Shown here: one piece after another, positions 1 through 64,000 of the stretch | How positions within the stretch are numbered: the first letter of the stretch is position 1 | Layout of the letters: each line of letters begins with the position of its first letter | DNA from: Moniliella sp. 'wahieum' | Taxonomy: Eukaryota | Assembly: GCA_003971905.1 (NCBI GenBank) | Contig: RSEE01000049.1 | Location: forward strand, 186,001-250,000 | Reading direction: 5' to 3' | Length of the DNA: 64,000 bases | Notes under the pieces: model-generated | What the model saw: the letters and a program-made list of their open reading frames with translations, nothing else | Databases searched by the model: none | What the model was told of the DNA's origin: nothing | Made by a program: the position numbers and the translations under genes

Positions 1-237
1 AGTTACTTGCTACTGTGCCTTTGTACTTTCTGCATTTGGCGCGCTCATCGACATCCCATGCCGCTTAATTTCTGAAACCAAATGACTGAAACTCCACAAG
101 CACGTTTCCTTTCCAAATGCGCGGCCGTATTGACGCTAGACCAATCCACGAGGTACAAGCATAAGAGATGGAAGGAAAACTGAGAAATGGCCCCGCTTCC
201 AGTGTGTAAAATAGAACGATGGAGACGGTGGCATTAA

Positions 238-336
238 GGGCTCATGGTGTAGTGGTATCATGCCTCTTTCGGGACTTTCCCGAGCTGGATTCAGTTCGAA
301 TAGAGGTGGTCGTGGGTTCAATTCCCGCTGAGCCCC
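238..336 (+). tRNA. tRNA-Pro(CGG) with 27-nt intron (274-300)
   Basis: Acceptor stem GGGCTCA/TGAGCCC. Anticodon stem CCTCT/AGAGG with loop TT-CGG-G, intron after position 37. T-arm GTGGG-TTCAATT-CCCGC, C discriminator, followed by a T-run Pol III terminator. Confidence 0.93.
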
Positions 337-1026
337 CTTTTGGTATATCTTTTTGATCGAAGGCTGATCGATCATCATGCCCTATCGACATGTTGGACAC
401 ACGGCTTATCATCGCTCGGTATATAGGAATGTCCAGTGGCAGGGGCCGGAGGCCTCTGGTTTTAGCCTGGTCTGTTGGGGATGTCTTTGCCCGATGCCTT
501 GCCCCCGCCTCTAATTCATTGGGCGCGAGCTGTGAGGAAAACATGAGCGAACCTAGAAGGCGATAAACGTGCCTCCTCAGTTTGTCACTCCGCAAGTTCA
601 GCCAATGCTTTGAAGATCTAATCCTGCTATATCACGCCTCTCAGGGCAACGTTCCACATAGCTGCCCCCAGTAGGGAAACGCGCTTCATTAGACCTACTG
701 TTTGGGTAACTCCCAGCTCGCCGTCGCCCTCTTCGAATCTATATACCACTCGTTGCTCCTATCTCATTCGTTGCCCGCCATCCACCGTTTGTATCATTGA
801 CACCATATCCACCAGGGTCCAAGGTCGAGTGAAGTATTGTCCAAATACATTATGGTAGGGAAGCCCATTTCTCCAATATCGGAGTGAGCCAGGGTAGCAG
901 GTGTCCACCTCAAGGACCCACCTGGCCTGCGGCTGAGCTACTCCAACGAAAGAAAAGCAACCCGTGCCCGAAACGTGCATGGACCGAGCCACAAGAGGCC
1001 TATTGCCAGGCCACGTGACCGTTAGA

Positions 1027-1776
1027 TTAGCTTGCGGGAGGGGTAGAACCGAAAGCATCCTTGCTGTCCTCGAGAATGGAAGCATCCTGAGGTGCGTCCG
1101 GTTTGGTTTGGTCGTCAACAGAGGAGAGCGGAATGTATGCGGTCTCAGCAGGCGGGCGCTTTCCAAACCAGCGAACAAGGAAGTTGTCGAAACCACTTAT
1201 AGCCTTCACCCATCAATCCACAAAACACAAATAACAGCAGCCCCGCTGATGCTTCGGAAGTCACGGTGATCACCAAGAAGAGCTGGCGACAGGCATCGCT
1301 GTGGGGATGTTGAGCCCAATTCATACCCGAGACAATGACGAAGACGAGCCACCCAATAGTGCCAATAGTCCCCGCAGCATATAACTTCCTCCCAGCAAGC
1401 CCCACAATGGTAAAGATGATGCGAAGCACGTCGAGAAGCAATAGCACAATTTGTCCCCAGGTGGGATCGGAGACAGCGAAGAAATGAATCAGAACCCTCA
1501 TGGTCCAAACGAAGATCGCAGCCATACCAGCGATCACAAGCACAGCCCCACCACCTCAAGGGCCTCATTGGGCGAATGCGAGGTTGATTTGGCGCCCGCA
1601 TCCGGTGTAGACTCCGTGCTGGCGGCGGGGGGAGCGTGGTCAAAGTAGACAAAGCGGGGGGCACCGGCTGAACCATCATCAGATACGGAAGAGATGCTGC
1701 TACCAGCCTCGGCAGGTGAAGCGCGGTACACATGGACGACGGTGTTGCCGTCGAGGGGATACGGCGCAGTGGGCAT
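1027..1776 (-). CDS. Orphan multi-pass membrane protein, family copy 1 (frameshifted)
   Basis: Starts MPTAPYPLDGNTVVHVYR...FVYFDH (ORF 1534..2037). Continues in hydrophobic ORF 1145..1543 (DPTWGQIVLLLLDVLRIIF, TIGWLVFVIVSG, LFLVITVTSEA) and ORF 1027..1209 (FDNFLVRWFGK). The same blocks recur at 22876-23652 and 61139-61918. Confidence 0.7.
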
Positions 1777-2089
1777 GGCAGGTAGAGGGATGGCGAAGGG
1801 TGGGGAGGGATGAAGAAGGATGGGGAAGAATGCGGGATGGGAGGATGGAGGGTGGTGGCCGTAGTAAGCCAACAGCTGGAGCGAAGAGGGAAATGGAATG
1901 GATGGCGAGAGAAAGCATGCCCGAAAAGGGATGCTGCGCACGAGCGCCTGCTGCGCCGAGGGCCCCACGTGATAACACATACATCGCTTGATCGACATGA
2001 TCGATGATCTGATCGATGGTCGATAATCAAATTTCAAATCGGCAGCATTGGAAACCGTAGAAACTAGACACTAGTCCCTGAGACTAGTC

Positions 2090-2165
2090 ACTAGCTTCAT
2101 GCAGCTTCACTAGCTTCATGCAGCTTCACTAGCTTCATGCAGCTTCACTAGCTTCATGCAGCTTC
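2090..2165. repeat. Tandem repeat, 4 x 19 bp (ACTAGCTTCATGCAGCTTC), trailing into AAGCTTC/ACTAGCTTC units
   Basis: Four exact units read directly from the sequence. Confidence 0.9.
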
Positions 2166-2607
2166 AAGCTTCACTAGCTTCACTAGCTTCAAGCTCTAAG
2201 GTTCACGCTCCCAGACAGTGCCTGACCTGCCTGGCCTGCCGGGCCTGCCGGGCGCACTGGATATCTTGTTTTTACCGGTTTACCCGACGAGGTCCGTCGC
2301 TGGAAATGGGTTGAACGTTGACGCGTTGACGTTCGTCGCGCTCGCACACATCTCACACCCACATGTGCGATGGGTATGACGTATGCCGTCTGAAAGAAGG
2401 GAGGGTAGGCCGTAGGGCGAAGCATTAAGCCCTCCTCTTAGACACTGGGCGATCAATGGGTGAGTGCGATGAATCGGTCACACCGAACGAGCCCAGAACC
2501 GTGGTGGTCCGTTAACCGCGTTAGCGTTTAACGTTTAACTGAGAACTAGTAGCTACGCTACCAGACTAAAGACGATGGAATTGTACAGGGCGGAAACAAC
2601 ACACACA

Positions 2608-2706
2608 GGGCTCATGGTGTAGTGGTATCATGCCTCTTTCGGGACTTTCCCGGACTGGTTTCGGTTCGAATAGAGGTGGTCGTGGGTTCAATTCCCGCTG
2701 AGCCCC
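2608..2706 (+). tRNA. tRNA-Pro(CGG) with 27-nt intron (2644-2670), second copy
   Basis: Exons identical to 238-336; the intron differs at 4 positions; T-run terminator follows. Confidence 0.93.
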
Positions 2707-2949
2707 TTTTCTCGTTTTTTTAACAAACCCTCTACTAATTCAACCTGGGGACGCCGGGACACTGCCGCTGCTCTGTCACAGCAAAAGGGGCTGTGTGCAG
2801 GCACTGAGCCAGGGCAGCAGTGTGGGAAAGAGGACATCAGCCGATCAGCGTGAACGTCGTGAACCACCACCATCGTCACCATCGCCACCATCGCCTCTCC
2901 TGGCTCCCTCCTCTGCTCTTTCCACAAGTGTGGCTGCTGCTTCGTGGCC

Positions 2950-3987
2950 ATGTATCTGCCCTCCCCCGCCGAGGTCAAGCGGCCGGGACCGGTGGGCATC
3001 CGCGTGGGTGCCCTGGCGCTCCAAACGCTGCTGCTCCTTGCTCTCCTCCTCTCCTGGGTCACCCCCGTTGCCACCCCCATCACCCGGCCCTGACGCCTGG
3101 ACAGGCCGACTCGACCAACCCGCAAGCGCCCGTAGATGTTGGGGACCATGAACCTCCGCTTTCGTACCGCAACGGCCGGCACGCCAGCTCGGGTCATGAC
3201 TATACCGACCCGTCCCACTATGGAGGCAGCATGCTGCTTCTCGTTGAAAATGGCATGCGCGAGCCCATCAACGCCATCGTCTCGGGCCTGTCTGATCCTT
3301 ACGTCCTTTCTGATGCCGGTTTCCGTGACTATGTCCGCTCGATTGGCTTTAGCTTTGAATGCTTTGACATGCACCTTGGTACCCCCATGCGCGCTGATTT
3401 GGGCGATGGGAACGGCATGGCAGAGGAGCGCTTCGAGTACCGCGAGATCAAGGATTGGGATGCTGGCCGTGCTATTGGTTCCTGTCGTGAATCGTTGGCG
3501 GGAGGGAACCATTTCCGGGGTACGTCCATCGTTTTTTCTCTCTTGTCATGCATCATGAGCAGAAGCTGACCTCGTACTTGGTTCCAGCTTTCAAGCAGTA
3601 TGGCCCCCTCTCCCAGACGGGCGCCTGGTTCCTCGCCGTGTCGGCTGAGAAAAACTGGCGTACCAGCATAAGATTATCAAGGACGGCTACAACCATGGCC
3701 GGGACTTGCTTGTAAACGCATCAATCGCTGGCGGCTCTTACCGCGGGTGGGAGTGGTCTGCGAAAGTGGAGTATGTCACTGGGCTCCTCGAACCGGGTGT
3801 CCATGGCATCAACCACAACATCCCCCAGGACGGCCGAACGGCTGTGATTACAGTGAAGCGCATTCAGGCGGGCGACCCGCCGATGGGCCAACGCGTCGGG
3901 GCGAAGATGGCCCAACTGGGCTCGATGCTGGTCGAGTTCTTGACGGCCGTGCTCACCCAGATTCAGATGCACACTTACCTGCTTTAG
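2950..3987 (+). CDS. Conserved uncharacterised fungal secreted/membrane-anchored protein (intron 3520-3587; one early frameshift)
   Basis: Hydrophobic leader (ALALQTLLLLALLLSW). Motifs EPINAIVSGLSDPYVL and GSCRESLAGGNHFR, joined across a GTACGT...CTGAC...CAG intron to AFKQYG...GAWFLAVSAE...HKIIKDGYNHGRD, as recalled for a basidiomycete family. Confidence 0.7.
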
Positions 3988-4466
3988 GCTGGCCCGTCAG
4001 CCGGCACATCTGAATCAGTCCTGCTTCCCTGCGTGGCAAGTCTTACACCCACCCTTCTCTTCGTCTGTGTCTACCTCACTTAAGCCCAAGTCGCCTGCGT
4101 TTCCGATGAACTGCCTGATCGCACGTTCGGTTCGCTCGGCTGTGCGGCTGCCCTCCCCTTGCACCGCTACTCTCGAAAGCTAAGCCGATCAAACTTCCCC
4201 TGTCCTAGTCGCTCTCCCCAACCCTCTTCCCAGTTTATATCCATGGACTGCACCTCCTCCCGACTGTGCTGCGTATAGCCTGCCTCGGCCACTTCATACT
4301 AGCTGCGAAGTACAAGGGCACGAGTTTGGGGTCATAGCGGCTACACCAAGGTGGCGTTGCTCCCAAAGTTCAACCTCCTCCCGAAGGCTGAGACGATTCT
4401 TCTCACGTACATCATGAGTGCACCCCCCTGGATGCGTTTCCATACAGCAATATAGGTCACTGCGCC

Positions 4467-5258
4467 TGTTACGGGCTGAGTTGGATCTGGGAGGATCTGA
4501 TACAAGCTAAGGCCCCCTACTCTGCACATACTCAGTAGAGTGCGCTCCGAAGCCCAACCAAGTGTGATGATGGTTGGTTAAATGAGGTATGGTGGCCCGA
4601 TGGGCCATGCATCAGTCCGCGCGGCATTAGTCGGTTGGCCTAAACTGAAGCCACCAAATTTCCAGTCACTTTGCGACGGCTGTCGCCCCGTCACGACTTA
4701 CTTCATCCTTCTCCGTTGCACCTGCGACAACCAATCCATCTTTGACAGGCCTTCCTTTCTATACACCTCTATCGTGTCCGTTTTCCCTTTTGATTTAGCC
4801 TGTACCCCTGTTGATGGGGATCCTTTCTCCGCTTTCCATTCTTATCCCTTCCGGGCCGCCTTTCCTGTCCTCCAGCTTTCCATCCGCCCAGTCGCGCGAG
4901 CCTCATTTCAGCCGCATCGATTCCCCGTACCAGCTTATTGCGTGGGTTCCTTCCAACCACGTCGACAGCCGCCCCTGTTCAGCCTCAGCTCCGGTAGTGT
5001 TTGTCCTCCACTGCCTCCACCCGTCCCTAAACCTCGAAAGCTTCAGACACGTTACTACAGCCCACTCCGATGCATACGCAGCCTTGCAACACGTACAGTA
5101 GTCTCAGCTTCACTTCCAAAGGCCTTGCCTCGTCCCTAGCTCTGTTTGGATCCACCAACTATAGCCCAAGCCCGAAACTACCGTGTGTCGTCCTTTTGTT
5201 CCCTAAGGGATTGTACTCCACAACCCTGGGAGCCCCCTGGCGGGGCTCGCCCGTGACA
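4467..5258. mobile_element. Solo LTR, copy A (Ty3/Gypsy-like termini)
   Basis: Begins TGTTACGGGC and ends GCCCGTGACA (imperfect terminal inverted repeat). Flanked by exact 5-bp TSD GCGCC (4462-4466 / 5259-5263). Homologous to 37989-38811. Confidence 0.9.
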
Positions 5259-8200
5259 GCGCCCCTGCTCGCGCCGGTGATGGTCCAAAGTAGTGGCTCC
5301 AAGGGCATTCGTTGACAAGAGACAATTCCGAGTCAGGATACTTCATCATGTTAGGTTTGATATATGATAAGATGCTACTAGGCTGGGACGCGGTAGCTTG
5401 CCTCAGTGTACCTTACTGCGCTTGCCCCACGCAAGTTATCTGCGTTGCGTGGCCAGCACGTAACACTCGACCATGGAGCCGCACCGCACCGCATCGCGTC
5501 AGGTCATGATAGTCCCCCCATCCCAGACGACCAGGGCGACAGGGCAACACTTACAGCTCCTCAGGCTATAATGCTATAGGGCACTGCAACCATGCAGATG
5601 TATACTGTCCTCGCTTCCGAGCTGGGGCAGGCAATATCAACGTACACGAGGGAGACATGGCCCAACGTGGTATCATTGCATCATATCCGGCATATGAAAC
5701 GCGCCAAGACGTGTCAGGGCAAATACTTGGGAGGGAAATCCTATCCTATTGGTTGGTGCGTCATCCTGAAGTCTCCATCTGAGGTCCTGAAGTATGAGAA
5801 GCTTTGACAAGGTCCGACGGGGAGGCGCTTGAAGCTTGACAGCACTCGATGCGGCGCTATTTAATAGATAGACGACTATCTATGCCGTTCGCGTTTTATA
5901 GGGCAGAGTGCGCTGCTCATCGAGTTCATCAACTTCTTCCTCCTTCCCGTCCGAAAACCATTGATCGATCGTCGTTACTCAATGGTACTCATTCATCAAA
6001 CATGCAAAATGGTAACCTGTGAATGTCATGGGCGCATCCTGGACGGGAGCCCGAATCACAGTGTTGTAGGGGCTTTCCCATGGAGGACGACGGACCACTC
6101 TCACCGTGGCTCCATCCTGAATATACCCCTGGCAGATGCGAACTGAGCTAGAGACGAGGCCAGGCCGCTCAATGTTGTATGGGCCAGCTCTTCACGTGGA
6201 AAAAAGGTCGTTGTGTATGCGCCGGAACGACTGAGGAAGACTAACGAGCCTGCAGTCTGTTTCGTCCTACGGATTGGACGGAACGGTGACGCAGGCAACG
6301 ACACTCAGAAGGGTATGAAAATCCCGTCTTCCATCGGAACAGCTCAGCCATCGAGCCATCGTGTATAATTGCCACGAGGTCCGTATAAGGAGGAGACTGG
6401 ATACTGGGGGTCGACGGCAATATAGATGTCCGCGGTTACATGATACTGGAAGACCCATCAGAGGTGATGATCGCTGGAGGCTGGTCAGTATTATAGGACC
6501 GCTGGTAAACTAGGAGAAGCGCGGGCCTCACAACATGTGGGAGATGCTGTGTTGGGTTAATTATGCATTTATGCTCCATTTAGATGCTCCAGAGTACTTG
6601 TAGGGGTTTGTTCGATGTTCAGACAAAAGACAGCTCAGTCTTGACGTAGACCAACCTAGGCAAGGGAGACAAGGGGATGCATGAGCTTGGCCGGGCTCGA
6701 CCGCCGCGCGCCGTCGCCTCGTGACACCATCAGGCGCGCGCTTCCTCACAAGACGTGTCCTCATGCCTAAGGAATCGATGGCCTCTCCCCTGCCTGCGGC
6801 ATGGACGTTAGGGCATGTGCTCGCCACTCTGCACTCCTCTCCCTTAATAGCTTGATCGATTATCCATCGTCGCGAAAGCCGTCGCTTGATGTGCTCCTCT
6901 TTCCAACCTCAACTCGGTGCTCGGCACACATCTCCTCCATTGGGGAGTTGGACAACATGCCACAGCGAGATCCATTCTGAATCCCTCACACCTCCTTCCT
7001 TCCATCGGTCGTCGGGATGCGAGTCAAGGCTCTTATCCTTTGCCGTTCCACTTTCTTTCGGTCATTGGCGGTACGAGTCCACTCTCCTTGTGAAGCTAAC
7101 ACAATAAGTGTGGGTTGTACGGGCTCAGTTGTACTCAGTTTTGTTGTACTCAGTTTCGCCCGTAACGCGAAACCATAAAAGCAGAAACCTTCTTTGCCCC
7201 CCCCCTTTCCCATCAACAGAATTCGGTATAGTACTTTGTCTAATTAGTATCTACACTTCGCGCGCGGCTCTTGGTGGTCTTCCTTCGGCCTTGCTTCGGC
7301 CCCCTTCGGTGCTGTCCTCGCCACCCAATGCCTAATGGTCAGATCTCAGAGCGACAGCGACGGGGCTCCATTATACATCGTGACTAATATAATGACTATA
7401 GTGACTGCTTCGCAGTATGGATATATACGAGGTGGGGGTGGGGTGAGATCTGAGACCGCCACTAGTCACTTGTATTTTAGTCCTTTCTCAATAGTACAGA
7501 AACAGGACGCACTCGCGCATGCGAGATCCGGAACGTGGGACGCTTGGCCGATGTCACAGACACTTGAGAGCGTGGCGAGCGCGGAAGCGTGGGCGGCATA
7601 GACATCTGCGCATGCTACTCGGTGTTCTCATCATCCAATCGGTCATTAGTTCCACCAGGGGGAAAGGCCTGGTGTCGGGCTGGGGAGGTCAGTGCCATAT
7701 GCACTATGCACAAGTACTCCGTGCTCGCTACCACACTTTCTCGACATGATGCACATGATGTCGAAGATGTTGATATGCCCTGATGGCCAAAAGAATGCAG
7801 GTTTTACCCTCTACAGCAGGATCTCCAGTGCGAAGCTCCTGCGTGGCTTTTGTCGTGGTCGCTCTTTTTCGGACGCGCCTACTACGACGGCTATGCTTTG
7901 GTTAGTAGCCTGGTCCACGCTTGTCACATGCTTCAAGCTTCATGCCGTGATGATAGTCACAAAAGTAGGCGTACATATCGGAGCCAACCAGAGCAGACTC
8001 CTTGGCCCTGATGCTATAGCCCCCATAGTTCAGAGGCTCGGCGATCGGCCCTCAATATTTAATCCTCGATACCGGTGGCCCAGTGGCTCAGCAGCGTAAC
8101 AAACGCTAAACGGGAGTGCTAGGATCGGGTGATAGGAAACTGGGGTTACCTTGGACAGGCTAGGATCCAAGATCTGGGATTTGGGATCTGAGTCCTGGGA

Positions 8201-8785
8201 TCTGGGATCTGGCTTTGCACGTAGTGCTACTATACTATAGAGCGCGTGACCAGATGATGCTGGCGAGTTATATTAGGAAGTGGGAGTACACTACTAGACT
8301 GAACCTCAGCGCCTCAGCGCTGCAAGTGGGCTGCCCTGCGCTGCCTCAGTGCCACTCTGTCTGAGATCTGTGAGTACTGTGGAACTCGAAGTACTTTTAG
8401 GACTCAGTGTACTCAGCGTTCAGTTACTCAAGCTTCAAGCTCGAACAGCTTCAAAAGACGACTAAGTGACTAGAACTAGTGACTAAGTACTTCTTCGGCC
8501 TAAGGCCTCTCCTACGTGCAAAGTACCTTGCAAGACGAGGGAGGGAGGCAATATCCGAAATACAGTTGTCCAGAGAAGAAAATAAGAACGATGCGAGGTT
8601 GCGGTTGCAAGGCAGGAGACACAAAGGCGAGAGGGGAGAGGACTAATAGCAACTTAAGTGGGGGGAGGACGACGAAGGATTCGTCGGGAAGCGAGGGGGC
8701 CCATAGTCTGAGTAGGGCACCAGAGGGTGGACCCCAAAGGTATGCATGCAAACAGAGGGGAGCGAGAGCCGGGTGAATACCAAAT

Positions 8786-10068
8786 TTACGCCCACGCACT
8801 CTTGTCCCCGGGCGTGTCGGGGAGCTCAAACGCAAAAAACTTGGGTTCCGCATCATGGCTCGCGCTGGACAGACGCATGTCGACAGGGGCAGTGCTCATG
8901 TCAGGCCAGAAGGGAGCCGAGCTGACGGTTGCGGCGCGGGAGCGGCCGGCCAGGCTGTCAAACAGCGCATAGGTGCTAGGTGCGTTCTCGCTTTCTGGGG
9001 GGGGCGGAGAAAAAGTTGGTCGAGGAAGGAATACTGGAGGAGTACTCGGTAGGGTGGGATGCGCTCCATTCCGTCCCAGAGAGAGAAGAAGGTCCAGGGG
9101 CAGTGTTAGGGGCGAGTCGAGCGTATAGGCCTTGTACGCTCCCGTAAGCATAGTGGGCGAAGCAGCATCCGCGTTGCCTGGTCGGCTCTGGTCCCTCCGT
9201 CTACGCTGACAGCCCGTTTGACCGCCAGGTGACGGCTCATCGCATCTTTGCGGGAAAACTGCTTGCTGCAGGTGGGGCAAGAGTAAGGCTTGTTGGCCAT
9301 GTGGATGCGTGCATGCCGCCTCAAATCGTGGTTGCGTGCAAAAGCTGCACCGCACTGCGTGCACCCATAGTTCTTGGGCAACGACACTTTGCTCCGTTCT
9401 TTGCCTGATGCCTTTTGCCTGCTTTGGCAGGCGCAGGCAAAGAGGACGATTCGGCTGGTGCACTGGCCACGTTCTCTGCGGGCGACGCCAGCGCTAGTGC
9501 CGATGGCCAAGGCGCATCCGTCTGGGCTCCAGCTGGCCTCGTTCACGGCCCAGCTGGAATGGTCGACGAACGGTCGGGCACTCGACTCTGCCAAATGACT
9601 GTTATCCCACGACCCGGGCTGCTGGGGCGGGGAGAGCAACGGTCCAGAGGCCGTTGATGCGGCAGGGGAGGACAGTGGCGAGGGAAATGAGGGCGGCGGA
9701 CCAGAGGCCAGGACAGAGGGCAACTGTGCCTTCTGGGACAGAGGCAAGGACGTAGGCCACACACTGCCAGAGGAGACAACTGGAGCAGGAGGGCATGGCA
9801 TGGTGACGGTGGGCAAGTCAACAGGCGCGTGAGAGAAGGTCCCTGCCGGCTCAAAGTTGGAGGTCAACAGGGCGGAGAAGGGGCCGGGAGAAGTGAAAGT
9901 GTCGGCCAGAACCACGGGGGCGGTGCTAGGATCTGGGAGCGCAGCGGGGTCCAGTGCGGGCGCGAACGATTCGAAAGACGTGGGGGCCTGCATGTCGAAT
10001 TGGTCCCGCAACCAGGGCGCGGATGGGAGAAAGGAGTAGGAGCTAACGGGCATGTTGAGCGTCGCCAT
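8786..10068 (-). CDS. C2H2 zinc-finger transcription factor (two fingers; C-terminus uncertain, stop at 9106 or, via frameshift, 8786)
   Basis: YGCTQCGAAFARNHDLRRHARIH-MANKPY-SCPTCSKQFSRKDAMSRH tandem C2H2 fingers, after a Pro/Ser-rich N-terminal region. Confidence 0.85.
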
Positions 10069-11329
10069 GGCGAGTGGTGGTAATAGAGGAAATGTTTGGG
10101 GGGGGGGAGAGGGGGAGGAACTTTAAGGCAGGCCGAGACGCAAAGCCGGTCTGCTACAGGCGGCAGATAAAAGAAAGGTCAGAGCAGGTTCCTTTTGATA
10201 CGTATACCAAGTAGGGTGACTTTCGAACACCAGGCCGGCCCGCATGGAGACAAGGCAGGGGGCGAGAGACAGAAAGTGCGACGATACCGAGGAGATTAGG
10301 CTCGGCAGGTCACTCAGGGGTGTGTCAACTGGTCGATTGTACTCACGGGGTCCAGGAGGCGGCTGGGCGAGGGCAGGAATGGAAGTGTGCCCGACACAGA
10401 GGGAGGAGTGGTGGGCGGAGAGGCGGAGGGGCGAAAAGAGGCGGGCGACGGGGGCGCGGCGGGCTTTATGAGAGTGAAGGAAGGAGACGTGGGTCTGCGG
10501 CAGGGAGGCTGCGCGGGTGGAAAAGGGCAGGGAGGGGCACACGAACACGGGCAATGCAAAGCAGACCAACAACGCAACACAGGCGCTGGGCCTGCAGCGC
10601 GCCAGAGCAGACAGCGGCCTTGTGCTGGCCAGACAGGCCCGCGCACTGGGGGGGAAGTGCTACTGACTAGCGACTGACTAGCGACTGGCTAGCGACTGAC
10701 CAGCGACTAGGGTCCATGCACCATGATCGAACGAGTGAGACGGATGGCGCATGCGGAGAAAGAGCCGACGGCAGGATCTGAGATCGGAGATGTGAGATAG
10801 CTCGATAGTCCATCGTCGATAGCATCGATGGAGTCTGGTCAGGAGGTGGGCCGCAGGACGGGGGGCAGTGCTCGCCTGTGCTGGCCCCTGCTGGGCGCTG
10901 GCCTCCTTTCGAAGCGTTTGCCTTCGGGCGCAGGCTGAGCGCTGGCTCATGCATGATGCGCTGATTCATCATGCATTTCCCTTCGGATCCCCCAGGCCGA
11001 AGGAGAAATGACTGTTGTGACATGGCAGGGAGCAGTGAAAACGGGCACCTGCAGGCTATCGTCTCTCGTTCACGGAACGTACGGCTTCAGGAGATCGGGG
11101 CCCAGATCTCAGATGCCCGATCGATCAGACAACGGGGCCAGTGAATGCGGGAACTATGTATGTCTGTCCCCAGAAGCACTCCACCTCCAGGCCCAGCCCA
11201 AACCGAATGCAGTCAAATTTCAAATCGAGTCGGAGGGACGTTGGGTGCACAGCCAGCGTGGGAGGGGTGGGGCCGCAGAGCAGCCGGAGGCAGAACAGAG
11301 AAGGGCCGCGACTGCCGACAGGAGCAACA

Positions 11330-14300
11330 CAGCCATCGATCATCGATCAGCGCTGAGGCTCAGCAAAGCAGGGCGAGGCGGAGCCAGGCCCCGATCATCG
11401 ATCCATGTCACACGCACATTCATACGGACACGTCCAGCGCTGCGCTGCTGTTGCTCAACGCCCGAGCAGCACTCAGCACGACTTGGCGTCGCGCGTCACG
11501 CAACCGCCAGTCATTTCGTCACTAGCCCTAGTCATGCATGTCATGAGCTGACTGTGAAACTTGCATCACATGCATCACAACGCCACTTCGTCAGCGCGTC
11601 ACCGGTCACCGGTCAGAGCGTCACACGCCGCCGCGCCAGCATCCAATGCCCGCGTCGGCAGCGCACCAAAAGCATCCTGGTATACATACAGGTTGCGGGG
11701 CCCTCTTGCCACAACAGGCCCCACGCTCTTTCTTGGTCATGGTCTTGCCACTACGTAGTGGTACAGATATGTTGCAGACTGCGCCGATTGCTTCAAACGG
11801 ACGGCAGCTGGCACCCGAGACGATCGTAAGCTGATCGGTGAATGGTGAAAAGTGGTTGGTGGCCGCTGGTTCAAGGTGGCCTAGTTTGGCCTGCGCTTAC
11901 AGACTCAAGAGCTCCTTCCGCACCCGCAGTGCACCGGCCCCCTACAGCACTGCCCCCGATCAGTCACCTAGTCACCACCGGTCTCCGGCCACAGGCCACG
12001 CGTCACCCGTCACGCCCAGCGCCGGGGGGGAATGGGCGCAGTGTCACCGGGTCGTTGACCACAGGGGCTAGGGAGTACTGGGTGGTGAGATTGAGAGTAT
12101 GGAGTACTCGTCTGAGTACTCGTCTGAGTACTCTAACCCTCAGCCTGAGAAGCCTGGCTGCTCTGTCGCTCAGATTTCGATCGCTTAGCCTCAGCCGGCG
12201 AAATTACCGGACACCGCGTTGAATGTACGTTGAACGTTGAACGTTGAACATTGAACTCAACGTTTTCCCTGTGGTAGACCAAATACTCAGGCCCAGGGGC
12301 CTCCTCAGGGCGTCAGGATCGGCACTCCTTTAAAACCGAGAAACGAGGGCAATAAGTACTAAGTGGATATTGGATCTTGAAGAGTGTCTTTTGAGATCTG
12401 ATATATCTGGTTACCGGTTACCGCTTACCGGCCTTACCGGTTACCGGCTAGGCCTGAGTTAGGCCTTAGGAGTGCTGTACCAGCAGACCTCAGTTCGTCG
12501 CGGGGTCACCGGTCACCGGTCAGACCTCGGGTATCTGGCTGGACAGGTGGGTGTGGCTAGGCGCTAAAAACGCCAACGAAGCTGGAATCGGTCATGCGCA
12601 GATCGCTTTGCGAGGTGTACTGAGTGTACTGACTAGCTGAGTCTGAGTTCTGCTTAGGCGCTCAGCGCTCAGGCGCTCAGGCGCTCAGGTCTCAGGTCTC
12701 AGGCTTGGCAATCAAAAAAGACTCGCTCGTGGCGGGCTCCGTGTTCGGCCCTGTTCGGCCTCACTGGCTCAGTAGCCACTAACGCACTCACTAATCGATC
12801 ATCTCGATCATCCAAAGATGGGTGACATGTGACATGTGACATGGTGCGGATTCAGAATTCAGATATTCAGACCTCAGGCCTCAGGCCTCATGATATTCAG
12901 ACCGAGGCCCGAGGCCAGCAACATGATACATGAAGCATGATGCGTGACGCGTGACGCGTGACGTTGATCATGGTGCCACCATGTCACCACGTCACCGACT
13001 ATCGATCTAGTCACTAATACTCACTATGTATTCACTCGCCACTCGATCAATAGTGGATCATCGATCATCATGCATGCATCAATATATATCAATCCCGGTC
13101 CCAGTCCAGGATCATCGATCATCGATCACTAGTCACTTCGACAATCGATCACTGGATCATCGATCATTAGTCATGCGCCACGCGTCACGAAGTCACGCTC
13201 AGAAACCTCGAATCATTAATCATTCACCTCCATGTGCATCATGCATGAGTGCCTCAGCATCAATTGATTAGTCGCTTCGCCGTACGGTACTACCAGTGTA
13301 CTACTGCCTGTACTGCCCAGGTGCTGGCGAGCAAATTGCTCCACCGGGTTTAGGTGGTCGGGCGGTCGGGCCTGGTTTGGTCCGCAAAAAGACCGATGTC
13401 GATGACGACAAGGTGGTTGGTCGCGGGGCGGGCGAGCGCAGCTAGCGCGCTACCCCCTAACTTGTGCCGGTGATCGACGGTGTCGCGTGACGCGTTGCCG
13501 GTTTACTGGGGTATGTGACACGTGCCATACAACAAACCTAATGCTATCATGCCCATTCGTCACATGTCACATGTCACAGTAGGCCACAGTCGATCTCCCC
13601 TAGCGGCTAAAAGATCTAATGTATGATGCATGATTTGCATGATTGAGGCTCTTCAAAAGCTTCAAGCTTGAAGCTGCAAGCTTCAAGCTTCCAGCTTCTT
13701 TAGGCCTCAGGCGCAGGAATAGTGCGACGTTGTACCACTTGTGTACCAGCCATGGCGACGGCCCTCTCGGGAATAGGGAAAATCGCAATAAAACCATCGA
13801 TTTATCGATTACCGATTCTTATCGATTACCAGTTACCGGTTACCGGTTACCGGCTTACCTAGTTACCCAGTTACCGGTTATCGATTACCGAGGACTGGTT
13901 TCCGGTTACCGGCAAGGCCTTAGGCATTACGCGCTACGCGTTACACGTTACGCGCCTTCAAGCTTAAGGCCTATGGACCACGGCCAAATAATGGATCGAT
14001 TACGCATTACCACGTTACCCATTCTGCATTTTGCCCCTCCACATCGAGACATTTCTCCTGCGTTGCCTTTCTGGACGCTCGATGGTCGATGGTCCATAGT
14101 CTTGGCCCCGCCCAGCTGGGTACGTAGCGCCGATCTGATGAGTGTGAATTCCAATCGCCTTTGCACCGGGGGTACATTCGGAACCGAACATGTCCCAAGG
14201 CAGAAGTGAGTCGCCAGCATTGCGCCGCACTCCTTCACTCCGCCTTATGTGTTAAACTTTCAAGCTTCACGCTTTGAGTCTGTCCCCAAGCCTCGGCCTC

Positions 14301-14530
14301 ACGTGCTGCTGCGGTCCGAGGTCGGTAGAATATGTACTTCAGCTTCAGACTTGGCCCGTTGGAGCGTGGTCGTGCATCGTGGACCAGTTAGAGGGACCGG
14401 CTAGCGTGACGCACTGCATCCCACACTTTCGTTTGTGAGATCTGTGAGAAGTGATTCTCCCGCTGACGGGTGATGCATGATGTCTGAGCATGATCATTTC
14501 GATCATTCATCATCGATCATCGATCATGCT
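11330..14530. repeat. Dense cluster of 7-bp-phased palindromic micro-repeats (A-N4-T-N)n
   Basis: AACGTT-G (12233), ACATGT-G (12825), AGGCCT-C (12876), ACGCGT-G (12947), ATCGAT-C (13114), AAGCTT-C/G (13657) and ACCGGT-T (13835) arrays. Confidence 0.85.
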
Positions 14531-15353
14531 TCATGGGCTCTGAATTTGACATTGGAAAAAGCTGTTGGAAGCTATAGGCCCTAGGGGAAATGCGAGGCTT
14601 CGCCTTCTCTGGGTGGGCACGTTATTATTAAGCGGTACCCAAATTTCCGGCCACATACCCTACTGCAATAGAGGTGCAAAAAGTCTCCGTGCTGCTGCCC
14701 CACGGGCGGGCGTTGCGGCAAGCGCCACACGAGTAAATAGATGAGTGCGCGCGATGTGCTCTAAAATCTAAAAGCGCCAAGTCGTTTCTCCTGTGGCCCT
14801 ATATTATACGCTGAGTAACTGAGTACACCTGTACTGAGTAAAAACCTCTTAACTACTGAGTACTCAACGTTACTGGGTGTACTCTGAACGCCCCGCAAAA
14901 GCGGTTCGCGCAAAAGGGCTATTTGATACAGCCGTTCCCCAAGCCGATGCGCGGAAAATGTGGGCCATGTAGACCAGCACAGGCCAATCATGATGCACAT
15001 GATGCATGGTGCATGATGCATGATGGTTCCACGGATCTAGGCCTACTGCCGGCAATGTCGAGTATATGTGGACGCTGAGGAAAGACTCCTGGACGAGATG
15101 GATGTGGGTGCTAATGAAACGACCCCTATATATATATTGCGAGATCCAATAAACGATGATCGATGAACTCCTTTTGCGCCCTATATACGATCCGCGCGGA
15201 TGCAACGCACACGCATGAAATGCCAAGCAAACCTGTGTAATAAACCACCCTCCTCCACATACCCGGTATCCTAGGTACATAATAGACCGGGACGGAATCC
15301 CATTGGTCCTTTCGTACAGCATTTGTTTAAAATAGCAACTCTCTAACATATAT

Positions 15354-15566
15354 GGATGTCAACCACGTTCATCCGTGTCCACGCGCGCTTCCTAGGGTAC
15401 GGCCCTTAGCGAGAGCCGGAGGGTCTTGATATCCTGGCGATCCCCCTGGTTCCTTGACCTTGGTGGCGCTTCCAAGTAACCCCCGCAAGATGAACGGTTA
15501 GGTTTAGACGTAGCGTTCCCCCTGCCCCAGCCTTAAGCTCTGTCAATGAAATGGACGCAAAGTAGA
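15354..15566 (+). mobile_element. 5'-truncated 3'-end fragment of non-LTR retrotransposon
   Basis: Similar to the reverse complement of about 30948-31165, including the end of the ORF (ACCACGTTCATCCGTGT) and the tail GCAAGATGAACGG...CCTTAAGCTCTGTCAATGA. Confidence 0.75.
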
Positions 15567-18500
15567 ACGCACATGCATATAGTAGGTGTATATATTCGAA
15601 AGGGTATCGTATGTAATGTGGGTAACTATTAGTAGAAACTAGTAACTAGTAACTCTCCACTCTAAGATCTAAGGCTTGAGCGAGCGCTGAGCTCAATCTC
15701 ACTCCGCACTATAGCCTCACTCTCCTGATGATTATTAACGTGGAGGCCTGAGGCCTGATGCACCTAATGGTCCTCATCGAGGGTGTTGATTGACGCAATC
15801 GCACTAGTGGTGCTGGTAATAGTAGGTGGTGGTGGGGGGTCTAAGCCACAGCCATCGAACAACTCCTACAGAGGAATATCAAGCAGCCAGACTCCACCAG
15901 GGGGGGGGGCTACTAGACTGAGGAACAAGGAAAACCGAAACGAGAAAACAACGGAACTCCTGGGTCTGAGGAGGGATCTGTGGAGGGACTGCCAAAAGGG
16001 ACGGTGGCCAAAACACACAGGAGCCATTCGACACCTCTCTCGTCTCCTGTTGACCTGGGTTGTGTCTATTAAGCCAAAAGACCGAGCTGGTTGATCTAAA
16101 TGTTGACCATCGTTACGTTGAACAGTCCATGTATTACATTGCGTTCAAACAGAGCATATGCCAATTCAACCTGCACTACGTGGGTCGAGTCCCTTTTGTA
16201 CGGCTGAGAGATGCTATTCGGTGAGCTGCTCCCCCCTCTGCCTTTATCCTGCTTTTGGGATTATTATTACTTCCACCTTTTGTATGCAAAAAAACGAGCT
16301 CTACTTGACCTTCCTAATCCGTCCGTTTCCTTCCCTCTCGTTCATTGCGATGATTTTTCGTATATTGATGAATTTCTCGTTTTGGGCTGAGAGTGTGTCC
16401 TCCCGGCTCTTTCCGTCCTTAGTCCCTGCAGATTTGCATGGGCCGCCAGCAGCCTACAAGGCAAGAAGAGACTTCTTGAGGTCTAGCACGGAGGCGGCGG
16501 ATCATGTGGCAAAGCTGCCTTCGACAGCGCCTTCGGCAGTATTAGTGACGTGCCTGAAAAGCCATTCGGACTCGGAAAAGGGAGAAGAGGCAACCAGAAG
16601 GACAATCCCCTCAGACTAGGATTGGAGTGGGAGCTGGAGGGACTGAAGCTGGGACTGAAGCTAGGGACTGAGGGCTGCGGGGGCTGGGAGCGAAAAGACT
16701 GGGAACTGTGTGGTTGATAGGCCGTAACTGAGAGACGAAGTTGATAATAGGCGTAAGAGGCGAAGGCGGAGAGAACAGAGGAGTCTATCAAGTGGAAAAG
16801 AATTTGCCTCGCTGTCATAAAAGGCCCATTATTTACGGACTGCCGAGCACGGAGGGTGGCAAAAATCACACAAACCGGGATTACAGGCTATAGGCTGAAA
16901 AAGGAAACCAAACGCAATAGAAGGAGAATTGGGAAAGGTATAAGGGACTGTAGGGTGCAATTGCCACCAGGAAAACAATTCCCTTGGTCCTTGGTTTTAC
17001 TCGCATCGCCCGGCCCTTACAAGAGAGGGTGTGCCATTTTTGTATCAAAACGCCATTTCTTTTCAATTCATCATTGACCTAGGCATTCATTTCTTCTGTA
17101 TAGTCTTTTCCTGCTATATATGCCGCATTTTCCTGTGACCTACAGATGTTCTTTCATCCAGTTTCCCTTCGTTCGGTGGACCCCTATTCCCATCGAAGTC
17201 CAGGACCTCGGGTCCGGCGTACCGATGTCACTGCGATCACATACGGCCGAATTTCAGCCACACTGCTGACCACATAAAGCATGCTCCGGTGCTTCAGGTC
17301 TTGCATAGGCGTCTCGCCCCGTTCCGTTTAGGACGTGTTTAGGTTCGAACAACCGTAGCCTCGTCCATGAAAAAAACTCTGGGCCGATTCCCAGTGCGGA
17401 GTCTGCGCCTAGTGTGTGGCGCATACAGCACTAAATGTCGGGAGGGGGGGGTTCAAATTAATTATTGTTGGAGGAGCGAGATGTCCTCCACACAACATCA
17501 CCGTGTGACTTTTGTCGCTCGAGACTGTAACTTTGATCATGTTCGGATCTTTCTTCAAGCTTCATATATCATGTCTCTCCTCTCCATTCTCCGCATTTCA
17601 GCGCAATGTTACTGATTACTGTACGGCGTGTGCGGCTCTTCATGGTGAAGAGAGGGTCTGTGTGACATACAACAAAAATACACACGGCCTACGTGAATCA
17701 TCCCGAGGCCTGTGGCTCGTATTTGAGGCATTCCGCGAGAGGGAAGCGAGAGACGCCAGTCACATAACATGTAACATGCAGTGCCCTCGAGGACCGAGCA
17801 CCCTCCGCGCGGTCCCCACCATACTGAAGCCAGTCAAGACTTAGCTGCGCTTCTCCAGCTTCGCCCCGCTACTTTCTTAGCGCCTTTTAGTGCCAGTCTT
17901 TGCTTTCGCGCTTCCGAGTTTGTGATGCCAATATACACCCAGCTGTTACCGGCTACCAGTGACCGGAGTGACCTAGTGACCTAGTGACTGGCCTCGGCGT
18001 CGATGCCATCATGGATGTCACACACAGCCGCATGTCACAGATACGTGACCGAGTACTGTGTATTGACGCACTGTGACATGCATGTGACATGTGATGTGGG
18101 ACGAACTAAAGATGCGAGTGTAGTCACAAGTCACTCAGGACTCAGTACTCAGTCTGAGTACTCACTATCACTAGATCCTCGCACTAGATCCTCGATCACT
18201 TCGATCACTAGATCACTATAGCTTCACTACGTCACTACTCACTACTCACTACTCACTACTCACGACTCACTACTCCCTAGCCATGCAGTCCTGTACTTCA
18301 ACTTGAAGCTTCAAGCTTCACAGGCATCGGCACCCAGTACCCAGCACCCACACACCCAACTCCAACTCCGCCGCAGTGACCCTGTGACTATAGTGACTTT
18401 TTGTGTGCCGGCAGTCCCCGTTTCACCACCAGCCGGGTCCTTGACGACCGAGAATCGTCCGGTTGAGCTTGAGAGCTCGAGCTCAGCCGGGCACCGTGAT

Positions 18501-19307
18501 CGATCGTTATGCATTTTATGCACCAACATGCATCACCATATCGGGCACCGGTCAGGCCGGTCATGCTGAATGTGTTGAGTTTTGGACGTTGAGTATCTGA
18601 ACCCCTCTTCGATCCATTCTTTCCCTATTGTGACCATGATGAACCATGCACAGTATAGCAGAACCTATCACAATTCACTCCCTTCTCTGGATCTATACGC
18701 ACACCCCGGTATATGCGTCTGTGGATATCTCTCTTCCTCAGGCCGTAGCTCGATGCTCACACGGCTCACGCCCCACACAACTCCTACCACGTTTCCTACT
18801 TCACCGTCCGGTTCGTTGTCAGAAGTATAGTAGCTAGCCTACCGTAGCTATTACTATACCTGCCAGGACTCTTGGGCCTCGTCGTATGGTTCTGCTTTCC
18901 TACGGACAGGATCGGAAGGGACCACACTGTCTTGCATGCCTGGCAAAAAAACGAGCATCGATACGTGAGTTCACGCTGGATCCCCCAACGGTACGATGGC
19001 AAGTCAATGGATGCGCAACCCCAAGGGGTGGAAAGAAAAGTATACAATTGTTGGTGCGAGCATCGCGGCCCAGAGAAGGGAGAAACAGGGCAAATAACAA
19101 GGCGTCACACAGTACGGGGGGGGGGGGGGGGGGGGACGAAGGTGGAAAGCGGCGTTGATAAGGTAGGGAACTGGGGCCGCTTGGGGTGTGGAGAGCACAT
19201 GCAAGCGGACGGGGACGGGAGTGGGATTCGGACGCTGGGGGTTGCGAATTGGGAGTGGCAGTTGAGTTGGTTGAGAGGTAAGAGTTGAGTGTAGGAGACT
19301 GGCGAGG

Positions 19308-22104
19308 TTAGGATAGACCCATCGGCATCCGGCCCAGACGCGGCGCAAATCCTGGCGGCATCAGGTCCGCCCCTTGTGCCGGCAGGGGAAAGTCTGACCC
19401 GGGCCCGGAACTAGAGGGTGCACCGCGGTACATCATCGCCTGCGCTTGCGCCTGTGCCTGCGCCGGGCTCAAACCTTGCATCCCCACCCGCGATGGGATC
19501 CCCGGCGGAGGTTGCCGTCCCAAGCCGAGCATACCAGGGTCGTAGTACGGCGCTTCGGCGACGTTGCCGCCCCCGTTAAGGCACCTTTTGCTGCTGCGAC
19601 GAGGCGGCAGCCATGATCTGAGCAAGAAGTGGGTTGCTCCCTTGAGCTTGGGCTTGGGCTTGAGCTTGGGCTTGAGCTTGAGCCTGAGCGTGAGCCTGGG
19701 CCTGGGCGTGAGCCTGGGCCTGGGCTTGAGCCTGGGCTTGAGCCTGGGCTTGAGCCTGGGCTTGCGCCTGAGCTTGCGCCTGAGCTTGATCTTGCGCTTG
19801 GGCATGGACCTGCCCCGCTCCCACGGACGGGGACTGACCCAGCATTGCCGCTCTGGCCTGGACTTGCTGAGCTTGCTGCACAGCCTGCGCTTCGGCCCAC
19901 GCCTGTTGTTGAGCGGTGGGCGCGGCAGTGTCGAACCAAGGCGCGTTTTTGGCCGCTTGCTGCTGACTTTGCCAGCGGTAGAGTTGTTGGAGGTACTGAG
20001 CATTGGCGTTGGTCGGTTGCGGTGAGTTGGTCTCGTCCCCTCGCTGGGGATACAGTCCATTCATCACTCGCGACGTGACCGGGTCCAGCGCGAGGCCGGG
20101 TGCGACCCCATCTTCCTTGTTCATCAAGCGGGACCGGCGCTCGGCCTCTTTAGATTCCAGCTTGCCCCAGGCCAGCGACGCGTAGGGGTCAAAGCGGCCA
20201 TGGTAGGTGACATGCGACGAGCCCATCGGGCCACTCTCAACCAACAAACACGACGCGGCGTGGTCCAAGGCAGTGGGGCCCACGTGCAACGTGGCGCTCA
20301 GCGCACCCAACGACCCAAACCCAGTAATCGTACCAACCCCCAACGCTGCTAACCCAATCGCATACCAGGATGAGGAGACTGCAATGTTGGTACGGTCGTC
20401 CTTGGTGGACAGCGTGTCTTGTCTCTGCTGCTCGTCCAGGCAAAAAGTAAAGTCATGGTCATCATACGCAAAGCACGAGGCCAACGCTTCTACCGTCTCG
20501 CCCACATCGACATCCAACGGCAACCGTCCCTTTCGGAGTTCGTCTGGAGTGAGAGGCGTGGCGCGAGTCACATCGGGCCCGACCGCCTGCTCCTCTTGGG
20601 TAGGAGCACTGGGCTCCTTCGAAGGTAAGGCCAGCCCAGGAGACTGAGTTGCTACCACACTCGGCTTGGGCGAGTCGGCTACCTTGACAACCTCGGCTAG
20701 CGACGGTTGGGGCGGGGTGGCAACGACGTCTTCTTTCGCTGGACTGGAGGAGGCCAAGACAGAAGGTTTGTTGGCGGTATCCTTGATAGTCTCCTTCTTG
20801 GCAATCCGTTGCTTCTTGGGCTGCTGTGCTGTTGCTTGCGCCGCTTGAGAGTGGGCCAGGGCCGTTGAAAGAGGCGGAAGCTCTTCCTGTCGCAAGCCGC
20901 CCGGTGTTGTTACACGATTGACCGAAGGGCGAACCGGGAGTCCGCTCCCCGACCCCAAGAAGCCGTCTTGGGTAGGGCTGTCCCACCACTTTCGCTCTCG
21001 TGAAGATGGGTGTGGGCGTGGAGATGCGCAGGTGGATGGGGAGAGTGAGGATGGGCATGGCCATGCGCCTGGTGTGCAGCCTGGAGGATCGCGGCGGGGG
21101 AGGGGGGGGCAGGCAAATGCGCTGGGGGAGCTGGAGGAGGGCGGTCAATGGGCGCACCCCAGGAAGTAAGCAGTTCTTGTTTGGAAGGCGCGACCACAGC
21201 CCGGACCTTGTCAGTGTCCGAAGCAGAAGGACGGAGATGCGCAGGTCCTCCTTGGTAAACGTGTCCATCTCGTCCGCCGGCTCATGGACCAGGGTGCAGT
21301 CCATATTTTGGCACGGCAAAGCACGCAGGTAGTTGGTGCAGTATTGTTTGTCCCGTAGCTTGCATGGATCGTCTTGTCATCCGCACTCTTGGTGCCATCG
21401 ATCGAAACAATTGCCCGTGCTGCATCTTCCTGCCGCTGATACGTCACATAGACACCGATCGACGTGTCCTGCGTACCCATCACGAGCTTGCTCTTCGACT
21501 GACGCCGGCTGATCTCAATGTAGCTGATCCGCCCGTACTGCCCAAAGTAGTCATGCGACTTGAGCGTCGGGATCAGGTCCTCGGTGGCCAACTTGGAGCT
21601 CAAGCCAGTCACGTACACAACGTTGCGCTGCACGATCCGCGAGTTGGCGAGGCGGGTGCGGTTCATTTGCTCCAGCTCCTTCTTCTCTCGCTCGCGTTGC
21701 TTTTTGACCTGACTCAGGTGCTTGATCTCTTCGTTGCTCATCGGGGTGAACTCGACTTGATCCTCACTGTACTTACGCCGGCACGCAGGCAGAGACCATT
21801 GAAGTTCTGCATAATGTTGTGCCAGCAAAAGCGACAAATCTAGCCAGGGCAGGACAGGGGGGTCAGCGGGGGCCGGACACGGCGGCTGGGGGGAGAGGAA
21901 GATACGCACGCGGTAGCCACATGGACAGGGTTTAAAGTTGGAGTCCGTAATGTCAATTTCCTCCAGACAAAGGGGACACTCCATTTCCTCGTCGTCTTCA
22001 TCGGACCAGACAGCGTCCTGCAGACGGATCCGCAGGGCCTGGGACAGGTCAATCTGACGACGGCGGCGGCGGCAGCCCGGTGGGAAGAAATGGGTCGTGG
22101 GCAT
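19308..22104 (-). CDS. NOT4: CCR4-NOT complex E3 ubiquitin ligase Not4/Mot2 (intron 21840-21909; several frameshifts)
   Basis: [32 protein letters not shown], coiled coil, RRM ([13 protein letters not shown]...YFGQYGRI...VYVTY...IHASYGT), remnants of the C3H finger, then low-complexity and QA-rich C-terminus. Confidence 0.92.
19642..19800 (-). repeat. Coding hexanucleotide repeat encoding poly(QA) in NOT4
   Basis: QAQAQ... tract in ORF 19576..20958; visible as (GCTTGG/GCTTGA/GCCTGG)n on the + strand. Confidence 0.9.
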
Positions 22105-22875
22105 GGCTCTGCTCCTTGGCGGCGACGGCAGCGCCACGAGTGGAGGGCAAGGCAGTCGCCCAGCGGTTGACGGCGGGGGGGGTGGCGGTGCGTGTGCGGG
22201 CACGGGCGGGCTCGGAGGAGGCCAGGGCAGCGCTGAGGCCGAGGGGGGGGAAGGGGGAGCCGGTGGTGGGGTTGAGCGCGTGCGGGACGGCGCTGGCGCT
22301 GGCGGGCGAGTCGAGCTCGGGGCGGCCAGCGACGGCGGAGCGCGGCGCGGCATCCTGGTCGGCGCAGCGGGCAGAGGCGGCGGGTGTCGAGAAGCTCTGG
22401 GCGAGAAGGCGGCGGCCGAGACGCGGTGCTGTGATGAGCGCCTTCAAGTTGGAGGGGCGTCCGTCCGCTGCAGCATTCAACATTCAATATTCTCGCCAGC
22501 ACACCGCAACCCGCAATGCCCGGCGCGGGCCAGCAACATTGCAAGGGGGACAACCCTAGCAACCCTACCTCGGTTATGCCAGTTCTGCCGCGTGCACCCT
22601 GGGACACGACTGACGTCCCCTGGCGTCCCCTGGTGTCTCCTGGTGTTTCCTGGCGTCCCACTGGCGCACCCCGGGTATCCACCTCACGTTGAGATTCAAC
22701 ATGGCCCAGTGTCTTTACGGCATGAGGCTCAGTTGCTCAGTGGCCACCCGAAAGCTGCCCTCAACGCCATGATCATCGATCATCGGCCACCGCATGCGAT
22801 TGACGTCCCACGGCGTTGGCGCCACGCGACCCCCCCCCTCTTTTCTTCACCACCCTTGCCTGCCTTCCACCTGCC

Positions 22876-23652
22876 ATGACCACTGCTCCTTACCCCATCG
22901 ACCGCAATACCATTGTGCATGTGTACCGCTCCAGCCGGGTGAGACGCACCAATACCGCAACCTCTACTGCTGAGACAGCCAATTCTCCCTGTGTGGTCTA
23001 CTTTGACCATCCCCCCCAACCTCAACCCCCCCAATCTCCCAACCCTCCCAACCCCCCCCAAGACTGGTACGGAGCTTGCGCGGGTTGCGAGTTCTTCACG
23101 CTTTCTTCACCTTCCGATTTTGTTCCGTCGACATGGGACATGACCTTTTTCAGCCTGCTCGCATGCTGGACATGTTATAAAGTAGTCTTGTTGCTTTGTA
23201 CCCAGAGCCCGACATGGGACAAATCCTGCTTCTGATTCTTAACTGTGCGCGTGGTGTACGAGATTAAGCGGTGGAAGAGGGGAAGAAGTATGCCGCCAGT
23301 GCCGTTGGTGTTCTTGGTTGGATCACCTTGGTGGTTCTCACTGGCATTGAGTCGGTGACCAATTCGCATAAAAATGATGCCGCCGACACCATCTTCTTAT
23401 TGATCGCAGTATCTTCCGAAGCAACAATGTTTTTGTACTTCTTTATTACTTTCGCTCACCATGCGAGTATGGGTGTCATTGATTCCTTTTTCATTCGTCT
23501 GTTGGGCAAAACCCCGCCCTACCAACGCCCAGCACAATCCGCTGCCGGGCTCTGCGGATGACCATGTGCAGGACAAGCCTCGCTCCAGTGAGGAGGAGGA
23601 CAACGACCGCATGTCTGCCAGCATTAAGCCTGTTGAGGGAGGCCTGGTTTGA
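22876..23652 (+). CDS. Orphan multi-pass membrane protein, family copy 2 (frameshifted)
   Basis: MTTAPYPIDRNTIVHVYR...VVYFDHP, PTWD, EGKKYAA...LGWITLVVLTG, KNDAADTIFLLIAVSSEAT, IDSFFIRLLGK, ending ASIKPVEGGLV*. Confidence 0.7.
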
Positions 23653-23962
23653 TTCATTCTTCGATCGGTGTCCTACCTGTTGGCCGTGGTCTTCTTGTCC
23701 CCAGTCAGCGCTCAGCGACCCCCGCTTGCATCCACTTTTGCTTCCCATCCCGTATACCGCTCTCCCACTCTACCCTTCTTCTGCGCCCTAGGCCGACACT
23801 ACGCGTTGTTTGTATATGCTTCTGAAACCTGCTCCCTATGCTTGCCCGAAAGATCTACTTGTGCTCCTACCAAACAAGAGGAATGCCGGACGGGGAGGAT
23901 TGTCGTTACACTACCAACTCGTGTATGAAAGACACGATGAAAGGGGAGGTGGATGGTCGTAG

Positions 23963-24034
23963 GGGCGGATAGCTCAGGGGTAGAGCGCTTGCTTAGCATG
24001 CATGAGGTCCGGGGTTCAATTCCCTGTTCGTCCA
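23963..24034 (+). tRNA. tRNA-Ala(AGC)
   Basis: Cloverleaf GGGCGGA/TTCGTCC with the G3:U70 alanine identity pair, anticodon loop TT-AGC-AT, TTCAATT T-loop, followed by T6 terminator. Confidence 0.95.
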
Positions 24035-24190
24035 TTTTTTTGGCTGCGCGGCAGACTGGGCTCCTGCGAGCGTGCTGGCTTACGTATGGCGCGGGCGGAG
24101 GCGGAGGCTTTGGCGCTGCGGCGCGCATGCAAGCACACCCTGCGCGCTGCCGGCCCCACCACCACCTCCGCCCGAGCCCACCCGAGTCCA

Positions 24191-24718
24191 ATGAGCAGCG
24201 AGCCAGCCGGCGCACCCGACACGCCGCAGGGTGTGGTTGCGTCCGACGCGCCGCCCCTGCGTGCGGTGATCAAGAACGTCGACATGACGGCCGAGATGCA
24301 GGCGAGTGCGATTGCGCTGGCGCAAGAAGCGCTGCGCGCCCACGCTCGAAAAGGATATGGCCGCCTTTACCAAGAAACGCCTCGACGCGCTGTTTGGGCC
24401 GACGTGGCGAGCGTCGTTGGCCGGGCATTCGGATCCTACTGCACACACGGTACGTTGCCCCTTCCCTCTGCGCCCTTGCTCCCCCTGCGTTTCCCACCAC
24501 GTTTCTCGGCGGGCTGGACACGCCCCTGACCCTCTTCCTTCCTCTTTCTACCCTTGGGGGTTCACGCGAACAGAAGTACGGCACTTTATCTACTTTTGTA
24601 CGTTCCTCTTCCTCCCCCCCCCCCCCGGCCCAGTTGGGCGGGTTGCACAGCACCACTGACCACCGCCACGTGTTTGCCAGATTTGGGCGACTACGCGTTC
24701 CTCTTCTGGCGCGCCTAG
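24191..24718 (+). CDS. DYN2: Dynein light chain LC8 family protein (2 introns, frameshifts)
   Basis: AVIKNVDMTAEMQ...EKDMAAFTKKRLDALFGPTW..VVGRAFGSYCTH|EVRHFIYF|YLGDYAFLFWRA*, assembled across two GTACGT...CAG introns. Confidence 0.88.
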
Positions 24719-24999
24719 CCAGCTACTAGCGTCCTATCCCTCCTGCCTTGCATCCACCCCCGGTGGCCATCCGTTGGCGTGTTGGAACAAACACACACCA
24801 CACACAACCAGTCAAATGTGATGGGCGGCGTATGGGGCGCACCCCTCCTCTGGGCGCCTTTCCTGAGTCTGTGCTGGCACACGAAAATGAAAATGGAGAT
24901 GAAGATGGAGATGGAATGGGCATTGGGCAGGGCATGACAATGATCGAGAGAAAGAAAGAGGCCTGGGCACCAACCCAGTCCTTACTTCAGTACTCCCCA

Positions 25000-26554
25000 C
25001 AGCCCTAGCCCGCCGCGACCAATCCCAACGCGAGCAGGAGCGAAGCATAAGTCACTTGGCAAACCCAGCCGCCGGCACCCCAAAGTGCCAGTGGCGCTGA
25101 CCCCAAAGTGGAGTAGGATGAGAGCGGAGAGAGTGGGAGCGTAAGTGGAGAGCGGGGGCAGGAGAGGATGGATGTGGGGTGGCGGGTTGGGTGATGGTGG
25201 GCTGGTTGGGGCTGGCGAGGACAAATGGGCGGCGATGCCTGAAGTGGGGTCCCAGGGGGTCAAAGGATCGGCCTTGAGCGCCCGCCAACGCCGCGGCCAT
25301 GATGAGCTTTTCAGGGGCGCAGAGGGGAGGGGAGGGGAGAGGGGGTTAATACGTTACTACCGAGAACATGACCCAACGAGGAGCGCACACATACCGTTGT
25401 TCCCAGGCTAAATAGGACCCCATCAATGCGCCACAGCACGAAAGAGACACTGGCACGTCAGGTAGGGGAGCCCCCAGGGTAGCTTCCAATGCGCGCTGTT
25501 CATGCAGCCGGACTTGCTCTTCAAAGTCCTCTTCTTCCTCCTCTGCTTCACTTTCTTTCACACTCGCCCACCTGGACCAAGTCGAGGTCGTGTTGTGCTT
25601 GGAGCGCATCCCGAGCCTGGACCAACTGTTCGGCGCGAGCTCAACCCGGGTGCAGGAGCCAGGTCGTCGCGGTCCCAAGCTCGGCGGGTGGAAACGGCGG
25701 CAGTAGCAGCGGGGGCGGTGGCGGTGACGTGGTGTGCGAGGCAGTGAGGGGGCGGAAGAGCACTTCGGCACCAGGAGGGCGGTAGAGCTCCAGTTGGCCC
25801 AAAATCTGGAACGAGCCACCACCGTTTGGGCCCCCCCCAGCCGAGACTGGTCCACAGCGCCATGCTAAACCGGGGATCTTGGGCGCCCACGCCCATCCAC
25901 CCGTGGCCCGGTGCGAAGGGATCGGATTCCGCTCCTCTTCCTTGCCCACCCCACACGAACCGCATCTCGGCGAGCAGCAGCGCATTGGCAGTGCCAAAGC
26001 GCCCAGACGAATCAGTTCACAGCAGCGGTGTGCAAAAGACACTCAGGCCTCCGTTCCCGGCACGGGCTCGGTATCTCTGCCTCGGCCAGGGGAGCAGGGG
26101 CAATCCCACTCCTCCAGCCCATCCGCTTCGGCCTGGCGCAGGCACGACGGCGCAGCAACGCACGCACGGCAAGGCTGGCCCAGGCAGCGACGCGCCAGGA
26201 CGCGGTGCGCATGCTCCAGGAAGCCAACCAAACAACGGCGCCGAGCACAGTGACGGCAGCCGTGAGCGACGGGTGGAGGGCAGCATCGCACTGGGGCATC
26301 GACCTTGGGCGGGAGCAGCAGCAGTGGGGCGGTGCTCGGGCGGGGCAGCACAGCAGCAGGCAGGCGCGCGGCGCGCGGCGATGGCGAGGATAGTAGGAGG
26401 AGGGCAAGCGGGGTGAGAGAGGGATGTGGCGGAGGCGGAGGCGGCGCCACTCGTCGGCGTCGACGAGGACGCCGGTGCTGCCAAAGGTCCAGGCGGAGGA
26501 GAGCGCGGGCGGGGCATCGTAGCAGATGGCAGGCGGCGGCAGCGGGACAGGCAA
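25000..26554 (-). CDS. Probable hypothetical protein (fragmented; boundaries uncertain)
   Basis: Chain of coding-like GC-rich ORF pieces (MPVPLPPPAICYD..., ...SEAEEEEEDFEEQ) with plausible splice signals near 25370-25465. No family recognised. Confidence 0.3.
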
Positions 26555-26807
26555 GCAGGCGAACAGGCGAGCCGGCGAACAATCGCGCGTTGGTACAGGG
26601 TGGTCCTCGGACTTCTCCGTACCCAGTTACTCGTAGTAAGCGCTCGGTTGCGTCTGCGGCCAGATTCACATCTCAGACTGAGTGCCACGGCCGCATTGCA
26701 GCGTTCAGTTTCAACTTGCAATCCCACCTGCCGTTTCTGGCCCCGACGTGCCATTCGCAGATCCACGTACGTCGTAGCTCCTCTTCCGCCGCCATCGCGC
26801 CCGCGTC

Positions 26808-28560
26808 ATGCCCCCGCCCCGGCCCACCCCCAACGCGGGAAATGCGGCCTCCTCGTCGCTCTACGCGCCGGCGGCATCCTCCCCTCCGCCCCTCCCGCGC
26901 CCCCCCCAGCACCCACCCCCCCTGCGCGCCCATCCCCGAGGACCAACCGCTGACGCATGGCACCATCGCCCCCCAGCCTGCCCCTTGGAGCGCCGCCCTT
27001 CGCTTCGAGCCGCGGGCCGCCGCCCGCAAACGGCCTCGTCCATGCCTCCTCTATCTCCGCCATCTCCACCGCGTCGTCATTGGACAGCCGCGTGCCTCCC
27101 TCGCCTCTTCCCCAGTTGCCCTCGTCCCTCGTTCTCCGCTCCGCCGCTCCACCAGCTCCACCGCCTCCACCGCCCCCAGCAGCGCCCGCTGCCATCCGCT
27201 CCTCCCCTCTCTAACAGCAACGCCCAGCACGGTTCGCTCCCCCCCCTCTCTCCCTCCCCGCTGACGAGGTGGAGGCAGAACGGATCTTGGCCAAGGCCGA
27301 TGCGCAGCGGTGGGGAACCCATCCCGACCTCGTGGCATGCGCCGCCCATCACTTCCAACCCCTGTCCTATCGCGCAAACGGACGCTTTGTGCTTTCCTCC
27401 TCTACCTCCACCTCCTCCGCCTCCTCCTCCACCGTCGCCTCCTCTGCCATCCAATCTCCTCTGCAAAATATGCAAGCAGATTATGATCCGCGAGTCCCCA
27501 ATGAGTTACCCTCTATGTCCAACTGCGGCAACAGCGTGCGCGTGCGCTCAAGGACCACCCTACTCTCCGTCTCCACCAGCACGCCCCCTTGGCTCAGAGG
27601 ACGAGGAAGCGCCTCGACCTACCGCTACTGCTCGACCACCTGGGCCACCGCCTCCGGCCGCCGCCTCCGGGCCCGCCGCCTTCACGTCCTCTCCTACCAG
27701 TCCCACCTCCCCCGGGCCCGCCACCAGTTCCCCCTTCCTTCCTCTTCCCCCCCGATGGTGGGGACCCGACCGAAGCGGAACTGGGCCAAGACAAGCAGAA
27801 GACAGAAGCCCCAGGTACGAACGCCGTCGTAGGGGAGGACGCGGCGCCCAGAAGTGCCAACTTGCTGTGGATGCAACCTGCGCTTGGGCCAGCCAACCTG
27901 CCCGGACGGGCAGGTGCGTCGGGCTTTGCGGAGCGCATGATGGCTCTGTATGGCTACCGTGCTGGGGAAGGACTGGGGATCGAGCGGCAAGGAATCACGG
28001 AACCGTTACGGGTCCGGGTCGAAGGGCCCGAAGAGCGGCGGGTAGGCAAGATTGTTGATCTCAATCCGGCTCCCCTGGGCGAGGCGGAGCGAGACAAGTA
28101 TGGGATGGCGAGCGAGGCGGTGCACGTGTCGTGTTACCGGCCGCTGGACGGGGCGGCAGAACAGATCCGTACGTTGAACGTGGACGCTCCGTTCCCACTG
28201 CGAGCGGGTAGGCCAAGTGCGAAAAAAACATACTGACACAAGCAACAGGAGAGATGTGTGCCGAGTGGGGGGTGGTGCAGAAACTGGTCGTACATGCCGG
28301 AACGATTTTCGTGCGCTACACGGGCCCCGCGGCGCCTGGCGTGCGGTGCGCGAGTTGGACGGGTAAGATCCCTGTCCCTTGGGGGACGGGGCAAGCGCCC
28401 GGGGCACTGACACCCAGACAACGAATGAGAATGCGCGTGCTGACCTTTTGCTGTGTTTTTCGCCTCAAGCCGATCCTTGCTAGGTACAACAGTAACCGCC
28501 CGCTACTTTCCCTCGGCGCTGATGGATCAAGGAGTATATCAAGAGGAACGTCAATGATTA
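26808..28560 (+). CDS. SPF45/DRT111-like splicing factor (G-patch plus C-terminal RRM/UHM; introns and frameshifts)
   Basis: SLYA near the N-terminus, WSAALRFEP, the DYDPRVPN motif, G-patch GFAERMMALYGYRAGEGLGIERQGITEPL, then RRM-like CAEWGVVQKLVVH..IFVRY. Ends are approximate. Confidence 0.78.
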
Positions 28561-29385
28561 ATGACGCCCCCCTGTGCAGCCAACCGAACAGCCCGGATAC
28601 ACTACGGGTAAACGCTGCTGCCACTGTTCTACAACAGAAGGGCATTTTGAGGCCTCAACCAATTCTCAACGTTCGACCTGATTGGTGCTGAGGCTCAGCG
28701 CTAAGGGATGAGGGATGAGGCAGAAAATGTAGAGAGGAAAATAATGCAATGTGCGGGGAGAGGCAACCGCCAAGCGGCGCTCAGGAGGGGCAGGACCAGT
28801 CAGAGATAAAAGTTGGTATAGGTATCAGCATGCGGCCCGAAGACCGTCAGCCTGACGTGCAAATAAAAAGAGTAGTCATCATGGTGTTGCTGCCCCTCCG
28901 AGGCCGCTCAGGCAGTCGCGCGGCGACCCGGACGATGGAATGGAAAACAGAGGTCAGAGGATCCAACAAACACACACACAAACTCGCATCTGCCCAGCAG
29001 ACGAGTACACTAGGGGAAGAAGACACATCATCATCCCGGTGGGGGTGCACCCAAGCACGCAAGAGAGGTCAAGAGAAAGTGGACGGGTGCGTGCAGACGC
29101 GCAGCAGAGTGCGCGGGGCACAGCCGCTGAACTTCTTGGGGATGGTGCTGGGGTAGAGAAAGAAGAAACCGGCGAAGAAAACGCAGTTAAAAATCAAGAG
29201 CGGAATTGGGCAAGTGCGCGGAACGGGGGGCGGAACTGGCGCCGGACGGCTCCTGCGTTGGGGCTGAACGGGTGCGTGCGAACAAAGGCAACCCGGCCAG
29301 GCCCGGGTGGGCGCCAGCAAACGGTTCGTATTCCGTGGCGGAGCGCTCGGACGTCCGCTGGGCCACACCACCGTTGCTGACCGCC

Positions 29386-30634
29386 ATGTCGCTCCGGAGC
29401 GGGATCAAGCGCTTCGTGTCGCGCTCGCTGCTCAACCTTTCGCGCAATGTGGAGGACGTGGTGGAGATGAAGTCGTTCAAGCGGCCCGGTGGCGGCGTGC
29501 TGCCGCTGTGGCAAATGGACACACGGAGGACCTGGACAACTTTGCGCTGGGGTCCGACAAGGACATTGGGGGGCTGTCGACGTGCGAGCTGGTGTACGAT
29601 GGCGAGCAGCAGTCGGGCCGGTTCCGGGGCACCATCACCTCGGACATTCCGCGCGGCGCACGGCTGGGCCGGAGTGGGTATGCGGCGCTGCGCAACCGGA
29701 TCGGCCAGGCGTTTGCTGGCAACGCGTATGACGACGCTACTTCCCTGCCCTACCTCGTGCTGCGGGTGCGCGACCACCTTGCTGGCCCGCCGGCGCCCGG
29801 GTATGACCCTGCGGCACCGACCACTGTCATGTCCGAGGTGGAGAAGTTGTTGCTAACGGCAATGGAAGGGACTCAGAACGCACCCCATGCACTGCCCCCT
29901 ACCCATCTTTTTCCCGGTTCGGTGCAGAGACGGTTCCGACCGACCTCTCTCTCCGCATGTCGGGGCACATCCCTAACGCGGACGTGCGCCGTGCGCTTGC
30001 GCAGGTCGCTAAGGACCGGCCGCCCGGCGAGGCCAAGGCGATCTGGGCGCTGGGCTTGGGGGTTCGAGAGCCGCCGGGTCCCAAGTACTATGTCAATGTG
30101 CAATCCGCCAATGTGAACCTTGCCAATCCGTTTGATTTGTTCCAGCACCGTCTCTGGCTCGACCCTCGTGCTGGCAACGAATGGCAGACGGTCGTCATTC
30201 CCTTTGATGCGTTTGCTGCCTTTGCCCAAGGTACGGTGCAGTTCTCGGAACGCAAAATGCACCGCGATGCGATTGCCAGCGTGGGCATCAGTGCGTTTGT
30301 CGAACCGCCGAACGGAGTCTTGGCCCGTCGGCCAGGGGCGATCGGCTCCCGTGGCCTCGCTGCCCTCCGCCGAGCCGACACAAGTGCGGTACCGGTCAAG
30401 CTGAACAAATCCCAAGCTGCCCAGCAGGAGACAGAGACGCCAGAGCCTGAGGCCGAGGAAGGACGCTCGAGCCTGTATGCAGCAGATGAGTCTCTCTTCC
30501 GCCCTACTGCCACCACCCCGCCACAGCGTCCCAAGGCGGCCACTTTCAACTTTGATCTTGGTATCGAGTCGGCCATGGCGACCGGGACAGGGTCCATGGA
30601 CGAGCTCTATCTGCTTGAGATGGACTACATCTAA
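29386..30634 (+). CDS. CIA30: Complex I intermediate-associated protein 30 (NDUFAF1 family; frameshifted)
   Basis: Mitochondrial-type leader, then GSDKDIGGLSTCEL, RSGYAALR, YLVLRVR, YYVNVQ, DLFQHRLW, WQTVVIPF, SVGIS and FDLGIES motifs. Confidence 0.88.
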
Positions 30635-30947
30635 GGAACAGTGAATGGCTATCCTCCACCATCTCCTGTTTGGGAACCGACTAGATTTTGATTGGCACAG
30701 CTGCACCTGCCGTGCCTTGTATTTTGATAGTCAGGAAGATGAAGCGCTGGGAAATGGATTTTGGAAGAGATTCATTGACGCTGTTGTTGCTGTGTGAGAG
30801 CTGAAGCGCCTTGTTAGTCTTGCGCATGGGTCGTAATTGCACTGACAGATTGTCAAGGCAGTCACGTCTGCGTGTCCATGTGGTCACTATAGACAAGAGT
30901 TTTGAGCACCATCAGTTGGTGTTCCACAGTATTTCGTTCCACGGAAT

Positions 30948-31800
30948 CTCTATACTGCATCCATATCATTGACAGAGCTTAAGGCTGGGACAGGGAAACG
31001 CTACGCCTAAACCGAACCGTTCATCTTGCGTGGCTTACTTAGTAGCCCCACCAATGTTAAGGAACCAGGAGGATCGCCAGGATATCAGGACCCTTTCGTG
31101 CTCGCTATCCGGTCCCTTACCGTAGGTAGCGCGTGTAGACACGGATGAACGTGGTAGACATCCGAGCGAGGAACCATTTCCATTGAGACTCAGTAGCCAA
31201 ATCCTTCCAATGCGCAAATATCTTGCCCGCTGTCTTGGTGCCGTAGTATCCTCGCGTCGTCAAAACCAGGAGAGGAAACGGCTCTTGAGTGCGTCCCTGG
31301 TACTTGGCGTTCTTGTCGCATTCTGTTTGTTCCAGCAGCCGAATCAGCTCCTTCTCCCGGCATTCCAAAGGCGTCGCGGTGCTCTCATGCGCCACTTTCC
31401 GGTACGTACGCGCTGTGCGTCTCCTGCGTTTCCGTGTCGCGCAGCGTGTGGTCCACCTCCATTCCTGATCCTCCGATTGCTCCAGGCCCCATCACGCGGT
31501 AGTCGGTGCGCAGCGCCTTCCACCCACGTCTCGACCCATCCTCTTCCTCCACAGCAGGTTCGTTGCGGACGTGGGTGTCGGGTTCGTTTCTGGGGCTATT
31601 GTAGTCCTGTGGGTAAATAGTATGGGAAGTTTTCCCCTCTGTGTCCATCTGTGATCTTTGCAACAGATTAGATGATGCGAACCTCGCCTCCCTCTCCCTC
31701 GTTTGTTTCGGTTTTATTAGCGTCGTCTCGTATTCTTTTATAGGTCGGGCCTGTATGGCCCTTGAGACATGTTCTTTGTTCCTTGTCGTCGACATTTCAG
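30948..31800 (-). mobile_element. Degenerate, 5'-truncated non-LTR retrotransposon with restriction-like endonuclease (CRE/Cnl1-like)
   Basis: Broken ORFs 31385..31795 (EPAV...LRTDYRVMGPG...MEVDHTL) and 31117..31395 (REKE...KY...FPLLVLTTRG..G...HWK) resemble the C-terminal restriction-like endonuclease of CRE-clade LINEs. The 3' tail is shared with three shorter copies in the window. The 5' boundary is approximate. Confidence 0.7.
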
Positions 31801-32681
31801 TCTCGAGTGTGTCCTCTTCGTCGTATATATACGGATATTCATTTTGACCCTATACTCACGCCCGCTTCACGACATGCCATCCATATTATTGACCTCGTGG
31901 ATAGTGGTATACTGCAGGGAGTTGGGCATTCTCCAATGCCAATCCGACACTACAGAGTCGACTTTTTGTTCCAGTGACTAGTGATAGGACATGACCGAAT
32001 GGCCGACTCTGCCTGCGTCGCGCTTTCCCAGACAATCATTTAGGACCACGGACTACCGCGGGGCGTTTACAGTCGTGCTCGATGCGGCGTTTTGATGCGA
32101 ACCGACGTCTCGATTAAATGGGCCTCACCTTCCCTCTGGCTCCATTGCGATGCCAAGAGTGTTAAACGTTCAGCATGGATCTGCCTTGTATATGGAGTCT
32201 GTTCACCTCCAAAGAAAATCCCCTAAAGTGTATGTGGACCCCCACGACACGCCTCTCAATCCCAAGTCCGTCCATGACAACCGCAGGGTGAAGTCCACAT
32301 GACGATTATATTCTAGCAACAGGCCACAGATTCACGCCAGAGAAGCGCCCGTGAAGAGGCGTCTTACGCTTCTCTTGTCGGTCAAAGAAGAAGCGCCTTG
32401 TTGACCGGGACCATTGACACTCCGCTCTTCGATTATGCAGATTGTGCCAGTTTAGAGAAGAGCAAAAGGCAGTATAAATTCTGACCATTGATGTGGAATT
32501 TTGATGATTGAACGTGGTTCAGGCTGAGCTATCAGGCTGATAGCTGATACATCTGATGTGATCAGATGAGATCTACAGCACACAGTTCATCGATGAACGA
32601 TCATCTCGATCATCGACCTTATATCTACGCCAGAACTGTAAGGTTACAAGATCGACCGGAGCGCTTTTATTATACAAGCAA

Positions 32682-32772
32682 CACACGCCGGATGAACGGG
32701 TCTTCGGTTTAGGCGTAGCGTTTCCTTGTCCCTGCCTTAAAAGCTCTTTGAATGATATGGTTACAGTATAGG
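32682..32772 (+). mobile_element. Short 3'-tail fragment of the same non-LTR element
   Basis: GATGAACGG..CGGTTTAGGCGTAGCGTTTCC..CCTTAA..GCTCT..AATGATATGG matches the shared tail. Confidence 0.7.
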
Positions 32773-35180
32773 GATCATATAGGCCCTATACTCTCCCAGA
32801 TTGCAGCGCTGCTCTAGAAGCTCTGGAATAGATAAGGGAGCTACGACATGTGAAGAGGGCTATAGATAGGATGCCTATGGGGCATTTGGAGCCCTACTAT
32901 CTATATAGCGGGGGGTCTCTCTTCTTCCTACAGGGAACACGGGAGATAATGTTATCGTTTGCAATTCATGACATATTCAGCAGTGATCACCCTCTTATGT
33001 TCCTTCTTTGCATTTTTCCTCCGAAGCCGAGAAGTGTATTTTTTACATAGGCCTTGTTCGAACCCCTATTTCTCCTCCAACAGAGGTGCTGCATTGCCTC
33101 AGGCCTCAGCCTCAGCCTCAGCCTTAGGCACATGCATCTGAAGTTTGGAAGGAGGCCCCCTCTGAAGCGTGAGTAAAGATATCAATGTCTTTTTCACGTC
33201 AAAACGCGTCTTCAACGTACAACAAAGACATCATTGCCGCCAGCGCATTGCGCTTTACTCCTTCATAGAGTTTCTCGGCCCAAAACACTTGACGAGTTCC
33301 ATCGATCTGGCAGTGGTTTCCCTTTGGACAGCGAGTGGAGTTTTTCGGAGTGTGTGGGGATAAAAGCGCATAGCGCACAGATGCGGGTATAACATGTCAC
33401 ATTGTCACAGGATAGAAGAGGATATTGAGTGTAATAACCGTGTGTATAACCATTTACACTCCGGATGTACTCCTATGGTTCGGTTGGTTGCGGGGGGTAG
33501 ACAAATGATAGCCAATTGCACCCTATGGAACCTTCCTGCAATGGTTTAGGTGATTTCCAGGTGTGGAGCAGTTGTCGCAGAATCATGAATCACACGTGAC
33601 GCGCGTGACATTCAGATCAAAGGACCCTTGAGGCTGAGGGTGTGAGGCTGAGGGCGCTGAGGGGGCTCAGCTGATGCATGCTTGGATGTCTGGTGCATGC
33701 TAGGGCTATTAGCTGTGGGGCGGTGTAGCGTGGAACACGTGAAGATAAAGTGACATGCTTATCATTGCCAAGCAATAATTTCCCGATTCACGAGTGCCTG
33801 CACCAAAAGGCGCAAGGGTACCCCCAGGGTGCACCCTGATGCACCCGCGTTACAAGCTGCAGGCCTTGCGCTGGAGTGGCGTGTATGATAGGATCGATGG
33901 TCGAGCTAGTCGCAGATCGATGGAAAGCGGTTCCGAACACGCACGCACGTAGTCACTTGTCGCATGGCCCATCCGCCCCAGCGGACAGCAGAGGAGCCGG
34001 TACAGCCGCGCCACCGCGCGCGGGTGGCGGTCGGTGGTTACGACCACCGGCCTAACTCGGTTTCAATGTTCAACACGTTGAACGTTCGTTTTCGTCACTC
34101 GGCCACTGGGGCACGCGGCAAAGTGGAGTTAGTCGGGCAGGGTGAAGCAGGGTGCCAACAGCCGATGGCGGGTTACCGGTTACGGTGACTTTTCAAGCTT
34201 CAAGCTTCAACTCCTGAGCTTGAGCGCTGAGCCTCACGCGCTGAGCCCTTGAGCTTGAAGTCAAGCTTGAAGCTTGAGTTTGGAGCTAGAAGCTTGAAGC
34301 TTGGAGTGAAGAAGAGTGGAGCCGAGACACGCGGGTGCACTGGACCGCCATGTGGCTTTCGTTTTTACCTGCTCAGGTGCTCAGGCCCCTGACCGGTGAC
34401 CTGTGACCTGACTCAGTACTCAGGTCCTCAGGCCTCAGGGGCCTCAGGCCTGAGAATCTGAAAGCTGCTACGTACACGATGCTCGACGATCGATATGTCG
34501 ATGAAGCAGAGCCAAGCCGTGCACACCATAGGGTCGGCCTGGGGCTGTCTAGGGGGCATGGTGCAGGGCATCGTCTGCTGTAGTAAGCCCTGATAGACCC
34601 TGGTCTTAGGCCATCGTGCTGTCGGAGTAGAGAGTGGCTAGTGTGGGGTGATTAAAAGGTGATCAATGATTAATGACTAAGGTCGATGTGATTAGTGCAC
34701 TATTCGTGACTAGGTCACAATCAGATGGGCTTGCCCCGACAGAAGGACAGCACTGCGCCCGAGTAGACTGGCAACACAGAATCGAAGAAGATGTGCAAGA
34801 CGGCAAGCCAGCAAGCCAGCAGCGGTGGTAACCGAGAACTGAGAGCATCAAGCTGCAAGCTTCAAGGTGAGCCTCAGGAGCACTGCTGACCATCTCAAAA
34901 AGCAACCAAATGCACCTTCCGCGCAGCCATGGAAACCCTATACTGGGCGCCCCTCGGCTTAGAATTCGGCCGCCACACACATTCGCCAACACTTGTATCA
35001 CTATATCACATCCACCTAACCCGAGCCCGCTAAGAGCTAAGACCTTCGAAAAGTATGTAGTTGCATCTCAGTTTTGGTACAAGATCAGAATAAACGAGAA
35101 AAGACTTATAGATTTGTGACCACAGACCCATATGCCTTCGCGAATTTCCCCCTCAATCTCTACCCCCAACCACCACCACC

Positions 35181-36567
35181 ATGCCAAGTGTGGCTCATAC
35201 CACTGGCTATATTGTCATTGGCCTCTACATCAACCTCATCCTTTTTGGCGTTACCATCTGCCAGCTATGGCTGCTCTGGACGCGGTTTGTCCGTGACCCC
35301 TGGGGTCTCAAGCTTGTTGTCGCTTGGTGGCTATGGCAGAGGTGGCCAACACAGTGTGTGGGTGTATCGCTGTGTCGGACTGGCTCGTAACCCACTATGG
35401 CGAGATAGAGTACCTGGCCAACATTGGCCGCAGCTACATTGGTTCGATGCAATCGGCGCGATTAGCGCCTTCATTGTCGAATGCTTTTTGGCATGGAGGA
35501 TCCAGAGTTTGCGCCACCAGTGGTACCTGACTGCCATTATTGTCTTCTTTGCCATTGGCGGCCTAGTGGGATCGATTGCGACGATGATCGGCTGCTCAAT
35601 CCTCAAGGGCTTTGACCGCCTCAGCGTCATCCAGCCCGCCATCTTGGTTTGGAGCTGTTGTGTGGTGACATGTGACTTGATGGAGACCGTAGCGCTGTAC
35701 GCCACTCTCCGTCGAGCCCTAACCGGTTTTGCCAATACCGACACGCGCATCACTGAACTCAAAAACTTGATCCTTCAACGTCGGTCCTGACTATGATCTG
35801 TGACTTGTGCCACCTGCTTATTGTGGCGTTTGCAGTAAGTGCTGCACCCTCCACCCCGACCCCGTTTTGACCTTGCGGCGCAACATTTGGCCTTCAATTC
35901 TGACCTGTCCTCTTATACTTTTCTAGCCTGACTCGGAACTGCATTTGATGTTCAACATCATCTCACCCAAACTGGTGAGCAATGCGCTCTTATCCACCCT
36001 TAACACACGCCGCGCACCGCAAGAACTGATTGGGCAAGAAACGGAGGATCCCGCTCCACGTCGAAGCATGTGCGGGCCGATCAACTGGAAGAGCGTGTCG
36101 GGCCCAGAGTGGTTTTCAAAGCCATTCCGGTCATCCCGCCCACCCACATCATGTACGGGAACCAGGAAAAATCGAACTCCTTCCCCATGCCATCCCTCTT
36201 TCCTATGTCGCAACGGGATCCCGCCCCGGGTGCCGGAACTGTGCACATCACCATTCAGGAACAGTTCGGGCATTCTTCGTTCCAATTGGAGCCCGACCTC
36301 GAGCCCAGTGATGGTAGGCAGCCAACCGATGTTGAAAAGAAGGAAGGGGACGTGCCAGTTTCAATTTCAACTCAGCCCGCCCGACAATTCCCCTCCCATA
36401 CGCCTTCGCGTCGATCCAGCTCGGTTGGGGAGATCGCATAAGAGTTACCAGCTCGCAGCAGTTCCCGACCATAATCAGTCTCCCACCCCATATACCGTTT
36501 CTGCGTACTCATTACCACTTCTCCGACGCGCTCCTTGATCCCAGTTGCTCCTGACCTGGAGGCCTGA
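35181..36567 (+). CDS. Multi-pass membrane protein, DUF6534-like, paralog 1 (intron 35835-35926; frameshifts)
   Basis: IGLYINLILFGVTICQ...RDPWGLKLVV, FIVECFLAWRI, CDLMETVALYATLRRALTGFANTD, ISPKLVSNALLSTLNTR: typical of the basidiomycete DUF6534 membrane family. 3' end approximate. Confidence 0.8.
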
Positions 36568-37988
36568 ACGAACACCACAACCGACTCGTATCCGCTCGTT
36601 ACCTTGTATGCTCCTTTGCACCTTGACTTTCCTTCGAGATCTCCGCTTTTGTCCCTGTTCTATACTTCTTTAGCCTACCAAATCTTCTTCGCCATCTGTG
36701 ATAACCCTGCTAATCTGCCGCTTTCCCTCAGACCCGTTCGTCTATATCTGCTCTGGGCACATTCCCCGGAGAGACTGCTTCCTCTGCTTCCAACCCCGAG
36801 GATCGCCTCACCAGAAGCTCATGGGGGTTAGGCAAAGCCCATAGCCCCAATCGTAAGACGAACGTGACGACAGATCACGAACCGAAGACAAGCAATAGAA
36901 AAGGAAAGAAACGGCAGGGTACGCTTTGGAAGAGCGGCCCGACGAGTCGAACGGGGCGCATCCCGTCACATCTTCATCATGGTGGAGCAGATAGGTTGAC
37001 TGTTGCAGGATGTTTTATTCTCAATTCGAAAGTTGCCATCACAAGTGGAAGAACACTTGTATACCACCCGCTCGCGCCCAGCTGCTAAGGATGGCCAATC
37101 GGGACGAGAGAGGAGGAGTAACACGAGTGGTCTGAGTTGTCGAAGTCAAAGCGGGTGGTGGTGACTGTTGAACTAGTGGATGGTAGTGGGTTACAACATT
37201 GTCCCGGGTCGTTACCGAGATAGAACACTGAGGGAAATCAAAGCCTACAATAAGATGCATACTTTATATAAATGCCGGTCACAAAACGGGGACTCATCAT
37301 CGTCGGCGGTGTTTAACGCCCGACGGTTTTTGAAGAAGTTACAGGTAGGAAGATATCTCGGCTTGTTGCCGTCATGTTCCTTCTGTCCTTTTGATCCTTT
37401 TATCCCCGCGTTACGCTCATCTCTGGCCCGGCGGACTTCCCCGCAATAGCTATTTCGGCATCCATTCACCGTGTGTGACCGACGTCTGTGTATAATGGGC
37501 CCAACCTTCCGGTCTAGGATCTAAAGGGGCTTTTGTTGAACTGACGACGTGAGTATAATGAGTACACGATCCGAACACGTACGTGTAAATCATCATAGTT
37601 AATGGGCTTTTTGGAGACTAGACGATAGCCTAATACATGACTATGCCGTATCCCTTCCGGCCGTAGTAGTAGTATACGTGTCAGCTCTGTTATTAGGGTC
37701 ACGCGTTCAGGTAGAAGAAGGTACATGTTCTTGTTCCTTTGGTTCGCTTACCCTCGGTGTCTACCCTCCGTCAGCTCAGGGCGATTGGAGATCCTTCACA
37801 CAGTTGCCCTTTTGAATGGACGATGGAGAGGCCAATGTCGATGACGATGACCGGCGCGGGTTCATCACAGAGAGCTGTTGGGCCTGAGCGATGCCATATC
37901 TATATCTTTGAAGAAGTTTGGAGCTGACGATGAAGATGGAGGAGCAACGCGTCAATGCACGTAGAGCTGTTCCGTAGTTGTGTGTGTT

Positions 37989-38811
37989 TGTTACGGGCCG
38001 CGTCGGATCCAAGATGGTCTGATCCTAGCTAAGGCCCGCCTGCTCTGCCCAACCCAGTGGAGCGCGCCCCCAAGCCCAACCAAGTTTGACGATGGTTGGT
38101 TGTACCCTGTACGGTGGTCCGAGTGCCATGCGTACGCGCGACAGTAGTCGCCTCCCGCCCAAGTCCAAGTCGGTGGTCAAAACGAGACCACCAAGTATTC
38201 AGTATCTTTGCGACGTCCGTCGCCCGTCACCACTTATTTTCCTTCTCGATCGCGCCTGCGGCGATCAACCCCTCTTTTGACGTGCCTTTCTTTCTACACC
38301 CCCTTTTGTACCTGTTTCCCCTTTTTCGATTAAGCCTGTACCCCCGGTGGGTGGGGGATCTTTTCCTCCACCCTCCATTTCGTCCCTTTCCCGCCTATCC
38401 TGTCCGACTCCTGCCCGTTTCCAGCCAATTGATCCAGTACAGGCAGCTCTTCTTGTTAGCGTCCGACTTCTCCTCCGACCTCGTCCTCCAACCCCTCGTC
38501 AACCCCATCGCGCGAGCCCTCCTTTGGCCGCGGCGATTCCCAGTCTCAGTTAAGGCAGTGTTTGTCCGCCGCTGCCTCCTCCCGTCCCTAAGTCCCGGAG
38601 GCTTCAGACACGTTACTACGGCCCAAGCCGGTGCAGACAACAGCCTTGCCACACGTGCAGCCGCCCCACCAAAGGCCTCTCCTCGTCCCTAGCTCCGCTC
38701 GGATACACCAACCAGCCCAAGCCCGAAACTACCGTGAGTCGTCCTTCCGTCTCCTAAGGGATTGTACCCCAAGAACCTGGGTGAGCCCCCTGGCGGGGCC
38801 CGCCCGTGACA
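37989..38811. mobile_element. Solo LTR, copy B (same family as 4467-5258)
   Basis: TGTTACGGGC...GCCCGTGACA termini. Exact 5-bp TSD GTGTT (37984-37988 / 38812-38816). Shared internal blocks such as CTTCAGACACGTTACTAC and AGCCCAAGCCCGAAACTACCGTG. Confidence 0.9.
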
Positions 38812-39339
38812 GTGTTGGACTGTTCTCTTCTTTGGTTCCGCGGCGTTCAACCTCACCACAACACCTAATACAAAAAGGGATCATCGATCAGACCGCTGGC
38901 TGTTCGGATGCCAAAGTTAACGTTTTAAGTGCAACGTACACGTTCGGTGATACATGCTGGTCGATTAACGAATTTAGCGTAAAACGTGAAACACTTGTAT
39001 TGCACGCTAATCAAAACCCCGATGGATGGCTTGCTATGATTATCGATTACGATTAGCAAGGTAGTGGATCAAACTGATCTCTCAGATGCGTGTGCAAAGA
39101 AAGGTTTTGCGCGCACAGAGGGGTATTCTCGACGTAACGCATTACGCGCTACGTGTAATCGAAATCCGGAATCGACATAATCAGTTGCGCCAGTAACTAT
39201 ATAGTAACTAGGAACGTCTAAGAGCTATAAGATCTTAATATTTAATGATCCTGGTAACCAAGCGATGGCCTACGTGCAGTTATGCAGTGGTAGAGAGAAG
39301 ACAGGAGCTGGGTTGAACACGTTGAACCCAGACTGAAGA

Positions 39340-39512
39340 TCAGAAGAAGGAGAGGAAGGAGAAGAAGGAAGAGTGGCACAAGGCCAGAGGATAAGAAGAC
39401 AGGCGTGGTGCCCGGATGAGGGAGATGGTCAGGATGATCGGTGATCGATGATCGGTGACCGGTGGCCTCAGAGGTGGCTGGCTCATAGGACCCTGGTCAA
39501 CGGATCTAAAAA
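39340..39512. repeat. Diverged non-coding duplicate of about 42070-42212
   Basis: Shared ordered blocks: GA-rich run, CAGAGGATA, GGCRTGGTGCCCG, GAGRTGGCTGGC, TGGTCAAC. Confidence 0.6.
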
Positions 39513-42500
39513 GATCTAAGCCACTTGTTACACATCTGTACACCTTGCCACAAAACCCCGAACTATATAATGGCCCCAGGCCCAATGTCTATAGCGCTGC
39601 ATGATCCTCTGGCTTATGATCGCGCGGAGTTTGCGTTGCGGCTGGCTTGCCACAATTGACTGTGGGCGTGTATTTTGTTTTTTGGCCACTAAATACTAGT
39701 ACTTCGCCTTCCTTTGGCGGCCAATACTTCTCATCCTGAGGAGATAAGCCACAGGGCCCCCTTCTCATCGGAGGAGCAAGGTTGGTAACCGATAAGACCG
39801 CGGCAATGTTTTTCAGCACACAGTGCGCCGTAAGCTGCACCTCACTTCTACGAGGCGAAGGCGCCATAGGCCTCGGATGATCCTGTTTTTTCTCGAACAA
39901 AATTTGATCTGTGTAGGGGGGCCGCATAGCCCTTTCATCAGGGCTCAGTGAGAGGCAATTATCAAAAGCCCAAGGAGGTGAGTCAAACGGAAAATTCCTT
40001 GATGAGTGTATGCTGCATGGGCGTGGCACATGGAAGAGTAGTGTTGTGGCAAAACACTGGTATACCTCAAGCCCCGGTTCCCTTGGGCGCATGCCTTCCG
40101 ATTTTCCTTCCTAGTATATGGAAGGCCTTAGGAATATTATCTAAAACCGCTGTAGGTCATGCGCTTGTGCGCCTTATGCCTCTATTATAGCCTCTTCTGC
40201 AGAGTGAACAAGCGATAGTAGCGATAGCAGCTGACAAAAAAGGGACAAAAAGGGACAAAAAAGGGGAGGGCCGCGGTGTGGTGATGCTGATGGGACACTG
40301 AAGAGTCCGTAGGCCACGATGATGGATGATAGTCATGTGGGCATTGGCGCTCAGGGCTGTTGTAAAGAAGCCCCCTGAGGCCCTGAGGACTCAGCCTGAG
40401 TGTCGTCTCGGGAGATGCGTGATGGCACGTAGCACACTCGGCCTCACGTGAACTTCCTGAATTGTAGCCTCTCGTGTAGCTACTGAGACTCTCTTCTCCT
40501 CTATCTCTGTCCCTCCCTTTATCCTTTCCCTCCTCTTCCATCTCTGCTACCGACAGTACTTCGCTCGCCTCTTCAGCAACCAATCCCATTTTGTGGACCT
40601 TCTGTTGACTCTGGACTGTTCTGTCGCATCAGGAGTCAGTCATAACAATAGTAAAGCTCAAGAACGATAGTTAATGATCGATAAGACGATAAGAAAATGG
40701 AGAAGAGGCAAGAACGCGAGGATCCGTTTCCGGGGACCACTAGTGGTCCAGAGCACCCATCAGTCTTGTGGATAACATGTGGCCCGACTCAGTGTATCGT
40801 CCGTAGTGTATCGGTCCGGTACATTCGGCATCTTCCACGGGGGGGGGTCCGGCGTTTCTTGAGTTTCCCGGGTGTATTAGCTATATTCTCTCCTTTTTAT
40901 AACTCCTCAGAATACCAGTTCCATTGCATATCTCGCCAACCCTGCTATATGACTTAGGCTTATGACAGTCTCGTTTCTTCTCCCCCATAATGTTTCTGTG
41001 AAGTTGCACCCCTATGGAGCCCCAATGGCACAAGGCCAAGTAAATATCTCGGAGCATCGGTCCGACAACAGATCTTAGGTCTATATATAGCTTACCTGCC
41101 GCTATTTTCCTGATGCGCCTCCCCAAACCCATTATATTGAACGGAACTTATGAGTTGTTACTTAAGAAGATTGTCAGTGCAAGAGCAAGGTGTTACTGGT
41201 AGATACTTGCCTTGGTTGGTTTTTGATGCTCGCATAGGACTGTGTGTGTAGGGTGGGCACACATGAGCACACAGGCGAGAAGAATCATACGTCATATGGG
41301 TCCATCATATGTACATCATATGCTGCATCATTTTCCATCTTACACCCGCTGCACCTGTTTTGCTCCTCTCTTCCGTCCCCACCTCCACCCTATCCATATA
41401 TGGCATACGCTTGGAGAAGACGGCAAAGGAGGCAAGTCATATAAGCTGAACTCCTCAGGAGAACGTTCTCTAACTCTCACCAGCGGTATTCAAGAGGGGG
41501 CGTATCAACTAGATTGCTTAATTGTTTGCCTATGGTTTGGTGGAGTGAAAGAGGCGTAAGAGAAACGCACCATTTCGCACAGAGACAGCGAATGTATGCC
41601 ATATATCCCATTCCATCGGAAGGGTCCATTGCTATGCCTCAGACTTGGTCGATTCGGCTTCACGGGGATAGGGGGCGTATTGGCATGAGGATATAGTAAG
41701 GGAACTACAATTGGGAACTGCGACGGGCGGTCTGGGGAAAGTTAGACATATGGAGAGGGAGGAGTATTAGCGTAAAGGGATGAAGAACCAAATAAGGAAA
41801 AGCCTGGTGCTGGGGGGGTAATTGTCGGGAGAGGTACGGCGTTGGGACGGCAGAGGCGATTTGGTTTTTGTGCCGTTTGGACCACACCCATCGATTGACC
41901 GCCGTTCTCCATAATCAGAACCCAGCACCCACAGTGTGTAGTCGCCCCCGCGGAGGGCAACGCCGCAACACATAAACTTTTTCATTATAAAGATCCTGTT
42001 GGTTCCCCACAGAGATGTCCTAAGCGCAGGTATCTAGTGGTTAAAGGAAAACAGGAGCTACCCAAACTGAGGAAAGAGAAAGAAGAAGAAGGAGTAGCAC
42101 TAGTAGCACAGAGGATATAGGGAAACTGGCATGGTGCCCGCATGTGTAAAAGATCTTTAAGAAGATCAGAGTGATATTGGAGATGGCTGGCCCTCAGACC
42201 CTTGGTCAACATTCAGTGGCGATCGATGTGCGGTATGAGTAAAGAGTGAAGGTCTTGGAGAGGCAATAGAGGGAGAAATGCGGGGGAAGAACAACAATAA
42301 TGGATAATCGGGGTGGAAGAGTAGGATGGTTCCGAAAAGATGAGTTAGGGTGCGAAAAGAAAAGGATAATATAGTGAAAATGACATGAGGTAGAATGTAC
42401 ATGTGAACATAGGGAGTGCCGTCTCGTAACCAGAGCCCATATGAAAAGGAGTCGGGAGTACTTTCGGAGCGTTTATAACGGGGGAAACCTTGAAACCTTG

Positions 42501-43332
42501 TGCCCTACGGTGCCAATGTTGTCTCAGATTCTAGAGCAAAGAGCGCAACTTGAACGATGAAACTGTGCGTCGTTCCGTCCCCTCTGTGTTGGGCTCAATG
42601 AATAATGCACAGCTGCGCAAAAAGGCTGTGGTCACACCTATCATGGCATTGCAGGCTGTGAATGGTAAAACCACAGAGTATAGCGTGTGAATAAAAGACA
42701 TCCAGAGCCCAAACTCCGACCGAGATGTGTTGATGACAACTTATATATAGTCCGACTGAAAAGTTTCTGAAGACTCATACTAGATTGGGCTTGCGCTGCG
42801 ATGATGGAGGATCGATGAGAGATCCACGGATGTGGGATCCCAGGGGATTCCATGTCCAGATGAGGTATCGGGCTGCCCTCGTAATAACAGAGAAGGGACA
42901 CTAGACCGCAAGGCCTACAACAGCCTAACAAGACCTAGTACTCAAATGAATAATCAGGCCTACTGTAAAAGAAGGGGTGTTGCCACGTCAACCGACAGCG
43001 TCTACTGGCGTGGTTAATGATTAGTAGTAGTTGTGAAGGATAGACCCTAGAGTTGTCGCACAGGCCCAGCAGAAAGGCCACGTGTACACCCTTTGTCCCA
43101 ATACTTGTACTGTCCTCTTCGCCACCGCCTCCTCTTCCCCTTCCCCTCTCGCTCACCTCGTCCCTTTTGATTGTATCACTCTCGCTGATTGTTCTGTGCT
43201 TTAGACTGACTAGGCGTCTCCCATCAGGCAGAGCCTCGTGTCGCCACAGAGGGGGTTTCAAAAGGTCTCAAGTACTGTGTCGTGATACTCCTGCCGTGGC
43301 ATAACTTATAGTAGAGTAGGTTCCCTAACAGG

Positions 43333-43443
43333 GGTGGCGCTACCACAGGCAACACACGCAAGATGAACTGTTCTTCGGTTTAGGCGTAGCGTTCCCCTGT
43401 CCCAGCCTTAAGCTCTGTCAATGATATAGATGCAATGTAGAGA
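43333..43443 (+). mobile_element. Short 3'-tail fragment of the same non-LTR element
   Basis: CACGCAAGATGAAC...CGGTTTAGGCGTAGCGTTCCCCTGTCCCAGCCTTAAGCTCTGTCAATGATAT closely matches the reverse complement of 30948-31032. Confidence 0.75.
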
Positions 43444-44950
43444 AGCATGCATGAGATGTTATTGACAAGATCTTTCTCCCTCGCTCCATTCATTATTCAT
43501 TCCATATCCTGTACCACACCCACACACTAAAAAGTGACTCCCCCGACCTCCTCTGCGCCTATAATTGCGTCGTTCGGTCTCTGTTCTTGTGAAGGATATA
43601 ATAGCACTTCCAACTATATGCACCTTCGTATTTTACTTTTGGTGCTTCGAACTCCAGGCTTCAAGCTTCATGCTTCATGCATCATCATGATGGGGATATA
43701 TAGTACAGTATAAGCTTCATTACAGCTTAGTCAGCTTCTGTTACGGTTGTTCACTAGAGTGGTAGTAGGAGCCACACACAGAGGTAGTGCGGATTGCAGT
43801 TTTAAGTTCCCGCAATCCCCCCGTTCCACTGTGAGGCCTGAGGTTCTAATACTGAGCAACAGAGTACTCATTAAAACTCCGTTGACTCGTTGCCGGTTAC
43901 TAGAACAAGGGCCCCGACACCTACAAGAGAGAGCACTCCCTCTTAATTATGGCAAAAAATACACTAAGACCCTTATACCACTGTTGAATAATCGACAATC
44001 GATATTCGCTGATATATCCACCGAGACCGCGTCCGTCGAAGTAATATAGTACGCATTATGTCACGCGCATGTGGATCATATCCCACATGTCCGTGAGCTG
44101 CTTACGCGCTTACATTCGTTCCCCCGAAACGACGTACCAGATAGGAGGGGCGGCTGCCGCGCTGTGTGTGAGCGTACCCTCCTGTGATTGCGCTGTCCCA
44201 CACTCCATGTCCAAGGTCTCCAACGACGGGCCGAAAGGCAGTAGCCAATTAACCATAATGCCCGGCAATACGCTCAACACATATATGGTATCTCCTGCAC
44301 CCATGCTTAATTGTGGGTAACATGATGTAACCCCTTGCACTACATCTCTGGAGCCTGGGGCCTGCTCCTGGTGGCGGTGAAGAAGCACTCCCTTCGACAT
44401 CAAAACCTATTAACCCTATCGCTCTGGCCCTTCCGTCGCTCGCGTTTCACATCCTTGGCGCTGTACAACAGCAATAAGTTGGAGTGGCAACATAATAGAG
44501 CGCACATGCAGTATATGCAACAACCCACCCACCATGGATCCACGAAAGACATCATGTTCCCTACCGTATTACCGCGGTGCTGTTGCCAGCATATTCCCCT
44601 CCCATGTTCCTCAGCCGTTACTGTTTCCATCTGCCGCGGCCCATCATCCCTCCATCAACGTCTGTGCTGCTCACCTCGACCCTCCTGGACACTGCGTGGC
44701 CTTTGCACTACCTTCCCGGCCCCCCCAATAACTTCATCGTTGGGTAAAAATCCACCCCCCCCCTATATCCCCCCGTCTCTTGTCCTTGTATTCGCCCCTC
44801 CTTCTTCGTATCCCCCCACATCAGGCAATCGCCACAACCAATCCTCTGTATCGACGTCCGACGCTACAGCCCGTTGCGACCAAGCACCTAGTGCGGCTTG
44901 CCTGTTGTCTCCCACCCTTTCCTGGTCATTGCCTCTCGCACGCGTACACG

Positions 44951-46277
44951 ATGGCTTCGGTCGCAAGCACCACCGGCTTTTTGCTGATTGGCCTGTACTT
45001 CATCTGATCCTATTCGGGATCACAATTTGCCAGCTCTGGTTGCTGTGGACGCGTTTTCTCCGTGACCCCTGGAGGCTGAAGCTCGTTGTGGGTCTGGTGG
45101 CAATGGCAGAGGTGACCAATACGGTGTGTGCGTGCATCGCCTTGTCGGGCTGGCTTGTGACGCACTATGGCGAGCCCGAGTATTTGGCCATTATTGGGCC
45201 CAGTTTCATTGGCTCGATGGAGTCGGGCGCGATCAGTTGTTTCATTGTCGAGTGTTTTCTCGCCTGGCGGATCCACGCACTGCGCCGCCAGTGGTGGCTT
45301 ACAAGCATCCTCCTTTTCTTTGCTTGTGGTGGCATTATTGGCTGTACAGCTACCATGATCGGGTGCGGCATCCTGAAACGCTTTGATGCCCTCGACACGG
45401 TCCAAGCCGCGGTGCTCGTGAGCTGCTGCATCGTCACGTGCGACATACTCGAAACCACCGCACTCTATGTTACCCTCCGCCGTGCATTGACCGGCTTTTC
45501 TGCCACGGACACGCGCATCACGGAACTCAAAAACCTTATCCTCCAAACCTCAATCTTGACTCTCATTTGCGATTTCTGCCATATGACCATTGTCGCGACT
45601 CATGTACGTTCCTCTCCCTATTTTCCCCTTCCCGTTTCTCTCCTCTTTTTGTGCTTCTTGTGTTATATCACAGCACTTGGCGACTGACTTCGTCTGTACA
45701 TGTTGCGCCAGCCCATGTCGGATGTGCACTTGATGTTCAACCTTGTCTCGCCCAAGCTGGTTAGCAACGCACTGCTTTCGACACTCAACACACGCCGAAG
45801 CCCGCACGAGTTGATTGGCCACGAGGTATCCACGCCTTATTCGCCCAGAAACAGTATGTTCACCAGTTTCCGCAAGAGCATGGCGAAAGAGGTGAGCAGC
45901 ATCATGCGCACCTCTTCGGCCGCACCCAAATCGGACTTGAATCAGACCCAATTCCCACCTGCCTCGCTCGTACCGAACCTTAGGGGCTGCGAAAGCTCTT
46001 CAACAGCGGAAGAGGAGTACCCACTAAGCCCATCAACAGTGACCGGTCCAACCTCGGCGCCGTCCACATCACCACGGTCCAAGAGCAGTTCACTGAGGCT
46101 GAGCCTGTCCAGTCCATCAGCCCCCGCTTGGACCGGTCCACATTGTCACTCGAGGATGTCGGGAAGGCAATCCGCCACAAACCCGACAAGGCAGCGGAAG
46201 AGGAAGCGGAGGCGGAAGTGGAAGTGGAAGCGGAGGAGGCTAACTTGAACCTCGCTCTCACCCGATCAGCGCCTTGA
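44951..46277 (+). CDS. Multi-pass membrane protein, DUF6534-like, paralog 2 (intron 45604-45711; frameshifts)
   Basis: MASVASTTGFLLIGLY, LFGITICQLWLLWTRFLRDPW, FIVECFLAWRI, TDTRITELKNLILQ, VSPKLVSNALLSTLNTRR. Same intron position as paralog 1. Confidence 0.82.
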
Positions 46278-47037
46278 GGACACGACTTCTCCCGAGACTG
46301 CGGGGCAGTTTGCCTGAGTGCATCTGTGCACAACCACCACGCACCAAAAAATTTTCCTCTTCCTCTTGTTCTTGTTCTATAGTCCATCACATCCCAAAGG
46401 CAAACCTCTTCTCCCGTCCGCCCCCGTCTTTCTGTACCACAACGGATCTGGTTGACCTCTTCATATAAAAGGAGGCGCATTAGTTATGTTATTGATTCTA
46501 CGTCTGTGGCCGTCCTCGCTACATATCGATCAGAGAATAAGACAATGCCGTTAACCTATACGTCTCGCCCTTCTACAAAATCATAGGTAATGTGCAACTC
46601 GTTCACAGCTTGTGCCAGACGCCTTAACTCTTCTCTCGCAACGGTAGGTGGGCTGTACACTCAGTGGGGAAAAGGCGACCCATTAGATGGGTAAGAAAGG
46701 GGAGGCGCCTGTCAGCGTTCAGAAGGCATTTTTCTTTGCGTTTCCCCTGTAGTGTTGCCAAGGGAAAAGAAGTTGAAAGTTCCAAAAACACCAGCAACGC
46801 GGTGGGCCGCTGGCGAACGCGGCGCGTCGTGCTGCAGACGGAGGCAGAGGGGCGGTGTGGTGAGCACTGATGGAGTGCTCCGTGCTCAGTAGCGCGACGC
46901 GTTTTGGTCCCGCGTTCCATCTGGCGCGGCACCGCTGACGGTCATCGATCATCGATCATCGGCCATCGCCCCAGAGAGTCCGACCAGACGGACCAGGCCA
47001 CCGCCTCTCCTCTACTTTGTCTGCGACCTGCTGCACC

Positions 47038-47773
47038 ATGTCTGTCGTTCACCTGCAGAACGTCGAGATCCTCAACCCCAACGCCGACTTTGGCGCACCG
47101 TACTTGTTCAAGGTGACGTTTGAGTCGATTGCGCCGCTGGCGGACGACCTGGAGTGGCGTTTGATCTACGTTGGCAGCGCGCAGAGCAAAGATTACGACC
47201 AAGAGCTGGACAATTGCCTCGTCGGTCCCGTCCCGGTCGGAGTCAACTCGTTTGAGTTTGAGGCGGATGCACCTGACCCGTCCAAGATCCCACCGGAGGA
47301 CTTGTTGGGGGTCACTGTCATCCTCCTTACCGGTTCGTACAACGACAACGAGTTCATCCGCGTAGGCTACTATGTCCACAACGACTACCAAGACCCCGAG
47401 CTGCGTGAAAACCCACCCGAGACGGTCGATCTGACCAAGGTGCGGCGCGAGGTACTGGTGGAAAAGCCACGTGTGACAAGGTTTAACATCAAATGGTACG
47501 CTGTCATGTCTCCTTGCCTCGGGTGCGCCATTTGGCCTTGAGCCTTGCGGGTGGATGCAGCTAAGAATCGCTAACCACTCCCCACCTATCACCAGGGATA
47601 CCGAGACGACGGCTGCTATCGAAGAGGCTGCCACCACCGCTGCGGCATCTTCCTTTGCTCCTACGGCGGAGCCAGTGGAAGATTTGCATAGCAAGAAAGA
47701 CCCGCCGCGACCCGCCCCTGCTGCTGCGCCAGCAGCCGAATCGCCCGCCGAGGCACCAAAAGAAGAGCCGTGA
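47038..47773 (+). CDS. ASF1: Histone H3-H4 chaperone Asf1 (intron 47496-47595)
   Basis: [13 protein letters not shown]...[12 protein letters not shown]...[17 protein letters not shown]...EFIRVGYYV...[11 protein letters not shown]: canonical Asf1 core. Confidence 0.97.
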
Positions 47774-48766
47774 GTGGGTCGATTTGGGACCCAACCACGC
47801 TGGGGCGCGCCTCTTGCCTTTGGTTACTTACACCCTTGGCTTGAGGCTCTGAGGCACGACGTGTCATCGATATCGTCGTCGCCCCTTGGCTGCGGTCCCG
47901 GCTGTCTCGCGAGACGACCTCGTGCATACCCCTGCTGTTGAATGTCACCCCATTATCTCCCCAAATTGCTCCTAAATTTTCACCTGGCCAGGCGCAGAAG
48001 AGGGCGGTGCTAACAAACAGCCGCGAAGGCTGGGTACAGGTGAGGCTCTTGCCTTTTGTAGGCGAGTAGTTGTAGGCCCCAGGCTTTCGATGTGTTTTGA
48101 TTGGCGTCCTGCGCCAACCGTGTCGGACGTCAAAGCGGGGTGGAGGGGTGCAGCTGAGGTGACTAACGCGTGTCCAACTCGTGACTAGTGTGATTCTTTC
48201 CTTTCATCCTCTCCCACCCTCGTTCGGGCGCGATGGGGACGACATGCTTTGGACGAAACACCAGGGGCTGAGATCGGGACAGCACCAATAGTGTTCACAC
48301 ACACTACTTGCATTCCCAGTGCGGTGAACAAGGGCGAACGCCGAGAGCGCAGGCCTACATCTGCACGATCCCTTGTTGCGTGCATGGCAGCGCACCCGCC
48401 CATCGATACTGGTCAAGCGTGGGTGCTCAGCCTCGCTCCATGCCTAAGGCCGCACGAAACGTGTACCGTTTGACTATATGCGGCAAATGGAACGGCTACG
48501 GAAACATCGTTGAGTGCCTACATTGGAACAGCATGCCGGGTGCATGTTGATTGGATGGAGCGTCAAAAATGTCCCCTGTGGAGAAAATGTATGGATGTGC
48601 GACGGGAATTGAACGTGTGCAGGCTTGCTAGGGGGCCTGCCTGCCTTTGTGGTTGCGCCAGCAAGAAGGGAAATGGGCGCAGAGCAACACATGGGGGGGG
48701 GTAGGCGCGGCGTGACGTGGGAACAAACCAAAGATGGCAAGCGAAACGTGAGCGTGATCAGAGGAT

Positions 48767-49277
48767 CTACTGGGAGTAGCCGACAACCTTGTGCAACAGC
48801 AGGTTATCCACGTTGGACAGCGCACCAATCGTGCGGAACACAACGGCGGACAAGTTGGCCTGGGTGGGCTTGTAGGGTAGCCATCCAGCTTGGGCGCAGT
48901 GAGCGTGATGCTAAAGTTGCCCAGGGTGTTTTGCTCGTCGTGGGACGGGAGGTCGTACCAGCCAAACGTGTAGGCGCCCAGAGCATTTCCGCCCAGCCCC
49001 GAGGAGCGGCTGTCCAGACCAAACAGCACCCCGTACTCTTCCCCGCTGCTGAGCGAGTTGGAGCGGTGGAGGGTTACGGTGAACTGGGCATGGGCAGGGG
49101 TAAGAAGCAGATCAGCATGCTATCGGTGAGGGGTCTGGGTCCAAAACAGCAGGGGTGAAGGGTGAACATACGTCTTGGCCTCCGACAAGAGAGTGGAGTG
49201 TACCACTTGTCGATGTAGGCATGGGCCGAGTGGGCAGCAGCAAGGGCGGCAAGAGCGAAAACAGAGGCGAAGCGCAT
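48767..49277 (-). CDS. Small secreted protein (one intron, frameshifts)
   Basis: Signal peptide MRFASVFALAALAAAHSAHA, a GTATGT...CAG intron, then FTVTLHRSNS...GVLFGL...LGNFSITLTAP...LHKVVGYSQ*. Confidence 0.65.
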
Positions 49278-51152
49278 GATGGTGAGAGAGAAGATGGGGT
49301 GTGGGGGGGCGAAGTTGGGAGGATGGTGGGAGCGGTGGCGGTGCTGAGGTGGATGGTGAGGATGAGCGGAGCCAAGGGCTGGTGGGCTGGCTTTTAAGCC
49401 TCTGTGGGACCGCCTGCGGGGGGCGTTTTCGGAGGAATGTGGCTTGCCCAAGCGCGCTGCGCCGGAGAAGTGGCGACAGGTGGTGTGCGCCTGTCGGACT
49501 TGGACGGCTGGGAGATGGGTCCGCGCGGAGGCAGGCTGGGGCGGTGGGGCGCAGTGCCAGTGCTGAACTCGTCTGGCTCCGCGAGCGCCGGGCAGGCGTG
49601 GCGTGCGACAACAGTTTGCGCTGGCGGCATCGGCGGCATGAGCGCATCAGGGCAATAAAGCAGTGCATTCCGGCGCTCGGTCGCACGCCCTCGTGCGAGG
49701 TGCTGCAGGGGGGACGCCTTCGGCCTTACTGGTCCGGAGCGTGGGCGTTCAGCCGCTGCGCCACGGCTGCGCCACTGCCCCCCCCCCTCCCCGCCCGGGG
49801 GGCAGTGCATCAGTACTGACTAGTCCTCAGTATGCATCTTGCGCCCCATCGACCATCGGAGTCCTATATACCCCACAGCCACCCCAGCTCGTCGTGACGT
49901 CACGCTTCTGGCGGGAAGGCATCATATGTGTGCCACCGTTTGGCTGAGCCTCAGCCCTCAACCTGAGGCTCAGGTGATCGGATCAGGCTGATCTCGCTCC
50001 CTTTCCAATCTTCTTCCAAAGTTCCATGCTTCAATTTTGCCACCTTTGCATCTGGCCCGGCCAGGGCACGCAGCCATGCTGGGTCCGAAGCGGCGCGTGG
50101 CTTCCGATGCGCACGGGTGGAAATTCATCCCCAAGGGGGTTCGGACGGCGGGGCGGCGGTTGGCAATGGTGCGAGTGGCCATGAGTGGGGTGAGCACGAT
50201 GGACGACACAAGCAAAGAAGCCATCGGTGCATCAGTGCATCAGTCTCCATCATGCAGCAGCTGCGCTCATCGACATCAGACCCAGCGTGCCATTCGGCGT
50301 GTGCTGCAACAGGCTGCAACTTGCAACATTATCACGTCAACTTTCAAATTTAACCCCCTCCTCTTTCCCATCGATCATTTGATCGTCACGTTGTGACAAT
50401 GTCACACGACGGCGCTGGCCGAGTTCACTTGGGTACACCCCCACCCTGGCCTGGCCCCGTACCGCCTCAGAAGATGTCTACAGGAGGGATGGGGTTGATG
50501 AGGCCCGGGACGATGACGATGACACCTCCTGAGCCTGAGGCCTGAGGCCATGGGGTGGGGTGGGGGCAGCGGTGCCCATGGTGGCCGGTGTGGGCTCTGG
50601 AGTCGGAGGGGGGGAGGCAAAGCACCGAAATGGGTGGTAGGACGTGCGCGTGAGCGAGAGCAGAGGTGTGAATGTGATCGGCAACATCACCCGGTATCAT
50701 TGTGACATTGGCACGTGACAGTGTGTCGTTCGGCCTAGGACATGATCCTGCGGCAGTGTGCGGGCGGAACGCGTACCACGCAGCAGCGGATGGGCGATGG
50801 GCGATGGCAGATGGGCGATGCGCTGATGGGAGTTCTGACGGGTGCGCTGGTGCCTCCGATGCAGCTCGCCTTGCGCGCACCGTCCGCGTGCAGGAGGCGG
50901 AAATGCATGCTGGCCAGGTGCCGGAGCCGAAGGCACAGCGAGAATACTGGCGCTGTGCGGACATTTTTGGAGGGGGCGCAGCGCCAGCGGTGAGAACGAC
51001 AAAGATCGGCACCACGCCCCCGCCAGCGGGAGCATGCGAGGGGCAGGCACTTCAACACACTCGCCATCTGCGCTGGAGAAGAGCGGCTGCCGTGGCAGGC
51101 ACTGGGAGGGCAGCACAGCGCAGCCATCTCAGACACCACAGCATAAGGCATG

Positions 51153-51190
51153 GCTGCCCCTTGCTGCCCCTTGCTGCCCCTTGCTGCCCC
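51153..51190. repeat. 10-bp tandem repeat (GCTGCCCCTT)n, about 4 copies
   Basis: Read directly from the sequence. Confidence 0.85.
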
Positions 51191-51469
51191 CTTGCTGGCC
51201 CCTGCTGCATGTGTGTGACATGTGACTGCCGAACCCTCCCGCGACAGACACCGTTCCTCCCTGCGCCTGGGCGCAGCTGGCGAGCACCCACCACCTCGCT
51301 CCTTTCCTTTGACCCTTCCCCCCCACACCCCCCGCGCCCATCGGCCTCTGCTGGCTGGCCCTCCGCCCTCTTCCGCGCGCATGCGCTCACACGCTCTCCT
51401 CGTCGCGTCGTTGCCGCGGCCAGTCTGGCTGCCGCCGCCGACCCGCTCGCCCAGCATTCCGGCCGCGCC

Positions 51470-53237
51470 ATGCGTCTCTCCTCTCTCGGCCCACACAAGG
51501 CCCGGCGCTGCACAAGCGCCTGCTCACCGACCATCTCTCTGGCTCTTCGGGCACTGGCTCGGAGGATGGCCCTGGCTCGGACAGAGACACGGTTCCGATT
51601 CGGGAACCAATCTCGGCACGGGCTCGTCCGATTCCTCCTCCGCCTCCGCAACCCGCTCCGGCAGGACGGGCAACGAACACGGCAGTAGCGCCGCCGCCGC
51701 CACTTCCACCGCCGAGTCTGGCGCAGGCAGCAGCGACACCGGCCGCAGCAAGGACGGTGGGTCCGCATCCAGCTCAGAGGGCGATCATGCCACCCGTTCC
51801 TCTTCCGATTCCTACGGCACAGCCACCGAGACTGCCTCGTCCTCCCACGCCTCTTCCACCCACACCACTGCCGCCACGGTGCAGGATCCGGCTCCGGCTC
51901 TGGTTCCGGTTCCGGTTCCGGCTCAGGATCAGGATAGGATCCCACAGGAGCGACACTTACGACTCCTCTGCCTATTCTACTCGACCGACACGAGCGATTC
52001 GCAAGGCACGACGGCCTATGCGACGGCCACAGCGACTGCAACCGCGACGGCGTCCCCCACCTCGTCTAGCGGCGATGCTGCAGCGTCCTACGCCTCCTCC
52101 GGCTCCGCCGCGCAAGCCTCCGAGATGTCCCAGCTCTCTGCCTCGCACGCCTCGATCGCTGCTTCCTTAGCTAGTGTCTCGAGCGAGCTGGTGCAAGCCT
52201 CGGCGGTGGCTTCGCAGTCGGGCCAGGCAGCGTCACTGTCGTCGTTGCGTGCGTCGCTGTCATCTGCAGCTGCTGCCGCCTCGCTTTCGGCTGCCGCGGC
52301 CTCTTCCCAGTTTTACGCCACCGCCCAGACAGCGGTGACGGTGACGTCGACGCAGCCCCAGGCATCACCACAATTACCGGCACCCCTGAAAACAAGTCGT
52401 CAAGCAAGACGGGTGTGATTGCTGGCGCAACGATAGGTGGTGCAGTAGGTGCGATCTTGCTTGTGGCACTGCTGCTGTGGCGGTTCTGTGGCCGTCGTGA
52501 TCGGGAAGCTTCGAATGACATTCGTTGGCCCGAACTCAAAGCGGATCACGATATGACGGGCGCAGCGATGCAGCCGCTTCCAGCTCGGCGCACAGGCGGA
52601 GCCGGGTTCGATATGGGGGACGAATCGGATCAGGAGCTGGACGATGACGAGGAAGCTGCCGCCCACCACCATCCGCCCACCACAGCTGGTCATCCGTACG
52701 ACCCGGACGACTTTGCCTCCGAAGTAGGTGGGGATAAGTACGGTGCGTCCCATCCGGCCTATGTCGTCCCTTCCACCACTGCTCTCGCCCCACAAACTAT
52801 TCAACCGACTATGGCTTGAGCCGGCTGGCGGCACGTCCGCATTGGCTCGTGGGCCTTCGATTGGCGCCGCCACGTCCGTGTCGGGAGCGCATAGTTCCGC
52901 CACCAGCGGCTATGGAGCGGCGGGCGTGGGTGCCGGCTTGGGCGCAAGCGTGGGCGCAGACATGAACGGCATGAGCACCGGTATGGATTCTGTCGCTATG
53001 GCCAACACCAACGCGTACGACCACCCAGGCCCAGGCGGAGCCGAAACGTATGCTTACCCGCACCCCACCCAGATGGGCTACTACGATGGCGCTGGGGCCG
53101 GTTACGTCGAACCGGGCCAGGCGGTCGCATTTGAGCCTGGGATGCATGTTGACGCGCCGTACCAATCTCACTTTATGGACCCGCAGTACACCGCCGATGC
53201 CCACGCGTATGCCGACCCGTACGGACGGACACATTGA
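51470..53237 (+). CDS. Ser/Thr/Ala-rich single-pass membrane protein (Mid2/Wsc-like architecture; frameshifted)
   Basis: Long S/T/A-rich region (ORF 51222..52418), TM segment IAGATIGGAVGAILLVALLLW followed by RFCGRR, a DIRWPEL motif, and a Tyr-rich tail ending DPYGRTH*. Start uncertain. Confidence 0.7.
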
Positions 53238-54798
53238 GTATTGAGTGTGAGTGTATGCAGGGCCTGCCAATTCACTCTCCAACTAGGACCGCAACTGGTC
53301 CCGCCCTTGGCTTTGAGCCCATTCCCCTACCTTCGTTGCCTATTCATTCATTTTCGTCTGTCCAAGAAATCCAGGAAATGGGGTCGGGCAGTTTCACCTG
53401 CTTCCTTTTCCTCCTCGTCTCGTCCACTCCCCCGCCGTTCACTGTCTTCGTTTTGTTCCCTCAAGTTGTCGTCACGCCTTTTGCTATCCCCCTGTCCCCG
53501 TCATCGCGTCATTGCGTCATTGCGTCCCGGCTGATCTCCATTCTCTCCCGCGGCGGCAAGCAACAAGGGACCTTGCTCGGTGCGCGTGCCGTGCTCGGTT
53601 CCTTGTCCGTTATCCTCCGTTGTCCATCCGTTGTCTATCCGTTGTCAGTCTCTGTACCTCGTTGTTCTTGCTTCTCACCTCGTCGCGCCCTGCCCCTGGG
53701 TTCGTAGAACGTACGCTGGCTCCCGTGCGCCCCTCCAAGCTCCTAACTCTTCTATCACTCCATGGTATCACTACGCTTAGGCCCTGTTGCCACGGAGCAA
53801 GGGACGGGCAATGGTTCCTTCCTTCTCTGGCTGGCAGGGCATCCAATCCATGCACCTACTCTCAGATCTCCGTCACGACGAGCAGGCGGGTTGTTGTACT
53901 CGGGCTTTTTTTTAAAGTAGTATATAGTTGTGCAGCTTTGTCGAGCCCGTCAGACTGGAAACGCGAAGTAGTTTAGCACCCAATAAGTTGGTATCGACGC
54001 ATACGCCCGACGGATGGGCGTTGAGGCGTTGGGGCGTTAAAGAGGCCTGAGGCCCGAGGCCCTGAGGGATGATCGATTGTTCGCTTCCACGGCAACGTCG
54101 TTGTGCAAATGAAGACTACATGGACTACCTCTTCCCATATCGGCACACACCACTCTCGCCTACCTTTTCAGCCATAAGAAATACCTTGCTCGCTTGTCTC
54201 CGTCCTACAGGCGAAAGAAGCGTGCAGTAACCGATTCCAAGTCAAGCGACGGCCACTACGAGTGACTAGGGACGGGAAGAAATTGGGATACACTGGATGG
54301 TGGGAGTCGACCAAAGCTGGTCCCGTATGGTTCGGTGGCAGAAAGCATGGGCCGCAGAGCGAATCGCGAATCAGACGACTCGAACGGCAGATGGCGACCG
54401 AGCGTGGAAGAGCGAAATGGGATGAAGAATGGTGAATGGCATGCGCTGGGATCAGCATGGAAAATGGAGAGTTGGAATGAAAAGGATACGGGTTTGAACT
54501 CGAATTGGGAACGGGGAACGGGGAACGATAGTGCCAGAGCGGGGGAGGGGATGAGAGGGAAAGTGACAGGAAGTAGGCAGGCAAACTGTTTGCACTCTGG
54601 AGTGGCCAAATGGCCAAGCAAAAAAGAGACACAATGGGTGTAGAAGGTGGAACAAAGGAAAGGGATCATGGGAACGAAGGGGAAAGGCAAACGGAGGTGG
54701 GAGTCGAAGCGCCAAGGCCCATGGTGTATGGCCCATGGGAAAAAGAAAATCAGGTACCTACCCTCGGTTTGGAACGGCACAAGCAGCAGCGTTGCCTT

Positions 54799-56747
54799 CT
54801 AAGCATCTGGCTCAGGTTGCTCCAGAATGCCAACGAGACGTTGGGCCAAATTGGCAATCTCGGCTTCGGCATCTTGCTCGTCAGAGCCTGAATGGGAAGG
54901 GGCGATGGAGGTGCCAGTAGGCGACCCAGCCAGGTTACCTTCCTCCTCACCGCCGACCCGCGCGCCAGTGGCGGAGGAAGAAGGAGGCACAAAGGCCAGC
55001 TGACGCACCAAGGGCAAGATCTTGGTCGAGAGGCGGAAATGGGCCTCGAGCTCGGGATCGTTGCCATCGAGCAACTGGAGAATGGTCCAGACGGCAATGT
55101 GCTGGAAAGTCGAATCGCCACTTTCGAGGAAACGAACAAGGTAGCCTTCCAGTCCGCCTGCCGGATGGTCCCATACTGCATTGAACGCTCCATAATCCTC
55201 GCTCTTGCTCGCCAGGTTGCCCAAGGCAGCAGCCGCATTGCCCTGCACTTCCACCCTTCGCTGGCGGTGAGCGGGAGGAGGACCTCGCAGATGCCCATCG
55301 ACAGGAGCTGGGACTTGAGTTCCTCGCTCAGCGCCAGCACAGCAATGCACGCTGTCATCTCACTCTGTACGCTGACGGGCACATGGAGGACCAACTGTTT
55401 GATCCGCTGCACTGCGCCGGCCGCCACAATCTGTGCCTTGTTGCGTTCGCTGCTGGCCGCCAGGTTGCGCAGGGTGGAGATGGCATGGCACTGGATCTCT
55501 TCATTGTCGTCGTGGCTCAAGAGACCGATCAACGGGGGCAGGAAGCCTGCCTCAATGATCGGCGACTCGTTGTGCGGGTCAATCGAGACGTTGCGCACGC
55601 ACGCTGCGGCCGATAAGATGAGTGGCAAAAAGGAAGTTTGAAGCAGACGCAAAAGGTGCGGCAGGCCGCCAAACTGAACAATCTCTACTTGGTAGTGCTC
55701 ATCGCTGGCTAGGTTACGCAAGGCCAACGCAGCTTGGCATTGCACCCGTAGACTGGTGCTGTCGAGCAGGCCAATCAGACGCGGTACCAGCATAGGCTGG
55801 GTCTCGGACAACTTCTTGCGGTTCTCAGCATCAACAGCAATGTTGCTAAGGGCAGTGGTGCAGTAGTACTGCACATCAACGTCGCTGCTGGCCAATAGGC
55901 TGACCAACGCCGGAATGGCACCGGCGCGGACCAGCTCCGACCGGTTCTCGTCGCTGTGCGTCATATTCAATAGGGCACCCGTCGCGTTACGCTGTACACG
56001 CGGGTCCTTGGACGTTTGGGCCAGCCGGGTGAGAGGGACCAAGGCGCCCGATTTGGCAATCTTGGTCTTGTTCTCGTCGTGGGTGGCCAGGTTGGTGATG
56101 CAACCAACAGCATTACACTGCACCTCTACATTGGGACTCAGCATTTGCCGGATCAGTGGCTCCAGTCCGTCCATGCGCACGATCAGCAACTTGTTTTCCG
56201 CTGCAAAGCCAGACGGAGGCATCTGTCAGTAAGGCCCAACGACGGGGCACCGTCGTAAGGGAGCGGCAGCATACGAGCGCTAACGTACTGTTCACAGCCA
56301 AGTTGCCCAGCGCCGCACTCGCCGCTCGCTGTACCTCCACATCGTGGCTCTTGAGCAGAAACAGGATCGGCTTGAGCGTCTCAGGTCCCACCTCGCGCAC
56401 ATCTTTCTCGGTGATCTCGGCAAAGGCCAGCGCGGCACTACGCTGCAGATCGGTATTGTCGCTGTACGCCAGCGTCGTCAGTGCCTTGAGCGGGTCCCCT
56501 GGAAAAAATCGGTTTCGGTCCGGTCTACAGGCAGGGCACAAATGTCAAATGTCAGCTGGGTCCATCTGGGCTGCTGGTTCGCACAGCAGCGGGCTGGAAA
56601 CCAGGCACGAGGAGAGAAGTAGGAAGCACATCAGGACAACGTACTCTCGAGGTACTGGAGCAGGTCGGCGACTGCATCGCGTTCGTTATCCAGCAGCAGC
56701 GGCTCGTGCCGGGGCCGGGAACAGGCACAACTGCAAGTGTTGCCCAT
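54799..56747 (-). CDS. VAC8: Vacuolar armadillo-repeat protein Vac8 (2 introns, one frameshift)
   Basis: MGNTCSC acylation leader, [80 protein letters not shown]. Confidence 0.97.
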
Positions 56748-57876
56748 GGCGGTCAGGTGGGCCTGGGAGGGTAGGGGAGAGACGAGGAGACAGGAGACAC
56801 AGCAGGCTGCAAAGCAGGAGCCCAGCACTCGTACGCCCACAGCAGGCGCGGCGCAACGGCCGGAGGAGGGTGCGGGAGGGCGGGAAGGATGGTGGAGGGC
56901 GGGGAGCGAGGCGGTGAGATGGAGGCGGGAGGCAAGGCGGCGGGAGGGGGCGGCGGGGGCAGGCACGGAGGCAGGCACGAAGGACAAGAAAGAGCCTGGC
57001 CAGCTTGCAGCCCAACTTGGGCTCGACGCCCCAGCCACGGCCGGTGACGCGCGCCCAGGTGACCGCTGAGGTCACCTGACTGGACGGATCTCAGCTCGTG
57101 CTCGAACGCCTCTCAGAATCTCAGCCGCTGAGTCTCAGCAGCGGAGGCGGAGTGTGAGGCTTGAAAGTTGAAACCTTGATGGCCCAATGCGGTCTGGTAG
57201 TTGCCCCAGCCGCACAGACACAAGACGAGTCACGTGCTGCACTTGCACTTGCCCCCCGCCAGTCCTATCGCGGACCCCATCCGCTATCCCAGGTCATGCA
57301 TCATGTCGCCTCCTCTGTCCCAGTCCCAGCCTCAGCACACCATCGCCCCCCTTGCCCACCTAGTACAAGCCACAACGACGTATACACCCTCCTCATTCGT
57401 ATCTCCACTGAGGCGGCCGCTTTGCGTTCCAACAGGGCCAGACTTCATATCAACAACAGCAGCACAGCGGGGGCCACCCACTCCTTGTGCGCCACGACTA
57501 GGGCAGGAAGAAGAGGAGGGAAGGACGGGATGTGAAGGTTTGATTGATGAGAAGAACAGGAGAATCATATGACAGATGGCCAGGAAGAAAGGAAGAAAGA
57601 GAACCAAAAGGGGGAGGGTCGATGCGCATGCGAAAGCATAACAAGCAAAAAGGGCTGGAAAGCTAAACGGGAAATGGCCCCGGGGGGGAGGGGCTAAAAG
57701 CGGGACATACACCACACAGGATGGGTGGAACCGTCGCCACATCCCAAGAACGATTGTCGGAAGCGCACAAAAACAGGAGATTGGCCTACTATACACATGC
57801 TGGCTCTTCTCCTAGTTGCACACCCCGCTGAAAAACAACCCTTTTCCGCGCCATGAGCGCTTGAGCACGGACCACC

Positions 57877-60220
57877 CTAGTTGCCCTCCACCTGCGCCTC
57901 CTTCAAGACCACCAGGCCCTCTCGTACCTTTTGATCCAACGCGTCCCGGTTGTGGATGAGGATCATCAACTCGTTCATCTGCATCTCCAGCAGCATGCCC
58001 GTCAACTTGCCCGCCAGATCCGGCTGCGTCTCCGCAATCCGCGGGTAGAGGATCTCGCCAATCATCTGCTTCTGATCTTGCGGCGACCTACCAGCAAGAT
58101 TGTACTCTTCCCCTTCAAGACGAGGGACCACTGGTTGGGGCATCGCCGCTGGCGGCGGAGGCGGTGCCGACATCATGCTCGGTGCTCGTGCAGAGGGCGG
58201 CGCACGGAACCCTCCCGTTGGCGCCGCTGAGTCCACAGACCCAGCAGCTCCATCCCACGGGCCAAGGGGTGCCGCGCGTCCAGGCGGGGCAATGCGTGGT
58301 GGTGGGCGGAGTACACCTGTTGCATAGAAATGGAAGGATAGTACGTAGAGCCCATGGGCTGGTACGGCATGGGAGAAGTTGGCAAACGTCCTCCCCGTGT
58401 AGCCATCATCGGAGTTCCACCGTACGCAGCGTTTTGGATGCCATACATGTTGTAGTACCCCTGTTGTTGCTCTTGCTGCAGCATATGTTCTTCGTGGCGT
58501 TTAGCAATCAGTGCTTCGATCTGTTGCCGCCGTGCCTCCTTTGTTTGGGCACGAGCGATATAGAGTGGCCGACCATCAATCAACTTGTCACGCATCTCCC
58601 TCATCGCGTGGTTCGCCACGTCTGGCGAACTGTACGCGACAAAGGCAAAGCCGCGCGAGTACCCCGTCACGGGGTCGCGCATCACCTTGGCACTGGTGAT
58701 CGTGCCAAAGGTCCCAAACAGCTCAATCAAATTGTCCTCAGTAAACGTATCGGGAATGTTTTTGAGGTAAAGGTTAACTCCCTGCAAGTACGACATGCTC
58801 CGTTGGACTGCAAAAGTGCGTCGTAGTTCGGCTTGGCGCTCCCCTTTTTTTGGGCACGAGCGACAAAGAGGGGCAAGCCATGGAAGTCTTGGCCGTTCAG
58901 GGCTTTAATCGCGGCCTCGGCCTCGGCGTGTTGAAGGAAGTTGACAAAGCCAAACCCAGACGGGGTGCCATCCAGCATCTTGGCTAGATGCCAGGAGGTG
59001 ATGGTGCCAAACTGGGAAAACAGGCTTTCAAATTCTTCGTCGGTGATACTGGTTCCCAAGTTTTTGCAGTACACATTGGTGAATGACGCGCGGAGCGCTT
59101 CGGTGCGAGCCATGCGCTCCGCCTTGGGCAAATGGTGACCCACATAGACTTTTTTGTCATTGAGCAGCATACCGTTGACATGGTCGATGGCCTGCTCAGC
59201 TCCCTCTTTGGTCTCATAATGGACAAATCCGTAACCCAAGCTAATCCCATCGGGCCCTACAGCCACCTTACTGGAAAGGATCTTGCCAAAGGCAGAAAAG
59301 GTGTCATGAAGCGCTTTGTTGTCAATGCTGGCATCCAAGTTCCTGATGAAAATGTTGCCCTCCCCGCTCCGGCGCATTGAAGGGTCGCGCTGAGAAAACA
59401 TGATCCGACACGCGCGGTCTCGAATGACCGAGTAGTTGAGTTTTTCAATCGCCTTTTCGGCATCAGCAACATTGGCATAGTTGACATAGGCGTATCCCAT
59501 CGAGCGCCGCGTTTGGGCATCACGGCATACCCGGATGTTGCTTACGGTACCCACCGTGCTGAACATTTGGTAAAGCAAGGCTTCCGACACTGTAGGAGCC
59601 AGGTCGCCCACATAGAGCGACGAACTTTTGGTTACATGGGGAGAACGGGTATTAGTGGTGAGAGCCGTGGTATTAGCGCTCTTAATGCCAGTGATGGGCT
59701 CCACCTTGGTCTCCACCCCTTCTGTGCCCGCACGTGCCGCGTTTGGCGTAGATGAAGTAGATGTGACATTGCCACTAGCAGAGTCAACTGCACCAGCGAC
59801 TGTCGGAGCATTCAGGGACAAACCCCCGCCAATAAAGGATCCGGAAAGAAAAGGAGAAGTAATGGGAGCACCCTTCGGCATCCCAGCAAGGGCGAGCAGG
59901 GTAGGGTCTGAAGCCGAAAGGGGAGGGCGAGAAGGAGGAGGTGCATCAGTATCCGTAGTCGTAGTCGTATCCGTAGCCATAGCCGTAGCAGAGCTTGGAG
60001 CCAAGAGGGAAGTACTCTGAGACGGAAGCGAAGCGGGGGCAACCACCGCCGCCTCGTCCAGCGCGCCACGGGATGCAACAGAAGAAACGGGGGCGCGGAC
60101 GGCGGGAGGCAACACACCACCGGCCAAAGTGGAGGGCGGAGGCACGATGATAGCCGCGGGGGCAAATGCTTGCTTGGTCGGGGCGGGCAGATCGATAGGG
60201 GCGTTCATGTGGGCAGACAT
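57877..60220 (-). CDS. PAB1: Polyadenylate-binding protein (4 RRMs + MLLE), long N-terminal extension, frameshifts
   Basis: SLYVGDL...IRVCRDAQTRRSMGYAYVNY, GNIFIRNLD..IDNKALHDTFSAFG, FTNVYCKN, QGVNLYLKN, and MLLE domain QKQMIGEILYPRI...AGKLTGMLLEM. Confidence 0.9.
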
Positions 60221-61138
60221 ATGGGAATATGAGCGGGAGACGAGAAAGGGGCAAGAGAAGAGGAACGAAGAGAGGCGGGAGCAGAGGGAAGAGAAACGAG
60301 GTGGTGGGCAGAAAACCCAGGAGGCAGCAGTACTCTCTTGGGTCTCTTAAGCAGCCTCAGGAGGGGTGCGTCTGGCCACTTGACTACTCGGCACTGAGTG
60401 GCGCTTCGGCTGCGCAGAGCGGGAGCTGTAGCGAGTGTGGGTTGTGACTGGCTCTCTTGTTGTGGCCATTAATTAGCCTCTGTACCGAGGGGCAGCGCCC
60501 CCTGCAAGCCGGCTCTGGCACCACGCCAGTCTGCCACCAGCACCACTCGAAACGGGCGGCAGCAACCCTAGTGCTCCACCGCCTCCCCTGGAGGCGGTGG
60601 CGGCCCATCCGCATTCGGTGCAGGCAGGACCGCATCCATCCAGCACCCCCACGGTCTTTATACCTCCTCCCGCGCTCACCCTCCGCTCACGTCCCGTTGG
60701 TCCTGCCAAAACACCTCCAGACTCCGCTGCCGGTTTGCGGAATGCGTGTTCAGGTGCTCTCTCTTCCCTTTGATTTGGGTGGGCTGTGGTCTGTTTTTTT
60801 TTTGCAATGCTTTATTGGTCACTCTACCATCCATCCCGCCCTCTCATTGGTGTTGTAAGGTACCTCCTGAGTCGCGACGAAGCCAGACCCCCCAAATATT
60901 CACCGCCAGTAGGATAATCGTCATCGCTCATCTTGGAACGACATATGTCAACACGCGCACCAGGAGCATTGGATTTATAGCAAAAAAAAAACATACGGCC
61001 CCAGGGGTAGAGTGGGGCAGTGAGGGTGTGGTGCGAGATCGGAAGCAAAAGTGGTTGGAAGCGGGGGTGAGCTTATAGTCTGCTGACTTGGGGTCAGAAG
61101 ATCAGGACCAACAGACATGAGATGGACCAAAGAGCGAA

Positions 61139-61918
61139 TCAAGCCAAGCCTCCCTCAACAGGCTTAATGCTGGCAGGCGTGCGGCTGGCTTCGTCCTCAT
61201 CACTGTTGGAAGCAGGCTTGGCCCGCACAGTGTCATCCACAGAGGGCGACAGTGGATTGTACTTGACTTTGTTGGGGTGTTTTTTCCCACTAGACGAACG
61301 AGAAAGGTATCAAGAGCCCCGATACTCGCATGAAAAACGGAAATCACCGAAACCATTAAACCCAGTGTTGCTTCGGAAGGGACTGCGATCAAAAAGAAGA
61401 GTGTGTCGGCGGCATCATTTTTGTACGGCTTGCGCACCGAGGACGCAATGCCAGTGACAACCATCAAGGCGATCCATCCAAGAGAGCAGCAACGACGATG
61501 GCGGCATACTTCTTCCCCTCTCCCAACCCCACAGAGACGAACGCTATGCGCAACACGTTCAGAATCAGAAGCAAAAATTGTCTCCGTGTGGGATGCTGGA
61601 CTAAACAAAACTCGACCACCTTCCATGCTGTCCAATATAAGACCGGCATCAAAGACAAGTAAAGTAAAGCACCTTCCGCCGCCGGAGGGGTTTTACCAGA
61701 GGAAGGTGAAGAACTCGCATCCGGTGCAACCTCCGTACCGGTCTTGGGGGGGTTGGGGAGGTGGGGAGGTCGGGGGGGTGGTGGTCAAAGTAGACAACAC
61801 TGGGACAACTAGCTGTCTCAGCAGTCGAGGTTGCAGTATTGGTACCGTTCTTGGCCGGGGGGGCGCGGTACACATGCACGACAGTGTTGCTGTCGATCGG
61901 GTAAGGAGCCGTGGGCAT
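61139..61918 (-). CDS. Orphan multi-pass membrane protein, family copy 3 (frameshifted)
   Basis: MPTAPYPIDSNTVVHVYR...VVYFDHHP, LGEGKKYAA, LGWIALMVVTG, KNDAADTLFFLIAVPSEAT, LDTFLVRLVGK, ending ASIKPVEGGLA*. The 3' flank is also similar to copy 2. Confidence 0.7.
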
Positions 61919-62975
61919 GGCAAGTCGAAGAAATCCAAGGCTGGTGGAAGGAAAGAGGAAAGGGGGGGTGGGGCGTCGCGTTCGTTGCCGGTTAAACATT
62001 TGCCGTTGTGGCGCCAACGTCTACATGCGGGTGCCAATGACCATGATGCATGATGCATGATGCATGACGTCAGTGCATCGTCGGTCACTGGTCGCATGAT
62101 GATGCATGATACATCGTGGCAAGTCGTTGTGGCCGGTGACGCGGTGACGACCACTGAGTACCTCAGTAACCGATCAGAGGTCCGATTTCAAAACTGCTCC
62201 ATACTGTCTTCATTAGCTTCATTGTTCCGCCGCTTTTGGCCCGCCCTGGTGGTGTTGCACCGTGGCTATTATTGTGAGGGGCACTGCCCTCGTTAGAGGT
62301 TTGGTTTAGGCTCCGCCTCCTGTGCCCCGCGCGCGTCTCCTATCCGTGGCGCCTCCACCACCTCTCCACCTTGTTCCAATTGTAAGCCGCACGTGTAGTA
62401 GACGCCGCTGGCGCATTCCTCTGTTCTTCCCTACCACCTACGACCTACCACCGCCACCTTTTTGCTCAACTCTTTACCTCGTTCTCGGTCATCTGCTTCT
62501 GGCAGCCCAAACCGCGCCGTCTGCCTGCCGTAGTACGTCGCTACATTGGCCCCTGGTGGCGGCTGTAGACCACCACCGCCCCCAATGGGATTGTACAATC
62601 ACCCTCGAAGGCCATCAGGACTCCAGGTCTCATTTGAGTGTGGACCGTCTTTTTTGCTTAGCAGAGGACTGGTTGTTGGCCAAAATCAAAGACGAGACAC
62701 GTACTGCTCCGCCACAGGTGTGGCTTGTCGCCCCCCCATATACCCCACAGATAATGTGCTGGTGGTCGATCTCCCCTTTCGTCCAAGAGAGCGCCGGGGG
62801 CGGAAGGTGCCCCAATACCGATGCCGAGGCAAAGACCCCATCCTTTGATCCATGGACGAAGTGGTGTTGCACAGACGTAGAGTCAATGCCTTCTGTTTAT
62901 CACTACTAAAGATAGCGGGGCAAAAGGGGAGGGCAGTGATAGAAGCGGCTTCCATTTACGCAATCTTCAAAAATA

Positions 62976-63075
62976 TGATCGAACCCGGGATCGAACCGGG
63001 GACCTTACGCGTCTCAACGAGACCTGTTGCTCCAGGATGTGAAGCGTACGTCATGACCAGCTAGACCATCCGACC
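62976..63075 (-). tRNA. tRNA-Val(CAC) with 26-nt intron
   Basis: Reverse complement folds as GGTCGGA/TTCGATC, anticodon stem TACGC/GCGTA, loop TT-CAC-A[intron]C, T-arm CCCGG-TTCGATC-CCGGG, with a T-run downstream. Confidence 0.92.
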
Positions 63076-63384
63076 TTGTATGGCTCCACCTACATGGTTA
63101 TATTATTGAGAACGTTCAAAGGGAGTTACTGAGCTCCATTACAATCCACCACATCCTCTCCGTTCTGCGCTCACTCAACTGTTTAGCGTAATCCTGTCCA
63201 CCAACGCCACGTAACTTTAGTAACGTAGGATGCTGCTTTAGGAAAATGCCACGCAGACAAAGGGGATGACAAACAAGGTGAATGGCAGTGCGAGCAGGTG
63301 GGGAGTAATTAACAACAATTGACTTGACCGGGGAACTTAGGGGTTATTAAAAAATATTTACTTGGGCGCCCTTTATGCCACGAC

Positions 63385-64000
63385 CTAACCGGCGGGCGAG
63401 AGCATGGGTGTGGGTGACCAGCACACGTCGAAGTTCCGCTTGGTCGTACGGGTCGCGCGTGTGGGATGAACGGGAGAAGGGCGTGGCGATGCCGAGGGAG
63501 AGGAAGGGAAGAGGGAGTGGTGGTCGCCAGGGTGAGGATGGGTCGTGGTGCCGTGACCAAACAACCGGCTGCCTAATGACAGTCTCCGCTTCTTGTGCCC
63601 TCCTCCCACTCCTCCCGGATGCGACATGCGACGCGAGGCAGAGCTCATGCCGTCCATAATGTACGGAAAGGGGAACCCACCCGGGTCCCGCTCACTGCTG
63701 CGGGAGGAGGAAAGTGCGAGCGGACTACTGGGTGTTGTAGGCCCCGAACTGGGTAGCAAAGTAAAACCATCGACTTGGTCCTGCTCCTCGGTTGGATTAC
63801 AAGCCACGTGCACCTTGCGCCCAGACCGTTGAAACTCATCGGCCGCCCAATCTACATCGTTCACAATAACGATTTGGCTGTACGGCTTGGCATGCGCCAA
63901 ACGTACCATGGCATCCACTAGCGTCTCCCCATCTTGCGCTTGGTCCACCTCGGTCGATACATAAAATGTCACCTTGGTCTGGTGAGTGCTTGCTGTGTCC
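63385..64000 (-). CDS. 3' part of a hypothetical protein extending beyond the window
   Basis: Coding-like ORF (TFYVSTEVDQ...SQIVIVNDVDWAADEF...VHVACNP) open towards the window edge. Family not recognised. Confidence 0.45.
   Translation of the reverse strand, partial: DTASTHQTKVTFYVSTEVDQAQDGETLVDAMVRLAHAKPYSQIVIVNDVDWAADEFQRSGRKVHVACNPTEEQDQVDGFTLLPSSGPTTPSSPLALSSSRSSERDPGGFPFPYIMDGMSSASRRMSHPGGVGGGHKKRRLSLGSRLFGHGTTTHPHPGDHHSLFPSSPSASPRPSPVHPTRATRTTKRNFDVCWSPTPMLSPAG

What the first reader, a model, noticed from the sequence alone, without database searches (positions are those of the whole stretch)
1027..61918. Three-copy orphan membrane-protein family, each copy beside a tRNA gene
Seen: paralogs at 1027-1776 (-), 22876-23652 (+) and 61139-61918 (-) share MxTAPYPxDxNTxVHVYR...VYFDH and several hydrophobic segments. 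They are dispersed, not tandem, yet copy 1 is about 0.7-0.8 kb from two tRNA-Pro genes, copy 2 ends about 0.3 kb before tRNA-Ala, and copy 3 starts about 1.1 kb from tRNA-Val. All four tRNA genes in the window have a family member nearby. Established: some retroelements (yeast Ty1/Ty3, Dictyostelium TRE) target Pol III genes. Inference: the family may spread by tRNA-targeted mobilisation or tRNA-mediated ectopic recombination. No transposase, LTR or TSD was seen around the copies, and n is only 3.
Basis: partly seen in the sequence, partly recalled or inferred. Interest (0 to 1): 0.72.

Follow-up and report, generated by a model that had tools for sequence, protein, structure and literature searches.

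The report
Orphan membrane genes beside fungal tRNAs
A smut-related fungus has three scattered copies of a fast-evolving membrane-protein gene with no known relatives, each within about a kilobase of a tRNA gene; budding yeast has a gene family with the same habit, and three copies cannot prove that the tRNA genes attract them.

Summary
Three paralogs of a roughly 250-residue, four-helix membrane protein lie 310-1057 bp from all four tRNA genes in the window (Pro, Pro, Ala, Val). No homolog was found, but the lineage is thinly sampled: the nearest named ASF1 is 80% identical. Every copy has frame breaks, and so do housekeeping genes, so the assembly is indel-rich; copy 2 may still be truly decayed. 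In-window odds of the co-location are 0.001 at base level and 0.02-0.06 at gene level, chosen post hoc with n=3; no genome was available. Targeted transposition is not supported. Side, strand, distance and tRNA type all differ, shared sequence stops about 100-150 bp outside the ORF, and I saw no LTR, TSD, poly(A) tail or mobility gene. Only copy 1 has the direct-repeat tRNA flanks that tRNA-tRNA recombination predicts. The best reading is gene-sized duplicates captured at fragile sites beside tRNA genes. The same pattern is published for the S. cerevisiae YPR071W/YLR036C orphan family (5 of 5 beside tRNA genes). The scan's earlier notes showed no look-alike on other DNA.

The parts
1027..1776 (-). 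Family copy 1: about 250 codons, four predicted transmembrane helices, 2 frame switches as assembled
1208..1555 (-). In-frame membrane core of copy 1 (116 aa); model has helices 2-27, 33-54, 58-82 and 87-115, mean pLDDT 60
22876..23652 (+). Family copy 2: about 259 codons, about 6 frame switches, possibly decayed; head-to-head with a NOT4-like gene
61139..61918 (-). Family copy 3: about 260 codons, 3 frame switches; upstream of a PABP-like gene
22829..23752 (+). Block shared with copy 3 (ORF plus short 5' and 3' flanks), 72% identity
61034..61969 (-). Block shared with copy 2
238..337 (+). tRNA-Pro(CGG) gene with intron; copy 1 lies 689 bp on its 3' side, convergent
   Evidence: isotype read by hand
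2608..2706 (+). Second tRNA-Pro(CGG) gene, 95% identical to the first over 104 nt, in direct repeat; copy 1 starts 831 bp on its 5' side, divergent
23963..24034 (+). tRNA-Ala(AGC) gene; copy 2 ends 310 bp on its 5' side, same strand
62976..63075 (-). tRNA-Val(CAC) gene with intron; copy 3 starts 1057 bp on its 3' side, same strand
   Evidence: isotype read by hand

Best explanation
This is a real, lineage-restricted, fast-evolving family of small integral membrane proteins: a soluble N-terminal region of about 85 residues with two conserved motifs, four transmembrane helices and a polar C-terminal tail. It has spread as gene-sized units (ORF plus about 50-150 bp of flank) that carry no mobility machinery of their own. 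The copies came to rest beside tRNA genes because the DNA beside tRNA genes is a hotspot for breakage and for uptake of new DNA (fork stalling, repair that captures a cDNA or a short segment, or retroelement traffic), as inferred for yeast gene-gain sites. Shown here: paralogy, the four-helix hydrophobic core, the short shared unit, the tRNA neighbours and the mixed geometry. Inferred: that the association is causal, the capture mechanism, and that the frame breaks are mostly assembly errors. The protein's job is not shown. My best guess is a dispensable membrane protein under relaxed or diversifying selection, as for the yeast family, whose five members have no deletion phenotype.
For: In-window co-location P 0.001-0.06 depending on the null. 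Internal control: neither copy of the two other duplicated pairs in the window (0 of 4) is next to a tRNA gene, and neither are the 4 copies of a dispersed non-coding repeat. Copy 2/3 similarity is significant only within 150 nt of the ORF (scores 41 upstream and 75 downstream, against shuffle maxima 28 and 24). Side, strand and isotype vary, as expected from passive capture. Precedent: in S. cerevisiae 33 of 96 gene-gain sites lie beside tRNA genes, about three times chance, and all five members of the orphan YPR071W family do (PMC2675101, passages and section 17). A 2026 preprint places the same five genes in transposon hotspots (bioRxiv 10.64898/2026.08.24.746667, section 29). Coding constraint: copy 1 vs 3 differs at 45/31/50% of codon positions 1/2/3 with dN/dS about 0.5, and amino-acid identity exceeds a neutral simulation (94 vs 72 of 228 codons, P 0.001). 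Copy 2 has 0 stops in 227 aligned codons against 4.1 expected (P 0.016). Assembly errors: the dynein light chain gene is split across frames, with residues 33-56 in another frame, and the match to yeast Vac8 ends where the frame switches.
Against: n=3, post hoc, with no genome-wide count and no empty site in a relative. Under the most conservative null P is 0.06. Copy 2 vs 3 shows no codon-position bias (27/25/26%) and dN/dS 0.93, and its amino-acid identity is not above neutral (P 0.10). The family has more frame breaks (11 in 2.3 kb) than the housekeeping genes (at least 8 in about 6.1 kb; both counted by eye, the second a lower bound; P 0.005, and 0.10 without copy 2), so some breaks may be real decay. 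I saw no poly(A) tail at the 3' end of the shared unit, which gives no positive sign of cDNA capture. All three copies lie within 61 kb on one contig, unlike the yeast family, which is spread over four chromosomes; that fits local duplication as well.
Confidence: 0.5

Rival explanations
1. Chance. The three copies are ordinary local duplicates of a fast-evolving gene in a region rich in paralog pairs, and their tRNA neighbours are a coincidence that a scan over hundreds of windows picked out.
For: Gene-level P is only 0.02-0.06, and the scan holds notes on over 400 windows of this genome. Two other paralog pairs lie in the same 64 kb. The geometry relative to the tRNA genes is inconsistent.
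Against: All four tRNA genes in the window flank a copy (P 0.004 with equal gaps, 0.0002 with length-weighted gaps). The other duplicated pairs are not tRNA-adjacent. The pattern has a tested precedent in yeast.
Confidence: 0.3
2. Targeted mobilisation in trans. The gene's RNA or DNA is moved by the machinery of a retroelement whose integrase docks on Pol III complexes (Ty1-like), so copies are placed near tRNA genes.
For: Two of three copies lie upstream of a tRNA gene at 310 and 831 bp, close to the roughly 750-bp Ty1 window (PMC5006619). The shared unit is about transcript-sized, and the copies align without long gaps. Unchecked scan notes report LTR elements in this genome, and LINE stacks beside tRNA genes in another basidiomycete.
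Against: Copy 3 is 1057 bp downstream of its tRNA gene. There is no LTR-like repeat in the spacers by self-comparison of the window. The best TSD candidates (6 and 7 nt) are no better than random flank pairs, of which 733 of 2000 reach 6 nt or more. No poly(A) tail was seen. Pfam found no RT, integrase or transposase among 111 of the window's 162 ORFs scanned.
Confidence: 0.1
3. A wtf-like selfish gene that spreads by ectopic recombination between dispersed Pol III genes (gene conversion, or an excised tRNA-gene circle that re-integrates at another tRNA gene).
For: Copy 1 is flanked by two 95%-identical tRNA-Pro genes in direct repeat, the product expected from circle integration, as described for wtf and 5S rDNA (PMC9562144). 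The protein is hydrophobic and diverges fast (dN/dS 0.5-0.9).
Against: Copies 2 and 3 have a single tRNA gene each, of other isotypes (Ala, Val), with no detectable similarity to tRNA-Pro in self-BLAST. The gene-to-tRNA spacers are not similar between loci, whereas they are highly similar in wtf-5S units. No intron or second-start layout was seen, and Pfam gave no significant hit.
Confidence: 0.07
4. The copies are long-dead pseudogene fragments and the frame breaks are real, so there is no working family to explain.
For: 11 frame switches in 2.3 kb, more than in housekeeping genes. Copy 2 vs 3 has dN/dS near 1.
Against: Start and stop positions are kept in all three. There are no in-frame stops in 227 codons of copy 2 vs 3 (P 0.016), and there is clear constraint between copies 1 and 3. 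Essential genes nearby are broken the same way. Copies 2 and 3 are 2-10 times richer in homopolymer runs of 5 or more than VAC8, PABP, CIA30 and ASF1 (9-10 vs 1.1-3.8 per kb; DLC 0).
Confidence: 0.03

Closest known systems
S. cerevisiae YPR071W / YLR036C orphan family (YPR071W, YLR036C, YIL089W, YPL257W, YIL029C); PMC2675101 and bioRxiv 10.64898/2026.08.24.746667
   Same: A small, highly divergent, lineage-restricted paralog family with no obvious progenitor, every member beside a tRNA gene, mechanism unclear. From memory, not from a call: SGD describes members as putative membrane proteins.
   Different: A different phylum (Ustilaginomycotina here). No sequence relationship was found, though no direct comparison was possible. 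The yeast copies are on four chromosomes and 4 of 5 adjoin Ty LTRs; here three copies lie within 61 kb and no LTR was seen in the spacers. The copies here are closer to each other (41-56% aa) than the most divergent yeast pair (10%).
wtf meiotic drivers beside dispersed 5S rDNA in Schizosaccharomyces octosporus and S. osmophilus (PMC9562144)
   Same: A fast-evolving dispersed family beside Pol III genes; copy 1 is flanked by direct repeats of a Pol III gene. That Wtf proteins are multi-pass membrane proteins is recalled, not from a call.
   Different: wtf uses one repeat type with similar spacers, has 5-6 exons, and encodes a poison and an antidote from two starts. Here there are three tRNA types, dissimilar spacers, no introns seen and no test of killing.
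tRNA-gene-targeted retroelements Ty1, Ty3, TRE5/TRE3, DGLT-A, Skipper-2 (PMC5006619)
   Same: Copies lie near tRNA genes; two of three are upstream, at about the reach of the Ty1 window.
   Different: No RT, integrase, LTR, TSD or poly(A) tail was seen, and there is no fixed side or distance.

Membership tests
YPR071W/YLR036C-type tRNA-adjacent orphan family (as a kind) | Divergent paralogs with no homologs outside a narrow lineage | tested here: met
   41-56% aa identity between copies; 0 hits among 1.84 billion representatives and none. Caveat: the nearest named ASF1 is 80% identical and only one unnamed sequence is at 90%, so close relatives are barely sampled.
YPR071W/YLR036C-type tRNA-adjacent orphan family (as a kind) | Every member beside a tRNA gene | tested here: inconclusive
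   3 of 3 in the window; the rest of the genome was not available.
YPR071W/YLR036C family (by descent) | Sequence homology to the Saccharomyces/Naumovozyma proteins | tested here: inconclusive
   No hit of any kind in profile searches. The yeast proteins were not fetched, so no direct profile-profile comparison was made.
YPR071W/YLR036C-type tRNA-adjacent orphan family (as a kind) | Adjacent to LTRs or transposon hotspots | tested here: inconclusive
   No repeat in the spacers by self-comparison within the window; no genome-wide repeat library was available.
wtf-type drivers spread through Pol III repeats | Flanked by copies of one Pol III repeat, often in direct repeat | tested here: not met
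   True for copy 1 only (1 of 3); copies 2 and 3 adjoin single tRNA genes of other isotypes.
wtf-type drivers spread through Pol III repeats | Gene-to-repeat spacers similar between loci | tested here: not met
   Beyond 150 nt from the ORF, 0 of 12 flank comparisons exceeded their shuffle maximum; the best two were reached by 1 and 2 of 100 shuffles.
wtf-type drivers spread through Pol III repeats | Multi-exon gene with antidote and poison starts in exons 1 and 2 | tested here: not met
   The three copies align codon-wise from ATG to stop with no single gap run over 16 nt, so no intron is apparent. No RNA data were available to confirm this.
wtf-type drivers spread through Pol III repeats | Spore killing and transmission bias | not testable with these tools
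   Needs crosses or expression tests.
tRNA-targeted retroelements (Ty1, Ty3, TRE, DGLT-A) | Encodes or is bounded by retroelement parts (RT, integrase, LTR, TSD, poly(A)) | tested here: not met
   None among 111 of 162 ORFs scanned in Pfam; no terminal repeats around the copies; TSD candidates at chance level.
tRNA-targeted retroelements (Ty1, Ty3, TRE, DGLT-A) | Consistent side and distance from the tRNA gene | tested here: not met
   Upstream 831 bp divergent, upstream 310 bp tandem, downstream 1057 bp tandem, downstream 689 bp convergent, against 15, 50, 100 bp or under about 750 bp upstream.
Known four-helix membrane families (MARVEL/synaptophysin, connexin, tetraspanin, tweety) | Shared fold beyond a generic four-helix bundle | tested here: inconclusive
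   The model has pLDDT 60. Foldseek gave no E under 0.001. The best VIA Z was 11.6, tied among unrelated bundles and below the level of about 13 expected by chance for helical bundles.

The most novel reading that the evidence does not exclude
The family is a self-spreading selfish membrane-protein gene, wtf-like in biology (killer, antidote or incompatibility factor), that colonises a basidiomycete genome by landing beside tRNA genes of any isotype without carrying recognisable transposon parts. Together with the yeast YPR071W family, this would make tRNA-seeking orphan membrane genes a recurring strategy that evolved independently in two fungal phyla.
Probability: 0.08. Interest if true: 0.8.

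Novelty: new member of a known kind. Interest (0 to 1): 0.36.

Why it matters
How orphan gene families come to sit beside tRNA genes has been open since the 2009 yeast paper called the mechanism unclear; a 2026 preprint still only infers a link to transposon hotspots. A second, apparently independent case in a basidiomycete, with copies close enough (72% nucleotide identity) to define the moving unit, would make the question testable by comparing filled and empty sites. As it stands the case rests on three copies in an error-rich assembly, so it is a lead rather than a result.

Tried and rejected
No whole genome is held, so the genome-wide permutation test was impossible. Homolog searches with the membrane-core alignment and the N-terminal alignment found nothing significant; the word-based ones covered only longer proteins and are weak evidence. 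The ESM Atlas gave a best score of 0.80 to unnamed bacterial clusters and no usable hit. The five metagenome loci are chance matches to one short motif, inside stop-ridden frames and without tRNA genes; rejected. Sequencing runs: 5 listed, each with 5% of the words, and no RNA holder listed. I laid 4 of the 5 on 20200-31000; they cover the tRNA-Ala gene and short low-complexity or conserved scraps, nothing on copy 2, so neither the frame breaks nor empty sites could be checked. Fold searches gave only generic four-helix bundles. Tweety proteins appear weakly in two searches (E 0.13; Z 10.8); I do not count this. The T[GC]A-palindrome-T[GC]A heptamer motif noted by other agents is not enriched beside the copies (0-3.7 per kb in their six flanking gaps, against 5.0 per kb in the largest gap), so it offers no link. 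ARAGORN's Ser and Leu isotype calls were rejected. Paper searches for a basidiomycete or general fungal case of tRNA-adjacent orphan families and for a guessed genus listed nothing relevant in titles and abstract starts; I read only the listings, and most subscription journals are outside this library. Figure 6 of PMC2675101 and the supplements of both yeast papers were not seen; they hold the distances and sequences needed for a closer comparison.
Full report
Setting. The window is fungal. It holds genes for VAC8, a PABP-like protein, ASF1, a NOT4-like protein, CIA30, a G-patch protein, a C2H2 protein and a dynein light chain. ASF1 is closest to Ustilaginomycotina: the best named hit is 80% identical (Tilletiaria) and one unnamed sequence is 90% identical. 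The lineage is therefore thinly represented in the databases. No whole genome is held.

The observation. The three paralogs are at the stated coordinates and share the stated motifs in 3 of 3 copies. Copies 2 and 3 are 72% identical over 961 nt; copy 1 is more distant. No fourth copy was found in the window. Rfam and a B-box scan give exactly four tRNA genes. The gaps are 689 and 831 bp for copy 1, 310 bp for copy 2 and 1057 bp for copy 3.

Are they genes? None is open as assembled: I counted 2, 6 and 3 frame switches by eye. Conserved neighbours are broken in the same way. Residues 33-56 of the dynein light chain lie in a different frame from the rest, the Vac8 match stops at a frame switch, and PABP and CIA30 are split across frames. 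The assembly is therefore indel-rich. Against a purely technical reading, the family has more breaks than the housekeeping genes (11 in 2.3 kb against at least 8 in about 6.1 kb; P 0.005, or 0.10 without copy 2). Copies 2 and 3 are also much richer in homopolymer runs, and 10 of 13 frame-changing gap runs touch a run of three or more equal bases (no control). Copy 1 vs 3 shows coding constraint: mismatches of 45/31/50% by codon position, dN/dS about 0.5, and amino-acid identity above a neutral simulation at P 0.001. Copy 2 vs 3 shows none (27/25/26%, dN/dS 0.93), yet has no stop in 227 codons where 4.1 are expected (P 0.016). I read this as a real, very fast-evolving family in which copy 2 may be decaying.

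The protein. About 250-260 residues: a polar N-terminal part with the two invariant motifs and, in copies 2 and 3, a proline-rich low-complexity stretch; four hydrophobic segments modelled as four helices at low confidence (pLDDT 60); and an acidic, polar tail. Pfam gave no significant family. Profile searches of 1.84 billion representatives, word searches, PDB sequences, viral contigs and the ESM Atlas found no relative, and fold searches returned only generic bundles. Given, orphan status is what a fast-evolving gene of this lineage would show and is weak evidence of novelty.

Is the tRNA link more than chance? Random placement by base gives P about 0.001. Gap- and gene-level nulls give 0.023 (every copy has a tRNA neighbour), 0.004 (and all four tRNA genes flank a copy), 0.021 (3 of 19 genes) and 0.06 (3 of the 11 non-housekeeping genes) (gene spans are my approximations). 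Internal controls go the same way: 0 of 4 copies of two other paralog pairs and 0 of 4 copies of a dispersed non-coding repeat adjoin a tRNA gene. The pattern was chosen after it was seen, in a genome with over 400 annotated windows, so chance keeps about 30%.

What moved, and how? Similarity between copies 2 and 3 runs about 50-110 nt upstream and 100-150 nt downstream of the ORF and then stops. Beyond 150 nt none of 12 flank comparisons beat its shuffle maximum. There are no terminal repeats, TSD candidates are at chance level, and I saw no poly(A) tail. Geometry differs at each locus. Copy 1 is upstream and divergent to one tRNA-Pro gene and downstream and convergent to the other, copy 2 is upstream of tRNA-Ala on the same strand, and copy 3 is downstream of tRNA-Val on the same strand. 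Known tRNA-targeting retroelements keep a fixed side and a narrow distance (PMC5006619, passages), so an autonomous or tightly targeted element is unlikely. Two of three copies do lie roughly within reach of the Ty1 upstream window, which keeps mobilisation in trans alive at low odds. Recombination between tRNA genes fits copy 1, which is flanked by 95%-identical tRNA-Pro genes in direct repeat, but not the other two.

Comparison with what is known. Gordon, Byrne and Wolfe (PMC2675101; passages and section 17) report that 33 of 96 gene-gain sites in S. cerevisiae are beside tRNA genes, about three times chance, and that all five members of the orphan, highly divergent YPR071W family are beside tRNA genes, with the mechanism unclear. 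They list fork stalling, ectopic recombination and cDNA capture by Ty reverse transcriptase as possible causes. A 2026 preprint (10.64898/2026.08.24.746667; passages and section 29) finds four of the five beside Ty LTRs and argues for a transposon-related origin. [quoted passage not shown] So the finding works like the YPR071W case, while membership by descent is untested and unlikely. My searches (listings only) showed no basidiomycete report of this pattern, and the scan's own notes showed no look-alike sequence elsewhere and no matching note.

Verdict. The most likely reading is gene-sized duplicates of a fast-evolving four-helix membrane protein captured at fragile sites beside tRNA genes (0.5). 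The rivals are chance (0.3), targeted mobilisation in trans (0.1), a wtf-like spread by recombination (0.07) and dead fragments (0.03). It is a new member of a known kind, interest 0.36; a genome-wide census would settle most of it.

Noticed in passing
window 35100-36500 and 44900-46260 (+): A second paralog pair, 72% identical over 633 nt, encoding multi-pass membrane proteins; the second has a weak DUF6534 match (E 0.16). Neither is near a tRNA gene.
   Followed up: partly
window 4467-5259 and 37989-38812 (+): A third duplicated pair, 71% identical over 854 nt, with no Pfam hit and no long clear reading frame; it may be a small gene with a long leader, or non-coding.
   Followed up: partly
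window 15354-15566, 30946-31163, 32674-32775, 43319-43443: A dispersed non-coding repeat of up to about 210 bp in four copies (77-85% identical), two long and two partial; it looks like a solo LTR or other small element. All copies are more than 6 kb from a tRNA gene.
   Followed up: partly
window 10123-18999: An 8.9-kb stretch without a clear gene that holds 44 of the window's 89 T[GC]A-palindrome-T[GC]A heptamer motifs. Short arrays of this kind also lie upstream of copies 1 (about 2085-2195) and 3 (about 62040-62115).
   Followed up: partly
window 238-337 and 2608-2706: The two tRNA-Pro genes have identical mature sequences and introns that differ at a few sites yet keep the same predicted fold, with the anticodon paired to the intron; their flanks are not similar.
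   Followed up: partly
window 1765-1776 (-) and 61907-61918 (-): Copies 1 and 3 begin with P-T-A-P, which from memory is the ESCRT-I binding late-domain motif; copy 2 has T in place of the first P. Not tested, and may be chance.
   Followed up: no
window 2860-3990 (+): An intron-bearing gene just downstream of the second tRNA-Pro gene, with an N-terminal hydrophobic segment and no Pfam hit in the parts scanned.
   Followed up: no
window 57880-60220 (-): A PABP-like gene (RRM domains and an MLLE domain) with a long low-complexity N-terminal extension and frame breaks.
   Followed up: no

Follow-up and report, generated by a model that had tools for sequence, protein, structure and literature searches.

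Transposons with 7-bp target duplications in Basidiomycota are represented, according to Kojima (2025, PMC12730594), by hAT7 of the Pucciniales and by Kyakuja of Laccaria, the latter being a KDZ element with CA..TG termini and without inverted repeats. For hAT, Transib, RAG and MULE, another report describes flanking-DNA hairpins that are opened by host enzymes and joined end to end, leaving footprints; the hairpin of Muta1 is given there as 43+43 nt, its duplications as 8-9 bp and its precise excision in yeast as more than 90% (PMC5499845). Passages on Ac/Ds in a yeast report footprints with short deletions and palindromic P-nucleotides (PMC5873905).

The DNA analysed here comes from Moniliella sp. 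'wahieum', a basidiomycete near Ustilaginomycotina (GCA_003971905.1, RSEE01000049.1, forward strand 186,001-250,000). This whole stretch of 64 kb is called the window; coordinates are positions within its 64,000 nt, and the focal tract spans 11330-14530. We lean towards reading the 7-bp grammar of this DNA as stacked excision footprints, with a putative cut-and-paste DNA transposon as the agent. A literature search that took in few subscription journals found no description of this grammar.

A preliminary description had proposed that the non-coding DNA follows the pattern TNA-[4-bp palindrome]-TNA with period 7. All palindromes it cited are present where it had placed them (Table 1), and the 10-mer is strongly enriched: the window holds 117, against 8.63±3.14 (maximum 19) in 100 dinucleotide-preserving shuffles. 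N is identical on both flanks in 93 of them (2.58 in shuffles), complementary in 14 (2.37) and otherwise combined in 10 (3.68). The proposed geometry was borne out as well, with 22 cases of a repeated 6-bp palindrome with outer bases A..T and a 1-nt spacer, compared with no or one case for each of the 19 alternatives in outer base and spacer length (0-4). Fillers between identical TNA triplets peak at a length of 4 (181 pairs, 93 palindromic), and each other length from 0 to 10 is represented by 28-82 pairs. Same-N palindromic 10-mers carry the triplets TCA (43), TGA (33), TTA (13) and TAA (4); ATC (10) and ATG (8), next in rank, are rotations of TNA arrays, and other triplets reach at most 10. 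Lag-7 identity in the focal tract is 0.374 versus 0.22-0.27 (about 0.25) at other lags; it is 0.306 at lag 14 in the same tract and 0.284 at lag 7 in the window outside it. The earlier count of 15 of the 16 A-N4-T cores was too low, all 16 occurring in the window. Period 7 is dominant, as had been described, but it is accompanied by related junctions with periods of 6, 8, 9 and 11.

Table 1. Positions of junctions, arrays and previously cited palindromes in the window
Positions	Strand	Feature	Remark
11330..14530	.	Focal tract, non-coding, with dense TSA/TTA-centred 7-bp duplication junctions	
11334..11356	.	TCA/TCGA units x2, then 10-bp perfect palindrome TCAGCGCTGA	Complementary-N class
11562..11579	.	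Period-9 junction	CATCACA + 2-nt inverted copy + CATCACA
11598..11615	.	TCA/CCGG period-7 array	2.6 copies
12227..12256	.	TGA/ACGT period-7 array	4.3 copies
12231/12238		AACGTT repeat	Preliminary example, confirmed
12409..12448	.	TTA/CCGG array	Mixed period-7, period-8 and period-9 spacings
12504..12522	.	TCA/CCGG period-7 array	
12652..12704	.	Site GC-TCA-GG	Three junction classes in series
12795..12812	.	Period-9 junction GATCATCTCGATCATC	7-mer + inverted copy of its own first 2 nt + 7-mer
12822..12843	.	TGA/CATG period-7 array	3.1 copies
12823/12830		ACATGT repeat	Preliminary example, confirmed
12850..12890	.	ATTCAGA plain duplication + period-8 junction, then TCA/GGCC array	Array of 3.4 copies
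12874/12881		AGGCCT repeat	Preliminary example, confirmed
12938..12963	.	TGA/CGCG period-7 array	3.7 copies
12945/12952		ACGCGT repeat	Preliminary example, confirmed
13110..13167	.	TCA-phased array	Core TCGA, then CTAG
13112-13126		ATCGAT x2, then ACTAGT	Preliminary example, confirmed
13559..13578	.	TCA/CATG period-7 array	
13627..13644	.	Period-9 junction	CATGATT + 2-nt inverted copy + CATGATT
13657..13698	.	AAGCTT + N array	6 copies, N variously C or G
13657-13698		AAGCTT array	Preliminary example, confirmed
13796..13955	.	TTA domain	Cores CCGG, TCGA and CGCG + one-step variants
13833/13840		ACCGGT repeat	Preliminary example, confirmed
14434..14527	.	Two period-9 junctions (TGTGAGA, GATCATT) + TCA/TCGA array	
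12662, 13213, 2027, 7444, 18142, 39235		Further cited palindromes	Preliminary examples, confirmed
17958..17990	.	AGTGACC 7-mer repeats	2-nt, then 1-nt inverted junctions
18072..18092	.	Period-11 junction	Only one in the window
34192..34451	.	Second cluster of the grammar, cores AGCT, GGCC, GTAC and CCGG	Includes a period-9 junction at 34433
62044-62058		Array	Preliminary example, confirmed
62044..62067	.	TGA/TGCA period-7 array	Three consecutive 10-mers

TNA with any 4-bp palindrome did not hold up as the underlying rule; the 10-mer follows from a 7-bp duplication whose junction copies the flank. What is repeated is the 7-mer ab-T-S-A-xy (S: C or G), in direct head-to-tail duplication, and at the junction stand 0, 1 or 2 nt, in rare cases more, that are reverse-complementary to the adjoining end of one copy. 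Half of the palindromic core is a copy of the dinucleotide immediately outside the motif in 82/93 cases (chance about 12%). Isolated single junctions make up 61 of the 93 sites. As only 3 of these 61 isolated 10-mers lack any period-7 extension, the 10-mer is not the elementary product; in 53 the period-7 extension amounts to at least 2 nt on one or both sides, and the commonest extension is exactly 2 nt on one side.

We classified every same-N TNA pair with its flanks and compared the counts with 50 shuffles. The core copies the downstream dinucleotide in 28 junctions (0.12 expected), the upstream one in 31 (0.20), both in 23 (0.02) and neither in 11 (2.0). Plain 7+7 duplications number 11 (0.22 expected), period-8 junctions of the form W7+1+W7 14 (0.12) and period-9 junctions of the form W7+2+W7 16 (0.02), with a single period-11 junction, W7+2+2+W7 (0 expected). 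Full 7-mer repeats are present in 41 junctions. The '1-nt replacement' class, which a fully symmetric processing model would predict, was absent (1 vs 0.04). Counts of a 7-mer, 2 nt inverted from the adjacent end and a second 7-mer were 12 and 25, against 0.2 and 0.2 in shuffles, and those with 1 inverted nt were 24 and 25, against 1.2 and 1.0, so that inverted fillers of 1 and 2 nt are enriched 20- to 100-fold.

Among the 154 classified junctions, S is the middle base of the TNA triplet in 133, divided strand-symmetrically into TCA (71) and TGA (62). The boundaries of the repeat runs fall at TSA. In an analysis that did not presuppose this triplet, TSA occupied positions 3-5 in 6/13 maximal period-9 runs (exactly 7 nt, with inverted filler) and in 3/8 comparable period-8 runs, compared with a chance of about 1 in 32. 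In the duplicated 5-mer (n=165), the first base is T in 114 cases, the second is S in 117 and the third is A in 113. The target is thus the dyad-symmetric and strand-symmetric nnTSAnn. A 5-bp duplication of TSAxy with two P-nucleotides was set aside, since it requires an asymmetric 5-mer target and full 7-mers are found in 41 junctions; its mirror product, with filler from the TS end, was seen 13 times and was self-symmetric in 11 of these. Both copies of the target duplication stand side by side in the 7+7, period-8 and period-9 junctions, and P nucleotides from the adjacent flank occur together with small deletions, as is general for hairpin-type excision footprints. Staggered cutting with dyad symmetry, combined with P-nucleotide-like additions, is what marks the footprints of hairpin-mediated excision.

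In the mechanism that we propose, a cut-and-paste DNA transposon would duplicate a 7-bp target centred on T-S-A (nnTSAnn), and its excision would leave the flanking DNA hairpin-capped on both sides. A host nuclease would open the hairpin about 2 nt away from its tip, and the resulting overhang of 4 nt (xy y'x' or b'a' ab) would be self-complementary. Usually, one overhang may be kept and the other clipped together with its two flank bases; the predicted outcome is ab-TSA-[4-bp palindrome]-TSA-xy with period 7. With both copies intact the period would be 8, 9 or 11, according to whether 1, 2 or 2+2 nt are added, and a hairpin opened at its tip would give the plain 7-bp duplication. As every footprint would double the TSA at which it formed, repeated insertion and excision, together with ordinary slippage, would build arrays. 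In growing arrays the TSA phase and the middle base would stay constant, and the core would be rewritten from the dinucleotide adjoining the site that was used. Candidate sources are the Basidiomycota transposons with 7-bp duplications, hAT7 and Kyakuja, or an element of MULE/Transib-like kind.

Recurrent cut-and-repair with hairpin-type excision had already been suggested in the preliminary description. This agrees with the junction anatomy, a 7-nt duplication at a dyad-symmetric TSA with 1-2 nt of inverted flank, but no transposon was found. Since the window contains no element, the transposon is a putative agent. At 154 junctions in 64 kb, the density is very high if these are to be fixed excision events; array amplification must contribute, and junction counts therefore do not equal counts of independent events. 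The heterogeneous arrays at 12652-12704, 13110-13137 and 17958-17990 show what appear, from the order of their units, to be serial events at one site.

Footprints of Ac/Ds (hAT) resemble these junctions in keeping the target duplication in both its copies. The duplication is 8 bp there and 7 bp here, and the palindrome is centred there on the complement of the element-adjacent base, whereas here it is even-centred, between bases; stacked arrays and one dominant product, the period-7 4-bp palindrome, further distinguish the Moniliella DNA. The classical hAT footprint geometry was rejected, being without enrichment (1 vs 0.2 at period 7, 5 vs 1.2 at period 6). hAT7 and Kyakuja match in phylum and in the length of the duplication, 7 bp; the reports of them concern Pucciniales and Laccaria and not Ustilaginomycotina, and they have no copy in the window. 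V(D)J coding joints and RAG-Transib share the even-centred flank hairpin, with P nucleotides of typically 1-2 nt, and Artemis preferentially opens hairpins about 2 nt from the tip, as in the model proposed here. Transib duplications, however, are 5 bp, the target here is nnTSAnn, and recombination signal sequences were not seen in the window. The commonest product can be written as a 5-nt direct repeat plus 2 nt, as a Transib/RAG-like process would have it, but TSA would then lie at one end of the asymmetric target. Muta1 has both strands in full in its flank hairpin, which is even-centred as needed here. Mutator-like elements make duplications of 8-11 bp, in contrast to the 7 bp found here, and the period-8 and period-9 repeats are 7-mers with inverted filler, not 8- or 9-mers. 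Heptamer micro- and minisatellites likewise form short head-to-tail arrays in non-coding DNA, in which slippage can alter the copy number; here, the core changes at fixed phase, the palindromes are flank-templated, TSA is specified and 61 junctions are isolated. Variation by whole units of one motif, as in a slippage microsatellite, does not describe the arrays, the core changing in phase and periods 7, 8 and 9 being mixed at 12652-12704.

An identical junction anatomy is predicted if a host-encoded site-specific nuclease repeatedly cuts TSA in open chromatin, leaving hairpin-capped breaks with a 7-nt stagger that are healed by end joining, with no mobile element involved; such a nuclease could be a domesticated hairpin-forming transposase, of which the RAG, Kat1 and alpha3 types are examples. 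This reading, which we regard as rather unlikely, would account for a window without an element and for the local density of 51 junctions in 3.2 kb. A plain staggered break, however, gives a 7-bp duplication only if both overhangs are filled in, target duplication is the natural outcome of insertion followed by excision, and the window showed no candidate gene. That a domesticated-transposase nuclease repeatedly breaks TSA in certain intergenic tracts, each repair doubling the target so that the tract grows by itself, seems to us decidedly unlikely. Replication could in principle produce similar arrays, with template switching or snap-back synthesis seeding short copies, inverted plus direct, and hairpin-prone 7-mers (a palindrome plus 1 nt) expanding by slippage in the manner of minisatellites. 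Arrays of up to 12 units fit this origin, as do units that are self-complementary except for N and could thus stabilise slipped intermediates; slippage probably contributes to arrays of at least three identical units. As the origin of the junctions themselves we consider replication a fairly unlikely choice. Inverted copying of more than 2 nt, including that by long template switching, would give complementary N, yet same-N prevails by 93 to 14. The process would need to take exactly 1-2 nt from the opposite strand before jumping back by exactly 5-7 nt, and it leaves unexplained the T-S-A specificity (TCA/TGA 76, TTA/TAA 17, others at most 10), the coincidence of run boundaries with TSA and the 61/93 sites that are isolated single events.

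The TNA-pal4-TNA 10-mer is exactly the footprint expected of a PIF/Harbinger-type element whose 3-bp TNA duplication surrounds two retained bases per inverted terminal repeat, so that the 4-bp core would be palindromic; a 3-bp TNA/TWA duplication is characteristic of PIF/Harbinger and of the IS5 group. We rejected this assignment, now extremely unlikely, on flank copying, core diversity and extension beyond the 10-mer: an element terminus would not copy the local flank as the core does in 82/93 cases, all 16 cores are used, only 3/61 isolated sites lack an extension past the 10-mer, and the direct repeats are 5-7 nt overall and 7 nt in period-8 and period-9 junctions, not 3 nt. Topoisomerase II breaks with a 4-bp stagger, another earlier suggestion, predict 4-bp direct duplications and not 7-bp duplications with flank-templated palindromes. 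The restriction of the arrays to non-coding DNA and the position of the focal tract upstream of a C2H2 zinc-finger gene would suit a selected cis-regulatory or structural code, made of palindromic hexamers for dimeric factors or of cruciform-forming promoter DNA, and many array cores are palindromes of known factor half-sites. Such a code, raised as an alternative in the preliminary description, is nevertheless very unlikely as the origin, as it predicts neither the use of all 16 cores nor the flank-copy rule, neither the period-8, period-9 and period-11 variants nor the fixed 1-nt C/G spacer. The arrays could have been co-opted for regulation secondarily, after their creation. An assembly or sequencing artefact has an almost negligible probability, given 154 short heterogeneous junctions over many loci, arrays of at most 90 bp that lie well inside the read length, and coding sequence that is spared.

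A search for the putative element within the window used 12-nt inverted termini with at least 10 matches, flanked by duplications of 5-10 bp, and revealed no inverted-repeat element with a TSA-centred 7-bp duplication; the 11 matches at a duplication length of 7 were all array-internal or without a central TSA. Over all duplication lengths the hits stayed at the level of chance or lay inside arrays; among them, a 1152-bp candidate (13504-14665) was rejected, as it is flanked by a 5-bp repeat without TSA. Pfam scans covered 194 ORF submissions (12+52+130, the sets overlapping) of 344 stop-to-stop ORFs of at least 80 aa, the set of 130 being drawn from 0-19, 31-46 and 60-64 kb, and detected no transposase domain; hAT transposase domains (dimerisation, DDE) and the KDZ domain were likewise absent from the scanned ORFs of the window. 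The ORF at 44335-45684 was dismissed as a transposase, its look-alikes in the Atlas being Basidiomycota DUF6534 membrane proteins (score 0.94). A repeat family with four copies (15354-15566 and relatives) was considered as an element end and discarded, no TSA-centred duplication being evident in its alignment; no Rfam match at E<=1 was found in 15300-15650. The paralogous segments 4450-5450 and 37970-38980, aligned for ancestral and derived states of the junctions, were uninformative.

Excision footprints are usually studied singly in the laboratory, and here they are apparently dense enough to form a sequence grammar. If the transposon reading is true, this genome records which target a transposon prefers (nnTSAnn, 7 bp), how the host opens hairpins, mostly 2 nt from the tip, and in what way end joining resolves incompatible overhangs. 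Transposon traffic alone could then make non-coding DNA rich in palindromic hexamers, potential sites for dimeric factors. A 7-mer, 0-2 inverted bases and a second 7-mer, centred on TSA, provide a search signature for other genomes. Were a domesticated nuclease at work instead, it would be a built-in generator of palindrome-rich regulatory DNA, and intergenic kilobases such as 11330-14530 would have arisen de novo out of a few seed sites.

Junctions were absent from the 2-kb bins with Pfam-verified genes (20-22, 24-28, 54-56 and 58-60 kb), from 44-46 kb, which holds an ORF with a paralogue and without significant Pfam match, and from 60-62 kb. In the period-11 junction at 18072-18092, the two 7-mers are separated by 4 nt, of which the first two are an inverted copy from the left 7-mer and the last two from the right one. 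The focal tract contains 51 of the 154 model-consistent junctions of the window, about 16/kb versus 1.7/kb elsewhere, and strictly classifiable junctions cover 614 of its 3201 nt, at least a fifth. In two ORFs that overlap it (11008-11829 and 13643-14209), GC1/2/3 is flat, in contrast to the verified genes, and neither gave a match in the Pfam scan. At 12652-12704, a period-7 junction with the palindromic core GCGC is combined with a period-8 junction of a 7-mer, 1 complementary nt and a 7-mer (GCTCAGGCGCTCAGG) and with a plain 7-mer duplication, TCTCAGG x3. In the array at 13110-13167, the new core CTAG is a copy of the CT dinucleotide downstream of it (TCACTAGTCACT at 13126). Between 13801 and 14000, TTA triplets number 18 and every other TNA 0-2. 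The focal tract lies upstream of the C2H2 zinc-finger gene, which is encoded on the minus strand.

The preliminary description had proposed a pattern TNA-[4-bp palindrome]-TNA, and its examples were each present at the coordinate cited. Counting this 10-mer in the window revealed 117 occurrences compared with 8.63±3.14 (maximum 19) in 100 dinucleotide-preserving shuffles. The middle base (N) was the same in both triplets in 93 (2.58 in shuffles), complementary in 14 (2.37) and otherwise combined in 10 (3.68). The controls suggested in the preliminary description agreed with its prediction. A 6-bp A..T palindrome followed after a 1-nt spacer by the same palindrome was found in 22 cases, and the remaining 19 pairings of outer base with spacer length (0-4) yielded no more than one case each. 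Over all 64 triplets, the arrangement XYZ-palindrome-XYZ was frequent only for TCA (43), TGA (33), TTA (13) and TAA (4); the next-ranked ATC (10) and ATG (8) represent these same arrays in a rotated register. The length of the filler between identical TNA triplets showed a sharp peak, which lay at 4 nt (181 pairs, including 93 with a palindromic filler). Within the focal tract (11330-14530), identity was 0.374 at lag 7 and 0.306 at lag 14 versus 0.22-0.27 at other lags. All 16 possible palindromic cores occur, one more than had been listed.

The 10-mer is not itself the basic unit. We measured the period-7 extension of 61 10-mers without an in-phase neighbour; 3 had none, and 53 extended by at least 2 nt on one side or both. 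As the most frequent states were exactly 2 nt on a single side ((0,2) and (2,0), nine each), the minimal product is a 12-mer, TSA-xy, reverse complement of xy, TSA-xy (S, C or G), which contains a 5-nt direct repeat; an example is TCACTAGTCACT at 13126. An unbiased scan for words recurring after a filler that copies their final j bases in inverted form always revealed enrichment when word and filler added up to 7 (69-94 hits versus 3.3-4.9), and also for two 7-mers separated by one (24 and 25 hits versus ~1) or two filler bases (12 and 25 versus 0.2). In the five-plus-two hits on both strands (n=165), the first base of the word was T in 114, the second base C/G in 117 and the third base A in 113, with no base constraint at positions 4-5. 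The mirror product, with filler from the TS end, was found in 13 cases, 11 of which are self-symmetric.

The duplicated unit is a 7-mer with TSA at its centre. Its location was determined without presupposing the position of TSA, using maximal runs with a length of precisely 7 nt and a filler that copies an adjacent end in inverted form. TSA occupied positions 3-5 in 6/13 period-9 runs (2-nt filler) and in 3/8 period-8 runs, with a chance expectation of ~1 in 32. We then classified all pairs of identical TNA triplets by their flanks, ab being the two bases before and xy the two bases after the pair.

Junction classes in the window, with expectations from 50 shuffles
Period	Structure	Position	Observed	Expected	Remark
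7	palindromic core = xy + its complement		28	0.12	
7	core = complement of ab + ab		31	0.20	
7	core fits both flanks		23	0.02	
7	palindromic core fitting neither flank		11	2.0	
7	plain 7+7 duplication		11	0.22	
8	7-mer + 1 complementary base + 7-mer		14	0.12	
9	7-mer + 2 + 7-mer		16	0.02	
11	7-mer + 2 + 2 + 7-mer	18072	1	0	
6			19	1.2	
5			2	about 2.4	no enrichment
3	TNATNA		52	40±5.7	no enrichment

Staggered cuts by a two-fold symmetric enzyme, as made by transposases and integrases, result in a fixed-length direct duplication around a dyad-symmetric centre, and T-S-A is the same on both strands except for S. Opening of a covalently closed hairpin produces P nucleotides, 1-2 bases at a joint that repeat the neighbouring end as its inverted complement. 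The dominant product could arise if both flank hairpins were opened ~2 nt off the tip; this would yield two self-complementary 4-nt overhangs, one of which would be filled and retained and the other removed together with its two flank bases. Such processing would account for the spacing of 7, the palindromic filler and the identity of half of it with the neighbouring dinucleotide. Artemis prefers +2 hairpin opening, in agreement with the preference proposed here. According to PMC5499845, transposases of the hAT, Transib, RAG and Mutator-like types create hairpins at the ends of the flanking DNA, which host enzymes such as Artemis open, with footprints remaining after end joining; for Muta1 it describes a flank hairpin that comprises the full length of both strands (43+43 nt). 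In Candida, Ac/Ds footprints have been described as palindromic P-nucleotide insertions with short deletions (PMC5873905). Judged by their sequence, the junctions are classed as putative hairpin-type excision footprints, at this level rather than that of a superfamily.

Junctions (joints between repeated copies) consistent with this model number 154 in the whole window (TCA 71, TGA 62, TTA 14, TAA 7). A 12-bp unit present in 2.7 copies at 12102-12133 (the 8-bp palindrome GAGTACTC plus GTCT, TGA-phased) has a 9-nt filler and lies outside every simple one-event class. At 2219-2253, a 9-bp repeat (TGCCTGGCC) with a 2-nt inverted junction is centred on CTG instead of TSA; this is a coincidence, or else it hints at exceptions to the target rule.

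One footprint would convert a single TSA into a pair with identical middle base, and a revisit to either copy would insert a further unit. Because each visit would copy the dinucleotide adjoining the site used, the core may change while the phase is kept. Serial visits are directly visible at 13110-13137 (cores TCGA, TCGA and CTAG in series, then CT), at 12652-12704, where the single site GC-TCA-GG carries, one after another, a period-7 palindromic junction, junctions of period 8 and plain duplications of the 7-mer, and at 17958-17990, where one 7-mer is joined with 2 inverted bases and then with 1. Doubling of TSA with the same middle base would also explain why the triplet is locally constant (19 TCA and no TGA in 13001-13200; 18 TTA in 13801-14000). 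Long uniform arrays probably gain copies by ordinary slippage as well, so junction counts do not equal counts of independent events. A 19-bp tandem array at 2088-2191 (5.6 copies, 92% matches), with two TCA-phased junctions per unit, suggests a composite footprint later amplified as a larger unit.

Junctions are absent from the 2-kb bins at 20-22, 24-28, 44-46, 54-56 and 58-62 kb, most of which contain verified coding sequence; 44-46 kb contains an ORF that has a paralogue. The seven Pfam-supported ORFs are free of the 10-mer, with none of its 117 occurrences inside them. The focal tract, upstream of a C2H2 zinc-finger gene (9106-10068, minus strand), holds 51 junctions in 3201 nt (614 nt under strict coverage), and the remaining 60.8 kb hold 103. 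Its two long ORFs have, unlike the verified genes, flat G+C over the three codon positions, and a Pfam scan of them gave no match.

Replication template switching, also considered in the preliminary description, is disfavoured as the source of the junctions: longer inverted copying should yield a complementary middle base, yet this is the minority state, and both the TSA specificity and the fixed boundaries would be left unexplained. The junction rules observed here do not follow from a selected binding code, although the arrays may have been co-opted for binding after their creation. An artefact is unlikely, since the 154 junctions are short and heterogeneous and spare coding sequence. If a hairpin-forming transposase had given rise to a host nuclease, this enzyme would be expected to leave identical scars with no mobile element involved; we regard such an origin as rather improbable. 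A PIF/Harbinger footprint, i.e. a 3-bp TNA duplication with element termini, is contradicted by the flank-copy rule, the occurrence of every core and the 7-nt repeats.

With regard to excision of a transposon, Pfam revealed no transposase families among the scanned ORFs of the window, and when the window was searched for inverted termini with 5-10-bp duplications next to them, all hits were array-internal or at chance level. Classical hAT footprints are centred on the complement of the element-adjacent base, which showed no enrichment here (1 versus 0.2; 5 versus 1.2), whereas RAG/Transib or Muta1-like cleavage matches the even-centred geometry more closely; no superfamily was therefore assigned. 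Transposons with 7-bp duplications named for Basidiomycota in PMC12730594 are the hAT7 families (Pucciniales) and Kyakuja (Laccaria bicolor); the consensus sequences in its supplement come without target sites. The underlying chemistry of the footprints is classical. Full-text literature searches, with few subscription journals covered, yielded no description of a palindrome grammar with 7-bp phase or of footprints stacked on a genome scale; the nnTSAnn 7-bp target, the dominance of one product and the stacking into tracts of kilobase length are thus not described there.

Genes and repeats in the window
Feature	Position	Strand	Remark
VAC8-like armadillo protein	54750-56222	-	long ORF
Three-RRM protein	58727-60220	-	long ORF
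ASF1	47017-47541	+	long ORF
CIA30, G-patch, RING/RRM and C2H2 zinc-finger proteins			long ORFs
DUF6534-like ORF	44335-45684		paralogue at 35041-35787
Intron-containing tRNA genes	238-336; 2608-2706		95% identical, 2370 bp apart
tRNA-Ala(AGC)	23963-24034		
Paralogous pair	4530-5240; 38050-38790		
Paralogous pair	35235-35780; 45004-45546		
Paralogous set	1626-1786; 61771-61928; 22848-23709 (inverted)		
Dispersed repeat, four copies	15354-15566; 30947-31163; 43345-43443; 32674-32740	+; -; +; +	~100-215 bp
Tandem repeat, 13 copies of 12 bp (also 18 bp)	19641-19800		within overlapping long ORFs 19308-20958
Poly-G, 20 nt	19116-19135		

The window is eukaryotic DNA, with tRNA genes that contain introns and long ORFs encoding common nuclear proteins. 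Protein comparison of the VAC8 ORF showed 83% identity to Pseudozyma, Ustilago, Exobasidium and Violaceomyces proteins and 92% to further records, which places the host, a basidiomycete, in or near Ustilaginomycotina. The G+C content of the window is ~0.55. It has the appearance of a duplication-rich region specific to the lineage, in which 0-19 kb and 31-46 kb hold few conserved genes; its scattered paralogous segments are 71-88% identical. Atlas look-alikes of the ORF at 44335-45684 are basidiomycete DUF6534 membrane proteins (score 0.94), and its own Pfam scan gave no significant match. Both intron-containing tRNA genes scored 49.3 bits in Rfam and were missed by ARAGORN. The dispersed repeat has a strongly conserved core of ~90 bp, no Rfam match at E<=1 (15300-15650 searched), and neither terminal repeats nor a target duplication are obvious in it. 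Candidates for its nature are a gene for a small RNA, a module of a promoter and the remnant of an element. The 13-copy tandem repeat is probably a coding low-complexity repeat.
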